A stretch of 64,000 nucleotides of DNA from NCBI GenBank assembly GCA_003599025.1, contig QZIL01000043.1, positions 2,630-66,629 of the forward strand, given 5' to 3'. The translations under genes and the position numbers were made by a program. Numbering within the stretch: position 1 is the first letter of the stretch; each line of letters opens with the position of its first letter. This document shows positions 1 to 64,000 of the stretch, piece by piece. Under the pieces are notes generated by a model. It ran no database searches. It saw only the letters and a list, made by a program, of their open reading frames with translations, and was not told the DNA's origin. Source of the stretch: Nitrospiraceae bacterium (GTDB lineage: Bacteria; Nitrospirota; Thermodesulfovibrionia; UBA6902).

Positions 1-109
1 TTTTGCAAAAGACAAGAGAAGTACTGGACGGCAAATAATTATGGTTCTTTCGCAAAAAAGCTGAAAACAAAAAAAGCTTCTTCTAAGGTAAAAAACATAG
101 CAACTCGGC

Positions 110-185
110 GTCATTCCGGTTTGTCCGGAATCCTCTTGCAACAATCTGATTTATTAAGTATAGATCCCAGACAAGCTGGAATGAC
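110..185. repeat. Compound hairpin repeat, GTCATTCC...GGAATGAC family (copy A)
   Basis: Sequence reads GTCATTCCGGtttgtCCGGAATCC - TTTATTAAG - GATCCCAGacaagCTGGAATGAC. It forms two stem-loops with inverted termini. Related copies lie at 12283, 18759, 49491 and 63372. Confidence 0.7.
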
Positions 186-411
186 ATTTCAAGAAAGTGT
201 ATCTATTGCATTTGACTATCAAAAGTCTTCAGCATAATACGAAAGAAGGTTAATTATAATTATCATGCCCTTCCCCAGAGCTTAGATTTATGTTTTAAAA
301 AGCAATATTAGTCCAACGCAGTAATATTCCTGATAATCGCATGATTAGTAATGTAAATATCCATATTGCATCTGTTTGATTATTTGACACAAATAAGTAT
401 AATAGTGGGCA

Positions 412-1398
412 ATGCATAGGGACTCATTGATATTAAGCACTATTATCTCTGTCATTCTGCTCCCCCTGTTAATATTATTGTCACCTTCAGAATCATTCAG
501 TGAACACACCAAGGGTAAAACATATCTTACAGGCATTATAAGACCTAATGTCAAACTACAGAATATTGTGGACGGTTTTAAGGCCGGAATGGAGCTTTAC
601 GGTTTCAGGGAAGGTGAGAACATATCCTATATCCAGACAAATGATATCAGTGATATAGACTCTGTAGTCGAGAAAATGATTGAAATGAAGGTCGATCTGA
701 TATTCACAATGACTGCCGATACTACAAGAAAGACACTGAAGAAACTGGCAGGCAGGCCGGTCCCTGTTATTTTCGGAGGGATTTATGACCCGATTGCATC
801 CGGTATAGTAAAGAGCCTCTCAGTCCCCGGCGACAACGTTACCGGCGTCATGATCGGCGGCAGCACTGAAAAGGCCTTTGAATGGCTGCTGAAAGCCGTT
901 CCTCATGCAAAAAAAATATATGTCCCCTTTTCTTCGGAGTCTGATACTGTTGCCATATGCATGAGTGTTTTAAAAAAGAGCGCTGAGAAGTCCCGCGTTG
1001 AACTTATGACATCAAAAACCGATACACTGCATGAATTGACAGTGGCACTGGCCTCAATACCCGGAAAAGCGGATGCCATATTCATTCCCAACTCGCCATT
1101 TCTGATTACCAATCTTGAAACTATCATCAAGTTTGCAGCAGAACATAAATTGCCGACCGGCTCAGGAACAGGGCAGTACAAAAACGGCATAATGATCACT
1201 TACGGACAGGACCATTTTTACACAGGGAAGATAGCAAGCCGGCTCGCCAGCAGCGTCCTGCATGACAGAATTCCTGCTGCTTCTCTGCCTGTAGAGACAA
1301 CAGAGTATTTTCTCGGCATCAATTTACAGACAGCAACGACTGTCGGCATTACAGTCCCTGACAGCATCTTGCAGCAGGCAAGTTTCATAGTACGCTAA
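412..1398 (+). CDS. Periplasmic solute-binding protein, ABC_sub_bind (COG2984-like) family, with no cognate permease or ATPase
   Basis: 328-aa ORF with an N-terminal signal/TM segment (LILSTIISVILLPLLILL). Family-typical motifs are DNVTGV and the C-terminal LPVE..YFLGINLQTA..VGITVP. The stop lies 31 nt upstream of a Cache-type kinase gene. Confidence 0.8.
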   Translation: MHRDSLILSTIISVILLPLLILLSPSESFSEHTKGKTYLTGIIRPNVKLQNIVDGFKAGMELYGFREGENISYIQTNDISDIDSVVEKMIEMKVDLIFTMTADTTRKTLKKLAGRPVPVIFGGIYDPIASGIVKSLSVPGDNVTGVMIGGSTEKAFEWLLKAVPHAKKIYVPFSSESDTVAICMSVLKKSAEKSRVELMTSKTDTLHELTVALASIPGKADAIFIPNSPFLITNLETIIKFAAEHKLPTGSGTGQYKNGIMITYGQDHFYTGKIASRLASSVLHDRIPAASLPVETTEYFLGINLQTATTVGITVPDSILQQASFIVR

Positions 1399-1429
1399 AC
1401 TCTAACAATTCAGTCTTCACTCAGACCGT

Positions 1430-3571
1430 ATGAAGATTAAAGTCAGCATAAGAAGACGGCTTGTTTTATCACTGGTACTCCTCGCCATAGTTCCGCTTTT
1501 ATTACTCGGAACACTCCTGTCATGGCAGAGTTATGTAATTCAGCAGAGACAGATCATAGAATTGCAGAACGAGAAAGCCGGTCGTGCCCTGGTCCAGATA
1601 AATTCCACAATATACGGACTGGAAAAGGCCTTATACAATGCGCTTAATATCTACCTCAACATTTTAGATTCAGACATTAGCAAACAGAGGCGCGTTTTAT
1701 CCGAACTGCTCTCCTTACGGGATGAAAAGGGCACAAGCGTCTTCAATGAACTCACACTGATTGATGCTCTCGGACAGGAACTTGCGCGTGAATCACGGAC
1801 CTCTATTATAACTCCCGATGAACTTGTGAGCAGGGCAACATCGGAGGAATTCACTGCCCCGTTATCAAGCAGGAAAACATACTTTGGCCCTGTTTTCATT
1901 GACGGCAAAACAGGTGTTCCGGTGATGCTTTTAAGCGTACCGGTCATTGATGTCCGCAGTGATACTGTGAGAGGTGTACTCGTGGCAGAGATGAAGATGA
2001 AATTCATGTGGGACATAGTGGACAAGATAAATGTCGGCGAATCGGGCCTGGTCTATATTGTCGACACGACAGGCAGGGTAATCGTTCATCCTAATCCCTC
2101 TGTAGTGCTTAAAGAGACCTATTATGATGTAAATATAAGGTCCGGTACCGGAACAGGCCTTGATGGCGGGAAGGCAGTATTGACCCATGATACTCTTCAG
2201 CTCGGCAACAGGCACCTGCATGTGATGACCGAGGTCCCGCTTGAAATTGCGCTGAGAAACACGTACACATCACTGCTTACCATATTTGTATTTCTTGTCC
2301 TCGCCCTTACAGGCTCCATCTATCTCGGTTTCATAATTGTGCGTAAGGTCATACGTCCGGTCGAGTCCCTTGCGGAAACCGCAAAGGCAATAAGTTCAGG
2401 AGATATCAGCAGGAGATCTGATATATCAGGAAACGATGAACTGGGTGCACTGTCTGATTCATTTAATTTAATGACAGGCCGTCTTGCTGAAACGATAACT
2501 TCACTGAAGAGCGAAATTGCAGCGAAAGAAGCCGCTGAAAAAAAGATAAGGCTGGCCTATGAGGAATGGCAGAGGACATTTGACTCCATATCCCAGCCTG
2601 TTTCCATACACGACAGGGAGTACAGGATCATTAGGGCCAACAGGGCCTTCGCGGATTTTTTCAAATTAAGTTACCGGGAGTTACTCGGCAAAAAGTGCTT
2701 TGAACTGTTCCACTGTTCAAACGGACCGATTGCCGGTTGTCCCCATAGAAAGACCCTCGACACCGGTCTGAACTCTTCAGAGGAACTCTTCGAACCGACC
2801 CTTGACAAACACCTGCGCCATACCACATCTCCCATCCTCGATGACAACGGTGATATCACCGGCTCTGTGCATATCGCAGAAGATATTACGGAACGCAAGC
2901 ACACAGAGGAAAAAATTATTGCCTCGCTCAAAGAGAAAGAGGTGCTTCTTAAGGAAGTCCACCACAGGGTAAAGAACAACATGCAGGTCATTTCGAGTCT
3001 TCTGAACCTTCAGGCCAGACAGATAAGCGACAAACAATACGCCGACCTGTTCAATGAGAGCCGCAACAGGATCGCTTCCATGTCCCTTGTACACGAAAAA
3101 CTGTACAACTCAAGGGACCTGGCACATGTTGATTTCAAAGATTATGTCCATACCCTTGTCAACGGACTGTCCGCATCTTACGGTGCGGCCTCAAGCAGAG
3201 TTTTTTTGACAATGTTAATTGAAAACATAACTCTTTCGATTGACACAGCCATCCCGTGCGGCCTGATAATCAATGAACTTGTATCAAATTCCCTCAAGTA
3301 CGCATTTCCCGAAGATAAAAAGGGGGAACTGAAGATAGTCCTTGAAAAAGCGGATTCTGATGAGGACCGCCATTACTACAACCTGATAATCAGCGATAAC
3401 GGTATCGGCATTCCAGAGGACATTGACATACGAAAAACAAAGTCACTCGGCCTGCAGCTTGTCAGCAATCTGGTCGAACACCAGCTTCAGGGGAATATAA
3501 CACTCGACAGGTCGGGAGGGACCCTGTTCCATATTACATTTAGAGAACTGAAATACAAAAACAGGATATAA
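1430..3571 (+). CDS. Sensor histidine kinase: TM-Cache-like periplasmic domain-TM-HAMP-PAS-HisKA_2-HATPase
   Basis: 713-aa ORF. HAMP motif is GNDELGALSDSFNLMTGRL. The PAS domain carries Cys/His motif CFELFHCSNGPIAGCPH. The H-box [27 protein letters not shown] is typical of HisKA_2. ATPase motifs are NELVSNSLKYAF, DNGIGIP and SLGLQLV. Confidence 0.92.
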   Translation: MKIKVSIRRRLVLSLVLLAIVPLLLLGTLLSWQSYVIQQRQIIELQNEKAGRALVQINSTIYGLEKALYNALNIYLNILDSDISKQRRVLSELLSLRDEKGTSVFNELTLIDALGQELARESRTSIITPDELVSRATSEEFTAPLSSRKTYFGPVFIDGKTGVPVMLLSVPVIDVRSDTVRGVLVAEMKMKFMWDIVDKINVGESGLVYIVDTTGRVIVHPNPSVVLKETYYDVNIRSGTGTGLDGGKAVLTHDTLQLGNRHLHVMTEVPLEIALRNTYTSLLTIFVFLVLALTGSIYLGFIIVRKVIRPVESLAETAKAISSGDISRRSDISGNDELGALSDSFNLMTGRLAETITSLKSEIAAKEAAEKKIRLAYEEWQRTFDSISQPVSIHDREYRIIRANRAFADFFKLSYRELLGKKCFELFHCSNGPIAGCPHRKTLDTGLNSSEELFEPTLDKHLRHTTSPILDDNGDITGSVHIAEDITERKHTEEKIIASLKEKEVLLKEVHHRVKNNMQVISSLLNLQARQISDKQYADLFNESRNRIASMSLVHEKLYNSRDLAHVDFKDYVHTLVNGLSASYGAASSRVFLTMLIENITLSIDTAIPCGLIINELVSNSLKYAFPEDKKGELKIVLEKADSDEDRHYYNLIISDNGIGIPEDIDIRKTKSLGLQLVSNLVEHQLQGNITLDRSGGTLFHITFRELKYKNRI

Positions 3572-3586
3572 GGAGGTCGCATCAAC

Positions 3587-4609
3587 ATGGCAGAACGTTC
3601 ATTCATTAAAGCATTCAAGGGTCTTTTGCCGATACTCAGGATAGCCAAAATCACGTTAATATGCCTTGTCGTGCCGTTGCTGTTTGCATCTTCTGTTATT
3701 TCGGGGAAAAACGTGCGGGGTCCGGCGTTCTCCGGTCCGGACAACCTCATGGAGATGCCGGCTGACTGGCAGGAAAGGACGGTAAAGCATGAGTCGGCAG
3801 ACGCTGACCTTGTGGTGACCCTCGACGGCCAGATGTATCACGCATGGGAACCGATCATTCAAAAATATGCTAAAGAAAACAGCCTTAAAATAGTCGTGAA
3901 CAACGGGACCTGCGGAGTAGCAGCCGGAGGGCTTACGCAGAAATCAATCGACATGGGGGTGTTCTGCTGCCCCCCTGACAGGACAGACAGGCTCCCTGGC
4001 GTTCGTTTCCATACACTCGGCATAGCAGCCATTGCACTGATTATTCATCCTGATAATCCGCACGACAATGTGACACTTGAGCAGGCACGTCAGTTGTTCG
4101 GAGGGGCACAGCGCAACTGGTCCGGCACAACCTTAAAAAAAGAGACTCTGGTGCTGCCCGTAGGCAGACTTCACTGCAAATTAAGGCCGGGACACTGGCG
4201 GTTACTGCTCGATAACAAAGAACTGTTCAGCCCTGACCTCTTTGAAGTGGGCGCCATGCCGGACATGATCGCCAAGGTAGCTGCCAATCCCGGCGCAATA
4301 GGCTATGAGACCTTATGGATGATGCGTTACTATGAGGACCGGGGCAGGACCAGGTTTCTGAAGATAAACGGATACAGTCCCGACGACCCTGCCAATGTAG
4401 TGTCCCTTAAATATCCCTTATACCGTGTCTACAGTTACGCTGTCTGGGAAGGCCGCAATCTCGAAAAGCCGCATGCCCGGAAACTTGGGGAATATCTGAT
4501 GCAGCAGGCTGAGCAGCTTGAGGCAAAATACAGCTTTATCCCTGCGTCCGCTTTAAGAAAGGCAGGCTGGAAATTCAGGGGCAATGAACTTACAGGAGAA
4601 CCTGAATAA
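3587..4609 (+). CDS. PstS-like (PBP_like_2) periplasmic binding protein
   Basis: 340-aa ORF with an N-terminal hydrophobic anchor. The motif VTLEQARQLFGG..RNWS is characteristic of the phosphate-binding-protein-like fold. Its 3' end overlaps the next kinase gene. Confidence 0.7.
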   Translation: MAERSFIKAFKGLLPILRIAKITLICLVVPLLFASSVISGKNVRGPAFSGPDNLMEMPADWQERTVKHESADADLVVTLDGQMYHAWEPIIQKYAKENSLKIVVNNGTCGVAAGGLTQKSIDMGVFCCPPDRTDRLPGVRFHTLGIAAIALIIHPDNPHDNVTLEQARQLFGGAQRNWSGTTLKKETLVLPVGRLHCKLRPGHWRLLLDNKELFSPDLFEVGAMPDMIAKVAANPGAIGYETLWMMRYYEDRGRTRFLKINGYSPDDPANVVSLKYPLYRVYSYAVWEGRNLEKPHARKLGEYLMQQAEQLEAKYSFIPASALRKAGWKFRGNELTGEPE

Positions 4610-6800
4610 GGAAATGAACACACTTCATGACCGGAACAGCAAGGCGGACACTGCCACCGGCACCACACCGGTCCGTGAGTTTTTGAACCGCGTCCCGCTT
4701 ACCCTGAAAATGGTCCTGATCACAACTCTTCTCGGTATCTGCCTGTGGGCTGTGATGGAGTATATACAGAGCGCCAGGCTGAAAAAGATATTTTACGTCC
4801 AGATGTTCGACAAAATTTCGGAGCAGTCCATGGAGTGGCGGATAAGTCTCGACCAGTACATAAGGTTCCATCATGAAACTGCAGAGATCATTGTTTCTCA
4901 AAAGGCATTCAGCGATTATGTAAACAGCAGGAGATGGAGCAGTGCCGATGAAGAGGTCAGGTATTATGCTCAACCTCCTGCATGGTTGCTGAGGCCCTCC
5001 ATATTACGATCACTTGTCCGTCCAAGATACGCCACGCTGCTTGACGCTGACGGAAGGGTCAGGGAGATATATTCGCGGCATGACGACAGGATTTCAGCAT
5101 CCGAACTGCTTCACCCGTCAGCGCTCTGGCTGTCAAAAAGCAGGGAGCAGAGCTTCGTAACGAAAATCGATAACCTGCATTATGTCATTACATCGGAACC
5201 ATTGTACGACCCTCACGGGAAATTACAGGCAACTGTGATGCTCGCTTCTCCCATTGACGAAGAGTTCCTTGTCTCGGCAATAGGCATTCTTCAGCCCGGC
5301 TATCTTATGGCGCTTGTCGATCATAAAGAAGACCCGACCGTCCTGATCAGTAACAATCATTCGGTATTGCCGCCGGGAACGCACATTCATGATCTCGGGG
5401 ACCGTTTTCTCGTCACAGGTCAGGACACATACAATTACGGAGCGGCTGAATATATGATAAATCTGGTCTCACTGATTTCACGTACAGAAGCTGATAAGTT
5501 GACCGACTCGGTGATATCGACCGGAAGATACCAGCGCAATATAATTGCTCCGGCATTTATCCTGACCTTCGCTGCTATTATGGTTTATATCACAAGGAGA
5601 ATAAGCAGGTTGAATAAGCGCATGTCCGATTTTTCGAGGCAGACCCTGGGTATGAAGACAGAGGAACTGCCAAAAGGGGACAAACTGTACCTGCTCGAAA
5701 AGAGATTTGAACGCCTCAAAGGGGAAGTGGCCGAAGCGCGTGAGATCATTAAGAAGCAGGCGGAAGAAAAAACAGTCAAAGAGTCCCATGAAAGGCTCCT
5801 TACAGTCCTGAACGGCCTTGAAGCGATTGTTTATGTCGCCGACATGCAAACACATGAACTGCTGTTCGCAAATAACTATACCCAGAAAATATTCGGAGAT
5901 ATAGAGGGCAGAATATGCTGGCAGACCATTCAGTCCGGGCAGTCAGGACCATGTGATTTCTGCTCAAATGAAAAACTGCTTACCCCTGCCGGTGAACCGT
6001 CAGGCGTTTACACCTGGGAATTCCAGAATACATTCAACGGCAGATGGTATTACATTCAGGACCGGGCCATCAAGTGGATTGACGGGCGGATTGTCAGAAT
6101 GGAAATAGCGACCGATATGACAGAGCGAAAGCAGTCTGAGAACCAGGTAAAAGAATCACTCTATGAGAAAGAGGTCCTGCTGAAGGAAATCCATCACAGG
6201 GTAAAGAACAACATGCAGGTCATTTCGAGCCTGCTTAATATCCAGTCCGGAAAGCTCAAAGGCAGGCCGGAAGCCGAGGTCTTCAATGAAAGCCGCAACC
6301 GAATAACAGCGATGGCCCTTGTCCACGAAAAACTCTACAGTTCGGACAGCCTCGCAAGAATTGACTTAAGCGACTATATAAAAAGCCTTGTGAACAGCCT
6401 GTTTGCATTTTACGGGAAAAGCCCGAGGAATATTTCTGTAACCGTGCATGCAGACAGCATCTTTCTCGGAATCGACACGGCCATACCATGCGGCCTGATA
6501 ATTAATGAACTGGTCTCAAATTCCATGAAATATGCATTCCCGGATGACAGGAACGGTGAAATATCCATTCGGATGGAGGACATTTCCTCCACTGCCCGGT
6601 GGGACTACGAACTTACGGTCAGTGATAACGGGACAGGAATCCCTGAAGATATGGACATAAGAGAAACTGCTTCTCTCGGACTTCAGCTTGTCACCAATCT
6701 TACAGAGCATCAATTGCAGGGCACTGTGGAATTGCTGAGAAACAGCGGCACTGAATTCCGTATTCACTTCATCGAGCCAAAATATAAAAACCGGGCATAA
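4584..6800 (+). CDS. Sensor histidine kinase: TM-large periplasmic domain-TM-coiled coil-PAS-HisKA_2-HATPase
   Basis: 738-aa ORF with two TM segments flanking a ~300-aa domain of unknown family. The PAS domain carries CWQTIQSGQSGPCDFC. H-box is [27 protein letters not shown]. An alternative start at 4614 (MNTLH) would remove the overlap with the upstream gene. Confidence 0.9.
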   Translation: MNLQENLNKEMNTLHDRNSKADTATGTTPVREFLNRVPLTLKMVLITTLLGICLWAVMEYIQSARLKKIFYVQMFDKISEQSMEWRISLDQYIRFHHETAEIIVSQKAFSDYVNSRRWSSADEEVRYYAQPPAWLLRPSILRSLVRPRYATLLDADGRVREIYSRHDDRISASELLHPSALWLSKSREQSFVTKIDNLHYVITSEPLYDPHGKLQATVMLASPIDEEFLVSAIGILQPGYLMALVDHKEDPTVLISNNHSVLPPGTHIHDLGDRFLVTGQDTYNYGAAEYMINLVSLISRTEADKLTDSVISTGRYQRNIIAPAFILTFAAIMVYITRRISRLNKRMSDFSRQTLGMKTEELPKGDKLYLLEKRFERLKGEVAEAREIIKKQAEEKTVKESHERLLTVLNGLEAIVYVADMQTHELLFANNYTQKIFGDIEGRICWQTIQSGQSGPCDFCSNEKLLTPAGEPSGVYTWEFQNTFNGRWYYIQDRAIKWIDGRIVRMEIATDMTERKQSENQVKESLYEKEVLLKEIHHRVKNNMQVISSLLNIQSGKLKGRPEAEVFNESRNRITAMALVHEKLYSSDSLARIDLSDYIKSLVNSLFAFYGKSPRNISVTVHADSIFLGIDTAIPCGLIINELVSNSMKYAFPDDRNGEISIRMEDISSTARWDYELTVSDNGTGIPEDMDIRETASLGLQLVTNLTEHQLQGTVELLRNSGTEFRIHFIEPKYKNRA

Positions 6801-6824
6801 CGTCATATTTTACTTTATGCCCGG
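6791..6824 (+). terminator. Hairpin overlapping the stop codon of the kinase gene (weak terminator candidate)
   Basis: CCGGGCATAA (6791-6800) pairs perfectly with TTATGCCCGG (6815-6824) around a 14-nt loop. No T-tract follows, so terminator function is uncertain. Confidence 0.3.
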
Positions 6825-6932
6825 CAGTGTAATAACTTATACTTGGTAAACCTATAAAAACAAGACAGGTGCTTAGAACCTGCTAAAAGAAGTTCAATCG
6901 TTAAATTAAGGGAGTTCCGGATTCTTGGGCAT

Positions 6933-8435
6933 ATGGGACCACTCGGTAAGATATTGGTCAATCAGATAGATGTAGTATTCTTTATCTACGGACTCGCCTT
7001 CATAATAATGGGGCTTGCTATCCTGCTCCAGCCCAAAAAGGACAGCGAGCATAAGATCGCTGACATCTTCTGGCTCCTGGCATTGTTCGGAATCACTCAT
7101 GGTGTAAATGAACTCCTTGATATGTGGGCCATTATAAGGGGCCGTCACGATGTACTGGATGCTTTCCGCTGGTTATGTCTTGTTATATCATATCTCTTTC
7201 TTTTCGAGTTCGGCAGGCGGTTTTTCTCCCTGAATACAGCAACGGCGCCTGCCTGGCAGAGAAAGGCAGCCGGCCTTTTCGGATGGTGGTCGCTTCCTAT
7301 TATAACTCTTGCGATTTTTGCCGGTGCATACATCTCTGATGATTTCTGGAAGACAGGGAGCATCCTGGCCAGATATTCACTGGGCCTTCCGGGCGGGCTA
7401 ATGATAGGCTTAGGCTTTCTGTTTCAGTACAGACATGAAAAAGAAGTTTTAGGAAAGCTGGGGGTGAAGTTATATTTCATGTCTGCAGGAGGAGCGTTCG
7501 TGACTTACGGGATACTGGGTGGGCTGATCGTCCCAAAGGCTGCCTTTTTCCCTGCAAACTTACTCAATACGGAATCCTTTATCGCAACAGCAGGGATGCC
7601 TGTCCAGGTACTGCGGGCAGTATGCGCCCTTGCAGCTGCCTGGTCTGTAAGCGGAATCCTGAAGATATTTAACTGGGAGATGAGAGAAAGGCTGCAGAAA
7701 CGCTCTGACAGGCTTCAGGCTGTAAATAAGGAACTACAGGTTGAGATTGCTGAACGCAGACTCGCACAGGAGCAGCTTAACGCTTCACTCAGGGAAAAAG
7801 AGGTCCTGCTTAAAGAAATATATCACAGGACCAAGAACAACATGCAGGTCATTACCAGTTTGCTGAATCTCCAGTCCACCCAGATTGACGATCCCCGCTA
7901 CGTTACGCTGTTTGACGACAGCCGCAACAGGATAGCCTCAATGGCCCTTGTTCATGAAAAACTCTACCGCTCGAAAAACCTTTCGAACATCGATTTTAAG
8001 GACTATGTATCAAGTCTCGCAAACGGCCTTCTCACCTTCTACGGCAAAAGCGCCAGAAGCGTCTCATTTACCGTAAATGCCGGAGGGATCGTTCTGGGCA
8101 TCGACACGGTCATTCCCTGCGGCCTTATCATCAACGAACTAGTTTCAAACTCACTCAAGCACGCATTCCCTGAAGGCAGAGGCGGAAGGATATTGATAGA
8201 ACTTAATAATACATATGCTGGTGAGAATCGGAACAGTGAATATGAGCTGACTGTAGGTGATGACGGTATCGGACTTTCAAAAGATATTGATATCAGGAAT
8301 ACAAAATCCCTTGGATTACAGCTTGTCACCAATCTCACCATGCATCAGCTCAGGGGAAGCATTGAATTACGCAGGAATGAAGGTACTGTTTTTAATATCC
8401 GTTTCAGGGAACTCAAATATAATGACCGGTTATAA
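6933..8435 (+). CDS. Membrane-integral sensor histidine kinase (multi-TM N-terminal domain + HisKA_2 + HATPase)
   Basis: 500-aa ORF. About 250 aa of repeated hydrophobic helices are followed by a coiled coil, then the H-box EKEVLLKEIYHRTKNNMQVITSLLNLQ and ATPase motifs NELVSNSLKHAF and DDGIGL. Confidence 0.88.
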   Translation: MGPLGKILVNQIDVVFFIYGLAFIIMGLAILLQPKKDSEHKIADIFWLLALFGITHGVNELLDMWAIIRGRHDVLDAFRWLCLVISYLFLFEFGRRFFSLNTATAPAWQRKAAGLFGWWSLPIITLAIFAGAYISDDFWKTGSILARYSLGLPGGLMIGLGFLFQYRHEKEVLGKLGVKLYFMSAGGAFVTYGILGGLIVPKAAFFPANLLNTESFIATAGMPVQVLRAVCALAAAWSVSGILKIFNWEMRERLQKRSDRLQAVNKELQVEIAERRLAQEQLNASLREKEVLLKEIYHRTKNNMQVITSLLNLQSTQIDDPRYVTLFDDSRNRIASMALVHEKLYRSKNLSNIDFKDYVSSLANGLLTFYGKSARSVSFTVNAGGIVLGIDTVIPCGLIINELVSNSLKHAFPEGRGGRILIELNNTYAGENRNSEYELTVGDDGIGLSKDIDIRNTKSLGLQLVTNLTMHQLRGSIELRRNEGTVFNIRFRELKYNDRL

Positions 8436-8462
8436 TACACGCCATATTAAAGGAGAACCTCA

Positions 8463-10118
8463 GTGGAAAAAGCAAAAATATTAATCGTAGAAGATGAAGC
8501 CATTATCGCAAAGGACCTGCAGTGGAGACTGGAAGGGATGGGATATGATGCACCTTTGATAGTGGCTACAGGAAAAGAGGCCGTTGATAAAGCACATGCC
8601 ATCAGGCCTGATCTTATTTTAATGGACATCATGCTGCTCGGGCCAATGGACGGCATTGAGGCCTCCAAACAAATCCGCTCAGAGATCGACATACCGATCA
8701 TATATCTCACTGCATACGCAGACGAAGAAGTGCTGGAAAGGGCCAAGATAACCGGGCCCTTCGGATATCTCATCAAACCCATTGGAGACAGGGAGCTGCA
8801 CAGCAATATCGAAATAACCCTTCACAAGCACAGAGTAGACAAAAAATTACGTGAGAATGAAAAATGGCTTTTCACTGTGCTCACCAGTATTGGCGATGCA
8901 GTCATAAGCACAGATACAAACGGACACATTCTGTTTATGAACCCGGCAGCTGAAGTCCTTACGGGCTGGAAAGAAGAGGAGGTCTCAGGCAGGACGCTCG
9001 AAGATATCTTTAATATCATAAACGAAAAAACAGGAGATAAGGTCGAAAGCCCTGTTCAGAAAGTGCTGAGACAGGGCACAGTGGTGGGTCTTGCAAATAA
9101 TACGATATTGATTACCAGAAACGGGACAAGGATCCCGATCGATGACAGCGGCTCTCCGATAAAAGATGAAAAAGGCAATATACTGGGAGTGGTCATGGTT
9201 TTTTCCGATATCAGCACAAGGAGAAGGGCGGAAACACTGCTTATGCAGTCCAAGAAGGATTGGGAAGACACCTTTAATACAATTACGGACATGATCACGA
9301 TCCACGACAAGGATTTCAATATCATCAGGGCCAACAGGGCGGCTGAAAAGATACTTGGGCTGCCCCTGCTTAACACATCAAAGGCAGAGTGTTTCAGATA
9401 TTACCATGGAACAGCCAATCCGCCCCGGAGCTGCCCGAGCTGTGAGTGCCTTAAAACGGGTGAACCGTCAACATTTGAAATTTACGAACCTCATCTGAAC
9501 ATGTACCTTGAACTGAGGGCCATGCCGAGGTTTGACAGCAACAATAATCTTATCGGGTTGATACATGTTGCCAGGGACATTAGTGAAAGGAAAAAGATAG
9601 AGGAGGAGATAAAGAGGGCAAAGGTTGAATGGGAGATGACATTTGACAGCGCGAATGAATTTATAGTGCTCGTTGACAGGGGACTGAATATATCGCGGTG
9701 CAATAAAAGCTTTGCCAGGTTCGTAAAAAAATCCATCGACGAAATCATCGGAAAGAAGTGTTCCCTGTTTTTTCCCTGTGATGCTGTGAGGAACGATGAA
9801 TCAAAATCTGCCTCGAACATCGAGATTAAAACCGATACAGGCCACTGGCTCTACCTGAGTTCGTATTCAATCCTTGATGAGAAGGGCGAATTCCTCCACA
9901 CGATTATCATGGCAACAGATATAACTGATATGAAAAATACCCAGCAGAGACTCCTGAAGTCTGAGGATGAACTCATATCCAGAGTCAAGGAGCTTGAAGA
10001 TTTCTATGAAATGGCTGTTGGCAGGGAGCTGAAGATGAAGGAACTTAAAAGCGAGATCTCGAAGCTGAAAAAGGTGCTCGCAAAGGAAAAGGAATCAACA
10101 GAAAAAATTGATTCTTAA
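8463..10118 (+). CDS. Response regulator: REC + three PAS domains + C-terminal coiled coil, no enzymatic or DNA-binding output
   Basis: 551-aa ORF with a GTG start. REC motifs are ILIVEDE, DLILMDIMLLGPMDG and GYLIKP. PAS-like segments include one with CFRYYHGTANPPRSCPSCEC. The protein ends in ELEDFYEMAVGRELKMKELKSEISKLKK. Confidence 0.9.
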   Translation: MEKAKILIVEDEAIIAKDLQWRLEGMGYDAPLIVATGKEAVDKAHAIRPDLILMDIMLLGPMDGIEASKQIRSEIDIPIIYLTAYADEEVLERAKITGPFGYLIKPIGDRELHSNIEITLHKHRVDKKLRENEKWLFTVLTSIGDAVISTDTNGHILFMNPAAEVLTGWKEEEVSGRTLEDIFNIINEKTGDKVESPVQKVLRQGTVVGLANNTILITRNGTRIPIDDSGSPIKDEKGNILGVVMVFSDISTRRRAETLLMQSKKDWEDTFNTITDMITIHDKDFNIIRANRAAEKILGLPLLNTSKAECFRYYHGTANPPRSCPSCECLKTGEPSTFEIYEPHLNMYLELRAMPRFDSNNNLIGLIHVARDISERKKIEEEIKRAKVEWEMTFDSANEFIVLVDRGLNISRCNKSFARFVKKSIDEIIGKKCSLFFPCDAVRNDESKSASNIEIKTDTGHWLYLSSYSILDEKGEFLHTIIMATDITDMKNTQQRLLKSEDELISRVKELEDFYEMAVGRELKMKELKSEISKLKKVLAKEKESTEKIDS

Positions 10119-10163
10119 ATCAACTGAATTGCAGTCAGTAATTACTCTTAACTGGAAGGAACA

Positions 10164-12227
10164 ATGATCAAGGTCCTCCTTACACTATTGCTAACTTTGC
10201 TTACCTGTATCTCAAACGCTTCTGCTTTTGACACCGCAGCGCTCCAAACAGAGACTGCAGAGGAGCTTCTCTTCTTCTTTGAGGAGGAGGAGCTTGTGAT
10301 CGCAACAAGGAGCACGATCCCTGTCAGAAAGGCTCCGGCAATAGCCACGGTCATCACCGCCCAGGAAATAAGGAACATGGGAGCAAGGAACACTCTTGAT
10401 GTGCTAAAGACAGTCCCCGGCTTTGGCGTGTCCACCACCGAATTCAACCTGAAGATGCTTGAGGTCCGGGGGATACTGACACAGCTGTCCGAAAAGGTCC
10501 TCTTCATGATCGACAGCCACCGTGTAAACCTCCATTGGAACGGAAGCGCGCTTTATCAGATCGTCAATACCATCCCTGTAGAGAACATAAAAAGGATTGA
10601 GGTCATCAGGGGGCCTGGTTCAGTACTGTACGGCGCAAACGCCTTTGTCGCGGTAATAAATATTGTCACAAAAGAAGCTGAAGATATAAAGGGCATTCAA
10701 CTGACTGCGGGAGGAGGAAGTTTTGATACAGAGCATTACAACCTTCTGTACGGGCATAACGGGCAGAAATTAAAAATCATGGGCAGTCTCGACTATTACG
10801 ATACGGACGGGGCCAGGATCAGAATTGAGGAAGATGCGCTCACCGGAACCCCTTTTACAAAAACCCCCGGAACAACCCGTCTCGGAGAGGAAAAGACCGA
10901 CCTGTTTTTAAAGGCGTCATACGGCGACCTGTCATTTCGCGGGCACTATCAGCAGGAACGGAATGAACAGTATATCGGAATGGGTTATGCGCTCACGGAT
11001 GAAAGTTATCATAAGCAGACCAGCTACTGGCTTGAACTGGACTACAACCTCAATATCACCAATGACCTCTCTTCACATATAAAAATACATCTGGACAATT
11101 TCAGGCAGGAACCCCATGTCAAAATCATGCCGGATGGTTTTGCCGGCATGTTCCCCAGCGGGATGATCGGGCAGCCCTTTCTCAGGAACAGGAGTATGGG
11201 GGGTGAACTTCAGGTGGATTATGACATATGGGACAATAATCACTTGACAGCCGGAGCCTACTACGAAAAGGTAAAGCAGTATGACGTAAAGCATTATACC
11301 AACTTCGATCCCCGTGTCTTTCCTCCTGTTCCCGTAGACCTCGGCCCTGTTCAGAATGTGTCATCGTGGGCGAACTGGAACCAGGACACCAAAAGAGAGA
11401 TCTGGGCGTTTTATGTTCAGGATGAGTGGGAAATCATTGATAACTTAAATCTCACTGCAGGCCTGCGGCATGACCACTACAGCGATTTCGGAGATACGAC
11501 GAATCCGAGGGTCGGTATCGTATGGGGCTTTTGGGAGAAGGCTGATTTAAAGCTTCTGTACGGCAAGGCGTTCAGGGCCCCGAATTTTGTTGAGCTATAC
11601 AACCGCAATAATCCTGTCAATGTCGGCAATACTGACTTGAAGCCCGAAATGATCACTACGTACGAGGCAAGCATCGGTTTTAAACCCGCAAGGCCATTTA
11701 CGGTTGATCTTAATTATTTCTACAGTGATATTCAGGACCTGATAATCTGGAACTCTCAATCACCTGCGGTCCACGTGAATGCAGGGGAAGCCAAAGTCAA
11801 CGGCATCGAACTTGTGATGACCGGGAAGTACACGTCTGAAAATTACTGGAAACTGTCCTACACATATCAGGACCCTGAAGACTCTGCCACCGGAGAGAGA
11901 TTGCCATATGTTCCTTTACACCGGGCTTCCGCAAATATAAATTACGGCCTTACTAAATATCTGAACGTGCATACCGATGTGTTATGGACAGGCGAACGGT
12001 CGAGACCGGAGGGTGACACGAGAGACCCTGTGGCTTCTTATACTACAGTTGATCTAGCATTAATATTAAAGAACTTTTACAGGACCCTTGAGATACAGGG
12101 TACAGTCCATAATCTCTTTGATGAGGATTATGAAGACCCCGATACATCAGGTGATAAACAGTACATTACCGGTGATTTCCCGAGAGAAGGGATTTCCGGG
12201 ATGATAAGTGTCAGTTATAAATTTTGA
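10164..12227 (+). CDS. TonB-dependent outer-membrane receptor (paralogue 1)
   Basis: 687-aa ORF with a signal peptide. Plug motifs are VIATRSTIPVRKAPAIATVITAQEIRNMGARN and IEVIRGPGSVLYGANAF. The barrel has alternating beta-strands and the C-terminal residue is aromatic (..SYKF). Confidence 0.93.
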   Translation: MIKVLLTLLLTLLTCISNASAFDTAALQTETAEELLFFFEEEELVIATRSTIPVRKAPAIATVITAQEIRNMGARNTLDVLKTVPGFGVSTTEFNLKMLEVRGILTQLSEKVLFMIDSHRVNLHWNGSALYQIVNTIPVENIKRIEVIRGPGSVLYGANAFVAVINIVTKEAEDIKGIQLTAGGGSFDTEHYNLLYGHNGQKLKIMGSLDYYDTDGARIRIEEDALTGTPFTKTPGTTRLGEEKTDLFLKASYGDLSFRGHYQQERNEQYIGMGYALTDESYHKQTSYWLELDYNLNITNDLSSHIKIHLDNFRQEPHVKIMPDGFAGMFPSGMIGQPFLRNRSMGGELQVDYDIWDNNHLTAGAYYEKVKQYDVKHYTNFDPRVFPPVPVDLGPVQNVSSWANWNQDTKREIWAFYVQDEWEIIDNLNLTAGLRHDHYSDFGDTTNPRVGIVWGFWEKADLKLLYGKAFRAPNFVELYNRNNPVNVGNTDLKPEMITTYEASIGFKPARPFTVDLNYFYSDIQDLIIWNSQSPAVHVNAGEAKVNGIELVMTGKYTSENYWKLSYTYQDPEDSATGERLPYVPLHRASANINYGLTKYLNVHTDVLWTGERSRPEGDTRDPVASYTTVDLALILKNFYRTLEIQGTVHNLFDEDYEDPDTSGDKQYITGDFPREGISGMISVSYKF

Positions 12228-12282
12228 TAAACAGTATATAACGTACGCAGACTACTACTCATGGTTCATAATACTTTTTGCC

Positions 12283-12352
12283 GTCATTCCTGGGAAAACA
12301 GGAATCCAGCTTTATTAAGAAGTTACTGGATACCCGCTTTCACGGGTATGAC
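12283..12352. repeat. Compound hairpin repeat, GTCATTCC family (copy B)
   Basis: Sequence reads GTCATTCCTGGgaaaaCAGGAATCC - TTTATTAAG - GGATACCCGctttcaCGGGTATGAC. The two-hairpin layout and central TTTATTAAG match copy A. Confidence 0.7.
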
Positions 12353-12393
12353 ATCATTCTTACACATTAAGGCATACTGCAACAGCCTGACAA

Positions 12394-14427
12394 ATGGAGA
12401 ACAGAATGAATAAATTCCTATTTACTATCTTAATCTTATTGATTACCTGTTCAGCTTCCTTTGCCCTTGAGTTTGCGGAACTCCGGACCGAAACAGCCGA
12501 AGAGCTTCTTTTTTTCTACGAGCAGGAAGAGCTTGTTATTGCTACAAGGCAGTCAATTCCCGTAAGCAAGGCCCCCGCCATAGCTACAGTCATTACAGAC
12601 AGGGAGATACGGAACATGGGGGCAAGGACCCTGTTTGATATTCTAAAGAGGGTTCCGGGCATAGGGGTCTCCATAGCTAACGTTGCAGTGTATCACACCA
12701 TTGAAGTAAGAGGGGTAAAGTCCCTTAACAGCGAAAAAGTACTCATCATGGTTGACGGCCACAGGATTAATGAAGAGATGCATGGCTCTTCGGCTTTTTT
12801 CTTCGGGTATATGTCGGTTGACAGCATAAAAAGAGTCGAAATAATCAGGGGGCCCGGCTCTGCTCTTTATGGAGCCAACGCCTTTTTAGCTGTAATCAAT
12901 ATTATCACCAAAGAGGCAGCAGACATAAAAGGGCTTCAGGTCACTGCAGGAACTGGAAGCTTTGATACACAGCACTACAACATTCTGTTCGGATATGACG
13001 CCGAGAAGTTAAAGATATCAGGCTTTATTGACTACCTTGATACAAACGGACCTTCTTCATTTATAGAGCAGGATGCTGCAGGTGAATCAGGTGATACGCT
13101 TGAGTGGCAGGAAAGACCGGACATGGGACTTTCCATTTCTTATGACGACCTTACTCTGAGAGTGCGGTATCTCAGGAATGAAATGGGACCAATTATCGGT
13201 GCTGGTTCCGCCCTTAATGACGAATCGGTCCAGGACTGGGGCCAGTACTATGCCGATCTCTCCTATAACAAGGGCATAACTGAATATCTCGATATAACAA
13301 CAAGGCTGTATTACGACCAGGTCATTTTAAACCCATACTGGGAACTGTTCTCCGAAGGCTTCAGAGGGATTTATCCCGATGGACTGCTGGGCAACCCTGA
13401 ATCAAAGCACAGGAAACTGGGCGGTGAGATTACAACAGATTACTCTTTGTCCGATCACCTGATCACGGCAGGGGTCATGTATGAACATGTTAAGCAGTAT
13501 GATGTGCATTCTTTCGGTAATTTTCACCCTATAACTTTTGCTCCTCAGGACTACGAGGAGACAGCCAACTTTAACAGGAATGTGAAGAGAGAGATCTTTG
13601 GACTCTATGTTCAGGATGTCTGGGATGTTATGGACACTATGTCATTGACAGCCGGAATTCGGTATGACCATTATTCCGATTTTGGGGAGACCACAAACCC
13701 GAGGGCAGGACTTGTATGGGAATTTATAGAGAATACGTCTCTAAAGATGCTGTATGGCAGTGCCTTCATAGCCCCTAATTTCTCCCAGCTCTACCACGCT
13801 AACAACCCATCACTCATCGGGAACCCGGAACTTGATCCCGAGACAATCCATACTTACGAGATTGGCATTGAACACCGTTTCCTTGAAAAATATACTGCAA
13901 GACTAAACTACTTCTACAACGAAATATCAGACATAATTGTAAGCGGCGAGAAACCTTCTCCAACAGAGCCAGCGCAATACAAAAACAGGGATGAGGCCGA
14001 AATAGACGGCATTGAAGCGGAACTGCACTTTGATTTCGGCCATGATAATTACGGTCATTTGAATTACAGTTATCAGCATCCGGTTGATGATAATACAGGA
14101 CAGAGGCTGCCCGATGTCCCGGCCCACAGGGCGAATGCGGAGATCAATTACGCGCCGTGGAAATATCTGAACACAAATGTGAGCGTATCCTGGGTCGGGA
14201 AAAGATACAGAGACGACAGGGACACGAGGGATGATCTGCCCGCTGAAACACTGGTCGACCTGACGCTGATCGCGAAGAACTTTTATAGGACACTGCAAAT
14301 CAGGGGATCGGTCTACAATCTCTTTGATGAAAATTACCTCGACCCCAATCCATATCCGGGACAGGTGCCCAATGACTATCCGGCAAACAAACGGATGTTT
14401 ATGTTTGAGGCAAGGTATACATTTTAA
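12394..14427 (+). CDS. TonB-dependent outer-membrane receptor (paralogue 2)
   Basis: 677-aa ORF. The plug is nearly identical to paralogue 1 (ETAEELLFFYEQEELVIATRQSIPVSKAPAIATVIT, IEIIRGPGSALYGANAF). It ends ..ARYTF. Confidence 0.93.
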   Translation: MENRMNKFLFTILILLITCSASFALEFAELRTETAEELLFFYEQEELVIATRQSIPVSKAPAIATVITDREIRNMGARTLFDILKRVPGIGVSIANVAVYHTIEVRGVKSLNSEKVLIMVDGHRINEEMHGSSAFFFGYMSVDSIKRVEIIRGPGSALYGANAFLAVINIITKEAADIKGLQVTAGTGSFDTQHYNILFGYDAEKLKISGFIDYLDTNGPSSFIEQDAAGESGDTLEWQERPDMGLSISYDDLTLRVRYLRNEMGPIIGAGSALNDESVQDWGQYYADLSYNKGITEYLDITTRLYYDQVILNPYWELFSEGFRGIYPDGLLGNPESKHRKLGGEITTDYSLSDHLITAGVMYEHVKQYDVHSFGNFHPITFAPQDYEETANFNRNVKREIFGLYVQDVWDVMDTMSLTAGIRYDHYSDFGETTNPRAGLVWEFIENTSLKMLYGSAFIAPNFSQLYHANNPSLIGNPELDPETIHTYEIGIEHRFLEKYTARLNYFYNEISDIIVSGEKPSPTEPAQYKNRDEAEIDGIEAELHFDFGHDNYGHLNYSYQHPVDDNTGQRLPDVPAHRANAEINYAPWKYLNTNVSVSWVGKRYRDDRDTRDDLPAETLVDLTLIAKNFYRTLQIRGSVYNLFDENYLDPNPYPGQVPNDYPANKRMFMFEARYTF

Positions 14428-14462
14428 ATGTTAAAATACGGAATCAGGTTATTAGTGAACAT

Positions 14463-15365
14463 ATGAGGGGACCCGTGCTGAAGCATAATTATAAATTATT
14501 TATTATTCTGACTGCTCTCATGGCGGTCCCTCTGTCTGTCTGGACTGTGGAGTCGGCTGACCTGCTAATTATAGGTGACACAAAGCTCAAGCCGGTGTCG
14601 GACTTAATCGCGGGGATAGAAGAGGACTTATCATATTCAGCAACGGTCAGGTCTCCGGCAGATGTGAAGGACAATTTTGAAGGTATTATTCAAAGTGAAG
14701 GCGCAAAGGCTGTGGTGGCACTTGGTCAGGACGCTGTCAATGTCTCGCTGTCGCTGCCCGAATCAATTCCGGTCATTTACGGTCTTATTATTAATCCCCC
14801 TGAAACTTCTAGAAGAAACATGACAGGTGTTTATATGGCAACACCTGTTAGTGAATATATATCTTTTATAAATAAGTATTTCCCTGCCATTAAACGGATC
14901 GGAATAATATGTGAGCCCAGAACCAGGGACCTTGTGTGCCAGGGGGCGGTCCCGGCAAATGCTGTGTTTTACTATGCGACAAATCCATATGAATTCATCT
15001 CCGCCGTAAGCGGAATGCGAAACAATGTAGATGCGCTGCTGCTGCTTCCGGAGAAAAACCTCCTCTCCCAGACCGCTCTTGAGAAGGCGTATCTCTATTC
15101 CTTCAGGGACAACATCCCTGTCATCGGCATTTCTGAAAAATACGTTAAAACCGGCTCCCTCTTTTCTCTCGGTTTCGACGCTGCTGACATGGAAAGACAG
15201 CTCGCAAATCTCATTGTAAAGGTGCTTACTCGAGGGAAAGCAGCAGGCATGCCACAATCTGCTCCTGAAAAATTCACCCTGTATATAAACAGAAAAACAG
15301 CGGAAGCCACAGGTGTTCATGTCCCGCCTGTACTTCTTAATATGGCTGAAAGGGTATATCCATAA
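14463..15365 (+). CDS. Periplasmic solute-binding protein, ABC_sub_bind-like, with no cognate permease or ATPase
   Basis: 300-aa ORF with a signal peptide. Motifs are RNMTGVY and the C-terminal [18 protein letters not shown]. Its stop overlaps the start of the next kinase by 1 nt (TAATG). Confidence 0.75.
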
Positions 15366-17308
15366 TGGCGTTTCTTGCAGGCACGATAAACAAAATCATA
15401 AGCGAGATACTGCCGAAGCGTTTTAATACCATAAGAATAAAACTGCTTGTTGTGGCCGTTGCCGGGCTTGTGCTTGCCTCAATTATCTACACAATTGATT
15501 CTGTCAGGTCTGAACAGGCGATCATGAGAAAAGAGATCGACAAAAAAGTGGAGGTTGTGACCAGGCTTGCCACAAATTTAGGGGAACTTCCGCTCCTGTC
15601 AAGAAATCCGGAGCTTATGCAAAGGACCCTCGCATCCCTTAAGAATGTTGCAGATGTATCATATGCTGCGTTCTACGACTTTGATATGAATCTGCTCGAA
15701 CAAACCGGCGATACCCCCCTCCCCGTCTGCGATCATCCCCGCAAACCGGACATGTCGTTTGTGGAAGGACCGCACTATATCGATCTTTGTGCGCCTGTAT
15801 TTAGTATCAGGGCGGGTGAGGACATCGGTATCTTTCGCGATGATGCTGCCATGGACACAAGAGATCAGGTCGGATGGATACGGATCGGGTTCTCCAAGGC
15901 TTATCTGAATGAGGCCCAGCAGTCGATCATCTTAAGAGGGGTCCTGATAGCGCTTATTTTTACCTTCCTGAGCAGTCTGCTCGTATACAAATTGACTGCA
16001 GCAGCTACAAAACCCCTTACCCTGCTGTCAGGCGCGGTACAGAGCGTCAGGGACGGCAGATATCCCGAGTTGTCTGTCTCCTCCGGAGATGAAGTGGGCA
16101 TACTCACTTCCGAGTTTAACAGGATGAGCAGGTCAATAAGCGAAAGAGAGGAGATGCTGGTAACACGAGCCAGACTGTCTTCCTTTGTCTCTGACATCGG
16201 TTTTGTTCTGACTGAAGGCGCTCCACTCCGGACAACACTTCAGCACTGCACAGAAATTATTGTTACTCAGATTGACTCAGCGCTGGTGCGCATATGGACA
16301 TTCGACCTTGAAGAAAATGCTTTCGTTCTGCAGGCCAGCTCCGGCATATATACTCCGGCAGACAGCCCGGTCAGCCGACTTCCTGCTGATGGGTCCACAC
16401 TCTGGACCGCCGCTGAGCAACTACAGCCTCAATTTGCCAACTCGGTCCATATACTTAATGCCGCGGAACGGGAATGGGCAGATAAAGCAGGGATCGTCTC
16501 TTTTGCGATTTTTCCCCTGGCAATAGAATCCAGGCTCGTCGGCATGCTCGAAATATATTCAGGAAGGCAGCTGCTTAATGAAACATTTACAACACTGGAT
16601 ACTGTAGCAGACCAGATTGCCATAGGCATACAGCGAAAGCTTGCGGAGCAGCACATCGAGGCCTCACTCGTGGAAAAAGAAGTCCTGCTCAGGGAGATAC
16701 ACCACAGGGTCAAAAACAACATGCAGGTTATATCGAGTCTGCTGAACTTTCAGACCCGTTATGTTAATGATAAACAGTTCATCACTATCCTTAATGAAAG
16801 CCAGAACCGCATTAAATCCATGGCCCTTATACACGAAAAGCTGTACCGGTCCAGTGACCTGGCAAATGTAGACTTCAATGATTACATCACAAACCTCTCA
16901 CATGATCTGTTTAAATTTTACGGAGTGGATACGGACAGGATCACCCTTAAGCTCGACCTGCAAAGGATTGCCTTTGAAATCGATACCGCCATCCCCTGCG
17001 GCCTGCTGGTAAATGAACTCCTTACCAATTCCCTGAAGCATGCGTTCCCGGATGGAAGAAGGGGGGAAATACATATAATCCTCAGGGAGAAGAACGCTGA
17101 TAAAGGCAGCCATTATGAAATGACTGTAAGTGACAACGGCATCGGAATACCTGCAGATCTTGATATCACAAAAACAAAATCATTAGGTTTACAGCTGATC
17201 CACACTTTATCAGAACATCAGCTCCAGGGCCGACTGGACCTGGACAGATCAAACGGGACTACATTTCATATCACCTTCAGGAAGCTAAAGTACAAAAAAA
17301 GGATTTAA
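15365..17308 (+). CDS. Sensor histidine kinase: TM-periplasmic domain-TM-HAMP-GAF-HisKA_2-HATPase
   Basis: 647-aa ORF. HAMP motif is [23 protein letters not shown]-like block reads VRIWTFD...[21 protein letters not shown]-box is [27 protein letters not shown]. ATPase motifs are [12 protein letters not shown] and DNGIGIP. Confidence 0.92.
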
Positions 17309-17320
17309 TCAAGTCGTTAA

Positions 17321-17443
17321 AAGGATTCAAGGATTCAAGGAGTCGAGATAAAATCCGGTTTTTAGTTTTCGGACTATAGATCAGAAAACAGCGAACAACT
17401 TTATTATCACTTGACCCCTTGGACCCTCGAATCCTTGGACCCT
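17321..17443. repeat. Periodic-arm hairpin element (8-mer arrays in inverted orientation)
   Basis: The left arm is AAGGATTC AAGGATTC AAGGAGTC. The reverse complement of the right arm is AGGGTCC AAGGATTC GAGGGTCC AAGGGGTC. The arms flank a ~60-nt centre. The element lies in the convergent gap between the kinase gene and ftsZ. Confidence 0.65.
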
Positions 17444-17506
17444 ATACTGAAATGATCAATAAAGTCTTAACTTGCTTATCCACTCTATTCCCGGAAAAAC
17501 TCTCTT

Positions 17507-18655
17507 TTACGTTATCCTGATTTCCTTATCGTCTGTTACGCCGTTTTTACGCATGAAAGTGGGCACATCAAGATAGTCCTCTCCGCCCTCGACCATTATC
17601 TCTTTTGACAGGAGCCGGCCTGAGCCCTTCAGTGTGTTAACGTCCCGCGAGGGTCTCCATTTATCATAAGAGGGCATTACGGCACGCGGTTTTTCCTCAA
17701 ACCCGGTGGCTATAACCGTAACAATAATCCTGTCGTCCATATCAGGGTCGATGACCGAGCCAAAGATGATTTCAGCGTCCTCATCAGCAGCCTCCCTTAC
17801 CAGGCTGGCAGCCTCATTTACCTCATGGAAAGATAAGGAGGAGCCTCCAGTGATGTTTATCAATACGCCTTTAGCACCATCAATGGAGGTCTCCTCCAGC
17901 AGGGGACTCTTTATCGCCATCTTCGCTGCGTTCACGGCCCTGTTTTCACCATCAGCATTGCCAATCCCCATAAGGGCCCTTCCGCTGTCCAGTAATATTG
18001 TCTTTATATCTGCAAAGTCCTGGTTTATCAGTCCGGGTACGAGTATAAGGTCGGATATGCCTTTCACCGCCTGCCTCAGTACATCATTGGCCAGGTTCAG
18101 GGCCTGCAGCCACGGCGTATGCTTTTCGGTAATGTCCAGAAGCCTGTTATTATGGATGATGATTATTGAATCAACATATTTTCTTAATTCCTTGATACCC
18201 TGCTCGGCGTTTCTCGCCCGTTTGTTGCCTTCGAAAAGGAACGGCCGCGTTACAACCGCGGTTGTGAGAATGCCCATCTGTTTTGCGGTCTCGGCAACAA
18301 CCGGGGCAGCCCCGGTCCCTGTTCCACCGCCCATACCTGCGGTTATAAATACCATATCAGCACCACCTATGGCCTGTTCGATCAAAGTCCTGTCATCAAG
18401 CGCTGCCTGTCTGCCAACTTCAGGGTTTGCACCTGCGCCGAGCCCTTTAGTCAATGTATTGCCGATCTGTATGCACTGGTTCGCGAGGGAGGATTCAAGA
18501 GCCTGAGCGTCCGTATTGATTGCAATAAATTCAACACCCGACAGGCTTGACGCAATCATGCTGTTTACCGCGTTGCTGCCCCCTCCACCAACTCCGACAA
18601 TCTTGATTTTTGCGGTTACCCTGTTCTGAATTTCTTCAAGATCAAAAATTCTCAT
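17507..18655 (-). CDS. ftsZ: Cell division GTPase FtsZ
   Basis: 382 aa. Tubulin signature [13 protein letters not shown] is present, with N-terminal [17 protein letters not shown]. It is the last gene of the dcw cluster. Confidence 0.98.
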
Positions 18656-18758
18656 AATATCCTCCCTTTAAATTTTTTTTATTTATGTCAAATTCCCATT
18701 TCTCATTAAACCGATGAATCTGATTAGCGTTTGTCCATAAATGCAAGTTTTCAATTTT

Positions 18759-18861
18759 GTCATGCCCGAAATCTTTAATCGGGCATCCAGTCGTCTTCCC
18801 CGTGAAAACATGGGACCAAAATAAAGAACTGGATTCCCGCTCAAAAAACTGCGGGAATGAC
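18759..18861. repeat. Compound hairpin repeat, GTCATKCC family (copy C) in the ftsA-ftsZ spacer
   Basis: Sequence reads GTCATGCCCGaaatctttaatCGGGCATCC ... GGATTCCCGCtcaaaaaactGCGGGAATGAC. Confidence 0.65.
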
Positions 18862-18894
18862 GGTCCGGTGATCATATCTATGGACACATTCTCA

Positions 18895-20226
18895 TTAACT
18901 GAAAATCTTAAACGCCTCCTCATACCACCCCTTCACCCTTGCCTTCATACCGCCATTATTACCCGGTACTGACATGCTTTCCTCAGCACAATACATCGCC
19001 AGCCCGGCAGCAGCAGCAAAGGAAGGATCATCTTTCATGTCATCCGCGCCTTCGAAACCGGCTGGTCTCCCTAATCTCACAGGAAGCTCGAGGATGTTCT
19101 CAGCCATTGTGGCCATTCCCTCCATGGCAGCAGAGCCTCCAGTAAGAACAACACCTGAATTAATTATCTTCTGAAAGCCACCGGCCCTGATCTCGTCTCT
19201 CAGGAAACCAAATAATTCTTCGGCCCTTGGCTGAAGTATCTCGACCAGATGCCTTCTCGGAATATTTCTGAATAATTTACCGTCAGCAAAACCTACGTCT
19301 ATCTCCTCATCGCCTTTAATGCAGGATATCATTACGCAGCCGTGCTTCTTCTTGATACGCTCTGCTTCCTGGGCAGGGGTCCTCAGGCCTACAGCAACAT
19401 CATTTGTAAAATTGTTTCCGCCTACCGCGAGTACCGCTGCATGACATAAGCTCCCGTCATAATATAACGCCATGTCTGTTGTGCCGCCGCCGATATCAAT
19501 CACGGCAACCCCGAGGTCCTTTTCATCCTGTGTCAGGACCGCTGCTGCTGAGGCCAGGGGCTGAAATACAACACCCGTCACATCCAGTCCCGCCTTCTGA
19601 CAGCTCCTTATCAGGTTCTGGGTGGAAGCTGCAGCACCGGTAATAATTTTCACATTTGTTTCGAGCCTCACACCTGCCATTCCCCTCGGATCAGTTATTC
19701 CGTTCTGACCGTCCACGATAAATCCGGATGGGAGCACATGAAGGATCTCCCTGTCAAAGGGGATCGCTACTGCCTTTGCAGCTTCAATCACATGGGCTAC
19801 TTCCCTGCTGCCTATTTCCTTTTCCTTTACACCTATAACGCCGTGGCTTGACAGACAACCGATATGCACCCCGCTGATACTTATATGCACGGATTTAATG
19901 TCCACCCCTGCTGCACTCTCTGCTGCCTGCACAGCCTCGACAATAGAATCCACTGTGCTCTCAATATTCGTTATTATGCCCTTCTTGATGCCCCTTGAAG
20001 ACGCCTTTCCGACACCGATTATATTTATGCCGCTGCCGGAGCTGTTATGCTTATCGTCCTGAAGGCCGTCTGTTCTCCTGATCTTGTTAAAAAGCCATCT
20101 CTTTTCCTGTCGGTGCACGCAAGGCACTTCAGCGACGACCGCGCAAATCCTGGTTGTCCCTATATCAAGACCGACAACAAGACTCTCTTTTTTCATTGCC
20201 GTTTCTTTCAGAAATCCAAAAACCAT
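18895..20226 (-). CDS. ftsA: Cell division protein FtsA
   Basis: 443-aa actin-fold protein (VVGLDIGTTRICAVV, VIDIGGGTTDMALY). The true start may be the second ATG at 20196 (MKKESL). It carries a ~26-aa insertion relative to E. coli FtsA after the first beta-hairpin. Confidence 0.95.
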   Translation of the reverse strand: MVFGFLKETAMKKESLVVGLDIGTTRICAVVAEVPCVHRQEKRWLFNKIRRTDGLQDDKHNSSGSGINIIGVGKASSRGIKKGIITNIESTVDSIVEAVQAAESAAGVDIKSVHISISGVHIGCLSSHGVIGVKEKEIGSREVAHVIEAAKAVAIPFDREILHVLPSGFIVDGQNGITDPRGMAGVRLETNVKIITGAAASTQNLIRSCQKAGLDVTGVVFQPLASAAAVLTQDEKDLGVAVIDIGGGTTDMALYYDGSLCHAAVLAVGGNNFTNDVAVGLRTPAQEAERIKKKHGCVMISCIKGDEEIDVGFADGKLFRNIPRRHLVEILQPRAEELFGFLRDEIRAGGFQKIINSGVVLTGGSAAMEGMATMAENILELPVRLGRPAGFEGADDMKDDPSFAAAAGLAMYCAEESMSVPGNNGGMKARVKGWYEEAFKIFS

Positions 20227-20227
20227 A

Positions 20228-21025
20228 TCAGGACAGTGCCTTTCCTTTCTCTTTTTTCACTTCCTTCACTTCCTCAAGAGGCTTTACTATCACCGTGTCC
20301 TTGAACCTCAGATCAACATACTGTACAGGCAGCCCTTTTTTTCTGATCTCGGGCTCAAGCTCCACCCATCTCGCAAATTTCTCTGCGTAATCACCGTAAC
20401 CGACCTTAATAAATTCGCCGTCTATATGGACTGTGAGTCCATACGACTCAAGACCGATCACTATGGACTCCCTGTCTGTAAAAGCGCTTTTTCCTGAGAC
20501 AGCCTCAACCAGCTTCAGTGCCTCACCCATCTCTCTTTTGAGTCCGGGGTCTATATTATTTATCACAGGCAGGAAAATGGTGGTCTCTCCTTTAATGCTC
20601 TCGAGCCTTGTCCCTTCTCCATCAACAAGATACAACTGTTCATTAAGGCTCAACAGCGCCTTCGGTACCGCTTCTTCAATCCTGACCTCAAGGGTGTCCG
20701 GATACTGCTTTCTCAAGGCGACCTTTTTTATCCACGGGTTCTGTTTAAGCCGCCCCCTGAGTTCCGGGAAACCTAGGCTGAACAGCGAGTCGCCCCTTTT
20801 CACTTTAAGTGAACCCATCACATCTTCTCTTTCAAGACGTGAGTTGCCGGAAACAATAATGTCCCTGACCCTTAACTGTTCCGTAAACATCTTCATTACA
20901 AGCACACCCCCTGCAGTGACGACAACAAAGAGAAGCACCATTGTCGCCCTCTTAAAAAACTGGAGGGCCTTCTCCCCGCGTCTTGAGGCTGCCTTGTTCT
21001 TTTTATTCTTTTTCTTTGACCGCAA
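20228..21025 (-). CDS. ftsQ: Cell division protein FtsQ
   Basis: 265 aa with a basic N-terminus, a single TM segment and POTRA-like region ([14 protein letters not shown]). Its position is between ddl and ftsA. Confidence 0.85.
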
Positions 21026-21980
21026 GCCTCAGAATCTCCTCTACAAGTTGTTTAAAGTCCATCCCGGCTGAGCCGGCAATCTTTGGAAGCAGACTCGTTG
21101 TAGTCATGCCCGGCAGTGTATTGACTTCGAGTACATAAGGGGTATGAGTGCCTTCCTCAACTATGAAATCCACTCGCGCCGCCCCGGAGCATCCAAGCGC
21201 CTGAAAAGTTTTAAGCGCCATGCCTTTTGTATTTTCGTAAACCGTTTCATCAATTTGAGGCGGTATTATATACTCGGTAAGCCCTGACGTATATTTCGCC
21301 TCATAATTATAAAACTCCAGAGAAGGTCTCACCTCTACTCCTCCAAGGACCCTGTCTCCGAGCACTGCAATATGAATTTCACTGCCCTTTATAAACTTCT
21401 CAATGAGAACTCTCGGACCGAATGAAAAGGCCATGTCCACAGCTTCCTTCAGGTCGCCTTCTTCTTTTACAATGCTCACCCCGATGCTCGAACCCTCAGT
21501 AGACGGCTTGACTACCCAGGGCAGCGGGAATTCAGGGGGCGGATGCCCGGCAGTACCCCCCCGTCGCCCCCCCTTACCAAGGGGGGGATGGGGGGGTGAT
21601 GATTTTTTGCTGACAACCATAAATGGCGCCACACTCAATCCGTGATGCAAAAAGATTTTTTTTGAGGCCTCCTTGTCCATGGCAAGGGCCGATGCCAGAA
21701 CACCCGAGCCTGTATATGGGACACCAATCACATCAAGCAGCCCCTGTATGGCCCCGTTTTCTCCTGTGCCGCCGTGCAGTGCAAGAAAAGCGATCTTCAC
21801 CTTCTCTTTCCTTATGACATCCACAATATCTTTGCCCGCATCTACAAGTACTGCGTTATATCCAAGTTCCTGCAGTGCCTGATATACGGCAAGTCCGCTC
21901 CTTATGGAAATCTCCCTCTCAGCAGAGAGCCCTCCCATTAACACACCGATCCGTTTTTTTGTCGCCAATCCTTTAGTCAT
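21003..21980 (-). CDS. ddl: D-alanine--D-alanine ligase
   Basis: 325 aa. Motifs are [48 protein letters not shown] and [10 protein letters not shown]. It contains a repeat-derived segment [23 protein letters not shown]. Confidence 0.96.
21535..21598 (-). repeat. G/C-run palindromic element inside the ddl coding frame
   Basis: The + strand reads ...CCCCCCCGTCGCCCCCCCTTACCAAGGGGGGGATGGGGGGG. The core hairpin is CCCCCCCTT-ACC-AAGGGGGGG. It is near-identical to the element at 23344-23385 and related to the one at 24681-24715. Boundaries are approximate. Confidence 0.75.
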
Positions 21981-22995
21981 GTAGTCTCTCCAATTCCTGG
22001 CCCCTCGTGCCTGTCCTGATGAGCTTCACCTCCGGTTGAAGGACGATCCCGCTATGTTCCCTTACCATTTCCTTCACTTCTTCCATAAGCTCAACAAAGT
22101 CCCTGCAGGTCGCACCGCCTTTATTAATAAAATAATTTGCATGCAGACTGCTTACCTCTACCCCGCCTTTCTTCATTCCCTTGCAGCCTGCTGCCTCTAT
22201 TAACCTGCCTGCTGCTTCGCCTACAGGGTTTTTAAATACACACCCCGCAGACATTTCCCCGAGAGGCTGGGAGGCTTTTTTCCTGCCTGAATATTCCTTT
22301 ATACGCCGTTCCACTTCAGCAGGGTCGTCTTTTCTGAGAATGATATTGGCGCTGAGTATAACAGAGCCCTCAGGCAGACCGGAACTCCTGTATGAAAATC
22401 CCAGATTGTCCTTATCAAGAATTGCGATCCCGCCATGCGGGTCCATGATCGACACGGAGATTATTACATCGCTGATTTCAACACCGAACGACCCGGCATT
22501 CATATAAATGGCCCCGCCGACATAACCGGGTATCCCTGCAAGGGCCTCTATTCCCGAATAACCATATTTTCTTGCATAATTGACCAGCATCGGAAGAGGG
22601 ACCCCCGAGCCTGCAAACAGTACAACATTATTCTCATCTGAATCCTGTGTCAATTCTATGCTCCTGAAAGCCTTAAGGGACACGGCTATTCCTTCTATCC
22701 TCCCGTCCGGAGCGATCAGGTTCGTACCTGCGCCAATAACAAATAAGGGGATATTTTCTTTCTCAGCAACAAGCAGCACATTCTTCAGTGAAAGCGGGTC
22801 TTCAGGAAAGACCATGATATCAACAGGCCCGCCTATTCCAAGTGACGTATGCGACGACAAAGGCTCATTAAACTTCATCACGCCTTTAAATAATCCTCTT
22901 TCAATTATTTCTTTTAATTGCGTGTCATCCATATCTGAACCCGGTAATCCGACAGGACAAAACATGGAACGGGGATGTCCCTGCCCATATATCAT
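21973..22995 (-). CDS. murB: UDP-N-acetylenolpyruvoylglucosamine reductase
   Basis: 340 aa. Motifs are [24 protein letters not shown] and SAGCVFKNP. The start overlaps the murC stop (ATGA). An alternative start is MDDTQ, 21 codons downstream. Confidence 0.95.
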
Positions 22996-24461
22996 CCTTG
23001 TACCTTATGTCCTTTGCCTTTATTTTCCAGAAATTCCTCACCTAACTTCCATACATCGCCGGCCCCGAGGGTCAGCAGTGTATCTGCTTCTTTTAAATCA
23101 GAGTCAAGATAATCCAGTATCGCTCCCCTGTCAGCGATATAATCGATGTCCTTGCCCGTGTCCTTTATCCCTTTGCACAGGAGCTCTGAATGGACCCCGG
23201 GCAGCGGCTTTTCACCGGCAGGATATATATCCATCAAAATCACCTTGTCTGCTTCTGTGAACGCATCAATAAATTCATTAAGCAGGTCTCTTGTCCTTGT
23301 ATATCTGTGGGGCTGAAACAGGACAACAAGCCTGCCTCCGATACCCCCCCGTTGCCCTCCCTTACTAAGGGGGGAATGGGGGGCTGACTCTGTGTTCTGT
23401 GTTCTTTGTTCTGTGTTCTGTATTATTGCCTCCTTGGCCGCCTTCAGTGTTGCCATGATCTCGGCAGGATGGTGTCCGTAATCATCAACTACATTTATTC
23501 CGTCAGCAGTCCCTTTCAATTCAAAGCGTCTCTGGACCCCGCTGAATTTACCGAGTGCCCCTCTTATGATGTCCATGCTGACCTTAAGTTCATTGGCGAC
23601 CGCGATTGCAGCAAGGCAGTTGCTGACATTGTGCCTGCCTATAAGAGGCACCTTAAAAGACCCTAATGACCTGCCGTTAAGGACAGCTTCAAATATTGAG
23701 CTCAGCCCTTCTGTCCTTATGCCCCTTGCTGTAAGGTCCATGCCATCACCCAGTCCGTAAGTAATAAACCTGCGCTGTATCTTCGGCATCAGCTCTTTAA
23801 TATGTTCGTTATCACCGCACAGGATCGACAGGCCGTAAAAGGGCACTTTATTGACAAATGAGAGAAAGGCAGCTTTTATTTCTTCAATGCTCTTAAAATA
23901 ATCCATATGTTCCCTGTCGATATTCGTCACGACCGCAATCGTCGGTGAGAGTTTCAGAAAAGAACCGTCGCTCTCATCCGCTTCAGCCACAAGGAACTCT
24001 CCCCAGCCGAGCTTTGCATTGCTTCCTATGCCTTTAAGTTTGCCCCCTACAACAACAGTGGGGTCGAGCTTGCCTTCACCGAGCAGACTCGCCACTAGTG
24101 ACGTCGTGGTAGTTTTCCCGTGTGCCCCGGCAACAAGCACACCATATTTGAGCCTTGCCAGTTCAGCGAGCATCTCGGCCCTGGGTATCACAGGGATCTT
24201 CAGTTTTCTTGCAGCTTCCACTTCAGGATTGCTCGAGTTGACAGCAGAAGATATAACGACCACATCGGCCTTCTTCACGTTTTCCTCCCTGTGGCCGATG
24301 TTTATGCTGATCCCCATTGCAGCAAGCCTTTTTGTTGTTTCAGACCCCTTCAGATCAGAGCCCTCAACTTCATACCCGAGATTATGCAGGACCTCGGCAA
24401 TACCGCTCATGCCAACGCCGCCTATACCTACAAAATGCACTTTTTCAAACCTTTTATACAT
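22992..24461 (-). CDS. murC: UDP-N-acetylmuramate--L-alanine ligase
   Basis: Motifs are VHFVGIGGVGMSGIAEVL, GAHGKTTTTSL and DDYGHHPAE. I chose the ATG at 24461 because GGAACGGAG precedes it; the ORF track starts at a GTG at 24488. It contains the repeat-derived segment IQNTEQRTQNTESAPHSPLSKGGQRGGIG. Confidence 0.95.
   Translation of the reverse strand: MYKRFEKVHFVGIGGVGMSGIAEVLHNLGYEVEGSDLKGSETTKRLAAMGISINIGHREENVKKADVVVISSAVNSSNPEVEAARKLKIPVIPRAEMLAELARLKYGVLVAGAHGKTTTTSLVASLLGEGKLDPTVVVGGKLKGIGSNAKLGWGEFLVAEADESDGSFLKLSPTIAVVTNIDREHMDYFKSIEEIKAAFLSFVNKVPFYGLSILCGDNEHIKELMPKIQRRFITYGLGDGMDLTARGIRTEGLSSIFEAVLNGRSLGSFKVPLIGRHNVSNCLAAIAVANELKVSMDIIRGALGKFSGVQRRFELKGTADGINVVDDYGHHPAEIMATLKAAKEAIIQNTEQRTQNTESAPHSPLSKGGQRGGIGGRLVVLFQPHRYTRTRDLLNEFIDAFTEADKVILMDIYPAGEKPLPGVHSELLCKGIKDTGKDIDYIADRGAILDYLDSDLKEADTLLTLGAGDVWKLGEEFLENKGKGHKVQG
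23344..23421 (-). repeat. Composite repeat inside the murC coding frame: G/C-run palindrome plus a 7-mer array
   Basis: CCCCCCCGTTGCCCTCCCTTACTAAGGGGGGAATGGGGGG is followed by TGTGTTC TGTGTTC TTTGTTC TGTGTTC. The total is about 78 nt, or 26 codons. The same 7-mer family occurs at 31163-31203. Confidence 0.75.
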
Positions 24462-24680
24462 AGCGAACTCCGTTCCAATGGAAGTCACAGAGAAACAAAA
24501 AGGAAGTCTGAGGAGGAATTTCTATACGACACCTTTTAAAAAAACCTTTGCAGCATAATAAAACTTCTCTTAATGAAGATGCCGAAGCGTCCTGAAGAAA
24601 AACTGTAAAATGGTTTTCGTCGATTATAGAAATTCCGGAGCAGGCTTCCCTTTGCGCATGTAAAGATGTCAATTGATAAA

Positions 24681-24715
24681 AATCCCCCTTAATCCCCCTT
24701 TTCCAAAGGGGGATA
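24681..24715 (+). repeat. G/C-run palindromic element in the murG-murC spacer
   Basis: Sequence is ATCCCCCTTAATCCCCCTTTTCCAAAGGGGGAT. This is the same architecture as the intragenic copies in ddl and murC, in the opposite orientation. Confidence 0.7.
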
Positions 24716-24734
24716 CCTGAGCAATTACAATAAT

Positions 24735-25886
24735 TCAGATTCTTGAGCATAATAATTTATATTTCTCCAGTCCTTTTTTTTTTAACAGTCCGAGCATCAG
24801 TTCTACAACTTTCTTCGCCGCATCACTGCTTCCGAGGCTCTTGCTTATGCGCTCCATTTCTCCGATGGCCTCAGGTTCCTCCAGCAGGTGCCTGATCAGG
24901 TCAGCAAGCGTTTTACCGTTAAGGTCTCTCTCCAGTATCATCTGCGCTGCGCCGATGTCCCAGAGTTTCCTTGCATTGATCTCCTGATGATTTGCGGCAG
25001 CATAAGGATACGGAATAAGAATCGCGGCCTTGCCGCATGCCGTCAGCTCCGCAAGGGTGGTAGCCCCTGCCCGCGAAATAATGAGGTCAGCCACAGCATA
25101 CGCATCAGCCATTTCATACGCAAAGGGGATGACAGTACCCCTGAATTCCCTTGAACGGTATACCTCTTTTACCGAATCACATTCCCTCTCCCCTGTCTGA
25201 TGCAGGAACTGAATATTTTCTTTAAGCGGTCCAAGATATGTCAGGGCCTCGGCAACCGCTTTATTAATACTGCTTGCCCCTAAACTCCCGCCAAATACAA
25301 ATATGGTGAAACGGTCCCTGTCCAGACTGAAATTCTCACAGCCCCTGTCCCTGTTTCCAGTCAGTATCTCCGCTCTGATGGGATTGCCCGTGATATAGGT
25401 TTTGTATTCGGGGAAATACTTTACACTTTCATGGTATGTAACTGCAACGGTATCAACGAATCCCCCGAGAATCTTGTTCGCAAACCCCGGGATCGTGTTC
25501 TGTTCATGGATGATTGTAGGGATACCCATCATCTTTGCGCACAGGACCACAGGGCCTGAGCTGTAGCCGCCGACACCCAGAACCAGATCAGGCTTGATGT
25601 CCTTCAGTATGTCACGTGAATCCTTCAGTGATACCGGGACTTTCATAAGCGATTTCAAAGTCTTGAACATCCCCTTCCCCACAAGACCTTCTGACCGTAT
25701 AAATCTGATGTCATACCCTTCTTTGGGGATGACCCTCGCCTCCAGCCCCCTGACAGTACCAACAAAAGTGATCCTCGCATCAGCACGCACTTTATTTATT
25801 TCCTTGGCGAGCGCCAATGCCGGAAAAAGATGTCCACCTGTCCCGCCTCCTGCAATAATTATTTTCATCTCTGTCTGTGACTCCAT
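24735..25886 (-). CDS. murG: UDP-N-acetylglucosamine--N-acetylmuramyl-(pentapeptide) pyrophosphoryl-undecaprenol GlcNAc transferase
   Basis: 383 aa. Motifs are IIIAGGGTGGHLFPALA and ISRAGATTLAEL. An alternative start, MKIII at 25868, would overlap the ftsW stop (ATGA). Confidence 0.95.
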   Translation of the reverse strand: MESQTEMKIIIAGGGTGGHLFPALALAKEINKVRADARITFVGTVRGLEARVIPKEGYDIRFIRSEGLVGKGMFKTLKSLMKVPVSLKDSRDILKDIKPDLVLGVGGYSSGPVVLCAKMMGIPTIIHEQNTIPGFANKILGGFVDTVAVTYHESVKYFPEYKTYITGNPIRAEILTGNRDRGCENFSLDRDRFTIFVFGGSLGASSINKAVAEALTYLGPLKENIQFLHQTGERECDSVKEVYRSREFRGTVIPFAYEMADAYAVADLIISRAGATTLAELTACGKAAILIPYPYAAANHQEINARKLWDIGAAQMILERDLNGKTLADLIRHLLEEPEAIGEMERISKSLGSSDAAKKVVELMLGLLKKKGLEKYKLLCSRI

Positions 25887-27052
25887 GAATGCGACCTTCC
25901 TGCCCTCTGGAGGGCGCCTCTGCCTGCTCCTTTAAAGTACATGACAGGCGACTTTACCGGAGCATCGTCTCCATTTCTGGCAATATTCATAAGTATCCCT
26001 GCGGCAGCCATATTGATCAGCAGAGCTGATCCCCCGTAACTGATAAAAGGAAGCGGCAGCCCCTTTGTGGGCATCAGTCCCGTTGATACAGCAATATTTA
26101 TTATCGCCTGTACCCCGATAAGCATTGTCAGTCCCAGAGTCAGAAAGTAGCTGAAAGGGTCACCGGCCCTTACCGAAACCTGGAACCCTTTAACAAAGAG
26201 CCAGATAAAAACAGCTATAACAAACATGGCCCCGATCAGGCCGAGTTCCTCACCGATCAGTGAGAAAATAAAGTCAGTGTGTGCCTCAGGAAGGAAATAA
26301 AGTTTCTGCTTGCTGCCTCCCAGGCCGAGTCCCCATAAACTTCCATTGCCAAAGGCGATAAAGGACTGGATAAGCTGAAATCCGCAGCCCTGGGCGTCCT
26401 TCCATGGATCGAGGAAACAGAGCAGCCTTTTAGAACGGTATGAAGATGTCATGATAAGCAGGTAGACAGCAGGCAGCGCAAGAAGCGCCAGTGAGCCTAT
26501 GTGGCTTAGCCTGGCCCCCCCGAGTATGAGAAGTCCGAATGTTAGTATGCCGAGGCTCATTACCGCCCCGAAATCAGGCTGGCGGATAATAATGACCTGA
26601 AATAAAAGCATGACACCGAGAGGGATCGCTATACCGTAACGAAAATCCCTCATGCGCTCGATGTTCCTGTCCATATAGTCAGCCAGAAAAATCACCATGA
26701 CCACCTTGACGAGCTCTGACGGCTGAAATGTGGTCGGCCACAGCCTCAGCCATCTCCGCGCGCCGTTGGCCGAAATACCGATACCCGGCATAAATACCAG
26801 AAGCAGCAATACAACAGACACGCCCAAAAGAACATAGACAAGGGACCTGTATTTACGGTAGTCCGTTCTTGCAAGCATCAACATAACAGCAGTCCCTATG
26901 CCAACTGTAAAGAGATGCTTCAAAAGAAAATTAAACCCGCTGCCATGTTCACGCATCGACATGAGGGCTGTTGAGCTGTATACCATAACAGTCCCTATCC
27001 CGACAAGCAGCAGGACTGATATTAATATGCTCCGGCTATGGCTGGTATTCAT
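25865..27052 (-). CDS. ftsW: Peptidoglycan glycosyltransferase FtsW (SEDS family)
   Basis: 395-aa polytopic membrane protein. Motifs are QPSELVK, LPEAHTDFIFS and LPFISYGGSAL. Its position is between murD and murG. Confidence 0.93.
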   Translation of the reverse strand: MNTSHSRSILISVLLLVGIGTVMVYSSTALMSMREHGSGFNFLLKHLFTVGIGTAVMLMLARTDYRKYRSLVYVLLGVSVVLLLLVFMPGIGISANGARRWLRLWPTTFQPSELVKVVMVIFLADYMDRNIERMRDFRYGIAIPLGVMLLFQVIIIRQPDFGAVMSLGILTFGLLILGGARLSHIGSLALLALPAVYLLIMTSSYRSKRLLCFLDPWKDAQGCGFQLIQSFIAFGNGSLWGLGLGGSKQKLYFLPEAHTDFIFSLIGEELGLIGAMFVIAVFIWLFVKGFQVSVRAGDPFSYFLTLGLTMLIGVQAIINIAVSTGLMPTKGLPLPFISYGGSALLINMAAAGILMNIARNGDDAPVKSPVMYFKGAGRGALQRAGRSHSWSHRQR

Positions 27053-28572
27053 TCTGTCTTGCCTGTATTTTTATTTTTATACGCCTTTACGGCTTCCTTA
27101 AATTGTCTTCCCCTGTCTTCAAAGTCCTTAAACATGTCAAAACTGGCGCAACCGGGAGACAGCATCACCGTGTCTCCTGACAGTGCCTTTGACATTGACA
27201 GTGCGACCGCCTCTTCGAGACCGGCGACCCTGTGCGTCTCTGTTATGGACCCTAAGGCCTCTGCTATTACATCCGCTGCAGCGCCGAGCAGGATGAGCAG
27301 TTTCACCCTGGTTCTTATCAGATCACCGAGTACTGAAAAATCGCTCCCCTTATCAAGCCCCCCCATGATCAGGATTACGTTTTCAAAATCCGCAAGGGAC
27401 TTGGCCACTGCTCCAACATTTGTGCCCTTAGAGTCATTAATGAATCTCACACCGTTAATATCATCTACAAATTCAAGCCTGTGTTCAAGTCCCGGGAAGT
27501 TCTTGAGCACGTTTCTGACTGCATCAGGCCCGCACCCTGAAACCAGGGCAATCAGGGACGCTGCCATGGCATTTTCAAGGTTGTGCACTCCCTTGATCTT
27601 TATCTCATTCTGAGATATAAGCGGGAAGGGAGAAGAAGGAAGCGAGATGTGAGACGAGTTGCAATAAATCATTCCATTTTTCAGATATGCGCCCTCCACC
27701 TCAAACAAACGACTGAAGTAAATAATTTCAGGTTTTTCACTTTTCATTTCGAGCTTTTCACTTATAATTGTCCGTATCCCCGGGTCGTCCGCATTAAGGA
27801 CCAGATAATCTTCAGGGGTCTGATTATCAATGATCCTGGCCTTTGCGTCCGCATAGTCCTTCATGCTGTCATACCTGTCAAGATGGTCAGGAGTAATGTT
27901 TAGAATTGCAGCAACATTCGGCCTGAACTCTTCAATTGTTTCAAGCTGAAAACTCGAGATTTCAACGACTAAAAAATCAGGGCATGCAGGGACAGGTTTT
28001 AAACCTGTCCCTGCTGTCTTTAAAATTTCCTCTGTAAGCGCGTTGCCGATATTGCCTGCAAGGAGTGTATTAAAGCCTGCCTCTTTAAGCATAAGGTCAA
28101 CAAGTGTTGTGGTGGTCGACTTCCCGTTAGTGCCGGTAATGCCGATAAAACCAGGTGATGGGTGGCGGGTGATGAGTGATGGGCTTTCTGTATAGTCTTT
28201 ATTACTCATAACTCTTAACTCATAACTCTTAACTATCTGATATGCCAGCTCCAGTTCACCAATGACTGGTATCCCTTTTATATCTGCCTTGACCAGGAGC
28301 GGTATATACACGGGCACTCCGGGGCTTATTACTATCATGTCCATGGAATCAATAACCTCTCCGGCTTTTCCCTCTGCTATAAATTTCACTGAAGATGACA
28401 ACTGTTTTATCCGGTCAGCCAGTGTATCAGGGGATTTGCTGTCGGTAATCGACACCTTTGCCCCCAATTCAGCAAGAAGGTTTGCCGCGCCTGTACCGCT
28501 CCTTGCGAGGCCGACTACCAGGATGTTTTTACCTTTAAATTTATTTTTCTTTTCCTGTTTCACTTTTATCAT
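27049..28572 (-). CDS. murD: UDP-N-acetylmuramoylalanine--D-glutamate ligase
   Basis: 507 aa. Motifs are ILVVGLARSGTGAANLL, ITGTNGKSTTTTL and NDSKGTN. It looks longer than usual because of a ~27-aa repeat-derived segment just before the P-loop. Confidence 0.95.
   Translation of the reverse strand: MIKVKQEKKNKFKGKNILVVGLARSGTGAANLLAELGAKVSITDSKSPDTLADRIKQLSSSVKFIAEGKAGEVIDSMDMIVISPGVPVYIPLLVKADIKGIPVIGELELAYQIVKSYELRVMSNKDYTESPSLITRHPSPGFIGITGTNGKSTTTTLVDLMLKEAGFNTLLAGNIGNALTEEILKTAGTGLKPVPACPDFLVVEISSFQLETIEEFRPNVAAILNITPDHLDRYDSMKDYADAKARIIDNQTPEDYLVLNADDPGIRTIISEKLEMKSEKPEIIYFSRLFEVEGAYLKNGMIYCNSSHISLPSSPFPLISQNEIKIKGVHNLENAMAASLIALVSGCGPDAVRNVLKNFPGLEHRLEFVDDINGVRFINDSKGTNVGAVAKSLADFENVILIMGGLDKGSDFSVLGDLIRTRVKLLILLGAAADVIAEALGSITETHRVAGLEEAVALSMSKALSGDTVMLSPGCASFDMFKDFEDRGRQFKEAVKAYKNKNTGKTE
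28154..28234 (-). repeat. Periodic-arm element inside the murD coding frame (two 7-mer arrays)
   Basis: The arrays are GGTGATG GGTGGCG GGTGATG AGTGATG, then a 20-nt centre, then ACTCATA ACTCTTA ACTCATA ACTCTTA. The total is 81 nt, or 27 codons. It is translated as YELRVMSNKDYTESPSLITRHPSP. The reverse-complement array recurs at 60915-60953. Confidence 0.75.
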
Positions 28573-28587
28573 TTATGTTTTACTTCA

Positions 28588-28620
28588 GTCTGTTTTCTGA
28601 AATCTGCGCTCTGCGTTCTT
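28588..28620. repeat. CTGYGYT-type 7-mer array in the mraY-murD spacer
   Basis: The sequence GTCTGTTTTCTGAAATCTGCGCTCTGCGTTCTT resembles the arrays at 23391 and 31163. Confidence 0.5.
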
Positions 28621-28621
28621 T

Positions 28622-29704
28622 TTATCTCACCTTTAGCGTCGTCAAACTCAAAAGAGCCAGGATAATTCCCGCGATCCAGAACCTTACAATGACCTTTGGC
28701 TCCGGCCATCCCTTCACTTCAAAATGATGGTGGATCGGAGCCATCCTGAATACCCTCTTCCCGGTCAGCTTGAATGACGCCACCTGAATTATTACTGAAA
28801 AAGTCTCTATAACAAAAATACCACCTACTACCGCCAGTACTATCTCCTGTTTTGTTATTACTGCAAGTGTACCCAGCGAGCCGCCAAGGCTGAGGGAGCC
28901 GACGTCCCCCATAAAGATCTCGGCCGGATAACTGTTGTACCATAAAAACCCGAGAGAGGCCCCGAACATTGCCCCGCAGAAAACAGTAAGCTCACCGGTG
29001 CCGGGCAGGAAGAGTACATGCAGATACTGTGAAAATCCGGCATGGCCTGATATGTACACAAGTGCCCCGTTTGCCAGGCACGCTATGCCCACCAGTCCGA
29101 TGGCAAGCCCGTCTATGCCGTCTGTAAGATTGACTGCATTTGAAGAGCCGACAATGACAAGTATGGAAAACGGGATATAAAACCACCCGAGGTCTATCAG
29201 CCATTTCTTGAAAAAAGGTATGCTTAATTTTGCGGCATATATGTCATTAGGGTCGTGGTAAAAGAATATCCCGATTATAAGTGCCAGCACTATCTGGGCG
29301 CCGAACTTGTACCAGCCCCTTAAGCCCTTGGGGTTCTTTTTTATGGACTTGAGATAGTCATCTGTAAACCCTATCAGACCAAAACCCAGCAAAGCCGTCA
29401 TCATTATCAATATATATCTGTTGCTTAAGTCTCCCCACAGCAGCACACTGACGGATATAGACAGAATGATCAGCAGACCGCCCATAGTGGGCGTCCCTTC
29501 TTTGCCCAGATGAGTCCTGGGACCATCATCCCTGACATGCTGGGTGAAACTCCATTTCCTGAGTTTTTCAATGATCCATGGCCCCAATACCAATGTAGTC
29601 ACTATCGCCGTAATGATCGCTAGTGCGGTCCTGAACGTAATATAGCGAAATACGTTAAAAGGGGAGTATATGTCATAAAGAGCATAAAACAGTTTATACA
29701 GCAT
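28622..29704 (-). CDS. mraY: Phospho-N-acetylmuramoyl-pentapeptide transferase
   Basis: 360-aa polytopic protein. Motifs are TPTMGG, NAVNLTDGIDGLA and MAPIHHHFE. Confidence 0.97.
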   Translation of the reverse strand: MLYKLFYALYDIYSPFNVFRYITFRTALAIITAIVTTLVLGPWIIEKLRKWSFTQHVRDDGPRTHLGKEGTPTMGGLLIILSISVSVLLWGDLSNRYILIMMTALLGFGLIGFTDDYLKSIKKNPKGLRGWYKFGAQIVLALIIGIFFYHDPNDIYAAKLSIPFFKKWLIDLGWFYIPFSILVIVGSSNAVNLTDGIDGLAIGLVGIACLANGALVYISGHAGFSQYLHVLFLPGTGELTVFCGAMFGASLGFLWYNSYPAEIFMGDVGSLSLGGSLGTLAVITKQEIVLAVVGGIFVIETFSVIIQVASFKLTGKRVFRMAPIHHHFEVKGWPEPKVIVRFWIAGIILALLSLTTLKVR

Positions 29705-31070
29705 TTGTTATACCTTCAACAATTCTTTCCATGGACATCGAACGAGACCCTTTTACGAGTACGGTATCGCCCTGTCTAAGAATGTCCATTATGTTTTTTT
29801 TTGCCGCATCCGCATCAGGGAAAATATAGACATCAGGGGCCGGCTTGCCCCCTTTTTCCTTCCTGCATTCTTCTGCTGCAATGGCCATCAATTCTCCGAC
29901 AGCCACAAAGACATTCACTCCTGCCTCACGCACCATGTCTCCGGCAGCCCTGTGTTCCTTTTCCGCGAACGCATCCAGTTCACGCATGTCACCAAGTACA
30001 GCGACTGTTCTGCCTCCAGCACCGAGACGGACGAGCTCGTTCACCGATTTTTCAACTGACGACGGATTTGCATTATATGAATCATTTATCACTGTAATGC
30101 CTTTGACGTTCATGATTTCAAAGCGCATCGGTATGCTCTTGTGTTTTTCAAGGGCTGTCTTTATTTCACCGAGGCCCACTCCCAGAGACACACATGCTGC
30201 CGAAGCGGCAAGCGCGTTATACACATTAAAAAGACCGGGGACATTCAGGCTGACCCATACGCCCTCAGCTTTTACTGTCTCGAGCATGAAAGCACTGCCT
30301 GATTGTGAGACCTTCAGATGTTTTGCCATAACATCAGACGGGTTGTTCATGCCGAATGTAATGATCTCCGCATTGAAATTCCTTAATTCTTCGACCCCCT
30401 GCATCAGAAACCGGTCGTCGTTATTTACAACTGCCACGCTTACCCTTTCAAGGACCTCAAGCTTTGCAGCACGCACAGCTTCATAACTGCCGAGCCTGCC
30501 GACATGGGCCGAGCCGACATTGGTTATTACGCCATGGGTCGGTCCGGCTATCTCACACAACCTTCTGATTTCACCCGAAGCGTTCATCCCCATTTCAAGT
30601 ACTACTGCCTCATCATAGGGGTTCAGCCTCGTAAGGCTTAGCGGCAGCCCGATATGATTGTTAAGATTACCTTCATTCTTCAGCGTCCTGAATTTTTCTG
30701 AAAGTATCCCGTAGATCATTTCTTTTGTTGTGGTCTTGCCGTTACTGCCGGTCACTGCCACCACCGGTATATCAAGCTTCATCCTGAGGAAATGTGCCAG
30801 GTCCTGCAAGGCCCTGAGCGTGTCCTTCACATAGATAACGGTTTTGCCTTCTGGCAATTGCCCCTGCTTGATGTCGACCACAGTCCCGCTTCCTTTTAAC
30901 AGGGCCTTTCCAAGAAATTCATGACCATCGAACCTCTCTCCCCTGATAGCAAAAAATATTTCTTCCTCTGAAATCTTTCTTGAGTCAATGGAGACACCCT
31001 TAAATGTCCTGCCATTCTCCGATAGGAGCTCTCCTCCGGTTGCTTCAATTATGTCTTCTACAGTTAACAT
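29694..31070 (-). CDS. murF: UDP-N-acetylmuramoyl-tripeptide--D-alanyl-D-alanine ligase
   Basis: 458 aa. Motifs are VTGSNGKTTTKEM and NDSYNANP. Its position is between murE and mraY. Confidence 0.95.
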   Translation of the reverse strand: MLTVEDIIEATGGELLSENGRTFKGVSIDSRKISEEEIFFAIRGERFDGHEFLGKALLKGSGTVVDIKQGQLPEGKTVIYVKDTLRALQDLAHFLRMKLDIPVVAVTGSNGKTTTKEMIYGILSEKFRTLKNEGNLNNHIGLPLSLTRLNPYDEAVVLEMGMNASGEIRRLCEIAGPTHGVITNVGSAHVGRLGSYEAVRAAKLEVLERVSVAVVNNDDRFLMQGVEELRNFNAEIITFGMNNPSDVMAKHLKVSQSGSAFMLETVKAEGVWVSLNVPGLFNVYNALAASAACVSLGVGLGEIKTALEKHKSIPMRFEIMNVKGITVINDSYNANPSSVEKSVNELVRLGAGGRTVAVLGDMRELDAFAEKEHRAAGDMVREAGVNVFVAVGELMAIAAEECRKEKGGKPAPDVYIFPDADAAKKNIMDILRQGDTVLVKGSRSMSMERIVEGITNAV

Positions 31071-31118
31071 GATTTATTATTCAATCCGTTGCAGACCGTT
31101 AATCAGACGATCATATCC

Positions 31119-31203
31119 CAGAACACAGATAACAGACTAAAAGCCGGCAAATTTGTAGTTCCTCTGTGCTCTGTGCTCTTTGCTCTGAGATCTGTGTTCT
31201 GTT
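31119..31203. repeat. Periodic-arm hairpin element in the murE-murF spacer
   Basis: CAGAACACAGAT (31119-31130) is a perfect complement of ATCTGTGTTCTG (31190-31201). The right arm is the 7-mer array CTGTGCT CTGTGCT CTTTGCT CTGAGAT CTGTGTT. Confidence 0.65.
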
Positions 31204-31210
31204 TTTCTTT

Positions 31211-32710
31211 TCATCTGCTGTTTATCGCCTCTCTGGCAATCTCTTTATCACTGAAGTGATGTCTCACCCCGTTTATTTCCTGATAATTTTCGTGCCCCTT
31301 CCCTGCAATTACAACAGTGTCTCCTGCTCCTGCCATTGATATCGCTTCCCTTATGGCCTCTTCCCTTGCAGGCTGAACTTTATAATTGCTTTTCTTAACT
31401 CCCTTCAGGATGTCTTCTATAATTTCCATAGGAGACTCGGTCCGCGGGTTATCAGAGGTAATGACCACCAGATCACTCAGCTCAGTTGCAACACCACCCA
31501 TTAACGGTCTCTTTGTCCTGTCCCTGTCGCCGCCGCATCCGAAGACTGTAATGACCCGATTTCCTGTTATGGCCCTCGCCTCTTCGATACATTTTCTCAG
31601 CGCGTCATCCGTGTGTGCATAATCAACAATGCACAGAAAAGTCTGTCCCTCGTCAATATTCTCAAACCTTCCGGGGACAGGTTTCGCATGCTTAATACCG
31701 TATTGGATTACATCGTCTTCAAAGCCGAGTGAATAAGCTATCCCTGCTGACATGAGAATGTTGTATACATTAAATCGTCCAATAAGACCTGAGTTGACAG
31801 AAAATCTGCTCTTCGGTGTAGAGATATCAAAAGACATCCCGAATCCCGTCTCCTGCCCCTTCCCTCCTGCCACTAACTCACTTATGTTCTCCGCCCTTAT
31901 CATGGCCCCTTCCTCAATTCCGCATGTTATAACATTACAGTCCAGCGTTCTTGCCAGGGGTCTTATCATCGGGTCATCAATGTTCAGCACTGCGCTGCCG
32001 TCCCTGTCGAGATAATGAAAAAGCCTGTTCTTGGCCTTATAGTACTCATCCATTGTGCCGTGAAAATCAAGATGGTCCCGGGTAAAATTCGTAAAAGCCG
32101 CTGTCCGGAAAGAACAACCTGCAACTCTCATCAAAGACAGGGCATGGGAAGAGACCTCGATAACTGCATACTGCATCTGATTGTCCACCATTTCATTTAA
32201 ATACCTCTGAAGGTCCATTGACTCAGGGGTGGTGTTAAATGCATTTGTAATCCCGTCACCGGTCATATAGCAGATCGTCCCGAGCAGACCTGAAGTTTTG
32301 CCACCTGCCTCGATAATGCTTTTTGTAATAAAGCTTGTAGTCGTTTTGCCGTTTGTCCCTGTTATGCCTATCAGCGACAAACGCTTTGAAGGATGACCGT
32401 AGAAAGACGCAGAAATAAGGGCAAGAGCCTCCCTTGAATCGGGAACCTCAATAAATGAGATCTCGTCCTGTCCGGCAAGTTGCCTTGCTCTTTTCAATTC
32501 CACTGCATGCTCTGCAACCACTGCAGAAGCCCCCCTGCTTATTGCATCATCTATGTAATCATGGCCGTCAACGGACAATCCCCTGACTGCCACAAAAAGA
32601 AAATCCTTTTTTACAAGTCTTGAATCATAGGCGATTCCCTTTATATCCTTATTTCGCGGTCCGAGTCTGGATTTTATCCTCAGACCCTCTGTCAGTTTTG
32701 AATCTGTCAT
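31211..32710 (-). CDS. murE: UDP-N-acetylmuramoyl-L-alanyl-D-glutamate--2,6-diaminopimelate ligase
   Basis: 499 aa. Motifs are ITGTNGKTTTS, VDYAHTDDAL and the DAP-type GGDRDRTKRP. Confidence 0.95.
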   Translation of the reverse strand: MTDSKLTEGLRIKSRLGPRNKDIKGIAYDSRLVKKDFLFVAVRGLSVDGHDYIDDAISRGASAVVAEHAVELKRARQLAGQDEISFIEVPDSREALALISASFYGHPSKRLSLIGITGTNGKTTTSFITKSIIEAGGKTSGLLGTICYMTGDGITNAFNTTPESMDLQRYLNEMVDNQMQYAVIEVSSHALSLMRVAGCSFRTAAFTNFTRDHLDFHGTMDEYYKAKNRLFHYLDRDGSAVLNIDDPMIRPLARTLDCNVITCGIEEGAMIRAENISELVAGGKGQETGFGMSFDISTPKSRFSVNSGLIGRFNVYNILMSAGIAYSLGFEDDVIQYGIKHAKPVPGRFENIDEGQTFLCIVDYAHTDDALRKCIEEARAITGNRVITVFGCGGDRDRTKRPLMGGVATELSDLVVITSDNPRTESPMEIIEDILKGVKKSNYKVQPAREEAIREAISMAGAGDTVVIAGKGHENYQEINGVRHHFSDKEIAREAINSR

Positions 32711-32770
32711 GTATCATTTTCATTAAATCCATTTGCAAAACCGTCTGTTTTTTCAGCACAGGCCCGACAC

Positions 32771-34582
32771 TTACTGGACCGCGCTCACCAGCACGACCCT
32801 GTTCTCGTCTTTTTCCATGGGAACATCAAGATATGCAAACGTATGTTCAATAATATTTTTAAACACAGGGGCTGCGACAACTCCTCCGTATGAGGCCCCT
32901 TTCGGTTCAAACACAACAACTATCAGAGCCACCCTCGGATTGTCCGCAGGCACAAACCCGACAAAGGAACTTGCAAACTTGTCCGGAGAGTATCGGCCGA
33001 TCTTCGGATCAAATATCTGTGCAGTACCGGTTTTCCCTGCCACGAGATTGCCGCGTATACTTGCCTTCTGGGCAGTGCCCCCTTCCTCAACAACTGTCTT
33101 GAGTATGTCTTTCATTTTATCGGAAGTAGTCTTTGAGATGACCCTCCTCTCTTCCACTGGTCCAACCTTCTTTATGACTTCACCGGTGGGGGAGATAATG
33201 TCAGACACTATATAGGGCTTCATTAATAACCCGCCGTTTGCTATGGCGGAATATGCCCTGACCATCTGGAGCGGCGTCATTCCTATTTCCTGACCTATTG
33301 ATATGGCGCCAATAGACGTTCCGGACCAGTTTTTTACATTTCTTACAATTCCTTTTACTTCACCGGGAAAATCAATGCCGGTCTTGTCACCAAATCCGAA
33401 TTTTTTGATGTACTCATAATATTTCTCTGCGCCAAGCCTCTGTCCAATCTTTACAGACCCGACGTTTGACGACTTCTGTATGACCTCCTGAAAGCTGAGC
33501 ACACCGTTTCTGTGCACATCGCGAATTGTCTTTCCGCCAACGGTTATTGAGCCCTTTGAAACATCAAAAATGTCTCTCATGCTCACGACCTTTTCTTCCA
33601 GAGCAGCGCTTGCGAGAATTGACTTCATTGTTGAACCGGGCTCAAAGAGGTCAGTGATCGCCCTGTTCCTCTTTTCTTCTGCACCGGCCTCTGCCGGAGA
33701 ATTCGGGTCGTATGTCGGCCTGTTCGCAAGCGCGAGGATCTCTCCTGTCATGGGGTCCATCATAATTGCTACGGCCGACTTTGCCTTCCACTGCTCCATG
33801 GCAGCGGAAAGTTCCCTCTCGACAATGTACTGAATACCCTCGTCGATAGTGAGTATCAGATTGTTGCCCGGCATGGCGTCTTTAATGTCACCTCCAAGAC
33901 TTCTCCCATGGGCGTCAACACCTACAGAGACACTCTTCACCTCTCCCTTTAAATACTCATTGTAAACAAGCTCAAGACCTGCGATGCCATGATCATCGAT
34001 ATTTGAGAAACCCAGGATATGAGATGCTATCTCACCCTTGGGATAACAGCGCTTCGGTTCCTTCACAAAACCGATCTCCCCCTCGTCAAACCGGTCCCGC
34101 AGTGTACTCAGTTTCAGGCTTGTGTCCCGGTCCATTCTCCTTGCGAGCCATGCAAAGGACTTCTTCTTCCTCTTTGACAATATACCGTCGACCTCTCCGG
34201 TCGATACCTTTATTATTGGTGCTATTTCAGCAGATATTGCACGCGTATCGTTAATCTGTGAAGGCACTGCAAACAGGGAATCAGTTTCGATATTGGTAGC
34301 GAGTTCCTTCAGGCTTCTGTCCCATATCACCCCGCGCTGGGGGGTGAAGACTTTTTCTTTAATATACTGCTGGGCCGCCCTCTGGGACAGCTTTTCGTGA
34401 TCAAGGACCATCAGGTTGACCAGGCGAAAAAATATTGCGGCAAAACAAAACAGGATTATCGTAACGAGAACCACCGCCCTCTTTTTACTTCTCTGAAGCG
34501 GTATTCTTACAGGGTCCTCGTCCCAGAGTTTTCTCGTCTCTTCTCTGTCGGTCCTTCCTCTCCGCATATTTTTATTCAGCAA
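32771..34582 (-). CDS. ftsI: Penicillin-binding protein 3-like transpeptidase FtsI
   Basis: 603 aa with an N-terminal TM anchor. The active-site triad motifs STMK, SSN and KTGT are present. Confidence 0.95.
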   Translation of the reverse strand: MLNKNMRRGRTDREETRKLWDEDPVRIPLQRSKKRAVVLVTIILFCFAAIFFRLVNLMVLDHEKLSQRAAQQYIKEKVFTPQRGVIWDRSLKELATNIETDSLFAVPSQINDTRAISAEIAPIIKVSTGEVDGILSKRKKKSFAWLARRMDRDTSLKLSTLRDRFDEGEIGFVKEPKRCYPKGEIASHILGFSNIDDHGIAGLELVYNEYLKGEVKSVSVGVDAHGRSLGGDIKDAMPGNNLILTIDEGIQYIVERELSAAMEQWKAKSAVAIMMDPMTGEILALANRPTYDPNSPAEAGAEEKRNRAITDLFEPGSTMKSILASAALEEKVVSMRDIFDVSKGSITVGGKTIRDVHRNGVLSFQEVIQKSSNVGSVKIGQRLGAEKYYEYIKKFGFGDKTGIDFPGEVKGIVRNVKNWSGTSIGAISIGQEIGMTPLQMVRAYSAIANGGLLMKPYIVSDIISPTGEVIKKVGPVEERRVISKTTSDKMKDILKTVVEEGGTAQKASIRGNLVAGKTGTAQIFDPKIGRYSPDKFASSFVGFVPADNPRVALIVVVFEPKGASYGGVVAAPVFKNIIEHTFAYLDVPMEKDENRVVLVSAVQ

Positions 34583-34684
34583 TGCTGCACCTGCTCCCTG
34601 TCCTTATTCTTCATCCCACAATACAATCAGTTTCATAAAGATCAAAATTCCCTGCTGCCCAGTATAATAAAAACTGTTTTGACC

Positions 34685-35017
34685 TTACTTCAGTGACGCG
34701 GTACGCGGGCCTGCAGCAGAGGTCCGGGTAACAAAGAATATGTTGTCCCTTTCCGGATTGCTCATGCCAAGCCGGTTTAACGCCACTTTTTCAACATTTC
34801 CCATCGCAAAAAAATTGGCCCTGTGAACAACTGCCATTTCCTTCTCACTCACGAGGTCTGCCCTCAACCTGTCCAGCTTGCCGAGCTCGTATTCTAGATT
34901 GACTACAGCAGCCTTGAGCCACACTATGGCAAGCAGGCTAAAGCCTATATAAACAAAGAAGGCGGCCTTTATAAACGTCCCGCTTTTTTTATTGTTTCTG
35001 TTTCTTCTTGTGTTCAT
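34685..35017 (-). CDS. ftsL: Cell division protein FtsL-like
   Basis: 110 aa with a basic N-terminus, a single TM segment and a coiled coil. It sits between rsmH and ftsI, and its start overlaps the rsmH stop. Confidence 0.75.
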   Translation of the reverse strand: MNTRRNRNNKKSGTFIKAAFFVYIGFSLLAIVWLKAAVVNLEYELGKLDRLRADLVSEKEMAVVHRANFFAMGNVEKVALNRLGMSNPERDNIFFVTRTSAAGPRTASLK

Positions 35018-35889
35018 ATTTTTTCCCCCACTCTAAGTTTTGCACTCCTTGATGAAGGATTGCTTTGCCGTTCCGTACGGCCAGGGACCAGTGGTTTTTT
35101 TGTAATTATGTTAAAACGCCCTTCCCTGGCAAGATTTCTGAATGCATTTTTTACTATCCTGTCTTCGAGGGAATGATAGGACAGGATGCAGAACCTGCCA
35201 CCGGTATCAAGCAGTTCCACCCCTGCCTCAATAGCAGCCGGCAATTCCTCCAGTTCCCTGTTAACTTCAATCCTCAGCGCCTGAAATGTCCTTGTTGCAG
35301 GATGGATCTTCCCCCGTCTTCTTACTGACCTCTCGATAATTGCAGCAAGTTCTCCGCAGGACCTGATCGGGGCCTTCTTTCGGGCATAAACTATCGCCTT
35401 TGCTATTCTACGGCTGAATCTCTCCTCTCCGAATTTCCAGATGATGTCGGCAAGGTCCTTTTCAGGATATTTATTTACAACTGCCTCAGCTGTCATGTCC
35501 TGCCTTTTGTCCATTCGCATATCCAGAGGTTCATCCCTTAGAAAGCTGAACCCCCTGCCTTCTGATTTCAGATGCAGGGCTGACACTCCAATATCAAGGA
35601 GTATCCCGTTTACCTTGTTAAATCCAAGACCCTTCACAACGCTGCCTATATTTGAGAAGCTGTCCTGCACAAGATGGACCGAATTATATTCCCTTAAACG
35701 CCGGCCTGCAATTTCAATCGCCTTGTCATCCCTGTCTATTCCTATCAATGTGCACTGTCCGGCAAGCTGCATAATGCCTTCAGCATGCCCTCCGAGGCCA
35801 ACAGTTGCATCAACATATACTCCTGAATTCTCTATCTTCAATGCCTCAATGACCTCCTCCCGCATTACCGGGACATGTACTATTTCCAT
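35014..35889 (-). CDS. rsmH: 16S rRNA (cytosine1402-N4)-methyltransferase
   Basis: 291 aa. Motifs are HVPVM, YVDATVGLGGH, GILLDIGVS and SYHSLEDR. Confidence 0.96.
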   Translation of the reverse strand: MEIVHVPVMREEVIEALKIENSGVYVDATVGLGGHAEGIMQLAGQCTLIGIDRDDKAIEIAGRRLREYNSVHLVQDSFSNIGSVVKGLGFNKVNGILLDIGVSALHLKSEGRGFSFLRDEPLDMRMDKRQDMTAEAVVNKYPEKDLADIIWKFGEERFSRRIAKAIVYARKKAPIRSCGELAAIIERSVRRRGKIHPATRTFQALRIEVNRELEELPAAIEAGVELLDTGGRFCILSYHSLEDRIVKNAFRNLAREGRFNIITKKPLVPGRTERQSNPSSRSAKLRVGEKI

Positions 35890-35971
35890 CTATAGAACAG
35901 ATATCTTCATATCTGAAAAACAAAATATGAAACATGTAACGTTGCGGTTTACCATAATCGCTTTTAGTGTT

Positions 35972-36424
35972 TTACAAACCAAGTTTTGTAAATTCCTCCT
36001 TGAAAGACTGCTTGTCTATCTTGGACGGGTCTGCCACCCCTTCGAATTCGCTTCTGTTCCATATCTCTATCCTGCTCCCAAGACCCAAAATAACGACTTC
36101 GCTGTTCAACCCGGCATCCACCCTCAGGGCTGAAGAGACAAGGACCCTGCCCTGCTTGTCAATTTCACATTCAACAGCAGAGCCGATCACCCTGCGCATG
36201 AAATATTTGACCGAATCGTTTGTCTGGGGCAACTGGCTTACTTTCTCGATAAGCTTCTGCCATTCATCAACTGCATAAGCACACAGACACCTGTCAAACA
36301 CCTCATTTGTTATAATTAATTTGGAGGAATGATTTGAGGAAAGGATCTCGCGAAAGGGCGCAGGAACGATTAATCTTCCCTTCGGATCCAGTGAGTTATA
36401 ATGTTTTCCTGAAAAACCTGACAT
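35972..36424 (-). CDS. mraZ: Transcriptional regulator MraZ
   Basis: 150 aa with a duplicated SpoVT/AbrB-like module (LDPKGRLIVPAPFRE and IDKQGRVLVSSALR). It is the first gene of the dcw cluster. Confidence 0.95.
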   Translation of the reverse strand: MSGFSGKHYNSLDPKGRLIVPAPFREILSSNHSSKLIITNEVFDRCLCAYAVDEWQKLIEKVSQLPQTNDSVKYFMRRVIGSAVECEIDKQGRVLVSSALRVDAGLNSEVVILGLGSRIEIWNRSEFEGVADPSKIDKQSFKEEFTKLGL

Positions 36425-36430
36425 CTTTCC

Positions 36431-36455
36431 TCCACTTTATGACACTTTTTCCCAC
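36431..36455 (-). promoter_or_regulatory. Putative MraZ operator: three direct repeats with 10-nt period
   Basis: The minus strand reads GTGGGaaaaaGTGTCataaaGTGGA, between the -10 element and the mraZ ATG. Three GTG(G/T)-type boxes spaced one helical turn apart match the MraZ-box pattern described in E. coli and Mollicutes. Confidence 0.6.
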
Positions 36456-36466
36456 CAATACAAATG

Positions 36467-36495
36467 AGTATATTTATGTTTTTAATACTTGTCAA
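36467..36495 (-). promoter_or_regulatory. Sigma70-type promoter of the mraZ/dcw operon
   Basis: The minus strand reads TTGACA - 17 nt - TATACT, about 40 nt upstream of the mraZ start. Confidence 0.7.
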
Positions 36496-36642
36496 GAGAA
36501 AAAAAAATGTTTTTTTACACTTCCTATATTTTGTGGTGTAATATTCTAATTCATACAAGTTATGGGACAAATACAGTAAGTCACATCCGTGAACAACCAG
36601 CCTTGCGTCTCATCATCTATATAATGTATCCTGATATGTTAA

Positions 36643-37515
36643 ATGGACCCCGTTGAGAGATTCCTTAATTACCTGACCGTCGAGAAAGGGCTGTCAGCAA
36701 ATACGATAGAGGCATACAGAAGGGACATTCAGAAATTTCTCAAATTTCTGCCTGAAACCGCCAAGGACATAGGCAGCCTCAAAAGGGCCGACATTCTTTC
36801 ATTTATTAACTTTCTCCGGGACTCCGGAAACCAGGCAACTACTGTGGCAAGGAATCTGGCCACCCTGCGCGGACTATGCAAATTCATGCTCATGGAAGGG
36901 ACGTTAAAAGAAGATCCGATTGAAAATCTTCTGACTCCAAAGGGCTGGAAGCGAATTCCACGGGTCATTGGAACAGACGAGGTCTCTTCGCTGCTGAACA
37001 AGCCGGAAGGTCATAACCTCTCACTGAGAGACAAAGCGATTCTTGAGATTATGTACTCATCCGGACTGAGGGCAAGTGAAGTAATAAGTTTAAAAACAGG
37101 GGACATAAATTTTGAGGCCGGTTTTCTCACTATAACAGGCAAAGGCTCAAAACAGCGAGTGGTTCCAGTGAATGAACAGGCCTTATCAACGATAAGAAAA
37201 TATATGGAAGAATCAAGGCCTGCATTCCTGAAAAAGAGAGTCAGCAGTTTTCTTTTTATAGCAAGGGGGGGCAAACCAATGACAAGGCAGCGATTATGGC
37301 AGTTATTGAAGAAATATTCTTCTGCATTGTCAATAAACATATCTCCACACACACTCCGTCACTGTTTTGCAAGCCACCTCCTTGACGGCGGCGCAGACCT
37401 GCGGGCACTCCAGAAAATGCTCGGGCATACTGATATTTCAACGACCCAGATATATACAAAAGTCACTCCTGAAAGACTGCGCAAAATACACAAAAAACAC
37501 CATCCGCGAAGCTGA
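36643..37515 (+). CDS. xerD: Tyrosine recombinase XerC/XerD family
   Basis: 290 aa with an N-terminal SAM-like domain (FLNYLTVEKGLSANTIEAYRRD). The catalytic residues R..HTLRH..LGH..TTQIYT are present. The C versus D assignment is uncertain. Confidence 0.85.
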   Translation: MDPVERFLNYLTVEKGLSANTIEAYRRDIQKFLKFLPETAKDIGSLKRADILSFINFLRDSGNQATTVARNLATLRGLCKFMLMEGTLKEDPIENLLTPKGWKRIPRVIGTDEVSSLLNKPEGHNLSLRDKAILEIMYSSGLRASEVISLKTGDINFEAGFLTITGKGSKQRVVPVNEQALSTIRKYMEESRPAFLKKRVSSFLFIARGGKPMTRQRLWQLLKKYSSALSINISPHTLRHCFASHLLDGGADLRALQKMLGHTDISTTQIYTKVTPERLRKIHKKHHPRS

Positions 37516-37522
37516 CAGACGC

Positions 37523-37570
37523 ATCCTGACTACTTCCGGCAGGCTCGATACAGTCAGGATTTTTCCTTTT
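37523..37570 (+). terminator. Rho-independent terminator after xerD
   Basis: ATCCTGACT ... AGTCAGGAT forms a 9-bp stem, followed by TTTTTCCTTTT. Confidence 0.7.
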
Positions 37571-37609
37571 ATTAAATTTATAAAGTTATTAACTCCCTTC
37601 AAATAAAAC

Positions 37610-37638
37610 TTGTCAACGACGCTTATCAAGGCTATAAT
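37610..37638 (+). promoter_or_regulatory. Sigma70-type promoter upstream of the Lon-like protease gene
   Basis: TTGTCA - 17 nt - TATAAT, about 110 nt upstream of the ATG at 37749. Confidence 0.55.
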
Positions 37639-37748
37639 GTCAACATCAATTTACAATTAACAGTATTGCATTTGCTTTCAGCATCACATCACAAGAATTA
37701 TTGACTCTTAACATATTTAATATTCTTGATGAACCGGGAGGTTAGCGT

Positions 37749-40196
37749 ATGTTACAAAAAGTCGACAAGGAAGACCTTTACCTCTGCTGTAAACCGGAAG
37801 AACTGCCTTTTAAAACAACCGCTGATATTCCCCTGTTGACCGAAACGATCGGGCAGAAAAGGGCCTTGAGCGCCTTGCAGTTCGGTCTTGATATCGACAG
37901 CCATGGGTTCAACATTTACATTCTCGGGGAAAGCGGCACAGGAAAACTTACAACTATTAAATCAATCCTGGAAGAAAAATCAAAGAATGAGCCGGTGCCT
38001 GATGACTGGTGTTATGTTTACAACTTTAAAAACACCGACCTGCCCCGCGCAATCAGTATGAAGCCTGGAACAGGTATCGTGTTCCAGAAGGAAATGGCAG
38101 AACTGATAACTGTGCTCAGGCAGGAAATTCCCAAGATATTTGAATCCAAGGAGTATGAAAAACAGCGCACCAAAATCCTGGAGGATTTCCAGCACAAGCA
38201 GAAGGAGCATTTCACCGGCATAGAAAAGGAAGCAAAGGACAAGGATTTCACACTGAGAAAAACAGTCAGCGGACTCATTCTGGTCCCGGTCAAGACAACC
38301 GGTGAAACACTGAGTGAGGAAGAATATGAGGGCCTTGAACCAAAGGTCAAAAAGAAAATTGAAGCAATCGGCAAGGAACTACAGGAAAAACTTGATGACG
38401 TTATTAGAACCGTAAGGGAAGAGGAAAAGAAGATTAAAGACATGATGAAGGAACTGGAGCGTCAGGCCACGCTGTCTTCAATCGGCCACAGAATAGATGA
38501 ATTAAAGAAAGCCTATAACGACAATTCAGAAGTCCCCGACTATCTGGAGCAGGTCAAGGAGGACATGCTTGAACACCTTGACGATTTTAAACCGCAGGAA
38601 GAGCAGAATGCACCTTCTCTCCCGTTCATGAAACCTGCGAAATCAGAGCCCTCGTTTGTCAGATATTCCGTCAATGTATTCGTCAATAACCATGATTTAA
38701 AGGGAGCTCCTGTGGTGATTGAAAGCAATCCGACATATTACAACTTATTCGGGAGGGTCGAACACAAACTGCAGTACGGCGTGGCAATGACCGATTTTAC
38801 GATGATAAAGACAGGCTCGCTTCAGCAGGCAAACGGAGGATATCTGGTTGTTGACGCACTTGAACTCCTGAAAAATATTTTTCCCTATGATGCACTGAAG
38901 AGGACCATTAAAGACAAGGAAATAAAAATAGAAGATGTATGGGAGCAATACCGATTATTGTCAACAGTGACCCTGAAACCCCAAGCGATCCCATTTAATG
39001 TAAAAATCATACTGGTAGGGAACCCCCGTCTTTATTATCTTCTGTACAATCTCGATGAGGAATACAGGGAACTGTTTAAGGTAAAGGCGGATTACGAAAA
39101 CCGCATGGACAGAACTCCCGATTACATGCTCAAGTATGCGAGTTTCATAAAAACAAAATGCGATGAAAGGGGACTGATGCCCTTTGATCGTGATGCAGTA
39201 GCAAAGGTAATTGAGTATGGTTCAAGACTCGCCGAGCATCAGCGCAAGCTGTCGGCCAAATTCAATGATATAGCAGACCTTCTTAGAGAGGCTGATCACT
39301 GGGCGAAATACAAAAAACACAGCATAGTGACAGCCGGCGATATCGACAAAGCGCTTGAAGAGAAGGCATATCGCTGCAACAAGGTAGAAAAGAAGATACT
39401 CGAAGCAACAGAAGAAGGCACTATCCTCATTGCTACAGAGGGTGCCGTAGTGGGCCAGATAAACGGCCTCTCTGTCCTTGACCTGGGGGACTACCGTTTT
39501 GGCATGCCGTCACGGATTACAGCCAGGACATATGCCGGGAGGGCAGGCATTATCAACATCGAGAGAGAAACAAAGATGAGCGGTAAAATCCATGAAAAGG
39601 CAATATTGATCCTTGTCGGTTATCTCGGGGGGAAATATGCGATGAAGCATTCTCTCAGTCTGACCGCTTACCTCACATTCGAACAGTTATACGGCGGGGT
39701 GGAGGGAGACAGCGCTACCTGCGCTGAGGTCTATGCCCTGCTCAGCAGCATTTCAGGCGTGCCGATTAAGCAGTCTTTCGCAATTACCGGCTCAATGAAC
39801 CAGCACGGGGATGTCCAGCCCATAGGCGGAGTGAATGAAAAAATCGAGGGATTTTATGAAGTGTGCAAACTGTCCGACCTTAAGGGGCAGCACGGGGTCA
39901 TTATTCCCAGGCGGAATTTAATGAACCTTATGTTAAAGACTGAAGTCATTGAAGCAGTTAAAAATGGCAAATTCAATATTTATTCCATTGAAAATATAGA
40001 AGACGGCATAGAAATTCTCACAGGCTTGAAACCGGGGAAGATGAAGACTGACGGCACTTATCCGGAAGGTACGTTTAACTTCCTGGTCGCAAAAAAACTG
40101 AAGGAACTGTCCGAGGCCCTGAAAGGGGAAAAGGAGCCTGAAAACAACAGCAACGGCAGAAAGAAAAAAATTACCCGGAAGGTCAAAAAGAAATAA
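37749..40196 (+). CDS. Lon-like protease with an AAA-type N-domain split by a long coiled-coil insert (LonC-like architecture)
   Basis: 815 aa. Walker A is ILGESGTGKLT. About 300 aa of charged, coiled-coil-like sequence follow before GGYLVVDALELL. The C-terminal S16 protease domain has the Ser motif GDSA and Lys motif GGVNEKIEG, followed by a lysine-rich tail. Confidence 0.85.
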   Translation: MLQKVDKEDLYLCCKPEELPFKTTADIPLLTETIGQKRALSALQFGLDIDSHGFNIYILGESGTGKLTTIKSILEEKSKNEPVPDDWCYVYNFKNTDLPRAISMKPGTGIVFQKEMAELITVLRQEIPKIFESKEYEKQRTKILEDFQHKQKEHFTGIEKEAKDKDFTLRKTVSGLILVPVKTTGETLSEEEYEGLEPKVKKKIEAIGKELQEKLDDVIRTVREEEKKIKDMMKELERQATLSSIGHRIDELKKAYNDNSEVPDYLEQVKEDMLEHLDDFKPQEEQNAPSLPFMKPAKSEPSFVRYSVNVFVNNHDLKGAPVVIESNPTYYNLFGRVEHKLQYGVAMTDFTMIKTGSLQQANGGYLVVDALELLKNIFPYDALKRTIKDKEIKIEDVWEQYRLLSTVTLKPQAIPFNVKIILVGNPRLYYLLYNLDEEYRELFKVKADYENRMDRTPDYMLKYASFIKTKCDERGLMPFDRDAVAKVIEYGSRLAEHQRKLSAKFNDIADLLREADHWAKYKKHSIVTAGDIDKALEEKAYRCNKVEKKILEATEEGTILIATEGAVVGQINGLSVLDLGDYRFGMPSRITARTYAGRAGIINIERETKMSGKIHEKAILILVGYLGGKYAMKHSLSLTAYLTFEQLYGGVEGDSATCAEVYALLSSISGVPIKQSFAITGSMNQHGDVQPIGGVNEKIEGFYEVCKLSDLKGQHGVIIPRRNLMNLMLKTEVIEAVKNGKFNIYSIENIEDGIEILTGLKPGKMKTDGTYPEGTFNFLVAKKLKELSEALKGEKEPENNSNGRKKKITRKVKKK

Positions 40197-40440
40197 TAGA
40201 CCGCAGACGATCATTGCCCGGGACATTGTTCCTCCGCTGTCTACAGACACTTACGCCCTCTTATAACTCAATAAATTTGCAGGGATAAACACTTCCCTGA
40301 CCTGCATTAGCATGGCCTTCATGGTTTAGACAAAACCAGAAAGTCGTATACGTTCGATCAGTATAATTAAAAAAAAGTTATAATATCAGAATCTTGCAGT
40401 TCGGAATATAGAACATCGAAATATTCCCTGTTAAATATCA

Positions 40441-42018
40441 ATGGATAACAAAAAACAGAAAATACTTATAAGAGGCGTAAACTGGATCGGGGATGCAGTC
40501 ATCACAATCCCTGCAGTCAGGTCGATACGCCATGCTTTCCCACAGGCACACATCAGCCTGCTTGTGAAGCCATGGGTTTCAGAGATATTCAGAGAAAGCC
40601 CGGATATTGATGAAGTAATTCTTTACGATGACACCTTTAAAGGGTGGAGAGGCAAGTTCAAACTTGCAAAAAAGCTTCGTGAGAAATCATTCGATAAGGC
40701 CTTTCTTCTCCAGAATGCCTTTGACGCGGCCCTGATCACCTGGCTTTCAGGAATTCCGGAGAGGATCGGATACAACAGAGATGGTCGCGGTCTGCTTTTA
40801 ACAAAGGCCGTGGCGGTTGAAAAAGCCGTCCTTCAGAAGCATCAGGTTTATTATTACCTGGATCTTCTGAAGTCAGCCGGCATTGAACCTGCTGACATAC
40901 ACCCCTATTTACACCTGACCGACAGTGAGCGGCAGTCAGCAAGAAACCTGCTGTCATCGCATTTCACAGATGACAAAGGCCCGCTGATAGGGATCAATCC
41001 CGGGGCAACATTCGGATCTGCAAAAAGATGGCCTCCTGAGCTGTTCGCTGAATTGATAATTAAATTAATAACAAAGCTTAATGGACGTGTCGTCATATCA
41101 GGCGGCCCTTCAGAAGGCGAAATCACGGATGAAATCATTGCGGAAATCAACAGTCTGAACACCAGAATGAAGACCGTTGATATCAGTCCTCGCATACTGG
41201 TCATGGCTGGCAAAACAGGCCTGCGTGAACTTGCTGCCCTGATATCTGAATGTGATGTCTTTGTAACAAATGACTCTGGCCCGATGCATATGGCTTCAGC
41301 ACTGCATGTACCTGTTGTTGCCATATTCGGCTCCACCGACAAGAAAGCAACAGGGCCATACGGAGACGGGCACAGGATTATCAGTAAAGACCTGGAATGC
41401 GCACCCTGCATGGAACGGGAATGCCCTGAGGGACATCTCAATTGCATGACCGCTGTTACATCCGATGAAGTTTTTGATGCTGTAAGGGATATCCTTCCCG
41501 TCAACAAGGCCGTATTTCTGGACAAAGACGGGACACTTATAGAAGATAAACATTATCTGAACAGTTTTGACGGCCTTTTAATATTACGAGGGACTAAGGC
41601 CGGGCTGAAAAGATTAAAGGAGGCGGGCTTCAAACTCATAGGTATAACAAACCAGTCAGGTATTGCGCGGGGAATAGTTGATCTTAAATTTGTGAAAGAA
41701 TCAAATGCATATCTTGAGAAAGAACTGGGCATAGATGATTTCTATTTCTGCCCACACCACCCTGACGAAAAGTGCAGTTGCAGAAAGCCTGAGCCACTTT
41801 TGATGCTTAAGGCAAGAAGCAAACACCGGATTAATTTTAAAACTTCCTATGTTATAGGCGACAGGGAATCAGACGTATTGCTTTCAGGGAAAACAGGAGT
41901 CACCAGTATACTGTTGTCGCCGACCCCTCTTTTTGAAAAGACAGGCGCGTCATATATTGCAAAGGATTTAAATGAGGCTGTTGAGTGGATTTTGGCAAGG
42001 GAGAAGACAATTTCTTAA
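40441..42018 (+). CDS. Fusion protein: ADP-heptose:LPS heptosyltransferase (GT9, WaaF-like) + D-glycero-D-manno-heptose-1,7-bisphosphate phosphatase (GmhB-like)
   Basis: 525 aa. The N-terminal ~345 aa show GT9 motifs (ILIRGVNWIGDAVITIPA, NDSGPMHMASAL). The C-terminal part shows the HAD motif FLDKDGTLI, then ITNQSGIARG and the Zn-loop CPHHPDEKCSCRKP typical of GmhB. Confidence 0.85.
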   Translation: MDNKKQKILIRGVNWIGDAVITIPAVRSIRHAFPQAHISLLVKPWVSEIFRESPDIDEVILYDDTFKGWRGKFKLAKKLREKSFDKAFLLQNAFDAALITWLSGIPERIGYNRDGRGLLLTKAVAVEKAVLQKHQVYYYLDLLKSAGIEPADIHPYLHLTDSERQSARNLLSSHFTDDKGPLIGINPGATFGSAKRWPPELFAELIIKLITKLNGRVVISGGPSEGEITDEIIAEINSLNTRMKTVDISPRILVMAGKTGLRELAALISECDVFVTNDSGPMHMASALHVPVVAIFGSTDKKATGPYGDGHRIISKDLECAPCMERECPEGHLNCMTAVTSDEVFDAVRDILPVNKAVFLDKDGTLIEDKHYLNSFDGLLILRGTKAGLKRLKEAGFKLIGITNQSGIARGIVDLKFVKESNAYLEKELGIDDFYFCPHHPDEKCSCRKPEPLLMLKARSKHRINFKTSYVIGDRESDVLLSGKTGVTSILLSPTPLFEKTGASYIAKDLNEAVEWILAREKTIS

Positions 42019-42130
42019 AGCTGTAAAGTTGATAACAGGACCGAGGTTTCATTAAACTAACCATAAACAGAAACAACCATTTATTATACGTACATCCCGT
42101 CTCCTTTTATGAGGAATAAAGCGAGTATCT

Positions 42131-42886
42131 TTGATAAATTCAAAATATAAAACTCGAAACCTAAAACTGTGGCATCCGTTGTTTTTATTGACGTGTCTGC
42201 TTATTTTCCCTGTAAACCTTGAGGCCGGTCCCTCAGTCAACAAGAGATTTGTATACTACGTATACTGGTCCGGAATTAAAGCAGGTGAGGCAGTGTTAAA
42301 CTACACCAGCACTCCTGAAGGCACAACAATAAGTACCCATGCCACCTCTGCACCAATAATCACTTTTTTCTATCCGGTTGACGATATATCTGAGAGCACG
42401 CTTTATCCTGACGGATACCCGAAGAAATTTATCGTAAAGGTGCGGAAAGGCCGCCACAAGAGGGACAAGGTCACATACTTCGAAAAGAAAACCGAGGGCA
42501 AACCCCAGAAAGTCATATACAATAATATACTGGACGATTCGGTTGAGGAGTTCTTTTTTGACAGACAGGTTTACGACCCCCTGTCAGCCTTCTATGAAAT
42601 GACAAAATGGGACCTCAAAGCAGGGCAGTCGACCTTTATTGACATCTTTGACAGCGGGAAACTCTGGAATACCGAGGTGAAGATACTTGGTAAAGAGAGG
42701 GTTGAGGTACCTGCCGGAAAATTCGATACGATAGTGGTAAGACCTATGCTGAAATCCGAAGGGATTTTTGCAAAAACAGGGGACATTACCATCTGGGCCA
42801 CAGATGACGAGAGGAAACTTCCCGTACTGTTAAAAAGCAAGGCCATAATCGGTCATTTTTCTGCTGAGCTGGTAGAAGGGCAATGA
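42131..42886 (+). CDS. DUF3108-like secreted protein
   Basis: 251 aa with a signal peptide. The motif YYVYWSGIKAGEAVL and a beta-rich sequence resemble DUF3108. The start codon (TTG in the ORF track) is uncertain. Confidence 0.55.
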   Translation: MINSKYKTRNLKLWHPLFLLTCLLIFPVNLEAGPSVNKRFVYYVYWSGIKAGEAVLNYTSTPEGTTISTHATSAPIITFFYPVDDISESTLYPDGYPKKFIVKVRKGRHKRDKVTYFEKKTEGKPQKVIYNNILDDSVEEFFFDRQVYDPLSAFYEMTKWDLKAGQSTFIDIFDSGKLWNTEVKILGKERVEVPAGKFDTIVVRPMLKSEGIFAKTGDITIWATDDERKLPVLLKSKAIIGHFSAELVEGQ

Positions 42887-43053
42887 CGTATGTAATTGCT
42901 TTGTATTTCTCTTCCCATATTTGTAAAAAATCATGTATCATATTTAACCTCAGCTTTTTTGTTTGCCGGGGGAAAAACTAATAATTAATGTAATTAAAAC
43001 ATGCTTGTAATTAAAAACAAATTGGATTTACTTCATAGTACCTGGGAGGCAAA

Positions 43054-44361
43054 ATGAATATTTCTGTTATTGGAAGCGGTTATGTTGGTCTTATCACAGG
43101 GGCATGCTTTGCGGAGTTCGGCTTGAGCGTTACCTGTGTGGACAATGACGTTAAAAAAATAAAATCTCTGAGAAAGGGGATTGTGCCTTTTTATGAGCCG
43201 GGCCTTGAAGAGATAATGCAGAGAAACATAAAGGCCGGCCGCCTGAGTTTCACGTCCGACATAGCTGAGGCAGTGGATTCGTCTCTTGTTATTTTTATTG
43301 CTGTCGGGACCCCTCCAAGGGGGGATGGTTCCGCAGAAATGAAATATGTTGAGGAAGTTGCAAAGGAAATCGCAAGAAATATAAAAAGTTATAAAGTTAT
43401 CGTAACTAAAAGCACCGTTCCGGTCGGCACAGGGGAAAAAGTACGGAAGATCATCTCAAAACACCTGAAAGAGAATATAGATTTTGATGTTGTATCCAAT
43501 CCAGAGTTCCTGAGGGAAGGCGCCGGAATCGAAGACTTTATGAGGCCCAACAGGATTGTAATAGGCACTTCAAGCGATCAGGCAACCGCTATCATGAAAG
43601 ACCTCTACCGGCCTCTCTATCTGATTGAAACCCCGATTGTTATTACAGATGTTAAAACCTCCGAGCTCATTAAATATGCCTCGAATGCCTTTCTTGCCAC
43701 AAAGATCTCCTTTATAAACGAGCTGGCAAATCTCTGTGAAGTAGTAGGGGCCAATGTACAGACAGTCGCCAAAGGAATGGGACTGGACCGCAGGATTGGG
43801 CCTAAGTTCCTTCATGCAGGGCCTGGGTATGGCGGTTCATGTTTTCCGAAAGACACCCTTGCCCTTTTACAGATCGGGAAGGAAAATAACGTCAACCTCG
43901 GAATCATATCAGCAACGATAAAAGCAAATGAATTCCAGAAGGGCAAGGCAGCCAGCACAATAATTTCAGCACTCGAAAAGCCTAAGGGAAAGACCATTTG
44001 CGTACTCGGGTTGTCCTTCAAACCGAATACAAACGACCTCAGAGATGCACCCGCCCTATTCATAATTAACAAGCTGTTAAAGGAAGGGGCAAAAATAAGG
44101 GTCTATGATCCTGTAGCAATGGAGGATGCAAAAGCATTCCTTACAAAGGTCACATACTGCAATGATGCCTATGATGCTGCCAGAGGTGCTGATGCCATCA
44201 TAATAGTTACAGAATGGAACCAGTTCAGGAATTTAGACCTCAACAAACTGAAGAAAACTGCAAAGGGGAAACTGTTCTTTGATCTTCGCAACATATACGA
44301 ACCTGAAAGATTAACAAAAATGGGGTTTAAATACTATTCCACAGGAAGGTCTCAGGGATAG
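43054..44361 (+). CDS. ugd: UDP-glucose 6-dehydrogenase
   Basis: 435 aa. The Rossmann motif is ISVIGSGYVGL. The catalytic motif GGSCFPKD and the motif NPEFLREG are present. Confidence 0.95.
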   Translation: MNISVIGSGYVGLITGACFAEFGLSVTCVDNDVKKIKSLRKGIVPFYEPGLEEIMQRNIKAGRLSFTSDIAEAVDSSLVIFIAVGTPPRGDGSAEMKYVEEVAKEIARNIKSYKVIVTKSTVPVGTGEKVRKIISKHLKENIDFDVVSNPEFLREGAGIEDFMRPNRIVIGTSSDQATAIMKDLYRPLYLIETPIVITDVKTSELIKYASNAFLATKISFINELANLCEVVGANVQTVAKGMGLDRRIGPKFLHAGPGYGGSCFPKDTLALLQIGKENNVNLGIISATIKANEFQKGKAASTIISALEKPKGKTICVLGLSFKPNTNDLRDAPALFIINKLLKEGAKIRVYDPVAMEDAKAFLTKVTYCNDAYDAARGADAIIIVTEWNQFRNLDLNKLKKTAKGKLFFDLRNIYEPERLTKMGFKYYSTGRSQG

Positions 44362-44405
44362 GCCAGCCTTGACTTTAAGGCCCGAATTAAACTAAATTAT
44401 TGCTT

Positions 44406-45155
44406 ATGCGGAAACCATTTATAGCTGCAAACTGGAAGATGAACAAGACTGTTCGGGAGACTGAAGAGTTTATAAGCTCGTTTCTTCCGCTGGTAAAAGA
44501 TGTTTCTGGTGTAGACATTCTGCTTGCCCCTCCATTTACATCATTGGACGCAGCATCCAGGCTTCTTAAGTCATCTAATGTTATCCTGGCTGCGCAGAAT
44601 GTCTTTTATGAGGAAAAAGGCGCATATACGGGTGAGATATCCCCTGCTATGCTCAGGTCAGCCGGCTGTTCCTGCGTCATTATAGGGCATTCGGAAAGAA
44701 GGCAGTACTTTTCAGAAACCGATGAGATCGTAAACAGAAAGATCAAGACCGCCAGAAAAAACGGCTTTGATGTAATCCTTTGCATTGGTGAATCCCTTGA
44801 GGAAAGGGAGGCCAACAAAACCTTTGATGTATTGGACAGGCAACTTGCCGGTTCACTGGCAGACCTTCCACTTGACAGGATCACTATAGCTTATGAACCA
44901 ATCTGGGCCATAGGTACAGGGAAAACTGCCACAAAGGAACAGGCAAATGAAACACATACATATATCCGTCAGTGGCTGAGGAAGCAAAAAGAAGGCGCGG
45001 ATGCTGTAAGAATACAGTACGGGGGAAGTGTTACTCCTGAGAATGTTGAATCCCTGATGTCACAGCCTGAAGTTGACGGCGCGCTTGTCGGGGGCGCAAG
45101 TCTGAAGCCTGACAGTTTTGCTAAGATTGTAACAGGCGCAATAATTAAACAATAA
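44406..45155 (+). CDS. tpiA: Triosephosphate isomerase
   Basis: Motifs are FIAANWKMN, IIGHSERR, YEPIWAIGTG and GGASL. I chose the ATG at 44406; the ORF track begins at a TTG at 44400. Confidence 0.96.
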   Translation: MRKPFIAANWKMNKTVRETEEFISSFLPLVKDVSGVDILLAPPFTSLDAASRLLKSSNVILAAQNVFYEEKGAYTGEISPAMLRSAGCSCVIIGHSERRQYFSETDEIVNRKIKTARKNGFDVILCIGESLEEREANKTFDVLDRQLAGSLADLPLDRITIAYEPIWAIGTGKTATKEQANETHTYIRQWLRKQKEGADAVRIQYGGSVTPENVESLMSQPEVDGALVGGASLKPDSFAKIVTGAIIKQ

Positions 45156-45167
45156 GGAAAATAAAAA

Positions 45168-45545
45168 ATGTATACCGCGGTAGTCATTCTTCATTTAATA
45201 GTATGTCTTTTTCTCATATTCATTATACTGATCCAGAGCAGCAAGGGCGCTGAAATGGGGGCTGCATTCGGAGGCTCAAGCCAGACGCTTTTTGGAAGCA
45301 GGGGCGCTGCTACATTTCTAAGCAAACTGACGACGGCTTCGGCCATCCTGTTTATGATTACTTCGCTGTCACTTGCGATTTATTCAGTCAAGAGGACATC
45401 TGTTATGTCTTCAGCCCCTGTAAAAGAGGCCCCTGCAATACCGCCCTCTGATACTGCAGGCCCTCTGCAGGAACAGAAGCCTGTGGCACCGGGACAGGGA
45501 GAGGCCCAGGAAACTCCTGCTCAGACACCAGAGAACAAACAGTAG
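45168..45545 (+). CDS. secG: Preprotein translocase subunit SecG
   Basis: 125 aa with two TM helices. The motif is LIQSSKGAEMGAAFGGSSQTLFGSRG. The tpiA-secG order is the conserved arrangement. The C-terminal tail is Pro/Ala-rich. Confidence 0.9.
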   Translation: MYTAVVILHLIVCLFLIFIILIQSSKGAEMGAAFGGSSQTLFGSRGAATFLSKLTTASAILFMITSLSLAIYSVKRTSVMSSAPVKEAPAIPPSDTAGPLQEQKPVAPGQGEAQETPAQTPENKQ

Positions 45546-45566
45546 CTTAATTCAAACAGCAATTGC

Positions 45567-46004
45567 CTATTTCAGCTGCTTCACTTCTGCTTCGCTCAGA
45601 AGCTGTCTTGCCTTAACAAGTTTTCTGAGTTTGCTCTCAACTTTCGCGGAATTCCCTGCTGCAAGGGCCTGGAGCAGATCTCCCTCAAGCTCTGCCACTT
45701 CAAGGCGCTTGTAATAATCCAGGGATTCCTTCAAATGTGCGAGTACGATCTTTCCTGTTAATACCGGATGATTATTTGTTACATTCGCGTCCCTGAATCT
45801 TGTGCCATGCTCCAGTTCGACTTCAAGTCCCATGCAAAAGTCTTCGATATCTATATTCATCCCTGAGGAATTGACAAGGTCAAGGATTATTTTACCTTCC
45901 TCCTGCGGGACACTGGGACTTTCCATCGCGGTCCAGTCACTAATATTAAGACCCTTGCATACCCGCTTTACTTCATCAACAGTTACATATTCAGGTATTT
46001 CCAT
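45567..46004 (-). CDS. Hypothetical protein
   Basis: 145-aa ORF, acidic, with the motif LEVELEHG...NNHP and a C-terminal helical tail. I cannot confidently assign a family. Confidence 0.5.
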   Translation of the reverse strand: MEIPEYVTVDEVKRVCKGLNISDWTAMESPSVPQEEGKIILDLVNSSGMNIDIEDFCMGLEVELEHGTRFRDANVTNNHPVLTGKIVLAHLKESLDYYKRLEVAELEGDLLQALAAGNSAKVESKLRKLVKARQLLSEAEVKQLK

Positions 46005-46109
46005 TTCATTCTCCTTATAAAAATATTTTCCAGAATCCCCTGTTGAGGGACAATAAACATAACAAGTACTATTTTTCTGCAGGAAATTAATGGATTACTG
46101 AGGCCGGTT

Positions 46110-46442
46110 TTATACGTATGAATCTATATGCGTCCCCTTGGACTCATATATCTGAATCGTATTCCCCCTGCGGTCGTAGGTGCTGTCAACAGCATTCGCG
46201 GCCAATACCATCTGTGTATGAGAGGTCTTAGCATCAGGGACATCCATGTCCCGTACAACTAAATCCCCTCTTGACTCTATCGCCCGATTATATGGCGTAA
46301 CGTCAATAACCATGTCACTCTCCCGGGATTCGTCTTTTTTCCTGTCGGAAAAATTGTTATTGATCCGTACATCATTAACAGTATGGTTATTGAGCTTCAG
46401 GCGAAAGAAGTTAAGGATGTTAAGATTAATGACTGTGCTCAT
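46110..46442 (-). CDS. Hypothetical protein
   Basis: 110-aa ORF. The N-terminal third is low-complexity, and the true start may be the internal Met (MVIDVTPYN). No family recognised. Confidence 0.35.
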   Translation of the reverse strand: MSTVINLNILNFFRLKLNNHTVNDVRINNNFSDRKKDESRESDMVIDVTPYNRAIESRGDLVVRDMDVPDAKTSHTQMVLAANAVDSTYDRRGNTIQIYESKGTHIDSYV

Positions 46443-46585
46443 TTATTATTACTAAAAAACAATTCAATGTTTTCTTGAGGCTCTTATGTTTCCATTATAG
46501 CAGGCACAGGATTTTTTTTAAATACAGTCCCGCTTGATAAACCTCCCATGTACGGCCGATCATCCAGACGCAAATTAATCCGGGA

Positions 46586-46915
46586 TCATACGGATTTAAT
46601 TGAATAAACAGGTTCTGTTATGGCCTCGTTGCGACACACGGGGCATTTCCCGGGTTTATGGAGTTTTTCTCTTTTCTCAAAAACAAACCCGCACTTTTTA
46701 CATTCTGAAGGTGTAATTATAAGGCGCAGGGCCCTTCTGATGACTGTCTTTTGAATGTGCTGAAGATGATCGTATACAGCCCTCTCCGGGATCCTGACAG
46801 TTCCTGAAATCTCCCGGGCAGTATGAGGCTGCTCCTGGAGTACAGACACTATATTCTTTCTCACGGTCTCCTGTCTCTCATCAGGAACAAAAGGCTTTTT
46901 GGGTTTATTTTTCAT
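46586..46915 (-). CDS. Transcriptional regulator, winged-HTH fused to a C-terminal zinc ribbon (COG3357-like)
   Basis: The HTH-like region is TAREISGTVRIPERAVYDHLQHI. The Zn ribbon is CKKCGFVF...CPVCRN. I chose the start MKNKPKK; the ORF track extends to a GTG at 46999. Confidence 0.65.
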   Translation of the reverse strand: MKNKPKKPFVPDERQETVRKNIVSVLQEQPHTAREISGTVRIPERAVYDHLQHIQKTVIRRALRLIITPSECKKCGFVFEKREKLHKPGKCPVCRNEAITEPVYSIKSV

Positions 46916-47023
46916 ATGACACCCTACCCGTTTAAGCACAGAAAACCACTCAGGAAAAGGCCACTTCCTTCTCCTCATTAAAATCCTGGGGGCCTGCACA
47001 ATCAGAGTTAATCCCCCGGCAGC

Positions 47024-47254
47024 CTACTCCAGTATTTCAAGAACACAGCGCTTCCCGAGTTTTGTACCGGCAGCACTCAGTACGGTTCTTATCGCCCTTG
47101 CAGTATTCCCCTGCTTACCGATTATCTTTCCGATATCAGTCTTGGCAACACGCAATTCATACACTACGGTCCTTTCTCCTGATACCTCAGCAACTGAAAC
47201 CTCCTCCGGTCTGTCCACCAGAGCCTTTGCCACATTTTCAATTAGTGCCTTCAT
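47024..47254 (-). CDS. KH-domain RNA-binding protein (YlqC/UPF0109 family)
   Basis: The family motif is [20 protein letters not shown] chose the second ATG because GGAGGTG lies 4 nt upstream of it. Confidence 0.85.
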
Positions 47255-47586
47255 GTCCACCTCCATGAGAATCCGGGCAGTTATTTACACCCCGGTATTT
47301 TCAAAAGATTTATATCATCAGATCCCGGTGTTGCTCTGAGCCTCATACAATATCAACCTGCTGTATTTATGCCGTTATCGACATCTTATCACAATATCCG
47401 GATATTTAAAACAGTAAAGGGCATTTATCCACAGATTAACAGAGATTATCTCAGATTCATAATAAGCCCAAATATCTTCTATAACTTTCAGGCTTGCCAG
47501 CTTGTATATGCCTATCTGGTTGCTGCTCCTGGCAATTTATTGAATTAGCCATGCTCAAAATCATAGAATAGAACCTGATAGAAACA

Positions 47587-49452
47587 ATGATACAGGCCAG
47601 TAATTTAGACAAGGCATACGGGCATCAGGTTGTATTTGACAAGGCCGGTTTTACGATCAATCCAGGAGAACGTGTGGGGCTCATTGGAAGAAACGGCCAC
47701 GGAAAGACAACCCTTTTCAGGATGGTCCTCGGACAGGAACAGCCTGACTCAGGTACTATAGGCATACCCAATGGTTACAGGGCTGGACATCTTTCCCAGC
47801 ACCTCAGATTTGCCGGGGACACAGTATTAAAGGAGGCATGCCTCAGCCTCCCTTCTTCAGAACAAGGCCAGGAAGAGAAGTATAAGGCGGAAACTATACT
47901 CATGGGCCTCGGGTTTTCCACGGAAGATTTTAATTCCGCTCCAGCGTCACTTTCCGGCGGTTATCAGGTCCGTCTGAACCTTGCCAAAGTGCTGGTTTCG
48001 GACCCTGATATCCTGCTTCTTGACGAGCCGACCAACTATCTTGATATAGTGTCCCTGCGCTGGCTCTCACAATTTCTGCGCGTCTGGCAGAAAGAGCTCA
48101 TTATCATCACACATGACCGCAGCTTTATGGACAGCGTCACTACCCATACCATGGCAATACACCGCTGCAAGATACGCAAAGTCGCAGGTCCGACAGAAAA
48201 GGTATATCAGCAGCTACTGCTTGAGGAAGAGATACACGAAAAGACTAGGACCAACGATGAGAAAAAGAGGAAGGAAGTAGAGCAGTTCATAAACCGCTTC
48301 AGGTCCAAGGCGACCAAGGCCAGGGCTGTCCAGTCCAGGATCAAGGCCCTGCAGAAAAAAGAACGGCTTGAAAGACTGACTGAAATAAAGGACCTTGAAT
48401 TTACTTTCAACTCAGCGCCTTTTACAGGCAGACATCTTCTGGAAGTCAAAGACCTGACTTTCGGATTTGACCCTGAGGGCCCGGCCTTGATTGAGAACCT
48501 GAGCCTGTATGCGGGAAAAGATGACCGTATAGCCATAATAGGTAAAAACGGAAAGGGCAAGACCACACTTCTTAACCTCCTTGCCGGTGAAATAACCCCG
48601 CTCCGCGGAATCATAAATTATCACCGGGACCTTAAACTGGCATATTTCGGCCAGACAAACATAAACCGGCTGGACCCTGCAAAGACAGTGGAAGAAGAAA
48701 TCATGGACGTACATCCGGAACATAACCGGGGAGCAGCCCGCAAAATATGCGGCGCCATGATGTTCCCGGGTGACCAGGCGCTTAAAAAGGTCAGCGTGCT
48801 TTCAGGCGGGGAAAGGAGCCGCGTCCTCCTCGGCAAACTTCTCGTCAGCCCTGCCAATATGCTGCTGCTTGATGAGCCCACCAACCACCTTGACATGGAA
48901 TCCACGGAATCGCTTATCGAGGCAATTGAAGAATTCACGGGCACCGTCATTATCGTTACACACAGCGAGATGATACTGCATTCAATGGCAACCCGGCTTA
49001 TAGTATTCGATGACAGCAAGGTGTCGCTTTTTGAAGGGACATACCAGGACTTTCTGGACCGCGTAGGCTGGAAAGGCGAGGAGAAGCCGTCACGGAGCGA
49101 GGACGCTTCAGCACCACTTACTGTCCAGCCTGCAGATAAAAAACTGGCCCGGCGCATACGGGCTGAACTGATTAATGAAAAATCAAGGACGCTGGGGGCC
49201 CTTCAAAAGAGGATCGATGAAATCGAGACCGAAATCATCCGGCTCGAAGAGAAGACCTCTCTTGACAATAAAGAGCTCCTCGAGGCCTCTATAAATAGCG
49301 ACGGCGTTAAAATCAGGGCACTGTCAAAGGACCTTCATGATGCCAGGACCAGAATTGATTCCCTTTTCCCTGAGCTGGAGCAGCTGCATGAAGAACTTGA
49401 CAGCAGGACACTGGAATTTGAAGAGAGGCTTAATGCCATGGAGGGTTCATGA
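47587..49452 (+). CDS. ABC-F family ATPase (two ABC domains, no TM domain)
   Basis: 621 aa. Walker A motifs are GRNGHGKTT and GKNGKGKTT. Signature motifs are LSGGYQ and LSGGER. Both Walker B motifs are LLLDEPTN. There is an inter-domain linker and a C-terminal coiled coil. Confidence 0.93.
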   Translation: MIQASNLDKAYGHQVVFDKAGFTINPGERVGLIGRNGHGKTTLFRMVLGQEQPDSGTIGIPNGYRAGHLSQHLRFAGDTVLKEACLSLPSSEQGQEEKYKAETILMGLGFSTEDFNSAPASLSGGYQVRLNLAKVLVSDPDILLLDEPTNYLDIVSLRWLSQFLRVWQKELIIITHDRSFMDSVTTHTMAIHRCKIRKVAGPTEKVYQQLLLEEEIHEKTRTNDEKKRKEVEQFINRFRSKATKARAVQSRIKALQKKERLERLTEIKDLEFTFNSAPFTGRHLLEVKDLTFGFDPEGPALIENLSLYAGKDDRIAIIGKNGKGKTTLLNLLAGEITPLRGIINYHRDLKLAYFGQTNINRLDPAKTVEEEIMDVHPEHNRGAARKICGAMMFPGDQALKKVSVLSGGERSRVLLGKLLVSPANMLLLDEPTNHLDMESTESLIEAIEEFTGTVIIVTHSEMILHSMATRLIVFDDSKVSLFEGTYQDFLDRVGWKGEEKPSRSEDASAPLTVQPADKKLARRIRAELINEKSRTLGALQKRIDEIETEIIRLEEKTSLDNKELLEASINSDGVKIRALSKDLHDARTRIDSLFPELEQLHEELDSRTLEFEERLNAMEGS

Positions 49453-49490
49453 TTATCTCTAATAAGTTCACAGGCAGGACAACACGTTTT

Positions 49491-49579
49491 GTCATTCCCG
49501 CAAGCCCCGGACAGGCCGGGACAGGCTCCGCGCGTCGGGAATCCTGCTTAAAGTATGATTCCGGACAAGCCGGAATGAC
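49491..49579. repeat. Compound hairpin repeat, GTCATTCC family (copy D)
   Basis: Sequence reads GTCATTCCCG...CGGGAATCC - tgcttaaagtat - GATTCCGGacaagCCGGAATGAC. Confidence 0.7.
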
Positions 49580-49639
49580 ATACCTTTAAAATATACTCTT
49601 ATTTATGGCCTTCTCCGTATATTTATTGTAATATGTTCT

Positions 49640-49816
49640 ATGCGCAGAGATATCTGGATATTCCTTTTTGCCCTCGGAATAATTCTTTTCGGCTGGCCCC
49701 TCATGAGCATATTCAGATACGGCCTGTCAAAATATCTTTTCCTTGCCTGGATTATTTTTATTGCCCTTATTTTTATAGCGACAATTTATAAAAGCGACCG
49801 TAACAACGGAGGATAA
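49640..49816 (+). CDS. Small two-TM membrane protein (58 aa), not in the ORF track, abutting the symporter-kinase gene
   Basis: Translation is MRRDIWIFLFALGIILFGWPLMSIFRYGLSKYLFLAWIIFIALIFIATIYKSDRNNGG. Two clear hydrophobic helices obey the positive-inside rule. The TAA stop (49814-49816) is immediately followed by the TTG start at 49817. Confidence 0.6.
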   Translation: MRRDIWIFLFALGIILFGWPLMSIFRYGLSKYLFLAWIIFIALIFIATIYKSDRNNGG

Positions 49817-52771
49817 TTGTTTTCCATAACGGTTTTATTCTCTATAATTTTTGGTTATCTGCTACTGCTCTTTCTGATCGCTTATCTCGCGGAGCGGAAG
49901 GAGCAGCGAGGCAGCAAACTCGTATCAAATCCTTATGTTTATTCCCTCTCTCTTGCAGTCTACTGCACCTCGTGGACTTTCTACGGCAGCGTTGGCAAGG
50001 CCGCCAATGCCGGCCTGAATTTTCTCACTATATATATCGGCCCGACACTTATGGCTGCCCTGTGGTGGGTTGTCCTGAGAAAGATAGTATATATATGCAA
50101 GGAAAACAGGATCACCACGCTTTCCGACTTCATCGCCTCACGCTACGGGAACTCGCTTTTTCTTTCCGTACTTGTCACGCTCGTAGCAGTAGTCGGAATA
50201 ACCCCCTATCTGGGGCTCCAGCTCAAGGCAATTATGACGACCTTTTCGATCCTTGCCGGCCATTCCGAGGGGAGCGATTTTGCAGGGTGGTTCATTACGC
50301 TTGTGCTCGGGGTCTTCGCAATTTTCTTCGGGGCTCGAAAGGTCGATGTTTCAGAACGCCACGGCGGCCTTATCTTTGCTATTGCATTTGAGTCTGCTAT
50401 AAAGCTGATCGCCTTTATCTCCGTCGGGATATTTGTGTCTTACGGGCTGTTTGACGGTATTGGAGGCATTTTTGAGAAAATCAGGGATTCGGAATTTGCA
50501 GGCCTGATGACACTCGGGGGTGATTCCAGGGTCAGTTTTACGGAATGGACTTCCCTTACATTTCTCTCCATGATGGCGATCATGTTCCTTCCGAGACAGT
50601 TTCATGTGTCCGTTGTGGAAAACTCTTCGTACGAGCACATAAAAAAGGCGATGTGGCTTTTCCCGCTTTATCTGTTTCTCATCAACATCTTTGTACTGCC
50701 TATAGCGTACGGAGGTCTGCTCCTCGGGGAACCACAGCAGAATGCCGACTTTTTTGTGCTCAGCATCCCGCTTAAACACGGTGTTCCATATCTTGCACTG
50801 TTTGCCTTTATCGGGGGCTTTTCAGCAGCCACAGCAATGGTCATTGTTGAATCACTGGCATTAAGCACCATGGTCATGAACAGTTTTGTAATGCCTGCAC
50901 TCTGGCGTATGAACGCAATGAAGGGCTTTTACGTAATGATACTTAATACAAGGAGGATCATAATCATCGGCTTGATCTTTCTCGGCTATCTCTTCGCCAT
51001 ATCCATCGGGCATTTTTACAGCCTTGTCGATATTGGACTTAAGTCATTTGAGGCAGTCACCATATTTGCTCCTTCCCTCCTTCTCGGGCTTTACTGGAAA
51101 GGCGGGAACAAGAAAGGCGCGATAGCGGGTATCATTGCCGGTTTCAGCGTATGGATGTATACGCTCATGATACCCGCCCTTATGAGGGCCGGCATTATTG
51201 AGAAGGAGGGTTTCTGGGGAAAGGTATTTAATTCAACTTTTCTGAATCCGACAGCGTTATTCGGCCTTGAGGGACTGGACCGCTGGAGCCATTCTTTATT
51301 CTGGGGACTTCTGTTTAACATTGTGCTTTATGTAGGCATCTCGATCTTTACCGCCCAGGACGCAGAGGAGGAAAGGCAGGCCTTCAAATTCGTCGAATCT
51401 TACTCATCAAGGATGCTGCCAGCACGGGGCATATACAGTATTGAGCAGATTGAAGACATCCTCGGCCACTACACCGGTAAGAGGGAGGCGAAAGAATTCA
51501 TAGCGAATTTTCTTTCACGTAACAACATCCAGCGGGACGATGTTTCACAGAACGATCTTGTCAGGATACGCCACGAGGCTGAAAAAATATTGTCGGGTGC
51601 CCTCGGCTCCCCTATAGCCGCCATAATCTTTGAGGACAAATTTTCACTCACCGACCAGGAAAGGGGCGAACTGTCCAGTTCCATAAAACAGATAACCGAC
51701 ACGCTCAGGCTTTCAAGACAGGAACTGGCCGATGCGAACAGGGACCTGGCATATCTCAAGGATTTCAGTGAAAACATAATCGAAAGCGCACCGGTCGGGA
51801 TAGTGACTGTTGATTCCTCATTCAGGGTCAGGTACTGGAACAGACAGATGGAGGCCATAACAGGTACAAAGAAGACATCTGCCTTCAACATCTCCATTAT
51901 TCACCTTCTGCCGTGGATGAGCAGCGGGCTCTTTACCCAGAGTATGCAGGGTGAAATGATAGTCCAGACACCGGCAATGCAGTCATTCAAGATAAATATC
52001 AGCCCCCTGAAAGACCCGTCCGGCGGCTTTGTCGTGATCATCGAAGACATAACCGAAAAGAAAAAGATGGAGGAACAGCTCCTGCACTCTTCAAAACTTG
52101 CAAGCATCGGGAGACTGACTGCAGGCATATCGCACGAAATAGGAAATCCTCTCGCATCCATATCATCCCTTGTCCAGGAACTGAGGGCGCAGAGGCTCGA
52201 TTCTGAAGAGGAGAAGAAATTCACGGAAACATCGCTGAAAACTATCAACAGTCATATTGAACGCATTGTTAATATCGTCAGGAGTCTCGGTGACTTCGCG
52301 AGGATATCATCTTCGGAAAAGACCGTAACAGGAATCGCTGAAATACTAAACCGGACGATTAACCTGATCAGCTACGACAAGAGATTCAAGAACATAAAGC
52401 TGAAACTCGATGTAGGTGAAATTCCTCCCATAAAATTAAATCCGGACCAGATGCAGCAGCTGTTCTTCAACCTTATCTTAAATGCCCTGGATGCAATGCC
52501 GGACGGAGGCCGGCTTACCATATCGATGAAGCCGGCAGGAAGGTATATTGAAATAATCTTCAAAGACACGGGGACAGGGATAGAAGAGTCAGTACTGGAC
52601 AGGATATTCGATCCTTTTTATACAACCAAGACACCGGGCAAAGGGACAGGGCTTGGACTCAGTATCTGCTATGGTATAATCAAGGACCATAACGGCTCGA
52701 TAAATGTAAAAAGCAGGAAAGGAGAAGGAACTGCCTTTGTAATCAGGCTCCCGAAGGAACAGAATGGATAA
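49817..52771 (+). CDS. Sodium/solute-symporter (SLC5)-domain histidine kinase, CbrA/CrbS-like
   Basis: 984 aa. The N-terminal ~500 aa is a polytopic SSS-like domain with YCTSWTFYGSVGKA. A linker (STAC-like region) and a PAS domain follow. The classical HisKA H-box is GISHEIGNPLASI. ATPase motifs are NLILNALDAM, DTGTGI and GTGLGLS. Confidence 0.9.
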   Translation: MFSITVLFSIIFGYLLLLFLIAYLAERKEQRGSKLVSNPYVYSLSLAVYCTSWTFYGSVGKAANAGLNFLTIYIGPTLMAALWWVVLRKIVYICKENRITTLSDFIASRYGNSLFLSVLVTLVAVVGITPYLGLQLKAIMTTFSILAGHSEGSDFAGWFITLVLGVFAIFFGARKVDVSERHGGLIFAIAFESAIKLIAFISVGIFVSYGLFDGIGGIFEKIRDSEFAGLMTLGGDSRVSFTEWTSLTFLSMMAIMFLPRQFHVSVVENSSYEHIKKAMWLFPLYLFLINIFVLPIAYGGLLLGEPQQNADFFVLSIPLKHGVPYLALFAFIGGFSAATAMVIVESLALSTMVMNSFVMPALWRMNAMKGFYVMILNTRRIIIIGLIFLGYLFAISIGHFYSLVDIGLKSFEAVTIFAPSLLLGLYWKGGNKKGAIAGIIAGFSVWMYTLMIPALMRAGIIEKEGFWGKVFNSTFLNPTALFGLEGLDRWSHSLFWGLLFNIVLYVGISIFTAQDAEEERQAFKFVESYSSRMLPARGIYSIEQIEDILGHYTGKREAKEFIANFLSRNNIQRDDVSQNDLVRIRHEAEKILSGALGSPIAAIIFEDKFSLTDQERGELSSSIKQITDTLRLSRQELADANRDLAYLKDFSENIIESAPVGIVTVDSSFRVRYWNRQMEAITGTKKTSAFNISIIHLLPWMSSGLFTQSMQGEMIVQTPAMQSFKINISPLKDPSGGFVVIIEDITEKKKMEEQLLHSSKLASIGRLTAGISHEIGNPLASISSLVQELRAQRLDSEEEKKFTETSLKTINSHIERIVNIVRSLGDFARISSSEKTVTGIAEILNRTINLISYDKRFKNIKLKLDVGEIPPIKLNPDQMQQLFFNLILNALDAMPDGGRLTISMKPAGRYIEIIFKDTGTGIEESVLDRIFDPFYTTKTPGKGTGLGLSICYGIIKDHNGSINVKSRKGEGTAFVIRLPKEQNG

Positions 52772-53831
52772 AAGACTGCTTATTGTTGAAGATGAAGAGA
52801 CATTGTGCGAGTCCCTGAAAAGGGTGCTCACAAAAGAAGGTTATATTGTTGATACAGTCAATAATGCTGAATCAGCCCTCACAATGCAGCAGGAGAAATC
52901 GTATGACCTTATAGTGACCGATATCATTCTGCCGGGTATGACCGGCATAGAGCTGATACGGAAGATCAGAGAGGACAATCCTGAGCAGATCGTTGTTGTC
53001 ATGACAGCCTATGCTTCGCTCGAGACCGCTGTCGAGGCCCTCCGTGCAGGCTCCTACGATTATATCGTCAAGCCGGTCATGCATGAAGAGGTCAAGCAGA
53101 TAGTAAAAAACGCGATCAACCAGAAAGTGCTTCAGAAGGAAAACCTGCTGCTCAAGTGTCAGCTTGAGAACAAATATGACATTGAAACAATATCTCTCTA
53201 TAAAAGCCCTGCAATGAGAAAGCTTATCGATGAAATAAAAGGCATTGCCGACAGTACTGCTAATCTCCTTGTGCTCGGGGCAGCAGGCACGGAAAAGGAA
53301 CTCTGTGCCAAGCTGATGCATAGCATCAGGAAAACCCAGAAGCCTTTTGTCCCGATTCAGTGCAATACTGCAGATGCAAATTCCATCCGGCAATTCTTTG
53401 AAGCTGCTGACGGCGGAGTCATATTTCTCAATGACATCCTCTGCCTTAATGCCGATCTGCAAGTAACGCTGCTGGCCCTTATGAAAGAGCAGGATATGAG
53501 GATCATCGCCGCAGCAGACCAGGACATAGAGTCCGCCCTGCAAAAAGGCGCATTCAGCAGAGAACTATTTCAGATTATAAAAGGCATTACAATCCGGATA
53601 CCTTCCCTGAAGATCAGGAAAGAGGACATAGGGCCGCTCGCAAACTATTTCATCCAGAAATACTCCGAGGAATTCTGCAGGGGCGTCATGTCACTTGACC
53701 CCGGCGCACTGGATGTGCTGAATAATTATGACTGGCCCGGGAATGTCAGGGAGCTTCAGAACGTTATCGAGCGGGCGGTGCTGATATGCACGGGGGACAC
53801 AATTAAGGCGGAGCATCTGCCGTTGAAATAG
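52764..53831 (+). CDS. REC-domain protein with a degenerate, truncated sigma54-activator AAA+ domain (no GAFTGA, no HTH)
   Basis: 355 aa. REC is intact (LLIVEDE, DLIVTDIILPGMTG, YDYIVKP). Walker A reads GAAGTEKE instead of GETGTGKE. Walker B reads IFLNDI instead of FLDEI. The ESELFG..GAFTGA segment is absent. The protein ends right after NVRELQNVIERAV...EHLPLK. The start overlaps the kinase stop by 8 nt. Confidence 0.85.
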   Translation: MDKRLLIVEDEETLCESLKRVLTKEGYIVDTVNNAESALTMQQEKSYDLIVTDIILPGMTGIELIRKIREDNPEQIVVVMTAYASLETAVEALRAGSYDYIVKPVMHEEVKQIVKNAINQKVLQKENLLLKCQLENKYDIETISLYKSPAMRKLIDEIKGIADSTANLLVLGAAGTEKELCAKLMHSIRKTQKPFVPIQCNTADANSIRQFFEAADGGVIFLNDILCLNADLQVTLLALMKEQDMRIIAAADQDIESALQKGAFSRELFQIIKGITIRIPSLKIRKEDIGPLANYFIQKYSEEFCRGVMSLDPGALDVLNNYDWPGNVRELQNVIERAVLICTGDTIKAEHLPLK

Positions 53832-53859
53832 TTGGAACAGTTGCAACCGTTCCAACGAC

Positions 53860-54396
53860 TCAAGCGGTTGAAACCTGTTTCTCCTTCTCCCTGTTAAATC
53901 CAATCTTTCTCTTCATCTCTTCCGGCGGGGCCATCAACTTCCGGATTGCCTTGAATATCAGATGTATTTCTTCATCATGCTTTTCAAATTTACCTTCTAA
54001 CTGTTTTAATTTAATGGCGAGCTCTTTATTAGTCAAAAGGAGTTCTCTCAGTCTTACAAATGCCCTTACAACCTGAATGCTGGCCTGAACAGCAGCTGTA
54101 CTGTTTAATACATTCGCAAGCATGATTGCCCCATACTCAGTAAAGACATAAGGAAGATAACGACGACCGCCCCGACTTGAGGTCGCAAAATGCGACCTCA
54201 AGTTCTCAAACTCATCTTCATTTAATTGGAACATGAAGTCAGATGGGAATCGATCCAGGTTGCGCCTGACCTGTTCATTGAGACGCTTGGTCGTTACTCC
54301 GTAAAGGCCTGCAAGATCTGCATCTATCATTACCCTATGGCCCCTGATTATGAATATCCTTTGCTGAATTTCCTCAATGGAAATAATCTCATTCAT
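53860..54396 (-). CDS. ORF6N-domain protein (KilA-N-related DNA-binding fold, usually associated with mobile elements)
   Basis: 178 aa. The sequence IFIIRGHRVMIDADLAGLYGVTTKRLNEQVRRNLDRFPSDFMFQL...LPYVFTEYGAIMLANVL matches the ORF6N pattern. It is the only minus-strand gene in this locus. Confidence 0.8.
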   Translation of the reverse strand: MNEIISIEEIQQRIFIIRGHRVMIDADLAGLYGVTTKRLNEQVRRNLDRFPSDFMFQLNEDEFENLRSHFATSSRGGRRYLPYVFTEYGAIMLANVLNSTAAVQASIQVVRAFVRLRELLLTNKELAIKLKQLEGKFEKHDEEIHLIFKAIRKLMAPPEEMKRKIGFNREKEKQVSTA

Positions 54397-54647
54397 ACCT
54401 GTCCCCCTTTCATAAAAAGCGGTTAAACGATTAAGCGGTCAATTTTTCAAACGCTCGAACATTCAAATGGTTTTTGGTAAAATCTACTGCCTGCGTCCCC
54501 GTAATGACGGTTGATTATAACATATAAATAACCGTTGCAGCGGTTGCAACTATTGATAATCACGACTCCTTCCCCCCTCTTTGCCTTCCTCCTGTCAAGC
54601 ACCTCTGCGGGAAAGGATTTTCATCTTGTAGTATATTATTTAATACC

Positions 54648-56537
54648 ATGATCCTCGAAGAAGCGATAAGCTTTCTACAGAAGAACCCCCCTTATCAGTT
54701 CCTTGACGGCCCTGTACTGAAAGAAATAGCACACAGTCTGTCGATGGAGTTCTATCCGAAAGATACTGTTATCCTGAAACAGGACGGGCCGCCGAGCGAC
54801 GCAGTCCGCATCATTAAGAAGGGCAGCGTGAAGATACTTGTCCGGGCTGAAGGCGGGATGGATTCGGTCATGGATTTCAGGGGGGAAGGAGACAGCTTCG
54901 GTTTTGTCTCAATGGTGGCGAAGGACCGGCAGAAGACCACTGTTGTTGCTGCAGATGATACGATCTGTTATATCCTTGAGAGAGATAAAATCCTTAAGCT
55001 TATCGAGACCGCCCCTGTCATTGCAGAGTACTTCATGTCCCACCTGACGCGGTACGTTGACAGGACATTTGAGGAGATGAAAGGACGAAGCCTCGCATAC
55101 AGCGGCACCGACCGGCTGCTTTTCACAACTCCTTCCGGAGACATCGCCAAAGAGGTGATAACCGTGCCGGAGGAAACAACACTTCAGGAGGCTGCAAAGG
55201 TCATGGCAGGTCACAGGATCAGCTCACTTATTGTAGTAAACAGGAACCATGTACCTGCAGGCATTATAACGGACCGGGACCTGCGGAGGGTCGTTGCAAA
55301 CGCCCGCAATGTGGCTGACCCGGTAAAAGACATCATGAGCATCTCTCTCATCAGGGTCGATGCGAGTGATTCGTGTTTTGAGGCGGTCCTGAAGATGATA
55401 AAATACAACATCCACCACATGATAGTCATTAAAGAGGGGGAGCTTAAAGGGATAATCACCAATCATGACCTGATGCTCCTGCAGGGCACATCGCCACTGT
55501 CATTTGTAAATGATATCGAGAAACAGCAGACCATTGAAGACCTTGTCCCCGTCACATCAAAGATGAATACAATAATAGGTCTTCTTCTGCAGGAAAGCAC
55601 TAAAGCCGGCAGTATTACCGGAATTATTACAGAGATAAACGACAGGCTTCTGAAAAAGGTGATCGAAATTGCAGAGAGGAAATTCGGCCCGCCTCCAGTG
55701 CCTTACTGTTTTATCGTGTACGGCAGTGAAGGCAGAAGGGAGCAGACGTTCAGGACGGACCAGGACAACGCGATCATTTATGCTGACACATCAGCCGAGG
55801 GTGAGGAAGAGGCGGAGAAGTATTTTTCGGTGCTTTCTGCTTTCATAAAGAACAGTCTTGTTCAAATAGGGTTTTCTTCATGCAAGGCAGATTACATGGC
55901 CAGCAATCCGAAATGGCGCAAGGCCCTGAAGCAATGGAAGGATTACTTTGATAACTGGATCACACAACCCACCCCGGAAGCGGTCCTCAAGTCTCTTATA
56001 TTTTTTGACATGAGGCCTGTACACGGCAAATTCAGTTTGTGTGAAGAACTCCGCAGTTTCTATACACCACTGATCGTAAAAAACAAAATATTTCTCGCTA
56101 ACATGGCGAGTATAATTGTAAAGAACACTCCTCCGATAGGTTTCCTTAAATCATTTGTAGTGGAAAAAAGCGGTGAACATAAAAACGAGTTCGATCTGAA
56201 GCTTAAGGGTATTATGCCCCTTAACGATATAATACGCCTGTTCGCGCTTGAAAACGGGATGAGACTGACCTCCACCCTTGACAGGATAGGGGCGTTGAAG
56301 ACCGGACAGTCTGCAGTCAGGGAATATCACAACGAAATTGTCCACGTCTTTGAATTTATCATGATGCTGAGGATGCATTATCAGTTTGAACAGATAAAGG
56401 AAGGGCATAGCCCGGACAATTTCATAAACCCGGACAAACTGAGCAATCTTGAGAAGAAGACACTCAGGGAGGCGTTCCATCTGATATCGAGACTCCAGGG
56501 GATAGTTGTTGAGATGTACAAGCCTTTGATTGTATGA
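54648..56537 (+). CDS. cNMP-binding + tandem CBS + DUF294 nucleotidyltransferase + DUF294_C protein (paralogue 1)
   Basis: 629 aa. The cNMP-like motif is FRGEGDSFG. CBS pair markers are ISSLIVV and HHMIVI. The Pol-beta NTase motif is YGSEGRREQTFRTDQDNAIIY. The C-terminal substrate-binding-like domain is helical. Confidence 0.88.
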   Translation: MILEEAISFLQKNPPYQFLDGPVLKEIAHSLSMEFYPKDTVILKQDGPPSDAVRIIKKGSVKILVRAEGGMDSVMDFRGEGDSFGFVSMVAKDRQKTTVVAADDTICYILERDKILKLIETAPVIAEYFMSHLTRYVDRTFEEMKGRSLAYSGTDRLLFTTPSGDIAKEVITVPEETTLQEAAKVMAGHRISSLIVVNRNHVPAGIITDRDLRRVVANARNVADPVKDIMSISLIRVDASDSCFEAVLKMIKYNIHHMIVIKEGELKGIITNHDLMLLQGTSPLSFVNDIEKQQTIEDLVPVTSKMNTIIGLLLQESTKAGSITGIITEINDRLLKKVIEIAERKFGPPPVPYCFIVYGSEGRREQTFRTDQDNAIIYADTSAEGEEEAEKYFSVLSAFIKNSLVQIGFSSCKADYMASNPKWRKALKQWKDYFDNWITQPTPEAVLKSLIFFDMRPVHGKFSLCEELRSFYTPLIVKNKIFLANMASIIVKNTPPIGFLKSFVVEKSGEHKNEFDLKLKGIMPLNDIIRLFALENGMRLTSTLDRIGALKTGQSAVREYHNEIVHVFEFIMMLRMHYQFEQIKEGHSPDNFINPDKLSNLEKKTLREAFHLISRLQGIVVEMYKPLIV

Positions 56538-56550
56538 TGACAGTACAAAA

Positions 56551-56636
56551 GTACGGAAGCGCGGAAGTGCAGAAGACGGGAAGTCCATCATTTTCACTTT
56601 CCCGCTTACGATCTTCCCCGCTTACCATCTTTTTTT
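56551..56636 (+). terminator. Periodic-arm hairpin (8-mer arrays) followed by a T-run; probable terminator
   Basis: The left arm is GTACGGAA GCGCGGAA GTGCAGAA GACGGGAA. An 11-nt centre follows, then ACTTTCCCGCTTACGATCTTCCCCGCTTACC, then TTTTTTT. Confidence 0.55.
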
Positions 56637-56669
56637 GGCAGTATACGTATAATAATACGGAACCAATAG

Positions 56670-58019
56670 ATGGCTGAACGAATACTCATAGTTGAAGACG
56701 AAGGTACCCTCAGAGAATCACTGAAACGGGTGCTCTCTCAGGAGAGCTATGCTGTTGATACCGTTAACAGTGCCGAGTCCGCCCTCCAGAGCATTGAAGA
56801 CGGCACGTATGATCTCATAATTACCGACATAATACTTCCGGGGATAGACGGTATAGAACTCGTGAGGAGGGTAAGGGAAAAGAACCTCGAACAGGCTGTC
56901 ATCGTAATAACTGCATACGCGTCACTGGAAACGGCTGTTGGCGCCCTCAGGGCAGGGGCATACGATTATGTGGTAAAACCGATCATCCATGAAGAGTTGA
57001 AGCGGACCATAAAAAATGCTTTGAGGGAAAAGGCGCTCAAGGCTGAAAACCTTATACTGAAAAAGCAGATCGAGAACAGATATGATTTCGGAAAGATAGT
57101 CGGGTTGAGCAAAGTCATAACTTCGCTGATAGATGAGATCAAAAAGATCGCTGACTCAAAGAGTAATGTCCTCCTGCTTGGCGAAACAGGAACAGGGAAA
57201 GAGCTGTTTGCAAGGGCAATTCATTACAACAGTTCGAGGCGGGAAAAACCGTTTATCCCCATAAACTGCAGCGCAATCCCGGAAAACCTCCTTGAGTCCG
57301 AACTGTTCGGGTATACAAAAGGCGCCTTCACCGGAGCGGTAACGTCAAAGAGGGGACTATTCGAGGAGGCTGACGGGGGAACGGTCTTCCTTGATGAAAT
57401 TGCAGACATGTCCCTCGCCCTTCAGGCAAAGCTGCTGCGCGTAATAGATGACCTGGAGATCCGTCCGCTCGGAGGCGTCCAGAGCAGAAAGATCGACGTA
57501 CGTTTCATAACCGCGACAAACAGGGAACCGATGAGGGCTGTAAGGGAAGGCGCCTTCAGGGAAGACCTTTACTACAGGATAAATGTTGTGACTCTCAAGC
57601 TCCCTCCCCTGCGGGAACGGAAGGAAGATATCCTGGTCCTTGCAAAACACTTCCTTAATAAATATTCGAACGAACTCGGCAAGCACGTCAGGTCAATCGA
57701 TGATATAGCGCAGACACTTCTGATGAATTACTCGTGGCATGGGAATGTTCGTGAACTCCAGAATATCATGGAACGGGCGGTGCTCGTAACCGACCGTGAT
57801 ACAATATTGCCTGAACACCTCCCTGATACACTTCAGGCAATCGACGACTTCCCCTGTGAAGCACTCGATAAGGTCCTCTCGATAGAGAGATATACCAAGG
57901 AATTTATCCTGCGGTATCAGTCAAAGCATGGTGAAAATGCATTGGCAGAAATGCTCGGAATAACAAGAAAGTCACTGTGGGAAAAGAGAAAGAAATGGGG
58001 CCTCGCAAGAGGCAAATAA
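56670..58019 (+). CDS. Sigma54-dependent response regulator, NtrC family (CbrB/CrbR-like), intact
   Basis: 449 aa. It has a REC domain. The AAA+ domain has GETGTGKE, ESELFGYTKGAFTGA, VFLDEI and R-fingers. The C-terminal Fis-type HTH is LAEMLGITRKSLWEKRKKWGL. Confidence 0.95.
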   Translation: MAERILIVEDEGTLRESLKRVLSQESYAVDTVNSAESALQSIEDGTYDLIITDIILPGIDGIELVRRVREKNLEQAVIVITAYASLETAVGALRAGAYDYVVKPIIHEELKRTIKNALREKALKAENLILKKQIENRYDFGKIVGLSKVITSLIDEIKKIADSKSNVLLLGETGTGKELFARAIHYNSSRREKPFIPINCSAIPENLLESELFGYTKGAFTGAVTSKRGLFEEADGGTVFLDEIADMSLALQAKLLRVIDDLEIRPLGGVQSRKIDVRFITATNREPMRAVREGAFREDLYYRINVVTLKLPPLRERKEDILVLAKHFLNKYSNELGKHVRSIDDIAQTLLMNYSWHGNVRELQNIMERAVLVTDRDTILPEHLPDTLQAIDDFPCEALDKVLSIERYTKEFILRYQSKHGENALAEMLGITRKSLWEKRKKWGLARGK

Positions 58020-58068
58020 TGTTACATTTTTTCACATGTTCCAATTGTGATTATTACAAAAAGTAACA
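58020..58068. promoter_or_regulatory. Inverted TGTTAC ... GTAACA half-sites (candidate enhancer/UAS); a third TGTAACA lies at 58130-58136
   Basis: TGTTAC (58020-58025) and GTAACA (58063-58068) are separated by 37 nt. They lie about 170-215 nt upstream of the -24/-12 promoter. The extended flanks aTGTTACAtttttt / aaaaaGTAACAt are also mutually complementary. Confidence 0.4.
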
Positions 58069-58234
58069 TGGCCTAACCTCTTGATTTTCAATGTTTCTTC
58101 CCGATTCCGGCCTTAATATCGATACTATATGTAACATCAAGAAATATCTGGCCAGCCTCAATCAGCAACACAGACTCCAGCCCTGACCTAATTATATCAT
58201 TATTTCTAACTAGTTAGACTAATTACCTCACCAC

Positions 58235-58250
58235 GGGCACATGCTTTGCG
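58235..58250 (+). promoter_or_regulatory. Sigma54 (-24/-12) promoter
   Basis: GGGCACatgctTTGCG has GG and GC separated by exactly 10 nt, matching TGGCAC-N5-TTGCW at all core positions. It lies ~60 nt upstream of the ATG at 58308. Confidence 0.8.
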
Positions 58251-58307
58251 ATATCCAGTTTATCTATATAAATATTTTCCCCTTTAACTATATAAAAGAA
58301 ATAAAGC

Positions 58308-60215
58308 ATGACTGTAAAAGAGGTAAAAGATTTCCTCAGTAGCATCCAGCCATTTCAGGAGCTGGATGATGCTGCGCTGGGCAATATTGCAGGCGGGGTC
58401 ATTGTCGAGTTTTATCCCAAAGACACCCTCATATTGCAGCAGGACGGTCCACCGAGCGATTTTCTCAGGATAATAAAAAAAGGCGGGGTCAAGGTATTCA
58501 TCAAGCCGGATATAAATGAGGAAGTCATCATCGATTACAGGAGCGAGGGCGATTCCTTCGGTCTGCTCTCACTTATCCGGGGTGACAAATCCCGGGCAAA
58601 TGTCACTGCAGTGGAAGACACTATCTGCTATCTTGTGACTAAAGAAACCATCCAACTGCTTCTGGACAGCAACGCTGCCTTCTCCGAGTATTTTCTCAAG
58701 TCCTTTCTCAACAAATATATAGACAAGACCTTCAGTGAAATGCACAGCAAAAGCCTGTTGTACGGCGGAGGGGACAAGCTGCTCTTCACAACTCCGGTCG
58801 GAGAGCTTGCATCCAGGACTGCAGTGACTGTGCCGCAGGAGGTATCAATAAAAGATGCTGCTGAGGTGATGTCAAAGAGGAAGATAAGCTCGCTTGTCCT
58901 TGTAGACCAGGACAACCTGCCCGCTGGAATTGTTACTGACAGGGACCTGCGTGACAAAGTCGTTTCAAAAGGCCGCAATGTTGCTGATCCAATCAGCAGC
59001 ATAATGAGCGTACCTCTTATGACAACAGAGGCGAGGGACTATTGCTTTGAGGCACTTCTCAAAATGATCCGCCACAACATTCATCACCTGCTTGTTGTGG
59101 ATGAGGGGAAATTAAAAGGCATCCTTACAAACCACGACTTGATGATGCTGCAGGGCACCTCCCCTATCTCGATAGTACGGGACATAGAGACCAGACAGAG
59201 CGTGGAAGACCTGGTGCCTGTCTCAAAAAAGATAAACAGGATAGTACACCTTCTGCTCAAAGAAGGCGCACGGGCAGGCAACATTACAAGAATAATATCC
59301 GAGATCAATGACCGTCTCCTCAGAAAGGTACTTGAGATAGCAGAAAGAAAGTTCGGGGAACCGCCGGTCAATTACTGTTTTATTGTGTTCGGCAGCGAGG
59401 GCAGAAAAGAGCAGACATTCAAGACCGACCAGGACAATGCCATAATCTATGAAGACCCGAAATCAGCTGCAGAAGGAATAAAGGCAGAGGAATATTTTGA
59501 GGGCTTTTCTGCATTTGTAAAAGAGGCGCTGGTTCTGTGCGGCTTTCCAAACTGCCCGGCAGGGTATATGGCGAGCAATCCAAAATGGCGTCAGCCATTA
59601 ATAATATGGAAAGACTATTTCGCAAAATGGATCCACACCCCGACACCTGATTCTCTACTGCTTTCACTGATATTTTTTGACTTTCGCCCTGTACACGGAG
59701 ACATCAGTCTCTCTGAAAAATTAAGGTCACACCTTAAGAAGACCATGAAAGACCAGAACATCTTCTTTGCCCGTATGGCAGGCACGATCATGAACAACCG
59801 GCCACCTCTCGGGTTCTTCAAGTCCTTTATAGTTGAAAAAAGCGGGGAGCATAAAGACGAGCTCAACCTGAAATTCAGGGGCATCGGCCCAATAGTTGAT
59901 ATTGCAAGACTGTTTGCCCTTGAAAAAGGCCTTTCCGAGACCTCAACAATCGACAGGCTGCGCGCACTTAAGGACAAGCACCCGATAATCATGGAACTCG
60001 GAGAAGAAATAGAGCAGGCATTCGAGTTCATCAGCCTCCTCAGGGTCCATCACCAGATAGGACTGATGGAGAGGTCACTTGAACCTGACAATTTTATTAA
60101 CCCGAACAACCTCAGCGGTCTTGAGAAAAAGTCCCTCAAGGAATCCTTCCAGCTGGTCCTGAATATTCAGGAGGCGATCTCTGAGCTGTACAGACCGGGA
60201 ATGGTGAGTATGTAA
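58308..60215 (+). CDS. cNMP-binding + tandem CBS + DUF294 nucleotidyltransferase + DUF294_C protein (paralogue 2)
   Basis: 635 aa, colinear with paralogue 1. The NTase motif is FGSEGRKEQTFKTDQDNAIIY. Confidence 0.88.
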   Translation: MTVKEVKDFLSSIQPFQELDDAALGNIAGGVIVEFYPKDTLILQQDGPPSDFLRIIKKGGVKVFIKPDINEEVIIDYRSEGDSFGLLSLIRGDKSRANVTAVEDTICYLVTKETIQLLLDSNAAFSEYFLKSFLNKYIDKTFSEMHSKSLLYGGGDKLLFTTPVGELASRTAVTVPQEVSIKDAAEVMSKRKISSLVLVDQDNLPAGIVTDRDLRDKVVSKGRNVADPISSIMSVPLMTTEARDYCFEALLKMIRHNIHHLLVVDEGKLKGILTNHDLMMLQGTSPISIVRDIETRQSVEDLVPVSKKINRIVHLLLKEGARAGNITRIISEINDRLLRKVLEIAERKFGEPPVNYCFIVFGSEGRKEQTFKTDQDNAIIYEDPKSAAEGIKAEEYFEGFSAFVKEALVLCGFPNCPAGYMASNPKWRQPLIIWKDYFAKWIHTPTPDSLLLSLIFFDFRPVHGDISLSEKLRSHLKKTMKDQNIFFARMAGTIMNNRPPLGFFKSFIVEKSGEHKDELNLKFRGIGPIVDIARLFALEKGLSETSTIDRLRALKDKHPIIMELGEEIEQAFEFISLLRVHHQIGLMERSLEPDNFINPNNLSGLEKKSLKESFQLVLNIQEAISELYRPGMVSM

Positions 60216-60216
60216 T

Positions 60217-60864
60217 ATGCGGACAACGTTCTTCTCAAAAAAAACTGAATCAGCGTCACTGCTGCTTGGTGACGCCGTGTATACCGTGCTCGATACAGAG
60301 CTCACAGGACTTGACATGAAAAAGGACTCCATAGTCTCAATAGGCGCGGTCAGGATGAAAGGCACAAGGATTGATATAGGGAATTCATTCTATCGCCTGA
60401 TACATCCGGCGGGCAGAATGGACCATAAAAACATCCTCATACACGGGATCACTCCGTCAGAGGTTGAGGAAGAGCCGGTTGTGGACGCTGTCCTTGATGA
60501 CCTGTCGGCATTTTGCGGGAACAGCGTTATAGTCGGGCACTTTGTTTCACTTGACATAAATTTCATCAACAGGGAATTAAAGCGGACCGGCAGGGCAAAA
60601 CTGAAGAACGCTGCTGTAGACACCTGCAAAATCTATGAATGGATCAAGTCAAGTGAAGGAGCATTCAGCAGACATTATTCCGCAAGGCAGGACGAACTCG
60701 ACCTGTTCTCCCTTGCGAGGGAATATAACATTACATTCAATGAGGGGCATAATGCCCTTGGCGACGCGTTCATTACGGCACAGCTCTTTCAGAGGTTTTT
60801 GTATGCACTGCCCGGACTGGGAGTAAACAGCATACGTGACCTCCTGAAAACAGGGAAGGCATGA
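60217..60864 (+). CDS. DEDDh 3'-5' exonuclease (DnaQ/epsilon-like, stand-alone)
   Basis: 215 aa. Exo I is VLDTELTGL, Exo II is VGHFVSLDINFI and Exo III is HNALGDAFITAQLF. The start lies 1 nt after the upstream stop. Confidence 0.88.
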   Translation: MRTTFFSKKTESASLLLGDAVYTVLDTELTGLDMKKDSIVSIGAVRMKGTRIDIGNSFYRLIHPAGRMDHKNILIHGITPSEVEEEPVVDAVLDDLSAFCGNSVIVGHFVSLDINFINRELKRTGRAKLKNAAVDTCKIYEWIKSSEGAFSRHYSARQDELDLFSLAREYNITFNEGHNALGDAFITAQLFQRFLYALPGLGVNSIRDLLKTGKA

Positions 60865-60914
60865 AGACGCTGTTATTAATTCAGAAAGAAGGAGGTGATA
60901 AGGGGGGACTCGGG

Positions 60915-60953
60915 ATTTAAGAGTTAAGAGTTAAGATTTAAGAGTTAAGATTC
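60915..60953. repeat. 7-mer array (AGTTAAG family)
   Basis: ATTTAAG AGTTAAG AGTTAAG ATTTAAG AGTTAAG is the reverse complement of the CTTAACT-type array embedded in murD (28204-28234). Confidence 0.65.
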
Positions 60954-60980
60954 AAAATCTGAAAGGAGGACAACTGGTTT

Positions 60981-61244
60981 ATGGACAAATTAAAGCTTGA
61001 AGCATACTGGAATGAAAACAAGAAGCTGACGTGGATAACCATGATCATCTGGTTCGTTGTCTCGTATGTCGCGGCATTTTTTGCCGCTGAATTAAACAGC
61101 ATTACGATCCTCGGGTTCCCTCTGGGATACTACATGGGGGCGCAGGGCTCCCTCATCGTGTTTGTGGTTCTCATTTTCAACTATGCGGCAAAGATGAACA
61201 AACTGGACAGGAAATACGATGTCGAAGAGGAGGAGGAAAAATAA
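60981..61244 (+). CDS. DUF4212 small membrane protein (putative solute:sodium symporter small subunit)
   Basis: 87 aa with two TM helices. The motif is GFPLGYYMGAQGSLIVFVVLIFNYAAKMNKLD. Its stop is immediately followed by the symporter ATG. Confidence 0.85.
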   Translation: MDKLKLEAYWNENKKLTWITMIIWFVVSYVAAFFAAELNSITILGFPLGYYMGAQGSLIVFVVLIFNYAAKMNKLDRKYDVEEEEEK

Positions 61245-63251
61245 ATGGCAAAGGAAAAATCTGCATTTCTGGATAACCTTGGCAGGATATATGCCATGTA
61301 TACGGTGGTATTCATTGTCTTTGTTCTCGCCCTCGCTGTGGCCGAACAGATGGGTCTTTCTTCAAAGATCATCGGATGGACCTTCATGGGCGTTACAATC
61401 GCACTCTATGCTGCCATAGGTATCATGAGCAGGACAGCAAAGGTCTCGGAGTATTATGTCGCCGGAAGAAGTGTTCCGGCTTTCTTTAATGGCATGGCAA
61501 CCGGCTCTGACTGGATGTCGGCAGCTTCATTCATCAGTATGGCAGGCGCCCTGTACGGGAACGGGTACGACGGCCTCGCATACATCATGGGCTGGACCGG
61601 TGGCTACGTGCTGCTCGCAGTCTTCCTTGCCCCTTACCTGAGGAAATTCGGGCAGTACACAATACCTGACTTTCTGGGCGCACGCTACGGTGGAAACGCC
61701 GCGCGTTCAATCGGCATCTTCGCCGCAATCCTTGCATCAACAACGTATCTCATTGCACAGGTCACAGGCGTCGGCATCATTACGAGCCGCTTCCTCGGCA
61801 TACCTTTTAACGTCGGAGTATTCGTCGGTCTCGGCGGTATTCTCGTCTGCTCGATGCTTGGAGGCATGAGGGCCGTCACATGGACACAGGTCGCGCAGTA
61901 CATCATCCTGATCCTCGCATACCTTACCCCGGTCACGGTTATGTCCTTCAAGGCCACAGGGAACCCCGTTCCTGAAATCGCCTATGGACAGATCCTCCAG
62001 AAGATAAACCATCGGGAGGCCCAGCTTATTGCGGACCCGAAGGAGCAGGAGGTCAAGGACATCTGGAAGCAAAAGGCCGCTGACATTGACGCAGATATCA
62101 ATGCACTGCCAGGGAGCCTCGAGGCGAAAAGGCAGGGCCTGAATGACAAACTCGCTGCCTTGCCTGCAGACTCCCCGGCAGCAGACAGGGAGCAAATCGA
62201 GAAGGACATCGCCGCTTTACCAAAAACAGATGCAGAGGCAAAGGAGGCATGGACCAAGTCAAAAGCAGCAGCAGCCAAGGCAGGCGGCCCGCTTAAGATT
62301 TATACAACCCCTTTCACGAATATGGACAAGGCCAATATGCTCGCCCTCACCTTCTGTCTAATGGTAGGAACTGCGGGTCTGCCGCACATTCTCATGCGAT
62401 ACTATACCGTCCCTTCGGTCAAGGCGGCCCGGTCTTCAGTGGGCTGGTCGCTATTTTTCATTTTCCTGCTCTACTTCACAGCACCGGCATACGCGGCATT
62501 TGCACGGCACGAGATCATCACTAACGTTGTCGGACAGTCATTTGCAACACTGCCTGCATGGGTCGCTGCATGGGGCAAGGTAGGTCTGTTCACAGTCAAA
62601 GACCTGAATGCCGACGGCATCCTCCAGTTCGCTGAGATCACACTGAATACAGATGTCATCGTGCTTGCGACACCTGAAATCGCGGGCCTTCCTTATGTCA
62701 TAGCAGGCCTTGTGGCGGCAGGCGGTCTTGCTGCAGCGCTTTCAACAGCAGACGGGCTGCTTCTCACCATCTCAAACTCACTCTCTCACGACCTGTACTA
62801 CAAGATGATCAACCCGAAGGCATCCATTACAACCAGACTGACTATCTCAAGGGTGCTGCTTGTTGTAACAGCCGTACTTGCCGCCTGGATAGCCACCTAC
62901 AAGATCACGATCATTGTCGAACTTGTGGCGTGGGCCTTCTCGCTCGCGGCAGCAGCGTTCTTCCCTGCACTTGTCATGGGCATCTGGTCAAAAAAGACCA
63001 CAAAACAGGCCGCTGTCACCGGAATGGTACTCGGTCTTGCAGTCACCCTGTATTACATGATAGGTAACAGGTTCTATGGTGTTAACTGGTTCGGGATCAA
63101 GCACATCTCATCCGGTATCTTCGGACTGCCGGTTGGTTTCTTAACAATGTGGCTTGTCTCAAAATTCACTCCTGCACCTTCAGAGGAACTGCAGGAATTT
63201 GTTGAAGGCGTAAGATACCCGAGAGGATCGGGAACAGCATCAGACGAGTAA
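61245..63251 (+). CDS. Sodium:solute symporter, VC_2705/ActP-like large subunit
   Basis: 668-aa polytopic SSS-family protein (YYVAGRSVPAFFNGMATGSDWMSAASF, GGMRAVTWTQVAQ). It has a ~100-aa hydrophilic Ala/Lys/Asp-rich insertion mid-protein. Confidence 0.9.
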   Translation: MAKEKSAFLDNLGRIYAMYTVVFIVFVLALAVAEQMGLSSKIIGWTFMGVTIALYAAIGIMSRTAKVSEYYVAGRSVPAFFNGMATGSDWMSAASFISMAGALYGNGYDGLAYIMGWTGGYVLLAVFLAPYLRKFGQYTIPDFLGARYGGNAARSIGIFAAILASTTYLIAQVTGVGIITSRFLGIPFNVGVFVGLGGILVCSMLGGMRAVTWTQVAQYIILILAYLTPVTVMSFKATGNPVPEIAYGQILQKINHREAQLIADPKEQEVKDIWKQKAADIDADINALPGSLEAKRQGLNDKLAALPADSPAADREQIEKDIAALPKTDAEAKEAWTKSKAAAAKAGGPLKIYTTPFTNMDKANMLALTFCLMVGTAGLPHILMRYYTVPSVKAARSSVGWSLFFIFLLYFTAPAYAAFARHEIITNVVGQSFATLPAWVAAWGKVGLFTVKDLNADGILQFAEITLNTDVIVLATPEIAGLPYVIAGLVAAGGLAAALSTADGLLLTISNSLSHDLYYKMINPKASITTRLTISRVLLVVTAVLAAWIATYKITIIVELVAWAFSLAAAAFFPALVMGIWSKKTTKQAAVTGMVLGLAVTLYYMIGNRFYGVNWFGIKHISSGIFGLPVGFLTMWLVSKFTPAPSEELQEFVEGVRYPRGSGTASDE

Positions 63252-63259
63252 AATCTTCA

Positions 63260-63288
63260 GGGGGGACGTATACGTCCCCCCTTTTTTT
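63260..63288 (+). terminator. Rho-independent terminator
   Basis: GGGGGGACG-TATA-CGTCCCCCC is a perfect 9-bp stem followed by TTTTTTT. Confidence 0.9.
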
Positions 63289-63371
63289 ATTTAATGTAAA
63301 GAAGATAACTGCCGTATTATAATTGACAGAGCCACGGGCCACTAAGAACTACGTAACAATGCCACATTTCT

Positions 63372-63397
63372 GGATCCCGGACTTGCCCCGGGATGAC
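63372..63397. repeat. Single-hairpin unit of the GTCATTCC family (copy E)
   Basis: GGATCCCGGacttgcCCCGGGATGAC corresponds to the right-hand half of the compound repeats. Confidence 0.5.
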
Positions 63398-63492
63398 GAC
63401 CATGAGGCTTTTTTACGTTATGTCTTGGCAATTAAAATAAGTCGCTTTTTTAATGTTTTCACAATTGATGATTCATGCTATATTAATCAGAA

Positions 63493-63795
63493 ATGTTAGT
63501 AATTAAATTTGTTAAATATACGCTAGCTTTTTTCAGCTGGATGATAATCGGCAGGGTACTGTTGACTCTGCTGGTAGGGTCACGCAGGAACTTAATGGTT
63601 GATTTTTTTGTACGTTTTACAGAGCCGTTTTATATTATTACCGGTAAATTCCTTCCCTTCACACAGGTATCACCTGAAAGGGAAGGGACTGTCTGGGCAA
63701 GAATCGGCGGCATGAAACCTTTCTTTGCGCTGATTCTGATTCAGGTTTTGTGGCTGGTCATTTATGCCCTTGTTAAAAAGACGGGGGCATTTTAG
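63493..63795 (+). CDS. Small membrane protein, possibly YggT-like
   Basis: 100 aa with two hydrophobic helices. FSWMIIGRVLLTLL is reminiscent of the YggT motif. The assignment is weak. Confidence 0.4.
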   Translation: MLVIKFVKYTLAFFSWMIIGRVLLTLLVGSRRNLMVDFFVRFTEPFYIITGKFLPFTQVSPEREGTVWARIGGMKPFFALILIQVLWLVIYALVKKTGAF

Positions 63796-63895
63796 AAAAT
63801 AAGACATACCATCGTGTAGAATTAACATGTAATATACCGGCTTGATCAGGAACATGCAAGTTTGGCTGTTCCACGCCGGAAAAAAAGGAGGTTGC

Positions 63896-64000
63896 ATGGC
63901 AGACGACAAGAAAATTGAAGTCCTGATGACGGAAGGACGGACATTCCCGCCTTCAAAGGAATTAAGCAGCAAGGCCCATATAAAGAGTATGGCGGAATAC
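63896..64000 (+). CDS. acs: Acetyl-CoA synthetase, 5' end (truncated by the window edge)
   Basis: AGGAGG lies 4 nt upstream of the ATG. The translation MADDKKIEVLMTEGRTFPPSKELSSKAHIKSMAEY matches the typical Acs N-terminus pattern (..FPPS.E....AHI.S..EY). Only 35 codons are visible. Confidence 0.6.
   Translation, partial: MADDKKIEVLMTEGRTFPPSKELSSKAHIKSMAEY

Follow-up and report, generated by a model that had tools for sequence, protein, structure and literature searches.

Separable sensory modules in an old two-component gene cluster between proS and ftsZ of a Thermodesulfovibrionia bacterium

The kinase cluster on the chromosome of a groundwater Thermodesulfovibrionia (Nitrospirota) bacterium is ordinary, old and partly decaying, and is not a freshly copied cassette. 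On balance, we favor its description as a vertically inherited two-component cluster of separable modules at a fixed site, with binding-protein-coupled kinases that feed two paralogous receivers. The analysis established which genes and domains the block contains, how similar its paralogues are, and its synteny and module turnover. In the mechanism we propose, ligands would enter through the outer membrane, some of them via TonB-dependent receptors, and would be bound by orphan periplasmic binding proteins that dock, as LuxP does on LuxQ, on Cache-type domains of HK1, HK2 and, putatively, HK4, while HK3 would sense through its membrane domain. The kinases would then autophosphorylate at the HisKA_2 histidine and transfer the phosphate to the two similar receivers of the block, steps that we infer from sequence. 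One receiver is REC-PAS3, for which a C-terminal helix would be the sole candidate output; the other is the N-terminal REC of RHK0, possibly with relay through RHK0's own HisKA kinase.

Gene map and receivers of the block

The window, which is the whole 64-kb stretch of DNA that was analyzed, contains ten ORFs between 412 and 17308, all on the + strand, and ORF calls and Pfam searches agreed with the positions and domains given in the first-pass annotation. The block and its boundaries are as follows.

1..38, + strand: 3' end of RHK0 (…QKTREVLDGK, stop), opening gene of the block, truncated at the window edge
39..411, no strand: AT-rich intergenic region upstream of SBP1, with one sigma-70-like match (376-403)
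412..1398, + strand: SBP1, secreted ABC_sub_bind (PF04392) solute-binding protein (Pfam E 1.8e-38)
1430..3571, + strand: HK1, TM-dCache_1-TM-HAMP-PAS-HisKA_2-HATPase_c (Pfam)
3587..4609, + strand: SBP2, PstS/PBP_like_2-like binding protein (sub-cutoff Pfam and NCBIfam scores)
4584..6800, + strand: HK2, TM-double-Cache (about aa 58-318)-TM-PAS-like-HisKA_2-HATPase_c (Pfam, AlphaFold2, Foldseek)
6933..8435, + strand: HK3, multi-TM membrane domain of about 270 aa-HisKA_2-HATPase_c (Pfam)
8463..10118, + strand: REC-PAS3, receiver, three PAS domains and C-terminal helix (Pfam, AlphaFold2)
9930..10085, + strand: C-terminal helix motif of REC-PAS3, aa 490-541 (conservation, model)
10164..12227, + strand: TBDR1, TonB-dependent outer-membrane receptor (Pfam, NCBIfam)
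12394..14427, + strand: TBDR2, TonB-dependent receptor, first gene of the TBDR-SBP3-HK4 trio (Pfam, NCBIfam)
14463..15365, + strand: SBP3, secreted ABC_sub_bind protein (Pfam)
15365..17308, + strand: HK4, TM-periplasmic domain of about 145 aa-TM-HAMP-GAF-HisKA_2-HATPase_c (Pfam)
17507..18655, - strand: ftsZ, end of the dcw cluster and convergent right boundary of the block, with the same boundary in relatives L003, L089, L091 and L093

These genes appear to fall into the modules RHK0, SBP1+HK1, SBP2+HK2, HK3+REC-PAS3, TBDR1 and TBDR2+SBP3+HK4. The intergenic gaps from SBP1 to HK4 are 31, 15, -26, 132, 27, 45, 166, 35 and -1 nt. Most of them conform to the tight packing (0-45 nt) first described, but two, of 132 and 166 nt, are larger and may contain promoters of their own. 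The overlaps of SBP2 with HK2 (26 nt) and of SBP3 with HK4 (1 nt, stop codon on start codon) are probable signs of translational coupling, and the genes of the block are presumably co-transcribed. Promoter and terminator scans of the block were uninformative; promoter matches were no more numerous than in shuffled sequence, and the single sigma-70-like match is therefore a hint only.

REC-PAS3 had been called the only receiver. This holds inside 412-17308, but the window begins with the end of a receiver-bearing hybrid kinase, itself a member of the conserved block. RHK0 (P0196) is a protein of 760 aa with the architecture REC-PAS-PAS-HisKA-HATPase_c-REC, taken from JGI contig Ga0104756_1002650 (L082), which encodes identical proteins and on which a window position equals the contig position minus 2629. 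Its gene also precedes SBP1 in relatives L002 and L089, with 81% identity, and relatives of about 760 aa are numerous. REC-PAS3 and RHK0 share 71% identity between their REC domains, versus 28-35% for either against other REC domains, and the two receivers are in all likelihood paralogues, RHK0 being the one with a kinase output. No further receiver was found inside the block, though others, as well as Hpt proteins and additional kinases, may be encoded elsewhere in the genome. RHK0 has the REC-PAS-HisKA-HATPase-REC layout of hybrid kinases whose receiver is N-terminal, but the window yielded neither an Hpt protein nor a terminal regulator.

Turnover of modules at a fixed site

Synteny across relatives places the block at one site, between proS and ftsZ. 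Gene number at this site ranges from 1 to 11 among close relatives, and remnants of genes are seen there as well. L003 has HK3 alone between proS and ftsZ; L089 has RHK0-SBP1-HK1-HK3-REC between the same two genes; and L002 has RHK0-SBP1-HK1-SBP2-HK2-HK3-REC-TBDR'. Remnants of SBP1, a TBDR and SBP3 occur in L005 and L006, and the TBDR2-SBP3-HK4 trio is found again in L006, with its remnants in L005. HK3 is the constant core gene, present in 7/7 versions of the locus, and the order RHK0-SBP1-HK1…HK3-REC is maintained in several genomes. The variation in content, together with the gene remnants, indicates that modules have been gained and lost. Domain shuffling by insertion or deletion is also visible among orthologues, as those of HK1 in L002 and L089 are without PAS and those of HK4 in L005 and L006 are without GAF. 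The locus thus illustrates the turnover of a sensory repertoire through gain and loss of entire kinase modules as well as of individual PAS or GAF domains, and it leaves the current view of two-component signaling unchanged.

The same turnover is what would be expected if the site were a tolerant spot at which unconnected sensory modules build up and degenerate, each with its own partners, maybe encoded elsewhere, and with HK3 and REC-PAS3 as a cognate pair at most. REC-PAS3 orthologues adjoin ftsZ in L091 and L093 with no HisKA_2 kinase nearby, and HK3 is present without REC-PAS3 in L003, so that these partners are not obligately linked. The range of gene number with its remnants, the two wider gaps and the finding that 69 of 80 other HisKA_2 loci have a single such transmitter per 20 kb are also in its favor. 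Against mere co-location stand the gene order kept in several genomes, the close similarity of the two receivers in the block, and the fact that the block is without any other receiver. We consider this explanation unlikely, though one to be taken seriously, and we retain the old cluster that feeds two receivers as the preferred reading.

Binding proteins and sensor modules

A separate comparison of the sensor regions upheld the claim that the N-terminal halves of the four kinases are unrelated except for HAMP and PAS, and Pfam likewise identified the neighbors as three binding proteins (two ABC_sub_bind, one weak PBP_like_2/PstS-like) and two TonB-dependent receptors. SBP1 has an N-terminal hydrophobic segment and a weak TrpX-like match (120 bits versus a cutoff of 390), and SBP2 scores 21 bits versus 27 for Pfam PBP_like_2 and 39 versus 207 for TIGR02136. 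The three binding-protein/membrane-kinase pairs, with gaps of 31, -26 and -1 nt and no adjacent transporter genes, are kept in relatives: SBP1-HK1 in L002, L089 and L092, and SBP2-HK2 in L002 and L004. A PBP_like_2 gene fragment lies upstream of the HK2-type sensor P0241 (L088), and the L087 neighborhood also has a PBP_like_2 gene. Comparable pairings occur in other phyla, with Phosphonate-bd beside HAMP-PAS-HisKA_2 in L013 and ABC_sub_bind beside sCache_4-HAMP-HisKA_2 in L022, the latter a relative of HK4.

Binding proteins are known to activate adjacent sensor kinases (PMC8050422, PMC11113362, PMC10443332). As in LuxP-LuxQ, TorT-TorS and AgtS/AruS (PMC8050422, PMC11113362), the gene for a secreted binding protein lies directly upstream of, or overlaps, the gene for a membrane kinase, and as in LuxP-LuxQ and TorT-TorS the pairs are without adjacent transporter genes. 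Cache-type periplasmic domains, which could serve for docking, are a further likeness to the LuxP-LuxQ type. HK1 has dCache_1 by Pfam, and HK4 has a periplasmic domain without a family assignment, whose counterpart in the L022 relative is sCache_4. The periplasmic domain of HK2 was first described as unknown, and its sensor indeed has no Pfam match, but its AlphaFold2 model (pLDDT 77) retrieved DctB, KinD, LuxQ, TlpA and PctA/C in Foldseek (probability 1.0, target TM-score 0.43-0.55), and the domain models as a divergent double-Cache like those of LuxQ and DctB. The block departs from these systems in its ABC_sub_bind and PstS-like binding proteins and in transmitters that are HisKA_2 and not HisKA hybrid. 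Contact between binding proteins and kinases is suggested by this arrangement, and SBP1 is proposed as a co-sensor of HK1; the three binding proteins could instead serve transporters encoded elsewhere. The locus adds three candidate binding-protein and kinase pairs for a poorly studied phylum. The sensor modules of HK2 and HK3 are found elsewhere joined to other outputs, the HK3 membrane domain being fused to PAS and a different transmitter in Magnetobacteriaceae.

A receptor-periplasmic protein-HAMP membrane kinase order like that of TBDR2-SBP3-HK4 is also seen in the NCBIfam trio TOL_0244 TBDR/YfiR-like/HK_near_YfiR_like (NF053590, NF053592). The matches are weak (129 and 124 versus 645 bits for TBDR1 and TBDR2; 34 versus 194 bits for HK4, over the full length of NF053592 at aa 23-258), and the middle protein SBP3 is ABC_sub_bind and not YfiR-like. 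Membership was rejected.

The two receptors, which are 48.7% identical over their full length, raise the question of whether the locus serves nutrient uptake. They and the binding proteins would then serve, with an ABC transporter whose genes lie elsewhere, to import an aromatic amino acid, a cofactor or a metal complex, and the role of the kinases would be to regulate uptake only. Consistent with this, NCBIfam models for BtuB, haem and siderophore receptors are partly similar to the two proteins, solved ABC_sub_bind structures have Trp, Tyr or Phe as ligands (PMC10443332), and SBP2 is PstS-like. However, every family match is far under its cutoff, no ABC permease or ATPase importer gene occurs among the window's ORFs of 150 aa or more, TonB and ExbB genes are likewise absent among its annotated ORFs, and a riboswitch search was negative. 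The binding-protein genes abut or overlap kinase genes and never transporter genes. A locus devoted to uptake is improbable on this evidence.

Transmitters of the four kinases

All four kinases proved, as annotated, to carry HisKA_2 (PF07568; 92-106 bits versus a cutoff of 22.3, E 1e-26 to 1e-30) and HATPase_c (35-47 bits versus 26.4), and EL346 (4r39/4r3a), a HisKA_2 kinase, is their closest match by sequence in the PDB. An H-box with the conserved histidine, E[VI][HY]HR[VT]KNN, is visible in HK1-HK4. The related HWE subfamily is marked by a W-x-E motif in the ATP-binding domain. The four kinases were excluded from it, as HWE_HK (PF07536) scored only 24-32 bits versus 92-106 for HisKA_2, and their G1 region, SDNGIGIP, is without W-x-E.

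The transmitters had been described as a near-identical cassette, recombined with many inputs that converge on REC-PAS3. A recent local expansion of this kind, by copying or homogenization, would suit genes that are co-directional and closely packed, that have H-box strings in common, and that fall with their orthologues and 11 metagenome proteins into one clade of a neighbor-joining tree (24/208 sequences). The alignment, however, gave only 54-62% protein and 62-65% DNA identity over about 215 aa. Codons are shared at just 45-50% of identical residues, and DNA tracts of high identity are absent, the longest repeats being 62-71% identical across 263-300 nt. Near-identity and gene conversion are thereby refuted. 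Orthologues of the kinases in sibling MAGs are 76-83% identical, versus 54-62% for the paralogues, which places the duplications before the split of the siblings. The clade lacks bootstrap stability, and the second receiver at the window edge weighs against a single regulator. We regard a recent expansion as very improbable.

The almost invariant H-box and C-terminus need a similar correction. The H-box strings match those quoted, but 117 database relatives spread over several phyla give the same consensus, conserved to 80% or more at most positions, and the H-box is not particular to the locus; the C-terminal KYKNR occurs in two of the four kinases (KYKNR, KYKNR, KYNDR, KYKKR). Random HisKA_2 kinases of the same genome, the yardstick first suggested, were approached through proxies from other genomes. 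Of three comparison sets, window pairs (mean 59%) are somewhat above two without being near-identical: 78 transmitters from other genomes gave 46 +/- 6% (95th percentile 56%), and unlinked pairs from the same MAG in other genomes gave 43-55%. The third set, the orthologues in sibling MAGs, lies higher, at 76-83%. Every kinase is at least as similar to some database relatives as it is to its window paralogues. What survives of the paralogous expansion is four paralogues of one HisKA_2 subfamily on different inputs, neither recent nor near-identical. The four transmitters are best viewed as paralogues of long standing from a HisKA_2 subfamily that evolves slowly, with the H-box as a family trait. 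The DHp helices, being conserved throughout the subfamily, are uninformative on receiver choice.

Horizontal acquisition as a mobile genomic island is next to negligible: gene content differs between relatives and a tyrosine recombinase gene lies at 36643-37515, but that gene is 19 kb off and past the dcw cluster, the GC content of the block equals that of its flanks, no tRNA occurs in the window, flanking repeats are absent, and site, gene order and core genes are maintained in relatives. The block was rejected as an island by the marks that define one: unusual composition, a tRNA or attachment site, a neighboring integrase and an empty site in relatives.

REC-PAS3 and its C-terminal helix motif

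REC-PAS3 is a protein of 551 aa with REC and three PAS domains (Pfam; AlphaFold2 pLDDT 84), and its orthologues form at least 32 clusters with 62-88% identity, all of 545-559 aa. In Caulobacter, several HWE/HisKA_2 kinases (PhyK/LovK) feed the output-less receiver MrrA (PMC5964349). The block resembles this hub: its several HisKA_2-family kinases have unlike sensors, its receiver lacks a DNA-binding output, and no classical regulator adjoins the kinases. Of the NCBIfam models, PhyK is the best-scoring one for the kinases and PhyR the best-scoring receiver family for REC, both far below cutoff. It differs in that its receiver is a 551-aa REC-PAS3-helix protein and not a single domain, that it belongs to Nitrospirota, and that the PhyR/NepR/EcfG module was not seen.

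REC-PAS3 had been said to have no output domain. None is recognized, but a strongly conserved C-terminal helix motif is present, and it is the sole element of the locus able to open a new question; it merits a domain description and a partner search. The motif covers about 50 residues (…SEDELxxRVKELEDFYEMAVGRELKMKELKSEI…; broader consensus …ELExFYEMAVGRELKMKELKxEI…) and has no match in Pfam, NCBIfam or PDB. It forms the end of thousands of proteins without a known output domain, which carry input domains only (PAS, GAF, REC, HAMP, CHASE, Cache), and it stands where the transmitter would be in HK1-like and HK2-like sensors. We tentatively raise the rather doubtful possibility that the helix is a widespread, undescribed output module that acts by protein-protein contact, with HisKA_2 kinases or HD-GYP phosphodiesterases as candidate targets; in that case, REC-PAS3 would act as an adaptor under phosphorylation control and would integrate the input of the four kinases. 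HD-GYP phosphodiesterases are frequent gene neighbors of proteins that bear the motif.

The block and its two receivers

ORF calling confirmed ten co-directional ORFs at 412-17308 of the signalling block (window 1-17308, between proS and ftsZ), as the first-pass annotation had placed them, and all four of its kinases carry HisKA_2-HATPase_c. Spacings between successive genes, from SBP1 to HK4, are 31, 15, -26, 132, 27, 45, 166, 35 and -1 nt. The block end is 198 nt from a convergent ftsZ, which closes a complete minus-strand dcw cluster.

Genes of the block, all on one strand (Pfam domains unless stated)
SBP1, 412-1398: binding protein, ABC_sub_bind
HK1, 1430-3571: kinase, dCache_1-HAMP-PAS-HisKA_2-HATPase_c
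SBP2, 3587-4609: binding protein, weak PBP_like_2; PstS-like in NCBIfam
HK2, 4584-6800: kinase, HisKA_2-HATPase_c, sensor without a match
HK3, 6933-8435: kinase, multi-TM, HisKA_2-HATPase_c
REC-PAS3, 8463-10118: receiver with three PAS domains
TBDR1, 10164-12227: TonB-dependent receptor
TBDR2, 12394-14427: TonB-dependent receptor, 48.7% identical to TBDR1
SBP3, 14463-15365: binding protein, ABC_sub_bind
HK4, 15365-17308: kinase, HAMP-GAF-HisKA_2-HATPase_c

REC-PAS3 had been taken as the only receiver, an artefact of the window boundary, because a second receiver protein of the same block ends in window 1-38. A search with REC-PAS3 returned a 760-aa paralogue from the same 69-kb contig, the hybrid kinase RHK0 (P0196; REC-PAS-PAS-HisKA-HATPase_c-REC), whose gene precedes SBP1 by 373 nt in the same orientation; its last codons form window 1-38, and the gene as a whole occupies 385-2667 of L082, a longer contig holding the window start. 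Two other loci, L002 and L089, keep RHK0 at this position with 81% identity. The receiver at its N-terminus shares 71% identity with the REC-PAS3 receiver, against only 28-35% between either of them and the other receivers examined. The block holds two paralogous receivers, one with a kinase output, and the claim of convergence on one regulator rested on an incomplete view of the locus because the window cut off the RHK0 receiver.

Scans for regulatory RNA found no Rfam elements in 1-18000 and nothing credible, riboswitch or otherwise, ahead of the receptor and binding-protein genes, and promoter and terminator scans gave match counts not above those of shuffled sequence.

Paralogy of the kinase transmitters

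The headline of the first-pass annotation was a near-identical transmitter cassette, but when HK1-HK4 were aligned from SLxEKEVLL to the stop codon (~215 aa each), the transmitters proved 54-62% identical in protein and 62-65% in DNA. The same codon is used at only 45-50% of identical residues, and the longest DNA repeats among the transmitters are 263-300 nt at 62-71% identity. The codon-level comparison and the repeat search thus reveal neither recent duplication nor gene conversion, and both were rejected.

Nor is the "invariant" H-box a trait of this locus. A database search with the HK1 transmitter returned more than 7,800 proteins at E<=1e-10 (best match 78%, then hundreds at 55-65%), including proteins named from Nitrospirota, Theionarchaea, Methanobacterium, Dehalococcoidia, KSB1 and Scalindua. 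In 117 of these matches, conservation reaches at least 80% over the H-box and most of the DHp; the H-box is therefore a subfamily property.

Each of HK1-HK4 has database relatives equal to or closer than its window paralogues, HK4 reaching 65.9% to a database relative versus at most 61% within the window. Pairs among the four average 59% identity, somewhat closer than non-orthologous comparison sets: 78 transmitters from other GTDB genomes gave 46 +/- 6% (95th percentile 56%), and unlinked pairs inside other MAGs, a stand-in for the own-genome background that was drawn from other genomes and selected by HK3 similarity, gave 43-55%. The figure for true orthologues from sibling genomes is higher, 76-83%. 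One NJ tree placed HK1-HK4 in a clade of 24 of 208 sequences, together with their orthologues and 11 metagenome proteins. That exact clade appeared in none of 100 bootstrap replicates, and only half of the replicates had five or fewer outgroup sequences inside the four-kinase clade; a robust common clade, seen in a single tree and not reproduced by bootstraps, was rejected.

We read HK1-HK4 as old paralogues of one lineage-enriched subfamily, and their duplications as older than the sibling genomes. The earlier observation is largely correct apart from its near-identity, and the paralogous expansion that it proposed is partly supported, as an ancient paralogous family with shuffled inputs, not as recent duplication or gene conversion.

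The proS-ftsZ site in related genomes

MAGs from groundwater and the subsurface, labelled Nitrospirae, Nitrospirota or Thermodesulfovibrionia, carry HK3 orthologues at 76-78% identity. When all block proteins were mapped onto their loci, one fixed site emerged, in which proS and ftsZ (both minus strand) flank a block of variable content; the window's version is the fullest among the loci mapped.

Content of the site in other genomes
L003: proS, HK3, ftsZ
L089: proS, RHK0-SBP1-HK1-HK3-REC, ftsZ
L002: RHK0-SBP1-HK1-SBP2-HK2-HK3-REC-TBDR'
L004: SBP2-HK2-HK3-REC
L005: proS, SBP1 remnant-HK3-REC-TBDR remnant-SBP3 remnant-HK4
L006: proS, SBP1 remnant-HK3-TBDR'-SBP3-HK4-REC (2 PAS)

The HK1 orthologues of L002 and L089 are without PAS, and the HK4 orthologues of L005 and L006 without GAF. 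SBP1, SBP3 and a TonB-dependent receptor persist as remnants at the same site (L005 9715-9840 and 13370-14232; L006 5943-6266); modules were therefore lost by deletion, and the remnants point to deletions inside a formerly larger block. A mobile island was rejected: GC content equals that of the flanks, the window has no tRNA, no repeats flank the block, and the site is kept in relatives.

REC-PAS3 has orthologues in at least 32 clusters (62-88% identity, every one 545-559 aa long), and the genomic position of its distant orthologues (64-70%) varies. In L093 the gene adjoins ftsZ directly and lacks a neighbouring kinase; in L091 it is two genes away from ftsZ, and no HisKA_2 kinase is found closer than 8 kb; in L092 it lies elsewhere, after SBP1, a frameshifted HK1 and another HisKA_2 kinase. 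Since REC-PAS3 occurs without adjacent kinases, and HK3 without REC-PAS3, obligatory coupling of kinase and receiver is disfavoured. REC-PAS3 is convergent with, or a few genes from, the ftsZ 3' end in the window (8463-18655), L089, L091 and L093, down to 64% identity and even where a kinase is not adjacent. A frameshift inside PAS breaks the L092 HK1 orthologue (3346-5945) into a sensor ORF of 614 aa and a transmitter ORF of 206 aa; this is either a pseudogene or a sequencing error.

Sensing, a proposed signalling route and the REC-PAS3 helix

The periplasmic region of HK2 lies between TM segments at ~aa 39-57 and 319-337, and its sensor has no Pfam or NCBIfam match. An AlphaFold2 model of this sensor, built on 12 sequences (mean pLDDT 77), matches the double-Cache domains of DctB, KinD, LuxQ, TlpA and PctA/C with probability 1.0 and target-normalised TM-scores of 0.43-0.55. 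The HK3 membrane domain gave one sub-threshold match, to ETR1_N (19 bits versus a cutoff of 27), and no other Pfam or NCBIfam identity; the HK4 periplasmic domain gave no credible match in either. HK2-type sensors are elsewhere joined to HisKA/HATPase, adenylate cyclase, GAF, or PAS plus the C-terminal helix of REC-PAS3 (the C-motif), and in Magnetobacteriaceae the HK3 membrane domain is fused to PAS and a different transmitter. Sensor modules have therefore been exchanged between outputs, as had been proposed; such exchange is normal for histidine kinases.

HK3 aa 1-284 (window 6933-7784; also L007, L008, L010, L012) carries a conserved GxxHGxNExLxMW helix, ETR1_N being ethylene-receptor-like. 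A Cys/His-rich motif, C-[FY]-x3-H-x6-9-C-P (e.g. CFRYYHGTANPPRSCPSCEC), occurs in PAS2 of REC-PAS3 (aa 310-329, window ~9390-9450), the HK1 PAS (window ~2690-2740), RHK0 PAS2 and L007. It is nearly invariant among REC-PAS3 orthologues, and its residues suggest a metal or cofactor site. The 41-nt stretches 2606-2646 (HK1 PAS, the domain absent from the L002 and L089 orthologues) and 9300-9340 (REC-PAS3 PAS2) are 83% identical, the proteins 37%.

All three binding-protein genes abut or overlap a membrane kinase gene, and each product has an N-terminal hydrophobic segment; no ABC permease/ATPase importer, TonB or ExbB gene is among the annotated ORFs of the window. Binding-protein and kinase pairs occur in other phyla (L013, Phosphonate-bd with HAMP-PAS-HisKA_2; L022, ABC_sub_bind with sCache_4-HAMP-HisKA_2). 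Binding proteins that activate adjacent sensor kinases are known (PMC8050422, PMC11113362), and solved ABC_sub_bind structures bind aromatic amino acids (PMC10443332). The NCBIfam trio of "TOL_0244 family" receptor, YfiR-like protein and kinase is analogous only in architecture: TBDR1/2 match its receptor model weakly (129 and 124 bits versus a cutoff of 645), as HK4 does its kinase model (34 versus 194), and they are not members of these families. A literature search on trios of TonB-dependent receptor, ABC_sub_bind protein and kinase found nothing specific.

The observations cover the order and domain content of the genes, how closely the paralogues are related, the conserved site and the turnover of modules, and the most likely signalling route that fits them is as follows. 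Orphan binding proteins would catch ligands, some after TonB-dependent uptake, and dock when loaded on Cache-type domains of HK1, HK2 and HK4, while HK3 would sense in the membrane. The kinases would phosphorylate the two similar receivers, REC-PAS3 and RHK0, and RHK0 may pass the signal on via its own HisKA kinase. The closest precedent is MrrA of Caulobacter, an output-less receiver fed by several HisKA_2-family kinases (PMC5964349). The block belongs to known kinds, HisKA_2 kinases and binding-protein-coupled kinases.

The one unexplained element is the C-motif (REC-PAS3 aa ~490-541, window 9930-10085), noted in passing and possibly worth a separate study. This highly conserved segment (…ELExFYEMAVGRELKMKELKxEI…) is modelled as a single continuous helix after PAS3 (overall pLDDT 84). 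Searches of Pfam, NCBIfam and PDB sequences gave no match to it, nor did a literature search for its core string GRELKM/GRELRM. A profile of 52 columns, run against 1.84 billion representative proteins, matched 554 at E<=1e-10 and 9,574 at E<=1e-3; some of the lower-scoring matches may be generic coiled coils. In nearly all, the motif stops 5-20 residues short of the C-terminus. It also ends proteins with other inputs: PAS only, PAS-GAF, dCache-HAMP-PAS (P0200, P0233) and the HK2-type sensor with PAS (P0241). Domains in 84 longer representatives were PAS (78), REC (26), GAF (16) and HAMP (5), with no known output domain in the top 25 of 33 Pfam families found.

Gene neighbours of the C-motif are not uniform. 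In three of four contexts an HD-GYP gene follows downstream within two to three genes, and in one of those three (L083/L084) it is the very next gene; two loci have tandem C-motif proteins. Such a protein adjoins HisKA_2 kinases in this block and in L077; general linkage was rejected, only 1 of 75 other-genome HisKA_2 loci having one. A split kinase of C-motif sensor and separate transmitter, prompted by L092, was likewise rejected, because that split is a plain frameshift inside PAS and the protein is without the C-motif.

Further signalling genes lie elsewhere in the window. At 49817-53831, the gene of a 984-aa SSF-transporter-PAS-HisKA kinase overlaps that of a 355-aa REC-sigma54-AAA+ protein, in which Pfam reports no HTH_8 DNA-binding domain. 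The stretch 53860-63251 has a minus-strand ORF6N/Rha-like phage regulatory gene between signalling genes. It also encodes a pair of cNMP-CBS-DUF294 nucleotidyltransferase paralogues, an NtrC-type regulator, an RNase T-like exonuclease and an SSF transporter.

Follow-up and report, generated by a model that had tools for sequence, protein, structure and literature searches.

Analysing a 64-kb stretch of DNA (hereafter the window), we identified a gene module in which two TonB-dependent receptors (TBDRs), an orphan periplasmic binding protein of family PF04392 (SBP) and a sensor histidine kinase succeed one another (Table 1), and which recurs in dozens of anaerobic bacteria. We regard it as reasonably probable that this module operates as a receptor-gated, binding-protein-mediated two-component sensor, most likely allowing the cell to detect a molecule that has to be pumped through the outer membrane beforehand. 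Kinases stimulated by an SBP are established, the SBP genes in question being as a rule neighbours of signalling genes (PMC8050422), but our literature search retrieved no description of a pairing between a PF04392 SBP and this kinase family. On the proposed reading, the module combines the logic of LuxP/LuxQ with that of PfeA/PfeS.

Table 1. Features of the module and of the neighbouring sensory genes (window coordinates).
Feature	Position	Strand	Description
TonB-dependent receptor 1	10164-12227	+	687 aa; Pfam Plug E 9e-20, barrel E 3e-55
TonB-dependent receptor 2, paralogue of receptor 1	12394-14427	+	677 aa; Pfam Plug + barrel
PF04392 (ABC_sub_bind) orphan periplasmic binding protein (SBP)	14463-15365	+	300 aa, Sec signal peptide
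TAATG stop/start overlap, SBP/kinase	15363-15367	+	sequence read directly
Sensor histidine kinase	15365-17308	+	647 aa; Pfam; AF2
Kinase periplasmic sensor domain, ~residues 46-187	15500-15925	+	divergent sCache_4 (BarA/GacS-type)
Second pair: PF04392 SBP	412-1398	+	Pfam E 2e-38
Second pair: dCache_1-HAMP-PAS-HisKA_2 kinase	1430-3571	+	Pfam
Third pair: PstS/PBP_like_2-like binding protein	3587-4609	+	Pfam E 2.6e-4 (below cutoff); NCBIfam PstS family E 5e-10
Third pair: HisKA_2 kinase, 500-aa N-terminus unannotated	4584-6800	+	overlaps 3587-4609 gene
Membrane HisKA_2 kinase	6933-8435	+	Pfam
REC-PAS-PAS-PAS protein	8463-10118	+	Pfam

The gene content proposed in an earlier note on this DNA was borne out. 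The two receptors, already read there as paralogues, share 49% identity from end to end, and both consist of Plug and TonB_dep_Rec_b-barrel domains (Pfam, E 1e-54 to 1e-55). Receptor 1 displays a signal peptide, a plug, a complete barrel and a C-terminal Phe, together with a conserved N-terminal motif (ELLFFFEEEELVIATR) that includes a TonB-box-like stretch and is common to the module TBDRs of other phyla. The protein following the receptors, which the note had assigned to the ABC_sub_bind type, matches PF04392 with 77 bits (E 1.7e-21; cutoff 25.9), and all of its close homologues (115/115) are PF04392 proteins; a GTG at 14475 constitutes an alternative start, and a 96%-identical homologue has 296 aa. 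The kinase combines HAMP, GAF_2, HisKA_2 (E 1e-30) and HATPase_c domains, arranged as TM1, periplasmic single-Cache domain, TM2, HAMP, GAF, HisKA_2 and HATPase_c. The sequence likewise confirmed the reported TAATG junction with this HAMP-GAF-HisKA_2 kinase: in CCATAATGGCG, the TAA stop of the SBP (15363-15365) shares its A with the kinase ATG (15365-15367), an overlap that translationally couples the two genes. The receptor genes lie upstream of the SBP in the same orientation, with gaps of 35-166 bp, and thus look co-transcribed with the pair rather than organised as a separate target operon.

The absence of ABC permease, ATPase, TonB and ExbBD genes, which the note had claimed for the island, extends to the whole window: no ABC permease, importer ATPase, TonB, ExbB or ExbD gene was found anywhere in the 64 kb, and its sole ABC_tran protein (47587-49452) is of the soluble ABC-F type. 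Directly downstream of the kinase, on the opposite strand, lies the dcw cluster, from ftsZ (17507-18655) to mraZ. The 17-kb island comprises four kinases and three binding proteins. Its two further binding-protein-plus-kinase pairs, in which the note had seen the same logic repeated, are both real, but the binding protein of the third pair gave a weak PstS/PBP_like_2 match and was rejected as an ABC_sub_bind member. The gene after a homologue of the second-pair SBP encodes a dCache_1 receptor, whose output is of the HisKA_2, HisKA-hybrid or MCP type, and the third pair also occurs in L001, the locus carrying the closest relative of the module SBP on a long contig (74% identity). Homologues of the membrane HisKA_2 kinase and of the REC-PAS-PAS-PAS protein are located before the module in L001 and L003, and after the dCache pair in L048; the latter protein is the probable phospho-acceptor of the HisKA_2 kinases of the island.

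Recurrence was surveyed in 35 species-level genomes found through the SBP (Nitrospirota, Geobacterales and some Proteobacteria) and in 39 related loci. The co-occurrence of TBDR, ABC_sub_bind protein and kinase, which the earlier note had put forward as a check, was strongly positive. The SBP directly precedes a kinase with a homologous periplasmic sensor in ~31 of the 35 genomes, an overlap of -1 or -4 is kept in 23/35, and a related TBDR belongs to the cluster in 28/35, while none of the 39 related loci has an ABC ATPase or permease adjoining the module; the ABC ATPase matches of these loci lie 3.4-7.6 kb away, with unrelated or opposite-strand genes in between. Among the seven TBDR-negative genomes, three have less than 1.6 kb of upstream sequence, and four informative ones (L018, L027, L037 and L040) carry the SBP-kinase pair with no TBDR within reach; in L029, the only TBDR is located 5.6 kb downstream. 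TBDRs number 0-3 per locus, placed before, between or after the pair, and their density falls from 1.05 per 10 kb at distances of up to 5 kb from the pair to 0.21 beyond. L001 has one TBDR only, broken into two ORFs, so that a dedicated receptor is not indispensable. By contrast with the conserved sensor, the cytoplasmic parts of the kinases vary, from HAMP-GAF-HisKA_2 in Nitrospirota to HisKA-HATPase-REC hybrids in Geobacterales and PocR/PAS hybrids. A reverse look-up started from five relatives of the kinase sensor domain, and recovered the module from each of the three distant ones whose contigs reach upstream, as TBDR-SBP-HK (P0123), RR-TBDR-(divergent SBP)-HK (P0167; SBP by hhalign, 97%, E 1e-10) and RR-SBP-HK-TBDR (P0173); P0165 displayed SBP-HK on a short contig, and the contig of P0166 was too short to show the upstream gene.

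In the AF2 model (pLDDT 87.9), the SBP folds as a type-I PBP, its nearest structures being 3LKV, 3LFT and CD0873, and is predicted to be complete, with both lobes and a cleft. Two motifs seen in two of three solved amino-acid-binding relatives (NVTG[VL]SD and [AS]AT, in 3LKV and 3LFT) are replaced by TGVYM and ISE, which are invariant in the module SBP family, and this makes a free aromatic amino acid an improbable ligand. In the model of kinase residues 1-265 (pLDDT 89.8), the sensor fold matches the sensor domains of WalK, CitA, KinD and PctA. The periplasmic domain of the window protein has no Pfam match of its own and weakly matches NF053592 and BarA, and 12 of 61 sensor-domain relatives match PF09984 (sCache_4). 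We propose this domain as the docking site of the SBP. Their divergences are indeed closely linked, the mirror-tree correlation reaching r=0.94 between the SBP and the periplasmic domain, vs 0.72 with the cytoplasmic part and 0.69 with the TBDR, bearing in mind that simple co-inheritance also yields such correlations. The partial correlation between SBP and periplasmic domain given the cytoplasmic part is 0.87, and the reverse 0.00; SBP divergence tracks the periplasmic domain of the kinase and not its cytoplasmic part. TBDR and SBP divergences are loosely coupled (partial r=0.13).

Co-occurrence, coupling and sensor-specific co-variation thus support the interpretation of the earlier note, from which the following scenario can be drawn. 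One or both TBDRs would bring a scarce or bulky ligand over the outer membrane, using energy from a TonB presumably encoded elsewhere in the genome. The orphan SBP would capture this ligand in the periplasm, its two lobes closing, and would dock, liganded or unliganded, on the single-Cache domain of the kinase, although this domain could itself be the ligand binder. The signal would then pass via TM2 and HAMP to the GAF, HisKA_2 and HATPase domains, changing autophosphorylation, and the phosphoryl group would probably reach a response regulator, for which the REC-PAS protein encoded five kb upstream is the candidate and through which the putative target genes would be regulated. The duplicated TBDR-SBP units that share one kinase in L034, with two SBPs 61% identical, fit a hand-off from receptor to binding protein.

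Among the other readings, a protein-protein relay devoid of ligand hand-off, as in YfiB-YfiR-YfiN or FecA-FecR, appears unlikely, yet is the least so. Receptor occupancy would alter the periplasmic face of the TBDR and thereby sequester or release the SBP, which would repress or activate the kinase from the periplasm with no need to bind the small molecule itself. The N-terminus of the kinase weakly matches NF053592 ('sensor histidine kinase, YfiR-like protein-associated'), and all module TBDRs match NF053590 (TOL_0244 family), with scores as high as 317 bits (L039, full-length match) and a best E-value of 3e-106 in the set, which together suggests a sister cassette with a YfiR-like protein in the place of the SBP. 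These scores nevertheless lie far below the cutoffs (129-317 vs 645 bits for NF053590, including receptor 1, and 34 vs 194 for NF053592), and it is from their names and adjacent accession numbers that we infer that both models describe one cassette. A further match of both the family profile and the model of the SBP is a single-lobe 'short SBP' (5Z6V, 6K1W; TM 0.76 on the second lobe), which is unable to clamp a ligand between two lobes, but the protein encoded here is predicted to be complete. An acidic/hydrophobic motif (ELLxFxEExDL), conserved in module TBDRs immediately ahead of the TonB box, could be a docking site; against such a relay, these receptors have no N-terminal signalling (STN) extension, and some genomes maintain the pair in the absence of a TBDR.

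Slightly less probable is a dual use of the SBP, feeding an ABC or other importer encoded elsewhere while being co-expressed with, or also signalling to, the kinase, as known for ChvE, GltB and the chitin-binding protein. Only 64 kb of the genome were seen, MFS transporter genes adjoin the SBP in some related clusters, and PF04392 proteins of solved structure serve ABC systems for the uptake of aromatic amino acids (PMC6816091, PMC10443332), but the motifs of 3LKV and 3LFT are substituted in the module family, and coupling to the kinase is conserved instead of adjoining ABC genes; furthermore, transporter-feeding SBPs typically stand beside transporter genes, and kinase-stimulating ones beside signalling genes (PMC8050422). 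That the receptors are outputs and not inputs, the cue arriving by other routes and the SBP and kinase only regulating the neighbouring TBDR genes, is a little more doubtful again. Regulators commonly adjoin the TBDR genes they control, PfeS/PfeR also inducing pfeA (PMC8001512), and the variable number, variable position and loosely coupled divergence of the TBDRs agree with such a role; it is however compatible with the receptor-gated sensor, the PfeA/PfeS receptor being both input and output, and the apparent co-transcription in the window and the functional pairing argued by L034 speak against outputs alone. Finally, some adjacency is expected in an island so rich in kinases and binding proteins, but the idea that sensory and transport genes with no relation to one another came together here by chance is hardly credible, and conservation already refutes it: gene order, overlap and protein subfamilies recur in Nitrospirota, Desulfobacterota and Proteobacteria, and an arrangement maintained in several phyla goes far beyond what chance would produce.

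The module resembles LuxP-LuxQ and TorT-TorS in that a transporter-less SBP gene adjoins a membrane kinase, with presumed docking on the periplasmic domain and SBP genes beside signalling genes (PMC8050422, Table 1). The families nevertheless differ, with PF04392 instead of Peripla_BP_4 or Peripla_BP_1, and a single sCache_4-like sensor instead of the dCache-like LuxQ and HBM-like TorS domains, and neither system has dedicated TonB-dependent receptors. PF04392 is also missing from the SBP families tabulated in a review as known receptor stimulators (PMC8050422). With PfeA/PirA-PfeS/PfeR of Pseudomonas aeruginosa, it shares clustered receptor and two-component genes and a TBDR import preceding detection by a periplasm-facing histidine kinase (PMC8001512). 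PfeS, however, is thought to sense ferri-enterobactin directly, with no binding protein, and its kinase and sensor families are different. In Bacteroides, SusC-like transporters associated with hybrid two-component systems (e.g. BT1754) similarly have TBDR-imported material sensed by a periplasmic PBP fold linked to a histidine kinase, but this PBP domain is fused to the kinase, whereas the module SBP is separate and translationally coupled; the phyla also differ, and the module comprises neither SusD nor glycan-degrading genes.

YfiB-YfiR-YfiN (TpbB) of Pseudomonas aeruginosa likewise has three tiers, in which a protein of the outer membrane and a soluble regulator in the periplasm are combined with a sensor of the inner membrane that carries HAMP and a PAS/Cache-like periplasmic domain (PMC4655355). 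YfiB is nonetheless an OmpA-like lipoprotein and not a TBDR, YfiR a small single-domain protein unlike a two-lobe SBP, and YfiN a diguanylate cyclase and not a kinase, with signalling by sequestration in contrast to the proposed ligand delivery. The putative NF053590/NF053592 cassette appears to have the same architecture of TBDR, periplasmic protein and kinase, its partner being YfiR-like instead of a full two-lobe PF04392 SBP. In FecA-FecR-FecI cell-surface signalling, a TonB-dependent receptor also heads a trans-envelope chain, but it is the N-terminal signalling domain of FecA that contacts an anti-sigma factor, whereas the module TBDRs are devoid of this extension and their inner-membrane partner is a histidine kinase.

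The 10164-17308 module associates two TonB-dependent receptors (TBDR), a periplasmic binding protein (SBP) and a histidine kinase in an arrangement that probably supports receptor-gated, binding-protein-mediated sensing, the best-supported reading of our analysis. The earlier note had described two paralogous receptors followed by an ABC_sub_bind protein and a HAMP-GAF-HisKA_2 kinase, and Pfam recovered these four open reading frames as claimed, with 49% identity end to end between the receptors. Also correctly read was the overlap of the SBP stop with the kinase start, TAA and ATG having one base in common (CCATAATGGCG).

Coordinates of the features of the window and of related loci (L handles, loci of other genomes)
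Feature	Position	Strand	Description
PF04392 protein and kinase	412-3571	+	Kinase dCache_1-HAMP-PAS-HisKA_2
PstS-like binding protein and kinase	3587-6800	+	Overlapping HisKA_2 kinase
Membrane kinase	6933-8435	+	500 aa; HisKA_2
REC-PAS protein	8463-10118	+	REC-PAS-PAS-PAS
TBDR1	10164-12227	+	687 aa; Plug and TonB-dependent-receptor barrel (Pfam E 1e-54 to 1e-55 for both receptors)
Intergenic element	12283-12352	+	70 nt; GTCATTCCTGGGAAAACAGGAATCCAG...ACTGGATACCCGCTTTCACGGGTATGAC
TBDR2	12394-14427	+	677 aa; Plug and barrel
SBP	14463-15365	+	300 aa; PF04392 (ABC_sub_bind), Pfam E 1.7e-21, 77.2 bits vs cutoff 25.9
Kinase	15365-17308	+	647 aa; HAMP, GAF, HisKA_2, HATPase_c (Pfam)
Short direct repeats	17310-17460		AAGGATTCAAGGATTCAAGGAGTCGAG; CCTTGGACCCTCGAATCCTTGGACCC; kinase-ftsZ intergenic region
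dcw cluster	17507 (ftsZ) to 36424 (mraZ)	-	Convergent with the kinase
Recombinase and protease	36643-40196		XerC/D-type tyrosine recombinase; LonC-like (AAA_32/LonB-type) protease
Second sensory region	49817-63251
PAS-HisKA kinase	within 49817-63251		SSF-transporter-fused; CbrA/CrbS-like
REC-sigma54 AAA+ protein	within 49817-63251		355 aa; ends at AAA+ lid, no HTH domain detected
NtrC-type regulator	within 49817-63251		Full
Nucleotidyltransferase proteins (n=2)	within 49817-63251		cNMP-CBS-DUF294
Exonuclease	within 49817-63251		RNase T-like
Symporter pair	within 49817-63251		DUF4212 and SSF; ActP-like
L001 split TBDR	7822-9841		Two overlapping ORFs (Plug; barrel)
L012 small-molecule genes	5166-7110
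L017 small-molecule genes	7934-9832
L005 small-molecule genes	4923-7586
L014 small-molecule genes	705-1472
L016 small-molecule genes	7017-9915
L028 small-molecule genes	8184-9872

Both receptors displayed complete domains (plug profile 2-105/107, barrel profile 19-38 to 436/436; Pfam), a TonB-box-like stretch (...EELVIATR...) only about 20-25 residues after the signal peptide, and C-termini (...YKF and ...YTF) with a terminal Phe. The FecA-type N-terminal signalling (STN) extension was absent from both, with no STN match in Pfam. The module TBDRs of the related set had in common an ELLxFxEExDL motif preceding the TonB box. The gaps measured 166 bp between the receptors and 35 bp between TBDR2 and the SBP. 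The former hosts an element whose fold is a closed junction of three hairpins (-25.9 kcal/mol, z -3.5, no shuffle folding equally well), found as a single copy within the window, matching no Rfam family, and not conserved in the related locus L003, where the TBDR genes almost abut; we take it to resemble REP-like intergenic hairpin elements.

The SBP carried an N-terminal hydrophobic signal sequence, read from the translation, with GTG 14475 as a possible alternative start used by a 96% identical homologue, and PF04392 was recovered in 115/115 of its close homologues. Its AF2 model (pLDDT 87.9) adopted the two-lobe type-I periplasmic binding protein fold, best matched in Foldseek by 3LKV, 3LFT, 6HNI and 6HNJ (E 2e-15 to 4e-12). 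Its structural relatives include VC_1101 (3LKV, Phe), SP1069 (3LFT, Trp) and CD0873 (Tyr) (PMC6816091). Since the NVTG[VL]SD and [AS]AT motifs of 3LKV/3LFT are replaced in the SBP subfamily by TGVYM and ISE, both invariant there, comparison of these motifs suggests that a free aromatic amino acid is an unlikely ligand.

In the kinase, HisKA_2 (residues 444-519, E 1.2e-30) and HATPase_c (547-639, E 3e-12) followed an N-terminal region whose AF2 model (residues 1-265, pLDDT 89.8) comprised TM1, a long helix, a five-stranded single Cache, TM2 and HAMP (helix 23-79, helix 82-93, five strands within 98-177, helix 179-229), so that the two TM helices flank one PDC/Cache fold, with fold matches to the sensor domains of WalK, CitA, KinD and PctA. 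The isolated periplasmic domain had no Pfam match, not even at E<=10, and none to sCache_4 (PF09984, BarA/GacS-type). An exhaustive HMMER search for sensor-domain relatives yielded 61 sequences, 12 of which matched PF09984, and the distant module kinases of loci L044 and L046 aligned to BarA from residue ~7, indicating that the window domain is a divergent relative of sCache_4 and not a member of the profile. Membership in the NCBIfam TOL_0244/YfiR-associated cassette (NF053590, NF053592) was rejected because every score fell far under its cutoff: 129 bits for TBDR1 and 124 for TBDR2 against 645 (NF053590), and 34 for the kinase N-terminus against 194 (NF053592). All 30 module TBDRs matched NF053590, which was the top-scoring family for some, always under the cutoff, the best score among related loci being 317 bits (L039).

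From 412 to 17308, every gene is sensory and lies on the + strand, including the two other binding-protein and kinase pairs (412/1430 and 3587/4584) noticed earlier, the 3587 protein being PstS-like. The 412 and 14463 SBPs shared 24% identity and belonged to different PF04392 subfamilies. Each homologue of the former (L048, L049, L050) preceded a dCache_1-HAMP receptor, whose output varied (HisKA_2 kinase, HisKA hybrid kinase or chemoreceptor), indicating that a second PF04392 subfamily also accompanies a receptor sensor domain, not a transporter; in L003, a 412-subfamily SBP instead directly preceded the two TBDRs. The one close relative inspected also retained the PstS-like pair, and the 6933-8435 and 8463-10118 genes stayed together in L001, L003 and L048. 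The membrane domain at the N-terminus of the 6933-8435 kinase weakly resembled the ethylene-receptor ETR1_N (E 0.002-0.005, under cutoff), and the 8463-10118 protein ended in a C-terminal coiled coil only, with no recognised output domain.

Promoter and terminator scans of 1-17600 did not outperform shuffled sequences and delimited no operon, and an Rfam scan of 1-18000 revealed no riboswitch to name the TBDR ligand. Downstream minus-strand genes of 265-498 aa, considered as a missing ABC system, were identified as ftsQ, ddl, murB and murC, and small ORFs at 45-47 kb, considered as ExbB/ExbD/TonB, as SecG, DUF5661, a PF0610-like zinc-ribbon protein and KhpA. Short direct repeats occupied the kinase-ftsZ intergenic region, the recombinase and protease genes lay just past mraZ, where the dcw cluster ends, and a second sensory region was found farther downstream.

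Scanning one genome per species, with hit-guided ORF calling and phmmer seeds from the window, we recovered 35 loci from Nitrospirota, Geobacterales, Desulfoprunum, one Dongiaceae MAG and Gammaproteobacteria MAGs. Geobacter sp. OR-1 and Pelotalea chapellei DSM 13688, both cultured, are among the Geobacterales represented. In about 31/35 loci, the gene immediately after the SBP encoded a kinase whose N-terminal sensor was homologous, the two genes overlapping by 1 or 4 bases in 23/35, and a TBDR was present within the cluster in 28/35, three of the seven negatives having less than 1.6 kb of upstream sequence. Within 5 kb of the SBP-kinase pair, TBDR genes reached five times the density found farther out. 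They numbered from 0 to 3 per locus, and in one genome a lone kinase was preceded by two tandem TBDR-SBP units. The triplet persisted in a relative with a 50%-identical SBP (two TBDRs and an additional binding protein), in a 42%-identical 'Deltaproteobacteria' MAG (HisKA-HATPase-REC hybrid kinase), and in the closest relative on a long contig (L001, 74%-identical SBP), whose sole module TBDR is split into two ORFs, either as a frameshifted pseudogene or by assembly error. Reverse look-ups from five distant sensor-domain relatives of the kinase retrieved TBDR-SBP-HK, RR-TBDR-296aa-HK and RR-SBP-HK-TBDR arrangements (HK, histidine kinase; RR, response regulator) in three cases, the unannotated 296-aa protein being a divergent member of the SBP family (hhalign 97%, E 1e-10); the short contig of the fourth carried SBP-HK with no TBDR within view, and the fifth contig was too short for the upstream gene to show. 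These conservation data exclude a chance clustering of unrelated genes. The co-occurrence analysis, suggested in the earlier note, supports its interpretation of an outer-membrane-to-cytoplasm relay, whose mechanism we infer.

Over the 24 loci with all three parts, SBP distances correlated with those of the kinase periplasmic domain (r=0.94) more than with the cytoplasmic part (0.72) or the TBDR (0.69). Given the cytoplasmic part, the partial correlation between the SBP and the periplasmic domain was 0.87, a value compatible with physical co-evolution and tight co-inheritance alike; given the periplasmic domain, that between the SBP and the cytoplasmic part was 0.00. Cytoplasmic modules were repeatedly swapped while sensor domain and SBP remained together, which, with this co-variation, designates the periplasmic domain (about residues 46-187) as the best candidate partner of the SBP.

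In the proposed mechanism, a TBDR would import a ligand, the orphan SBP would capture it, and the SBP-ligand complex would dock on the kinase Cache domain and act on it, with the REC-PAS protein, which accompanies HisKA_2 kinases in L001, L003 and L048, as putative phospho-acceptor. Transfer of the signal by a YfiBNR/FecA-like protein relay draws on the weak matches to the NCBIfam models of a TBDR/YfiR-like/kinase cassette and on the similarity of the second SBP lobe to single-lobe 'short SBPs'; we regard it as unlikely. Still less likely is a dual-use SBP that also serves a distant importer. The absence of ABC permease, importer ATPase, TonB and ExbBD genes, noticed earlier for the island, holds for the entire 64-kb window, whose sole ABC_tran protein is of the soluble ABC-F type. 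None of 39 related loci has an ABC permease or ATPase as neighbour of the SBP, and only three ABC ATPase matches occur in them, 3.4-7.6 kb away (two among the 35 loci). The SBP gene is adjacent to, and co-inherited with, a kinase without transporter genes, as in SBP-dependent two-component sensors. The TBDR is only loosely coupled to the SBP (partial r=0.13); we consider it quite improbable, slightly more so than the two preceding alternatives, that the receptors are regulatory targets only.

Beyond receptor-gated sensing, the module could tentatively be viewed as an ancient, widespread 'import-to-sense' device whose TBDRs mainly admit a signalling molecule and not a nutrient, a rather doubtful extension. 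Several related clusters, the window not among them, carry small-molecule genes between or beside TBDR and SBP, of two types: radical SAM with an MFS transporter, found with a 'AENITVVTAKEIEDMNAH' TBDR subtype, and a TPP-dependent acetolactate-synthase-like enzyme, joined in L016 by a KAS III/FabH-like enzyme. These genes may hint at a self-made ligand, and the ligand could thus be a self-made or community-made metabolite, for example a metallophore or an autoinducer. Its re-entry via the TBDR would then be read by the SBP-sCache kinase, giving Nitrospirota and Geobacterales a circuit for quorum or chelator sensing gated at the outer membrane, and the YfiR-like single-lobe regulators with their TBDR/kinase cassette would represent reduced descendants of the PF04392 SBP module.

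SBP-stimulated kinases are thought to be common and few are characterised, and outside the PfeA/PfeS siderophore and Bacteroides glycan systems, TBDRs are seldom discussed as the point of entry to a two-component pathway. The module offers a concrete, conserved three-gene unit testable in cultured Geobacterales, and accounts for many 'ABC transporter substrate-binding protein' annotations lacking a transporter. It also suggests that a partner protein is what BarA/GacS-type sCache_4 domains may recognise, the signal of this kinase class being a long-standing gap. Bacteroides SusC receptors, with hybrid kinases bearing a fused PBP sensor, constitute another precedent beside PfeA/PirA-PfeS.

Literature searches on PF04392, sCache_4, YfiR-like proteins with TonB, and TBDR with SBP and kinase returned no description of the module, and among curated entries the closest are the NF053590 and NF053592 models, whose cutoffs the window proteins do not reach. 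A 2021 review of SBP-stimulated receptors lists neither PF04392 nor an sCache_4-like sensor and never mentions TonB (PMC8050422). FecA-type transducers possess an STN extension, unlike the module TBDRs, and TrpX-type uptake systems encode their PF04392 SBP together with the ABC permease and ATPase it serves, whereas the window SBP has neither within the 64 kb and scored 55 bits with the NCBIfam TrpX model against a cutoff of 390. We classify the module as a probable case of two-component sensing that depends on an SBP and is gated by TBDRs, in an undescribed family pairing. Its SBP-kinase half resembles LuxP/LuxQ and TorT/TorS, its receptor-kinase half finds an experimental precedent in PfeA/PirA-PfeS, where kinase activation requires import (PMC8001512), and its three-tier layout is common to YfiB-YfiR-YfiN (PMC4655355).

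Follow-up and report, generated by a model that had tools for sequence, protein, structure and literature searches.

What does a DUF294 nucleotidyltransferase do when its gene is coupled to that of a stand-alone exonuclease, beside genes for carboxylate uptake and activation? A locus in the window (the whole stretch of DNA analysed, 64,000 nt) raises this question. A sequence-only reading had listed two DUF294 paralogues (here D1 and D2), the exonuclease, a DUF4212 protein, a symporter, a terminator and acs, and every one of them was found in its place (Table 1). The system reaches further upstream than that reading had drawn it, taking in an SLC5-domain histidine kinase and a degenerate response regulator. 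The region may represent, in Nitrospirota, a conserved cassette that regulates the uptake and activation of acetate-type monocarboxylates, with a ligand-gated nucleotidyltransferase as writer and the exonuclease as eraser, a reading we favour with somewhat less than even confidence. Support is good for the regulatory wiring and for the fold assignment; the writer/eraser step and its proposed target are put forward as hypotheses.

Table 1. Features of the locus, with positions counted from the first nucleotide of the window.
Feature	Position	Strand	Details
SLC5/SSS-domain sensor histidine kinase, 984 aa	49817..52771	+	Pfam: SSF 43-442, PAS 652-750, HisKA, HATPase_c
RR1, receiver + degenerate sigma-54 AAA+ domain, 355 aa	52764..53831	+	Pfam, alignment to RR2
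D1, cNMP-like-CBSx2-DUF294 NTase-DUF294_C, 629 aa	54648..56537	+	Intact catalytic motif; no exonuclease after it
RR2, complete NtrC/AtoC-type sigma-54 enhancer-binding response regulator, REC-AAA+-HTH_8, 449 aa	56670..58019	+	
Candidate enhancer (UAS) for RR2	58019..58137	.	Three copies of ATGTTACAT/ATGTAACAT, inverted + direct arrangement
Sigma-54 (-24/-12) promoter	58235..58250	+	GGGCACATGCTTTGCG; 58 nt upstream of D2
D2, cNMP-like-CBSx2-DUF294 NTase-DUF294_C, 635 aa	58308..60215	+	Intact G362-x11-D374-x-D376
Stand-alone DEDDh (DnaQ-like) 3'-5' exonuclease-fold protein, 215 aa	60217..60864	+	Translationally coupled to D2, 1-nt spacer
DUF4212, sodium/solute symporter small subunit, 87 aa	60981..61244	+	TIGR03647 113 bits vs cut-off 26
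VC_2705-family SSS symporter large subunit, 668 aa	61245..63251	+	TIGR03648 769 bits vs cut-off 321
Intrinsic terminator	63259..63292	+	Closes the D2-exonuclease-DUF4212-SSS operon; 10-bp stem, 8 G-C pairs, T-run
acs 5' end (AMP-forming acetyl-CoA synthetase)	63896..64000	+	35 codons in window; gene runs past window end

D2, the exonuclease, DUF4212 and the large symporter subunit form one operon, with a sigma-54 promoter in front, a strong terminator at the end and acs just beyond. Exactly 1 nt separates the stop codon of D2 from the start codon (ATG) of the exonuclease gene, as had been noted before. An identical metagenome contig (L001) carries the full acs, which encodes a 657-aa Acs with ACAS_N, AMP-binding and AMP-binding_C domains. 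A 100-aa hydrophobic ORF sits between terminator and acs (63493-63795). The large symporter subunit has a hydrophilic insertion of about 125 aa between its SSF halves, and Pfam accordingly matches SSF in two separate segments. ActP was rejected as its identity, as the ActP models reach 150-185 bits, far under their cut-offs. The use of lactate or D-alanine was shown to require relatives of the VC_2705 type (bioRxiv 10.1101/072470), so the "acetate uptake" first ascribed to this locus is an inferred activity.

Control of the operon can be traced through the flanking regulators. The kinase has no receiver domain, and its gene is syntenic with the module in six related loci. RR1 is a paralogue of RR2 (49% identity, with a 19-residue gap at the GAFTGA region): it has GTEK as its Walker A, lacks both the GAFTGA loop and an HTH, and ends at EHLP. 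Orthologues of RR1 (355-391 aa) occupy the same position in four related loci. RR2 retains GAFTGA, matches Sigma54_activat with 236 bits and has AtoC as its best NCBIfam match, at 458 bits and under the AtoC cut-off. The promoter GGGCACATGCTTTGCG is the sole GG-N10-GC match among the six intergenic regions scanned. An equivalent site precedes the DUF294 gene that leads into the exonuclease in 23 related loci, almost all of them Nitrospirota; across the 93 DUF294 genes scanned it appears in 26 (background 0.046 per upstream stretch searched). D1 and the kinase gene have no such site, and almost no acs gene has one. Judged by these matches, the conservation in Nitrospirota of a predicted sigma-54 promoter ahead of the pair is new here. 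The copies of ATGTTACAT and ATGTAACAT, about 100-215 nt upstream of the promoter, might serve RR2 as an enhancer; their 8-mer occurs 4 times in the window vs 1.6 expected, a count matched by 8 of 100 shuffles.

D1 and D2 are 55% identical and have the same Pfam content: cNMP_binding, two CBS domains, DUF294 (158 and 170 bits) and DUF294_C (145 bits each). Both keep the G-S-E-G-R-x-E-x5-D-Q-D signature first picked out from the sequence (G359...D371-Q-D373 in D1, G362...D374-Q-D376 in D2), together with a third carboxylate in FFD(M/F)RP. This retention is not trivial: among 54 diverse representatives of the family, about 15 no longer have the DxD dyad. Nitrospirota relatives conserve the D1 position, and in one of them (P0249/L085) the protein at that position lacks the dyad. 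CBS domains are binders of adenosyl ligands, and the CBS1 motif GIVTDRDLR is near-invariant. The cNMP-like domain lacks the canonical Glu of the phosphate-binding cassette, and only 25 of 56 sequences retain the Arg, which makes the proposed sensing of cAMP or cGMP doubtful. D1 and D2 are sensor enzymes that join a CBS pair with a near-invariant ligand site to a cNMP-like barrel whose non-canonical pocket is a new observation.

Structural modeling places the catalytic half of these proteins among protein-modifying enzymes. The AlphaFold2 model of D2 residues 291-635 (pLDDT 96.3) has only three Foldseek matches in the PDB with E<=1e-3, namely DrrA-Rab8a (6yx5; E 4.7e-7, TM 0.66), the GlnE AR domain (1v4a) and the GlnE AT domain (3k7d), and TM values for the protein AMPylases span 0.61-0.66. 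That this half is predicted to fold like DrrA and GlnE, unlike polymerases or cyclic-nucleotide synthases, is well supported by the model and new here; it gives structural backing to the GlnD/GlnE analogy drawn from sequence. Aminoglycoside nucleotidyltransferases (ANT/AadA/KNTase), which also pair the catalytic domain with a helical domain, form a second tier. They bring up the idea that the DUF294 proteins adenylylate a metabolite or xenobiotic and that the exonuclease link is incidental, yet these matches are weak (E about 1e-2, TM about 0.3) against the full-length GlnE and DrrA matches, and such an activity would leave the near-obligatory exonuclease and the symporter/acs link described below unexplained. 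We consider it very improbable.

The same model bears on a nucleotide-signal module, in which a DUF294 protein would make a linear or cyclic (oligo)nucleotide or NpnN-type messenger according to metabolite state and the DEDDh enzyme would degrade it, much as oligoribonuclease degrades pGpG. A nucleotidyltransferase and a 3'-5' phosphodiesterase are formally a synthase/degrader pair, the genes are tightly coupled in translation, and CBS domains bind adenosyl ligands. In the Foldseek search, however, no CD-NTase, cGAS or other nucleotide cyclase was significantly similar, and CdnC reached E 0.21 and TM 0.18; the cNMP-like domain, lacking the canonical contacts, offers no obvious receptor for such a signal; and dead nucleotidyltransferase variants persist beside the exonuclease. 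This module, suggested from the sequence alone, lacks structural support and is improbable. Of that earlier interpretation, the recurrence of the pairing and the GlnE analogy are borne out, while cyclic-nucleotide sensing, a nucleotide signal and acetate uptake are not.

The exonuclease matches RNase_T in Pfam (96 bits) and does carry all the DEDDh motifs attributed to it (D26-x-E28, D113, H178-x4-D183). Its AlphaFold2 model (pLDDT 87.8) finds DnaQ domains, the DinG N-terminal domain, the PolC exonuclease domain, epsilon and RNase T as top Foldseek matches, and the 64-kb window holds no other DEDDh gene. Replicative proofreading, a repair role with a coincidental neighborhood, or a related anti-phage defence function for the pair might be read from this fold and these motifs, from the JGI annotation of homologues as "DNA polymerase-3 subunit epsilon", and from a match to the generic DEDDh model of PADLOC. 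The identity with Pol III epsilon was nevertheless rejected: the protein falls under all dnaQ equivalog cut-offs (TIGR01406 72 vs 223, PRK05711 77 vs 196) stops about 32 residues beyond Exo III and lacks the C-terminal segment that binds alpha. Its fixed position downstream of the DUF294 gene in four phyla, the metabolic two-component control of the cassette and the failure of PADLOC to match the DUF294 protein to a system-specific model also argue against these roles, as does the Pseudomonas putida counterpart PP_0353, whose deletion is viable and grows normally on succinate and acetate (PMC9927547). Such roles are highly improbable, and the enzyme is a stand-alone DEDDh phosphodiesterase-fold protein.

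Gene-neighborhood statistics show that the pairing recurs across genomes, as had been suggested, and is hugely non-random. The 79 species loci counted belong to Nitrospirota, Acidobacteriota, Thermodesulfobacteriota and Chloroflexota. In 65 of them the exonuclease gene immediately follows the DUF294 gene (binomial P about 1e-161 at a per-gene rate of 0.2%), with a median gap of 1 nt and 49 of the 65 gaps within 15 nt. acs occurs within 10 kb of 39 pairs, directly upstream of the DUF294 gene in 14, and 47 pairs have an SSS symporter or DUF4212 subunit; in 34 the symporter gene directly follows the exonuclease. The symporter is of the DUF4212/VC_2705 type in 22 loci and DUF485/ActP-like in 25, a non-orthologous swap at the same position. 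Proteobacteria supply annotated examples as well: in Vibrio the paired genes are 1 nt apart, and a Paracoccus cluster contains acs, DUF4212, SSS, DUF294, a hypothetical gene, REC and an RNase_T protein. Sixteen of the 65 pairs lack both acs and a symporter in the surrounding 10 kb and adjoin unrelated genes. In about ten loci a small REC gene precedes the DUF294 gene and the exonuclease is missing, so the DUF294 protein can work without one. Some DUF294 proteins without the DxD dyad are still followed by an intact DEDDh exonuclease, with no second DUF294 gene visible in L082 and L086 and an intact one nearby in L087 and L078. These apparently dead variants, new here, imply that nucleotidyltransferase catalysis is not always required and that the partner cannot be a writer in some lineages.

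Genetic data from other bacteria link the pair to transport. In P. putida, deletion of PP_0353 impairs growth on pyruvate, as do actP-I and yjcH deletions, and deletion of the nucleotidyltransferase gene PP_0354 does not (bioRxiv 10.64898/2026.09.07.749794; PMC9927547). In Shewanella and P. stutzeri, DUF4212/SSS transporters are reported to be cofit with the adjoining COG2905/RNase T gene (bioRxiv 10.1101/072470, section 42). One explanation is RNA-level control, in which a true 3'-5' exoribonuclease would process or stabilize mRNA or sRNA for expression of the symporter/acs regulon and the DUF294 protein would be mainly a ligand-sensing regulatory or adaptor subunit with optional or auxiliary chemistry. 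It fits the transporter-like phenotype of exonuclease loss but not nucleotidyltransferase loss (bioRxiv 10.64898/2026.09.07.749794), the exclusively nucleic-acid exonucleases among the nearest folds, and the intact exonucleases beside dead DUF294 proteins. In Paracoccus and L037 the exonuclease domain is fused to PAS sensor regions, adjoining REC and the DUF294 gene, which suggests that the nuclease is a regulated effector. RNA-level control leaves unexplained, however, the complete GlnE/DrrA-type active site in most DUF294 proteins, D1 and D2 among them; a search of the locus gave no structured RNA or Rfam family, and the single 215-aa domain has no recognizable RNA-binding extension. This explanation is rather unlikely.

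Under the favored writer/eraser reading, the DUF294 proteins would sense the state of adenylates or metabolites and attach an NMP to one of the uptake/activation proteins, most likely the symporter complex and next Acs, damping its activity. The DEDDh enzyme, in complex with the DUF294 protein, would hydrolyze the protein-O-P-nucleoside phosphodiester, releasing 5'-NMP and restoring activity; this would account for the finding that exonuclease loss, rather than nucleotidyltransferase loss, phenocopies transporter loss in Pseudomonas. If this is true, the two enzymes set the activity of a carboxylate symporter and/or Acs. Several observations count against it: the pairs without acs or a symporter nearby, the dead-DxD proteins beside intact exonucleases, and the loci without an exonuclease. 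In addition, we know of no DEDDh enzyme that hydrolyzes a protein-nucleotide adduct, and a simple antagonistic pair would not predict that both P. putida single deletions reduce growth on propionate.

The kinase of the cassette is built as a CbrA/CrbS-type "transceptor": a transporter-like SLC5/SSS domain at the N terminus is followed by PAS, HisKA and HATPase. The P. putida pair PP_0354/PP_0353 is an operon and a direct target of the SLC5-kinase system MxtR/ErdR (CrbS/R), and a protein-modification hypothesis for it is already in print (PMC5715377; bioRxiv 10.64898/2026.09.07.749794), so the idea raised for this locus is not novel; the literature does leave the pairing without an assigned function, as had been said (PMC9927547; bioRxiv 10.64898/2026.09.07.749794). 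The pairing is real, but it was known already from Pseudomonas. The catalytic module of D1 and D2 shares its predicted fold and its G-x11-D-x-D motif with the protein AMPylases GlnE and DrrA.

At the centre of the locus are two paralogous nucleotidyltransferase (NTase) genes, D1 and D2, whose products are 55% identical. Both proteins carry the DUF294/COG2905 architecture, with all four domain types above the Pfam gathering score (cNMP_binding, CBS pair, DUF294 (PF03445) and DUF294_C (PF10335) at 52.5, 86.4, 157.9 and 144.8 bits in D1, and at 48.1, 77.8, 170.1 and 144.6 bits in D2). Each keeps G-S-E-G-R-x-E-x5-D-Q-D together with a third carboxylate in FFD(M/F)RP, and the Pol-beta-type signature (hG[GS], DxD, third carboxylate) is complete in D1 (GSEGRREQTFRTDQD plus FFD454MRP) and in D2 (GSEGRKEQTFKTDQD plus FFD458FRP). 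These results bear out an earlier sequence-only reading, which had described the NTase signature, the cNMP-binding domain and the CBS pair in both paralogues, and had placed an exonuclease, DUF4212, an SSS symporter, a terminator and acs in that order after D2; each was located at the coordinates listed below.

Features of the locus, from an ORF listing and profile searches of the window
Feature	Position	Strand	Domains or annotation
Histidine kinase, 984 aa	49817-52771	+	SSS/SLC5-like (Pfam SSF, residues 43-442), PAS, HisKA, HATPase
RR1, response regulator	52764-53831	+	REC and degenerate sigma-54 AAA+ domain
ORF6N gene	53860-54396	-	Pfam, 116 bits
D1, 629 aa	54648-56537	+	cNMP, CBS, DUF294, DUF294_C
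RR2, response regulator	56670-58019	+	Complete AtoC/NtrC-type sigma-54 activator
D2, 635 aa	58308-60215	+	cNMP, CBS, DUF294, DUF294_C
DEDDh exonuclease, 215 aa	60217-60864	+	RNase_T, DEDDh motifs
DUF4212	60981-61244	+	TIGR03647
VC_2705-family SSS symporter	61245-63251	+	TIGR03648
Intrinsic terminator	63259-63292	+	
Hydrophobic ORF, 100 aa	63493-63795	+	Weak YGGT match
acs	63896 onwards, beyond window edge	+	

Structural modelling relates the catalytic half of D2 to enzymes that modify proteins. The AlphaFold2 model of residues 291-635 (pLDDT 96.3) was compared with the PDB by Foldseek, which returned DrrA/SidM-Rab8a (6yx5_B; E 4.7e-7, TM 0.66), the GlnE deadenylylation domain (1v4a; E 1.5e-6) and the GlnE adenylylation domain (3k7d; E 5.2e-6). 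All PDB matches of this module at E<=1e-3 are protein AMPylases, each aligned along the entire module. The predicted D2 fold shares about 340-370 aligned columns (TM 0.61-0.66) with the GlnE and DrrA AMPylation domains, and its NTase core and helical substrate-binding domain superimpose on theirs at a sequence identity of 13-14%. G362-x11-D374-x-D376 in D2 is the G-x11-D-x-D form of the DrrA/GlnE signature (G-x11-[DE]-x-[DE]), which, with the modelled fold, marks the module as GlnE/DrrA-type in fold and motif. Since the significant fold matches are exclusively AMPylases and the signature is shared, the model favours a protein substrate for D over polymerase-like or messenger-synthase activity, and the GlnD/GlnE analogy drawn from sequence gains structural support. 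D differs from these enzymes in its cNMP-like and CBS sensor domains, in having one NTase domain where GlnE has two, and in its partner, a DEDDh protein in place of the second NTase domain of GlnE, the HD domain of GlnD or the PP2C-like SidD of DrrA. Searching the PDB with a single sequence turned up no DUF294 domain of solved structure, and a profile search of the PDB was dominated by CBS and cNMP matches and returned nothing on the NTase half.

The next Foldseek tier holds aminoglycoside NTases at TM ~0.3 and a CD-NTase at TM 0.18. The latter value weakens the alternative that D makes a nucleotide signal for the exonuclease to degrade; such messenger synthesis and degradation is poorly supported and decidedly improbable. 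Small-molecule nucleotidyl transfer by D likewise finds little support, and we regard it as very improbable.

What the sensor domains of D bind is suggested by the family alignment. The CBS1 ribose-phosphate motif GIVTDRDLR is near-invariant. In the cNMP cassette, the position that follows F-G holds a hydrophobic residue (F, L or Y) family-wide, the canonical Glu being absent; the cassette Arg is kept in 25/56 sequences (R96 in D2, Lys in D1) and is seldom followed by S or T. The barrel thus matches the cNMP fold family but lacks the canonical phosphate-binding cassette (F-G-E, R-[ST]-A) of CAP/PKA-type sensors. Given the missing Glu, the patchy Arg, the Lys of D1 and the near-invariant CBS1, an adenosyl ligand is plausible and canonical cAMP or cGMP binding, judged from these residues, is doubtful; neither nucleotide should be assumed to be the ligand. 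In the sequence-only interpretation as a whole, then, the GlnE-type analogy has become structural, whereas cNMP sensing and the nucleotide-signal reading have lost ground.

The partner gene starts 1 nt after the D2 stop codon and encodes a DEDDh 3'-5' exonuclease (RNase_T, 96 bits) with all the motifs first noticed in the sequence: D26 and E28 (Exo I D-x-E), D113 (Exo II) and H178 and D183 (Exo III H-x4-D), which are invariant among 36 homologues. The protein is 100% identical to one from a 'Nitrospiraceae bacterium' MAG, and its close homologues all lie in Nitrospirota or Thermodesulfovibrionales MAGs. Its model (pLDDT 87.8) is a plain DnaQ-like domain that shares its fold (Foldseek E 1e-14 to 1e-9) and the Exo I-III motifs, including the DEDDh histidine, with Pol III epsilon, the PolC exonuclease domain, the DinG N-terminal domain, Cas2-DEDDh and RNase T; a subfamily-specific loop at residues ~145-160 is modelled with low confidence. 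The sequence-only reading would have failed had this been simply the replicative proofreading subunit in a genome with no other dnaQ; the scores and the missing tail contradict an epsilon identity. The exonuclease misses all dnaQ equivalog cut-offs (TIGR01406, 72.3 against 222.7; PRK05711, 77.2 against 196), ends ~32 residues past Exo III and lacks the C-terminal alpha-binding tail of epsilon; unlike epsilon, it is translationally coupled to a DUF294 gene. No second DEDDh gene was found within the 64-kb window.

An anti-phage role of the CBASS type, with an NTase and an exonuclease, was also considered. With PADLOC, D drew only weak cNMP-domain cross-matches, the exonuclease matched a generic DEDDh model, and no specific defence system was assigned; the neighbours are metabolic genes instead of a defence island. 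A function in replication, repair or defence is poorly supported, and we find it barely credible.

Genome mining shows that the D-exonuclease cassette is widespread. Conserved NTase peptides from 11 intact-motif sequences were used to scan a single genome of each GTDB species, which yielded 80 loci, whose flanks were annotated by phmmer with the window proteins as queries; as all scan sequences were intact, the matched D genes are biased towards intact motifs. The loci span Nitrospirota, Acidobacteriota (Holophagaceae, Terriglobia), Thermodesulfobacteriota (including cable bacteria) and Thermoflexus. Immediately 3' of D and on the same strand, a small DEDDh gene is present in 65 of the 79 loci with enough downstream sequence (binomial P ~1e-161 at a generous per-gene background of 0.2%), which upholds the co-localisation expected from the sequence-only reading. 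The gap has a median of 1 nt and is <=15 nt in 49/65 pairs, and only four exonuclease-like ORFs occur elsewhere in the scanned loci. Complete genomes with the cassette include CP178758.1 and OW818675.1.

Many of these pairs lie near acs or symporter genes. An acs gene lies within 10 kb of 39/65 pairs (immediately 5' of D in 14), and a symporter gene immediately follows the exonuclease in 34/65. Pair-linked symporters are of two kinds, DUF4212/VC_2705 in 22 loci and DUF485 with a near-ActP protein in 25, as in the related locus L009 (near-ActP 720 bits against the ActP cut-off of 750; DUF485 98 bits). The window symporter is of the first kind: it scores 769.1 bits with TIGR03648 (cut-off 320.75), its DUF4212 partner scores 112.8 bits with TIGR03647 (cut-off 26.05), and the two genes abut at 61244/61245, as in VC_2705-type two-subunit symporters. 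Identity with ActP was rejected: the three ActP models, whose cut-offs are 750, 1099 and 850 bits, gave only 185, 153 and 150. The non-orthologous swap between the two kinds of symporter at a single position, around a constant D, exonuclease and acs, is the best evidence that the window symporter handles acetate-type monocarboxylates. The acs gene runs off the window edge; metagenome contig L001, which carries an identical D2, encodes a complete 657-aa Acs.

Several further features were observed in this part of the locus. In the window symporter, SSF is split into two Pfam stretches by a ~125-aa hydrophilic insertion (residues ~240-368) in which Ala, Lys, Glu and Asp are abundant, possibly a regulatory or modification loop; close Nitrospirota relatives are 665-670 aa long and Desulfobulbia versions ~585-590 aa. 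A TTAAGAG tandem heptamer (4.9 copies, 92% matches) at 60917-60950 sits within the 116-nt exonuclease-DUF4212 spacer, just 5' of the GGAGG ribosome-binding site. The hydrophobic ORF between the terminator and acs matches YGGT at 22 bits, under the cut-off, and appears among the called genes of the identical contig L001.

Neither acs nor a symporter is near 16/65 pairs, and the cassette-alone Acidobacteriota loci share no conserved alternative partner, their neighbours being unrelated apart from one isocitrate lyase. The proposed recurrence of the pair beside acs or actP in proteobacteria, with Vibrio as the example, holds in part. Paracoccus denitrificans has a cluster of acs, DUF4212, SSS, DUF294, a hypothetical gene, REC and a gene whose 659-aa product carries RNase_T at its C-terminus, whereas in the one annotated Vibrio example, a Vibrio pelagius plasmid, DUF294 and the exonuclease (1-nt spacer) adjoin pectin and KDG genes. 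Such large partner nucleases of 659-760 aa with C-terminal RNase_T represent a second architecture, seen in L090 (10685-12664), L037 (7380-9596) and L060 (7446-9728) next to a small REC gene and a DUF294 gene; the L037 and L060 proteins have 738 and 760 aa, RNase_T is Pfam-confirmed in L090 and L037, and L037 adds a PAS domain. In ~10 loci a small REC gene precedes D and the small exonuclease is absent 3'. Six of the related loci (L026-L029, L042 and L062; D at ~10001-11900) have an intact DUF294 gene after a REC-only gene of 123-157 aa, with exonuclease, acs and symporter all absent nearby. This REC-preceded class hints that the same NTase is also employed under phosphorelay control.

Not all D proteins retain a complete active site. 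Unbiased data on this point come from representatives of 50%-identity clusters and contig look-ups: ~15/54 representatives have lost the DxD dyad yet keep GSxGRxE and the FxD-x-R element, which makes the motif conservation of D1 and D2 informative. These dead D proteins, as their motifs suggest, are pseudo-NTases that may still bind nucleotide. A dead D is followed by an intact exonuclease in L086 and, in L082, by an intact exonuclease and SSF after a kinase and a sigma-54 response regulator. In L087 a dead D and exonuclease precede an intact D with CBS but without the cNMP-like domain; L078 has a dead D, exonuclease, acs and an intact D; and L085 has a dead D in the D1 position. Such combinations indicate that the D-exonuclease partnership does not always rely on NTase catalysis by the adjacent D, and they require explanation.

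Promoter analysis connects the cassette to the adjacent regulators. Among six intergenic regions scanned, the sole GG-N10-GC sigma-54-type site is GGGCACATGCTTTGCG at 58235-58250, 58 nt 5' of D2. In 23 related loci, nearly all from Nitrospirota, phylogenetic footprinting found a -24/-12 site just 5' of the exonuclease-linked D gene (TGGCACTGTATTTGCT in L004, TGGCAT-N5-TTGCT in many others), against a background of 0.046 sites per equivalent window. At <=3 mismatches, no sigma-54 promoter was found in the window 5' of acs, D1, RR2 or the kinase gene; across the related loci the site is absent 5' of D1-type genes and related kinase genes (0/10) and precedes 1/17 acs genes. Given the short gaps from D2 to the symporter gene (1 nt, 116 nt and 0 nt), the lack of a terminator before 63259 and the conserved promoter, D2, the exonuclease, DUF4212 and SSS are read as one sigma-54-dependent operon. 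From that promoter, RR2 and the SLC5 kinase probably drive it. Three copies of ATGTTACAT/ATGTAACAT at 58019-58137 form a candidate enhancer (UAS); the window-wide enrichment of the ATGTAACA motif is insignificant, and it stays a candidate UAS. An Rfam scan of 49000-64000 returned only noise.

The kinase has an N-terminal SSF domain (E 2.3e-5) ahead of its PAS, HisKA and HATPase domains. The idea that this SLC5 domain is a close paralogue of the operon symporter was rejected, BLASTP aligning only short stretches at ~22-26% identity. RR1 is 49% identical to RR2, of which it is a degenerate, conserved paralogue, with GAAGTEKE for GETGTGKE in Walker A, the GAFTGA-bearing segment deleted and the HTH domain absent. 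It is probably unable to contact sigma-54 or DNA and may serve as a phosphate sink or a D1 partner. Orthologues of 355-391 aa stand in the corresponding place after the kinase gene in L002, L019, L022 and L085. Between RR1 and D1 lies the ORF6N gene, which also matches the PADLOC candidate family PDC-S05 (195 bits). In L002 a 390-aa RR1 ends only 15 nt from D1, so the ORF6N region looks like a ~0.8-kb insertion that shortened RR1; L019 combines a 355-aa RR1 with a ~1-kb gap, as in the window.

Published work on Pseudomonas bears directly on function. The P. putida genes PP_0354 (cNMP, 2xCBS, NTase) and PP_0353 (RNase_T family) share an operon that ErdR targets directly and whose dependence on MxtR/ErdR, the SLC5/STAC kinase system also called CrbS/CrbR, ranks among the strongest of all genes; the P. 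aeruginosa homologues adjoin yjcH-actP (PMC9927547; bioRxiv 10.64898/2026.09.07.749794; PMC9765439). P. fluorescens Pflu5625 is listed within the CrbS/R regulon, and protein regulation by nucleotidylation was suggested (PMC5715377). The gene association is therefore already published, and the central hypothesis of the sequence-only reading is in print. Deleting PP_0354 or PP_0353 leaves growth on 20 mM acetate unaffected (PMC9927547; bioRxiv 10.64898/2026.09.07.749794), and each deletion reduces growth on propionate; pyruvate growth is impaired by the exonuclease deletion, as by actP-I/yjcH deletions, but not by the NTase deletion (bioRxiv 10.64898/2026.09.07.749794). These phenotypes point to the transporter rather than Acs as the target. 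Price et al. found DUF4212/SSS pairs to be required for use of D,L-lactate (Shewanella) or D-alanine (P. stutzeri) and cofit with an adjoining 'COG2905 (RNase T domain protein)' (bioRxiv 10.1101/072470, section 42).

In the reading we favour, D would be a ligand-gated writer that nucleotidylylates an uptake or activation component and damps its activity. Together with D, which would serve as sensor or adaptor, the DEDDh protein would hydrolyse the protein-O-P-nucleoside bond and reactivate the target; de-nucleotidylylation is chemically the same reaction as freeing a 3'-terminal NMP. To our knowledge, a DEDDh de-nucleotidylylase has no precedent. This specific writer/eraser model is tentative and falls just short of probable. 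It would account for the fold, the tight coupling, the phenotype asymmetry (eraser loss mimics transporter loss, and writer loss is silent on pyruvate) and the loci with a dead D before the exonuclease and a separate intact D. It explains poorly a dead D with no visible second D and the shared propionate defect. A bolder conjecture makes the DEDDh protein an eraser of a protein-nucleotide mark and not a nucleic-acid enzyme, the GlnE/DrrA-type sensor NTase its writer, and dead D proteins the adaptors that pass the modified target to the eraser. The whole would be a previously unrecognised, very widespread reversible switch gating SSS carboxylate symporters and/or Acs according to adenylate or metabolite state; taken jointly, these proposals are rather unlikely to hold.

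At E<=1e-30, D2 matches no fewer than 2,215 clusters of 50% identity, and translational coupling of the cassette is seen in four or more phyla plus proteobacteria. Wired into regulons that decide the scavenging of acetate, pyruvate and propionate, the cassette counts, in bacterial carbon metabolism, as one of the larger 'known unknowns'. If D is a protein AMPylase or UMPylase, carboxylate uptake and activation would gain a GlnE/GlnD-style switch; were the DEDDh protein its eraser, the DnaQ fold would be credited with chemistry beyond that now known.

Control of Acs by acylation is familiar from Pat/CobB, AcuABC and the mycobacterial cAMP-dependent cNMP-GNAT acetyltransferase. The window resembles these systems in that a sensor-domain enzyme by acs could reversibly modify Acs, and AcuB, a CBS protein, is among the CBS matches; the chemistry would be nucleotidylylation, not acetylation. 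The kinases of CbrA/CbrB, CrbS/CrbR and RpuS/RpuR share the N-terminal SLC5 domain, PAS and histidine kinase domains with the window kinase, which would likewise control carboxylate uptake and activation genes. RR2 resembles CbrB as a sigma-54 enhancer-binding protein (EBP), with a putative target set resembling that of CrbS/R, and the window differs from these SLC5/STAC systems in that genes for the degenerate EBP paralogue RR1 and for a D paralogue separate the kinase gene from RR2. Among the closest counterparts is the Pseudomonas pair (PP_0354/PP_0353 of P. putida KT2440; Pflu5625 of P. fluorescens; PA3233/PA3232 of P. aeruginosa), whose homology to the window proteins rests on published domain descriptions. 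The two share cNMP, 2xCBS and NTase, then an RNase_T exonuclease, in one operon, and control (putative in the window) by an SLC5-domain kinase system along with acs and a two-subunit SSS symporter. The position of the P. aeruginosa pair next to yjcH-actP matches sister Nitrospirota loci. Unlike Pseudomonas, with its LuxR-type CrbR/ErdR, the window has an NtrC/AtoC-type EBP and a kinase without a receiver domain, and its host is a Thermodesulfovibrionia-like Nitrospirota MAG. What the window adds is a Nitrospirota member with a duplicated NTase gene (D1, D2), a sigma-54 regulator where Pseudomonas has CrbR, and a DUF4212/VC_2705-type symporter where it has ActP.
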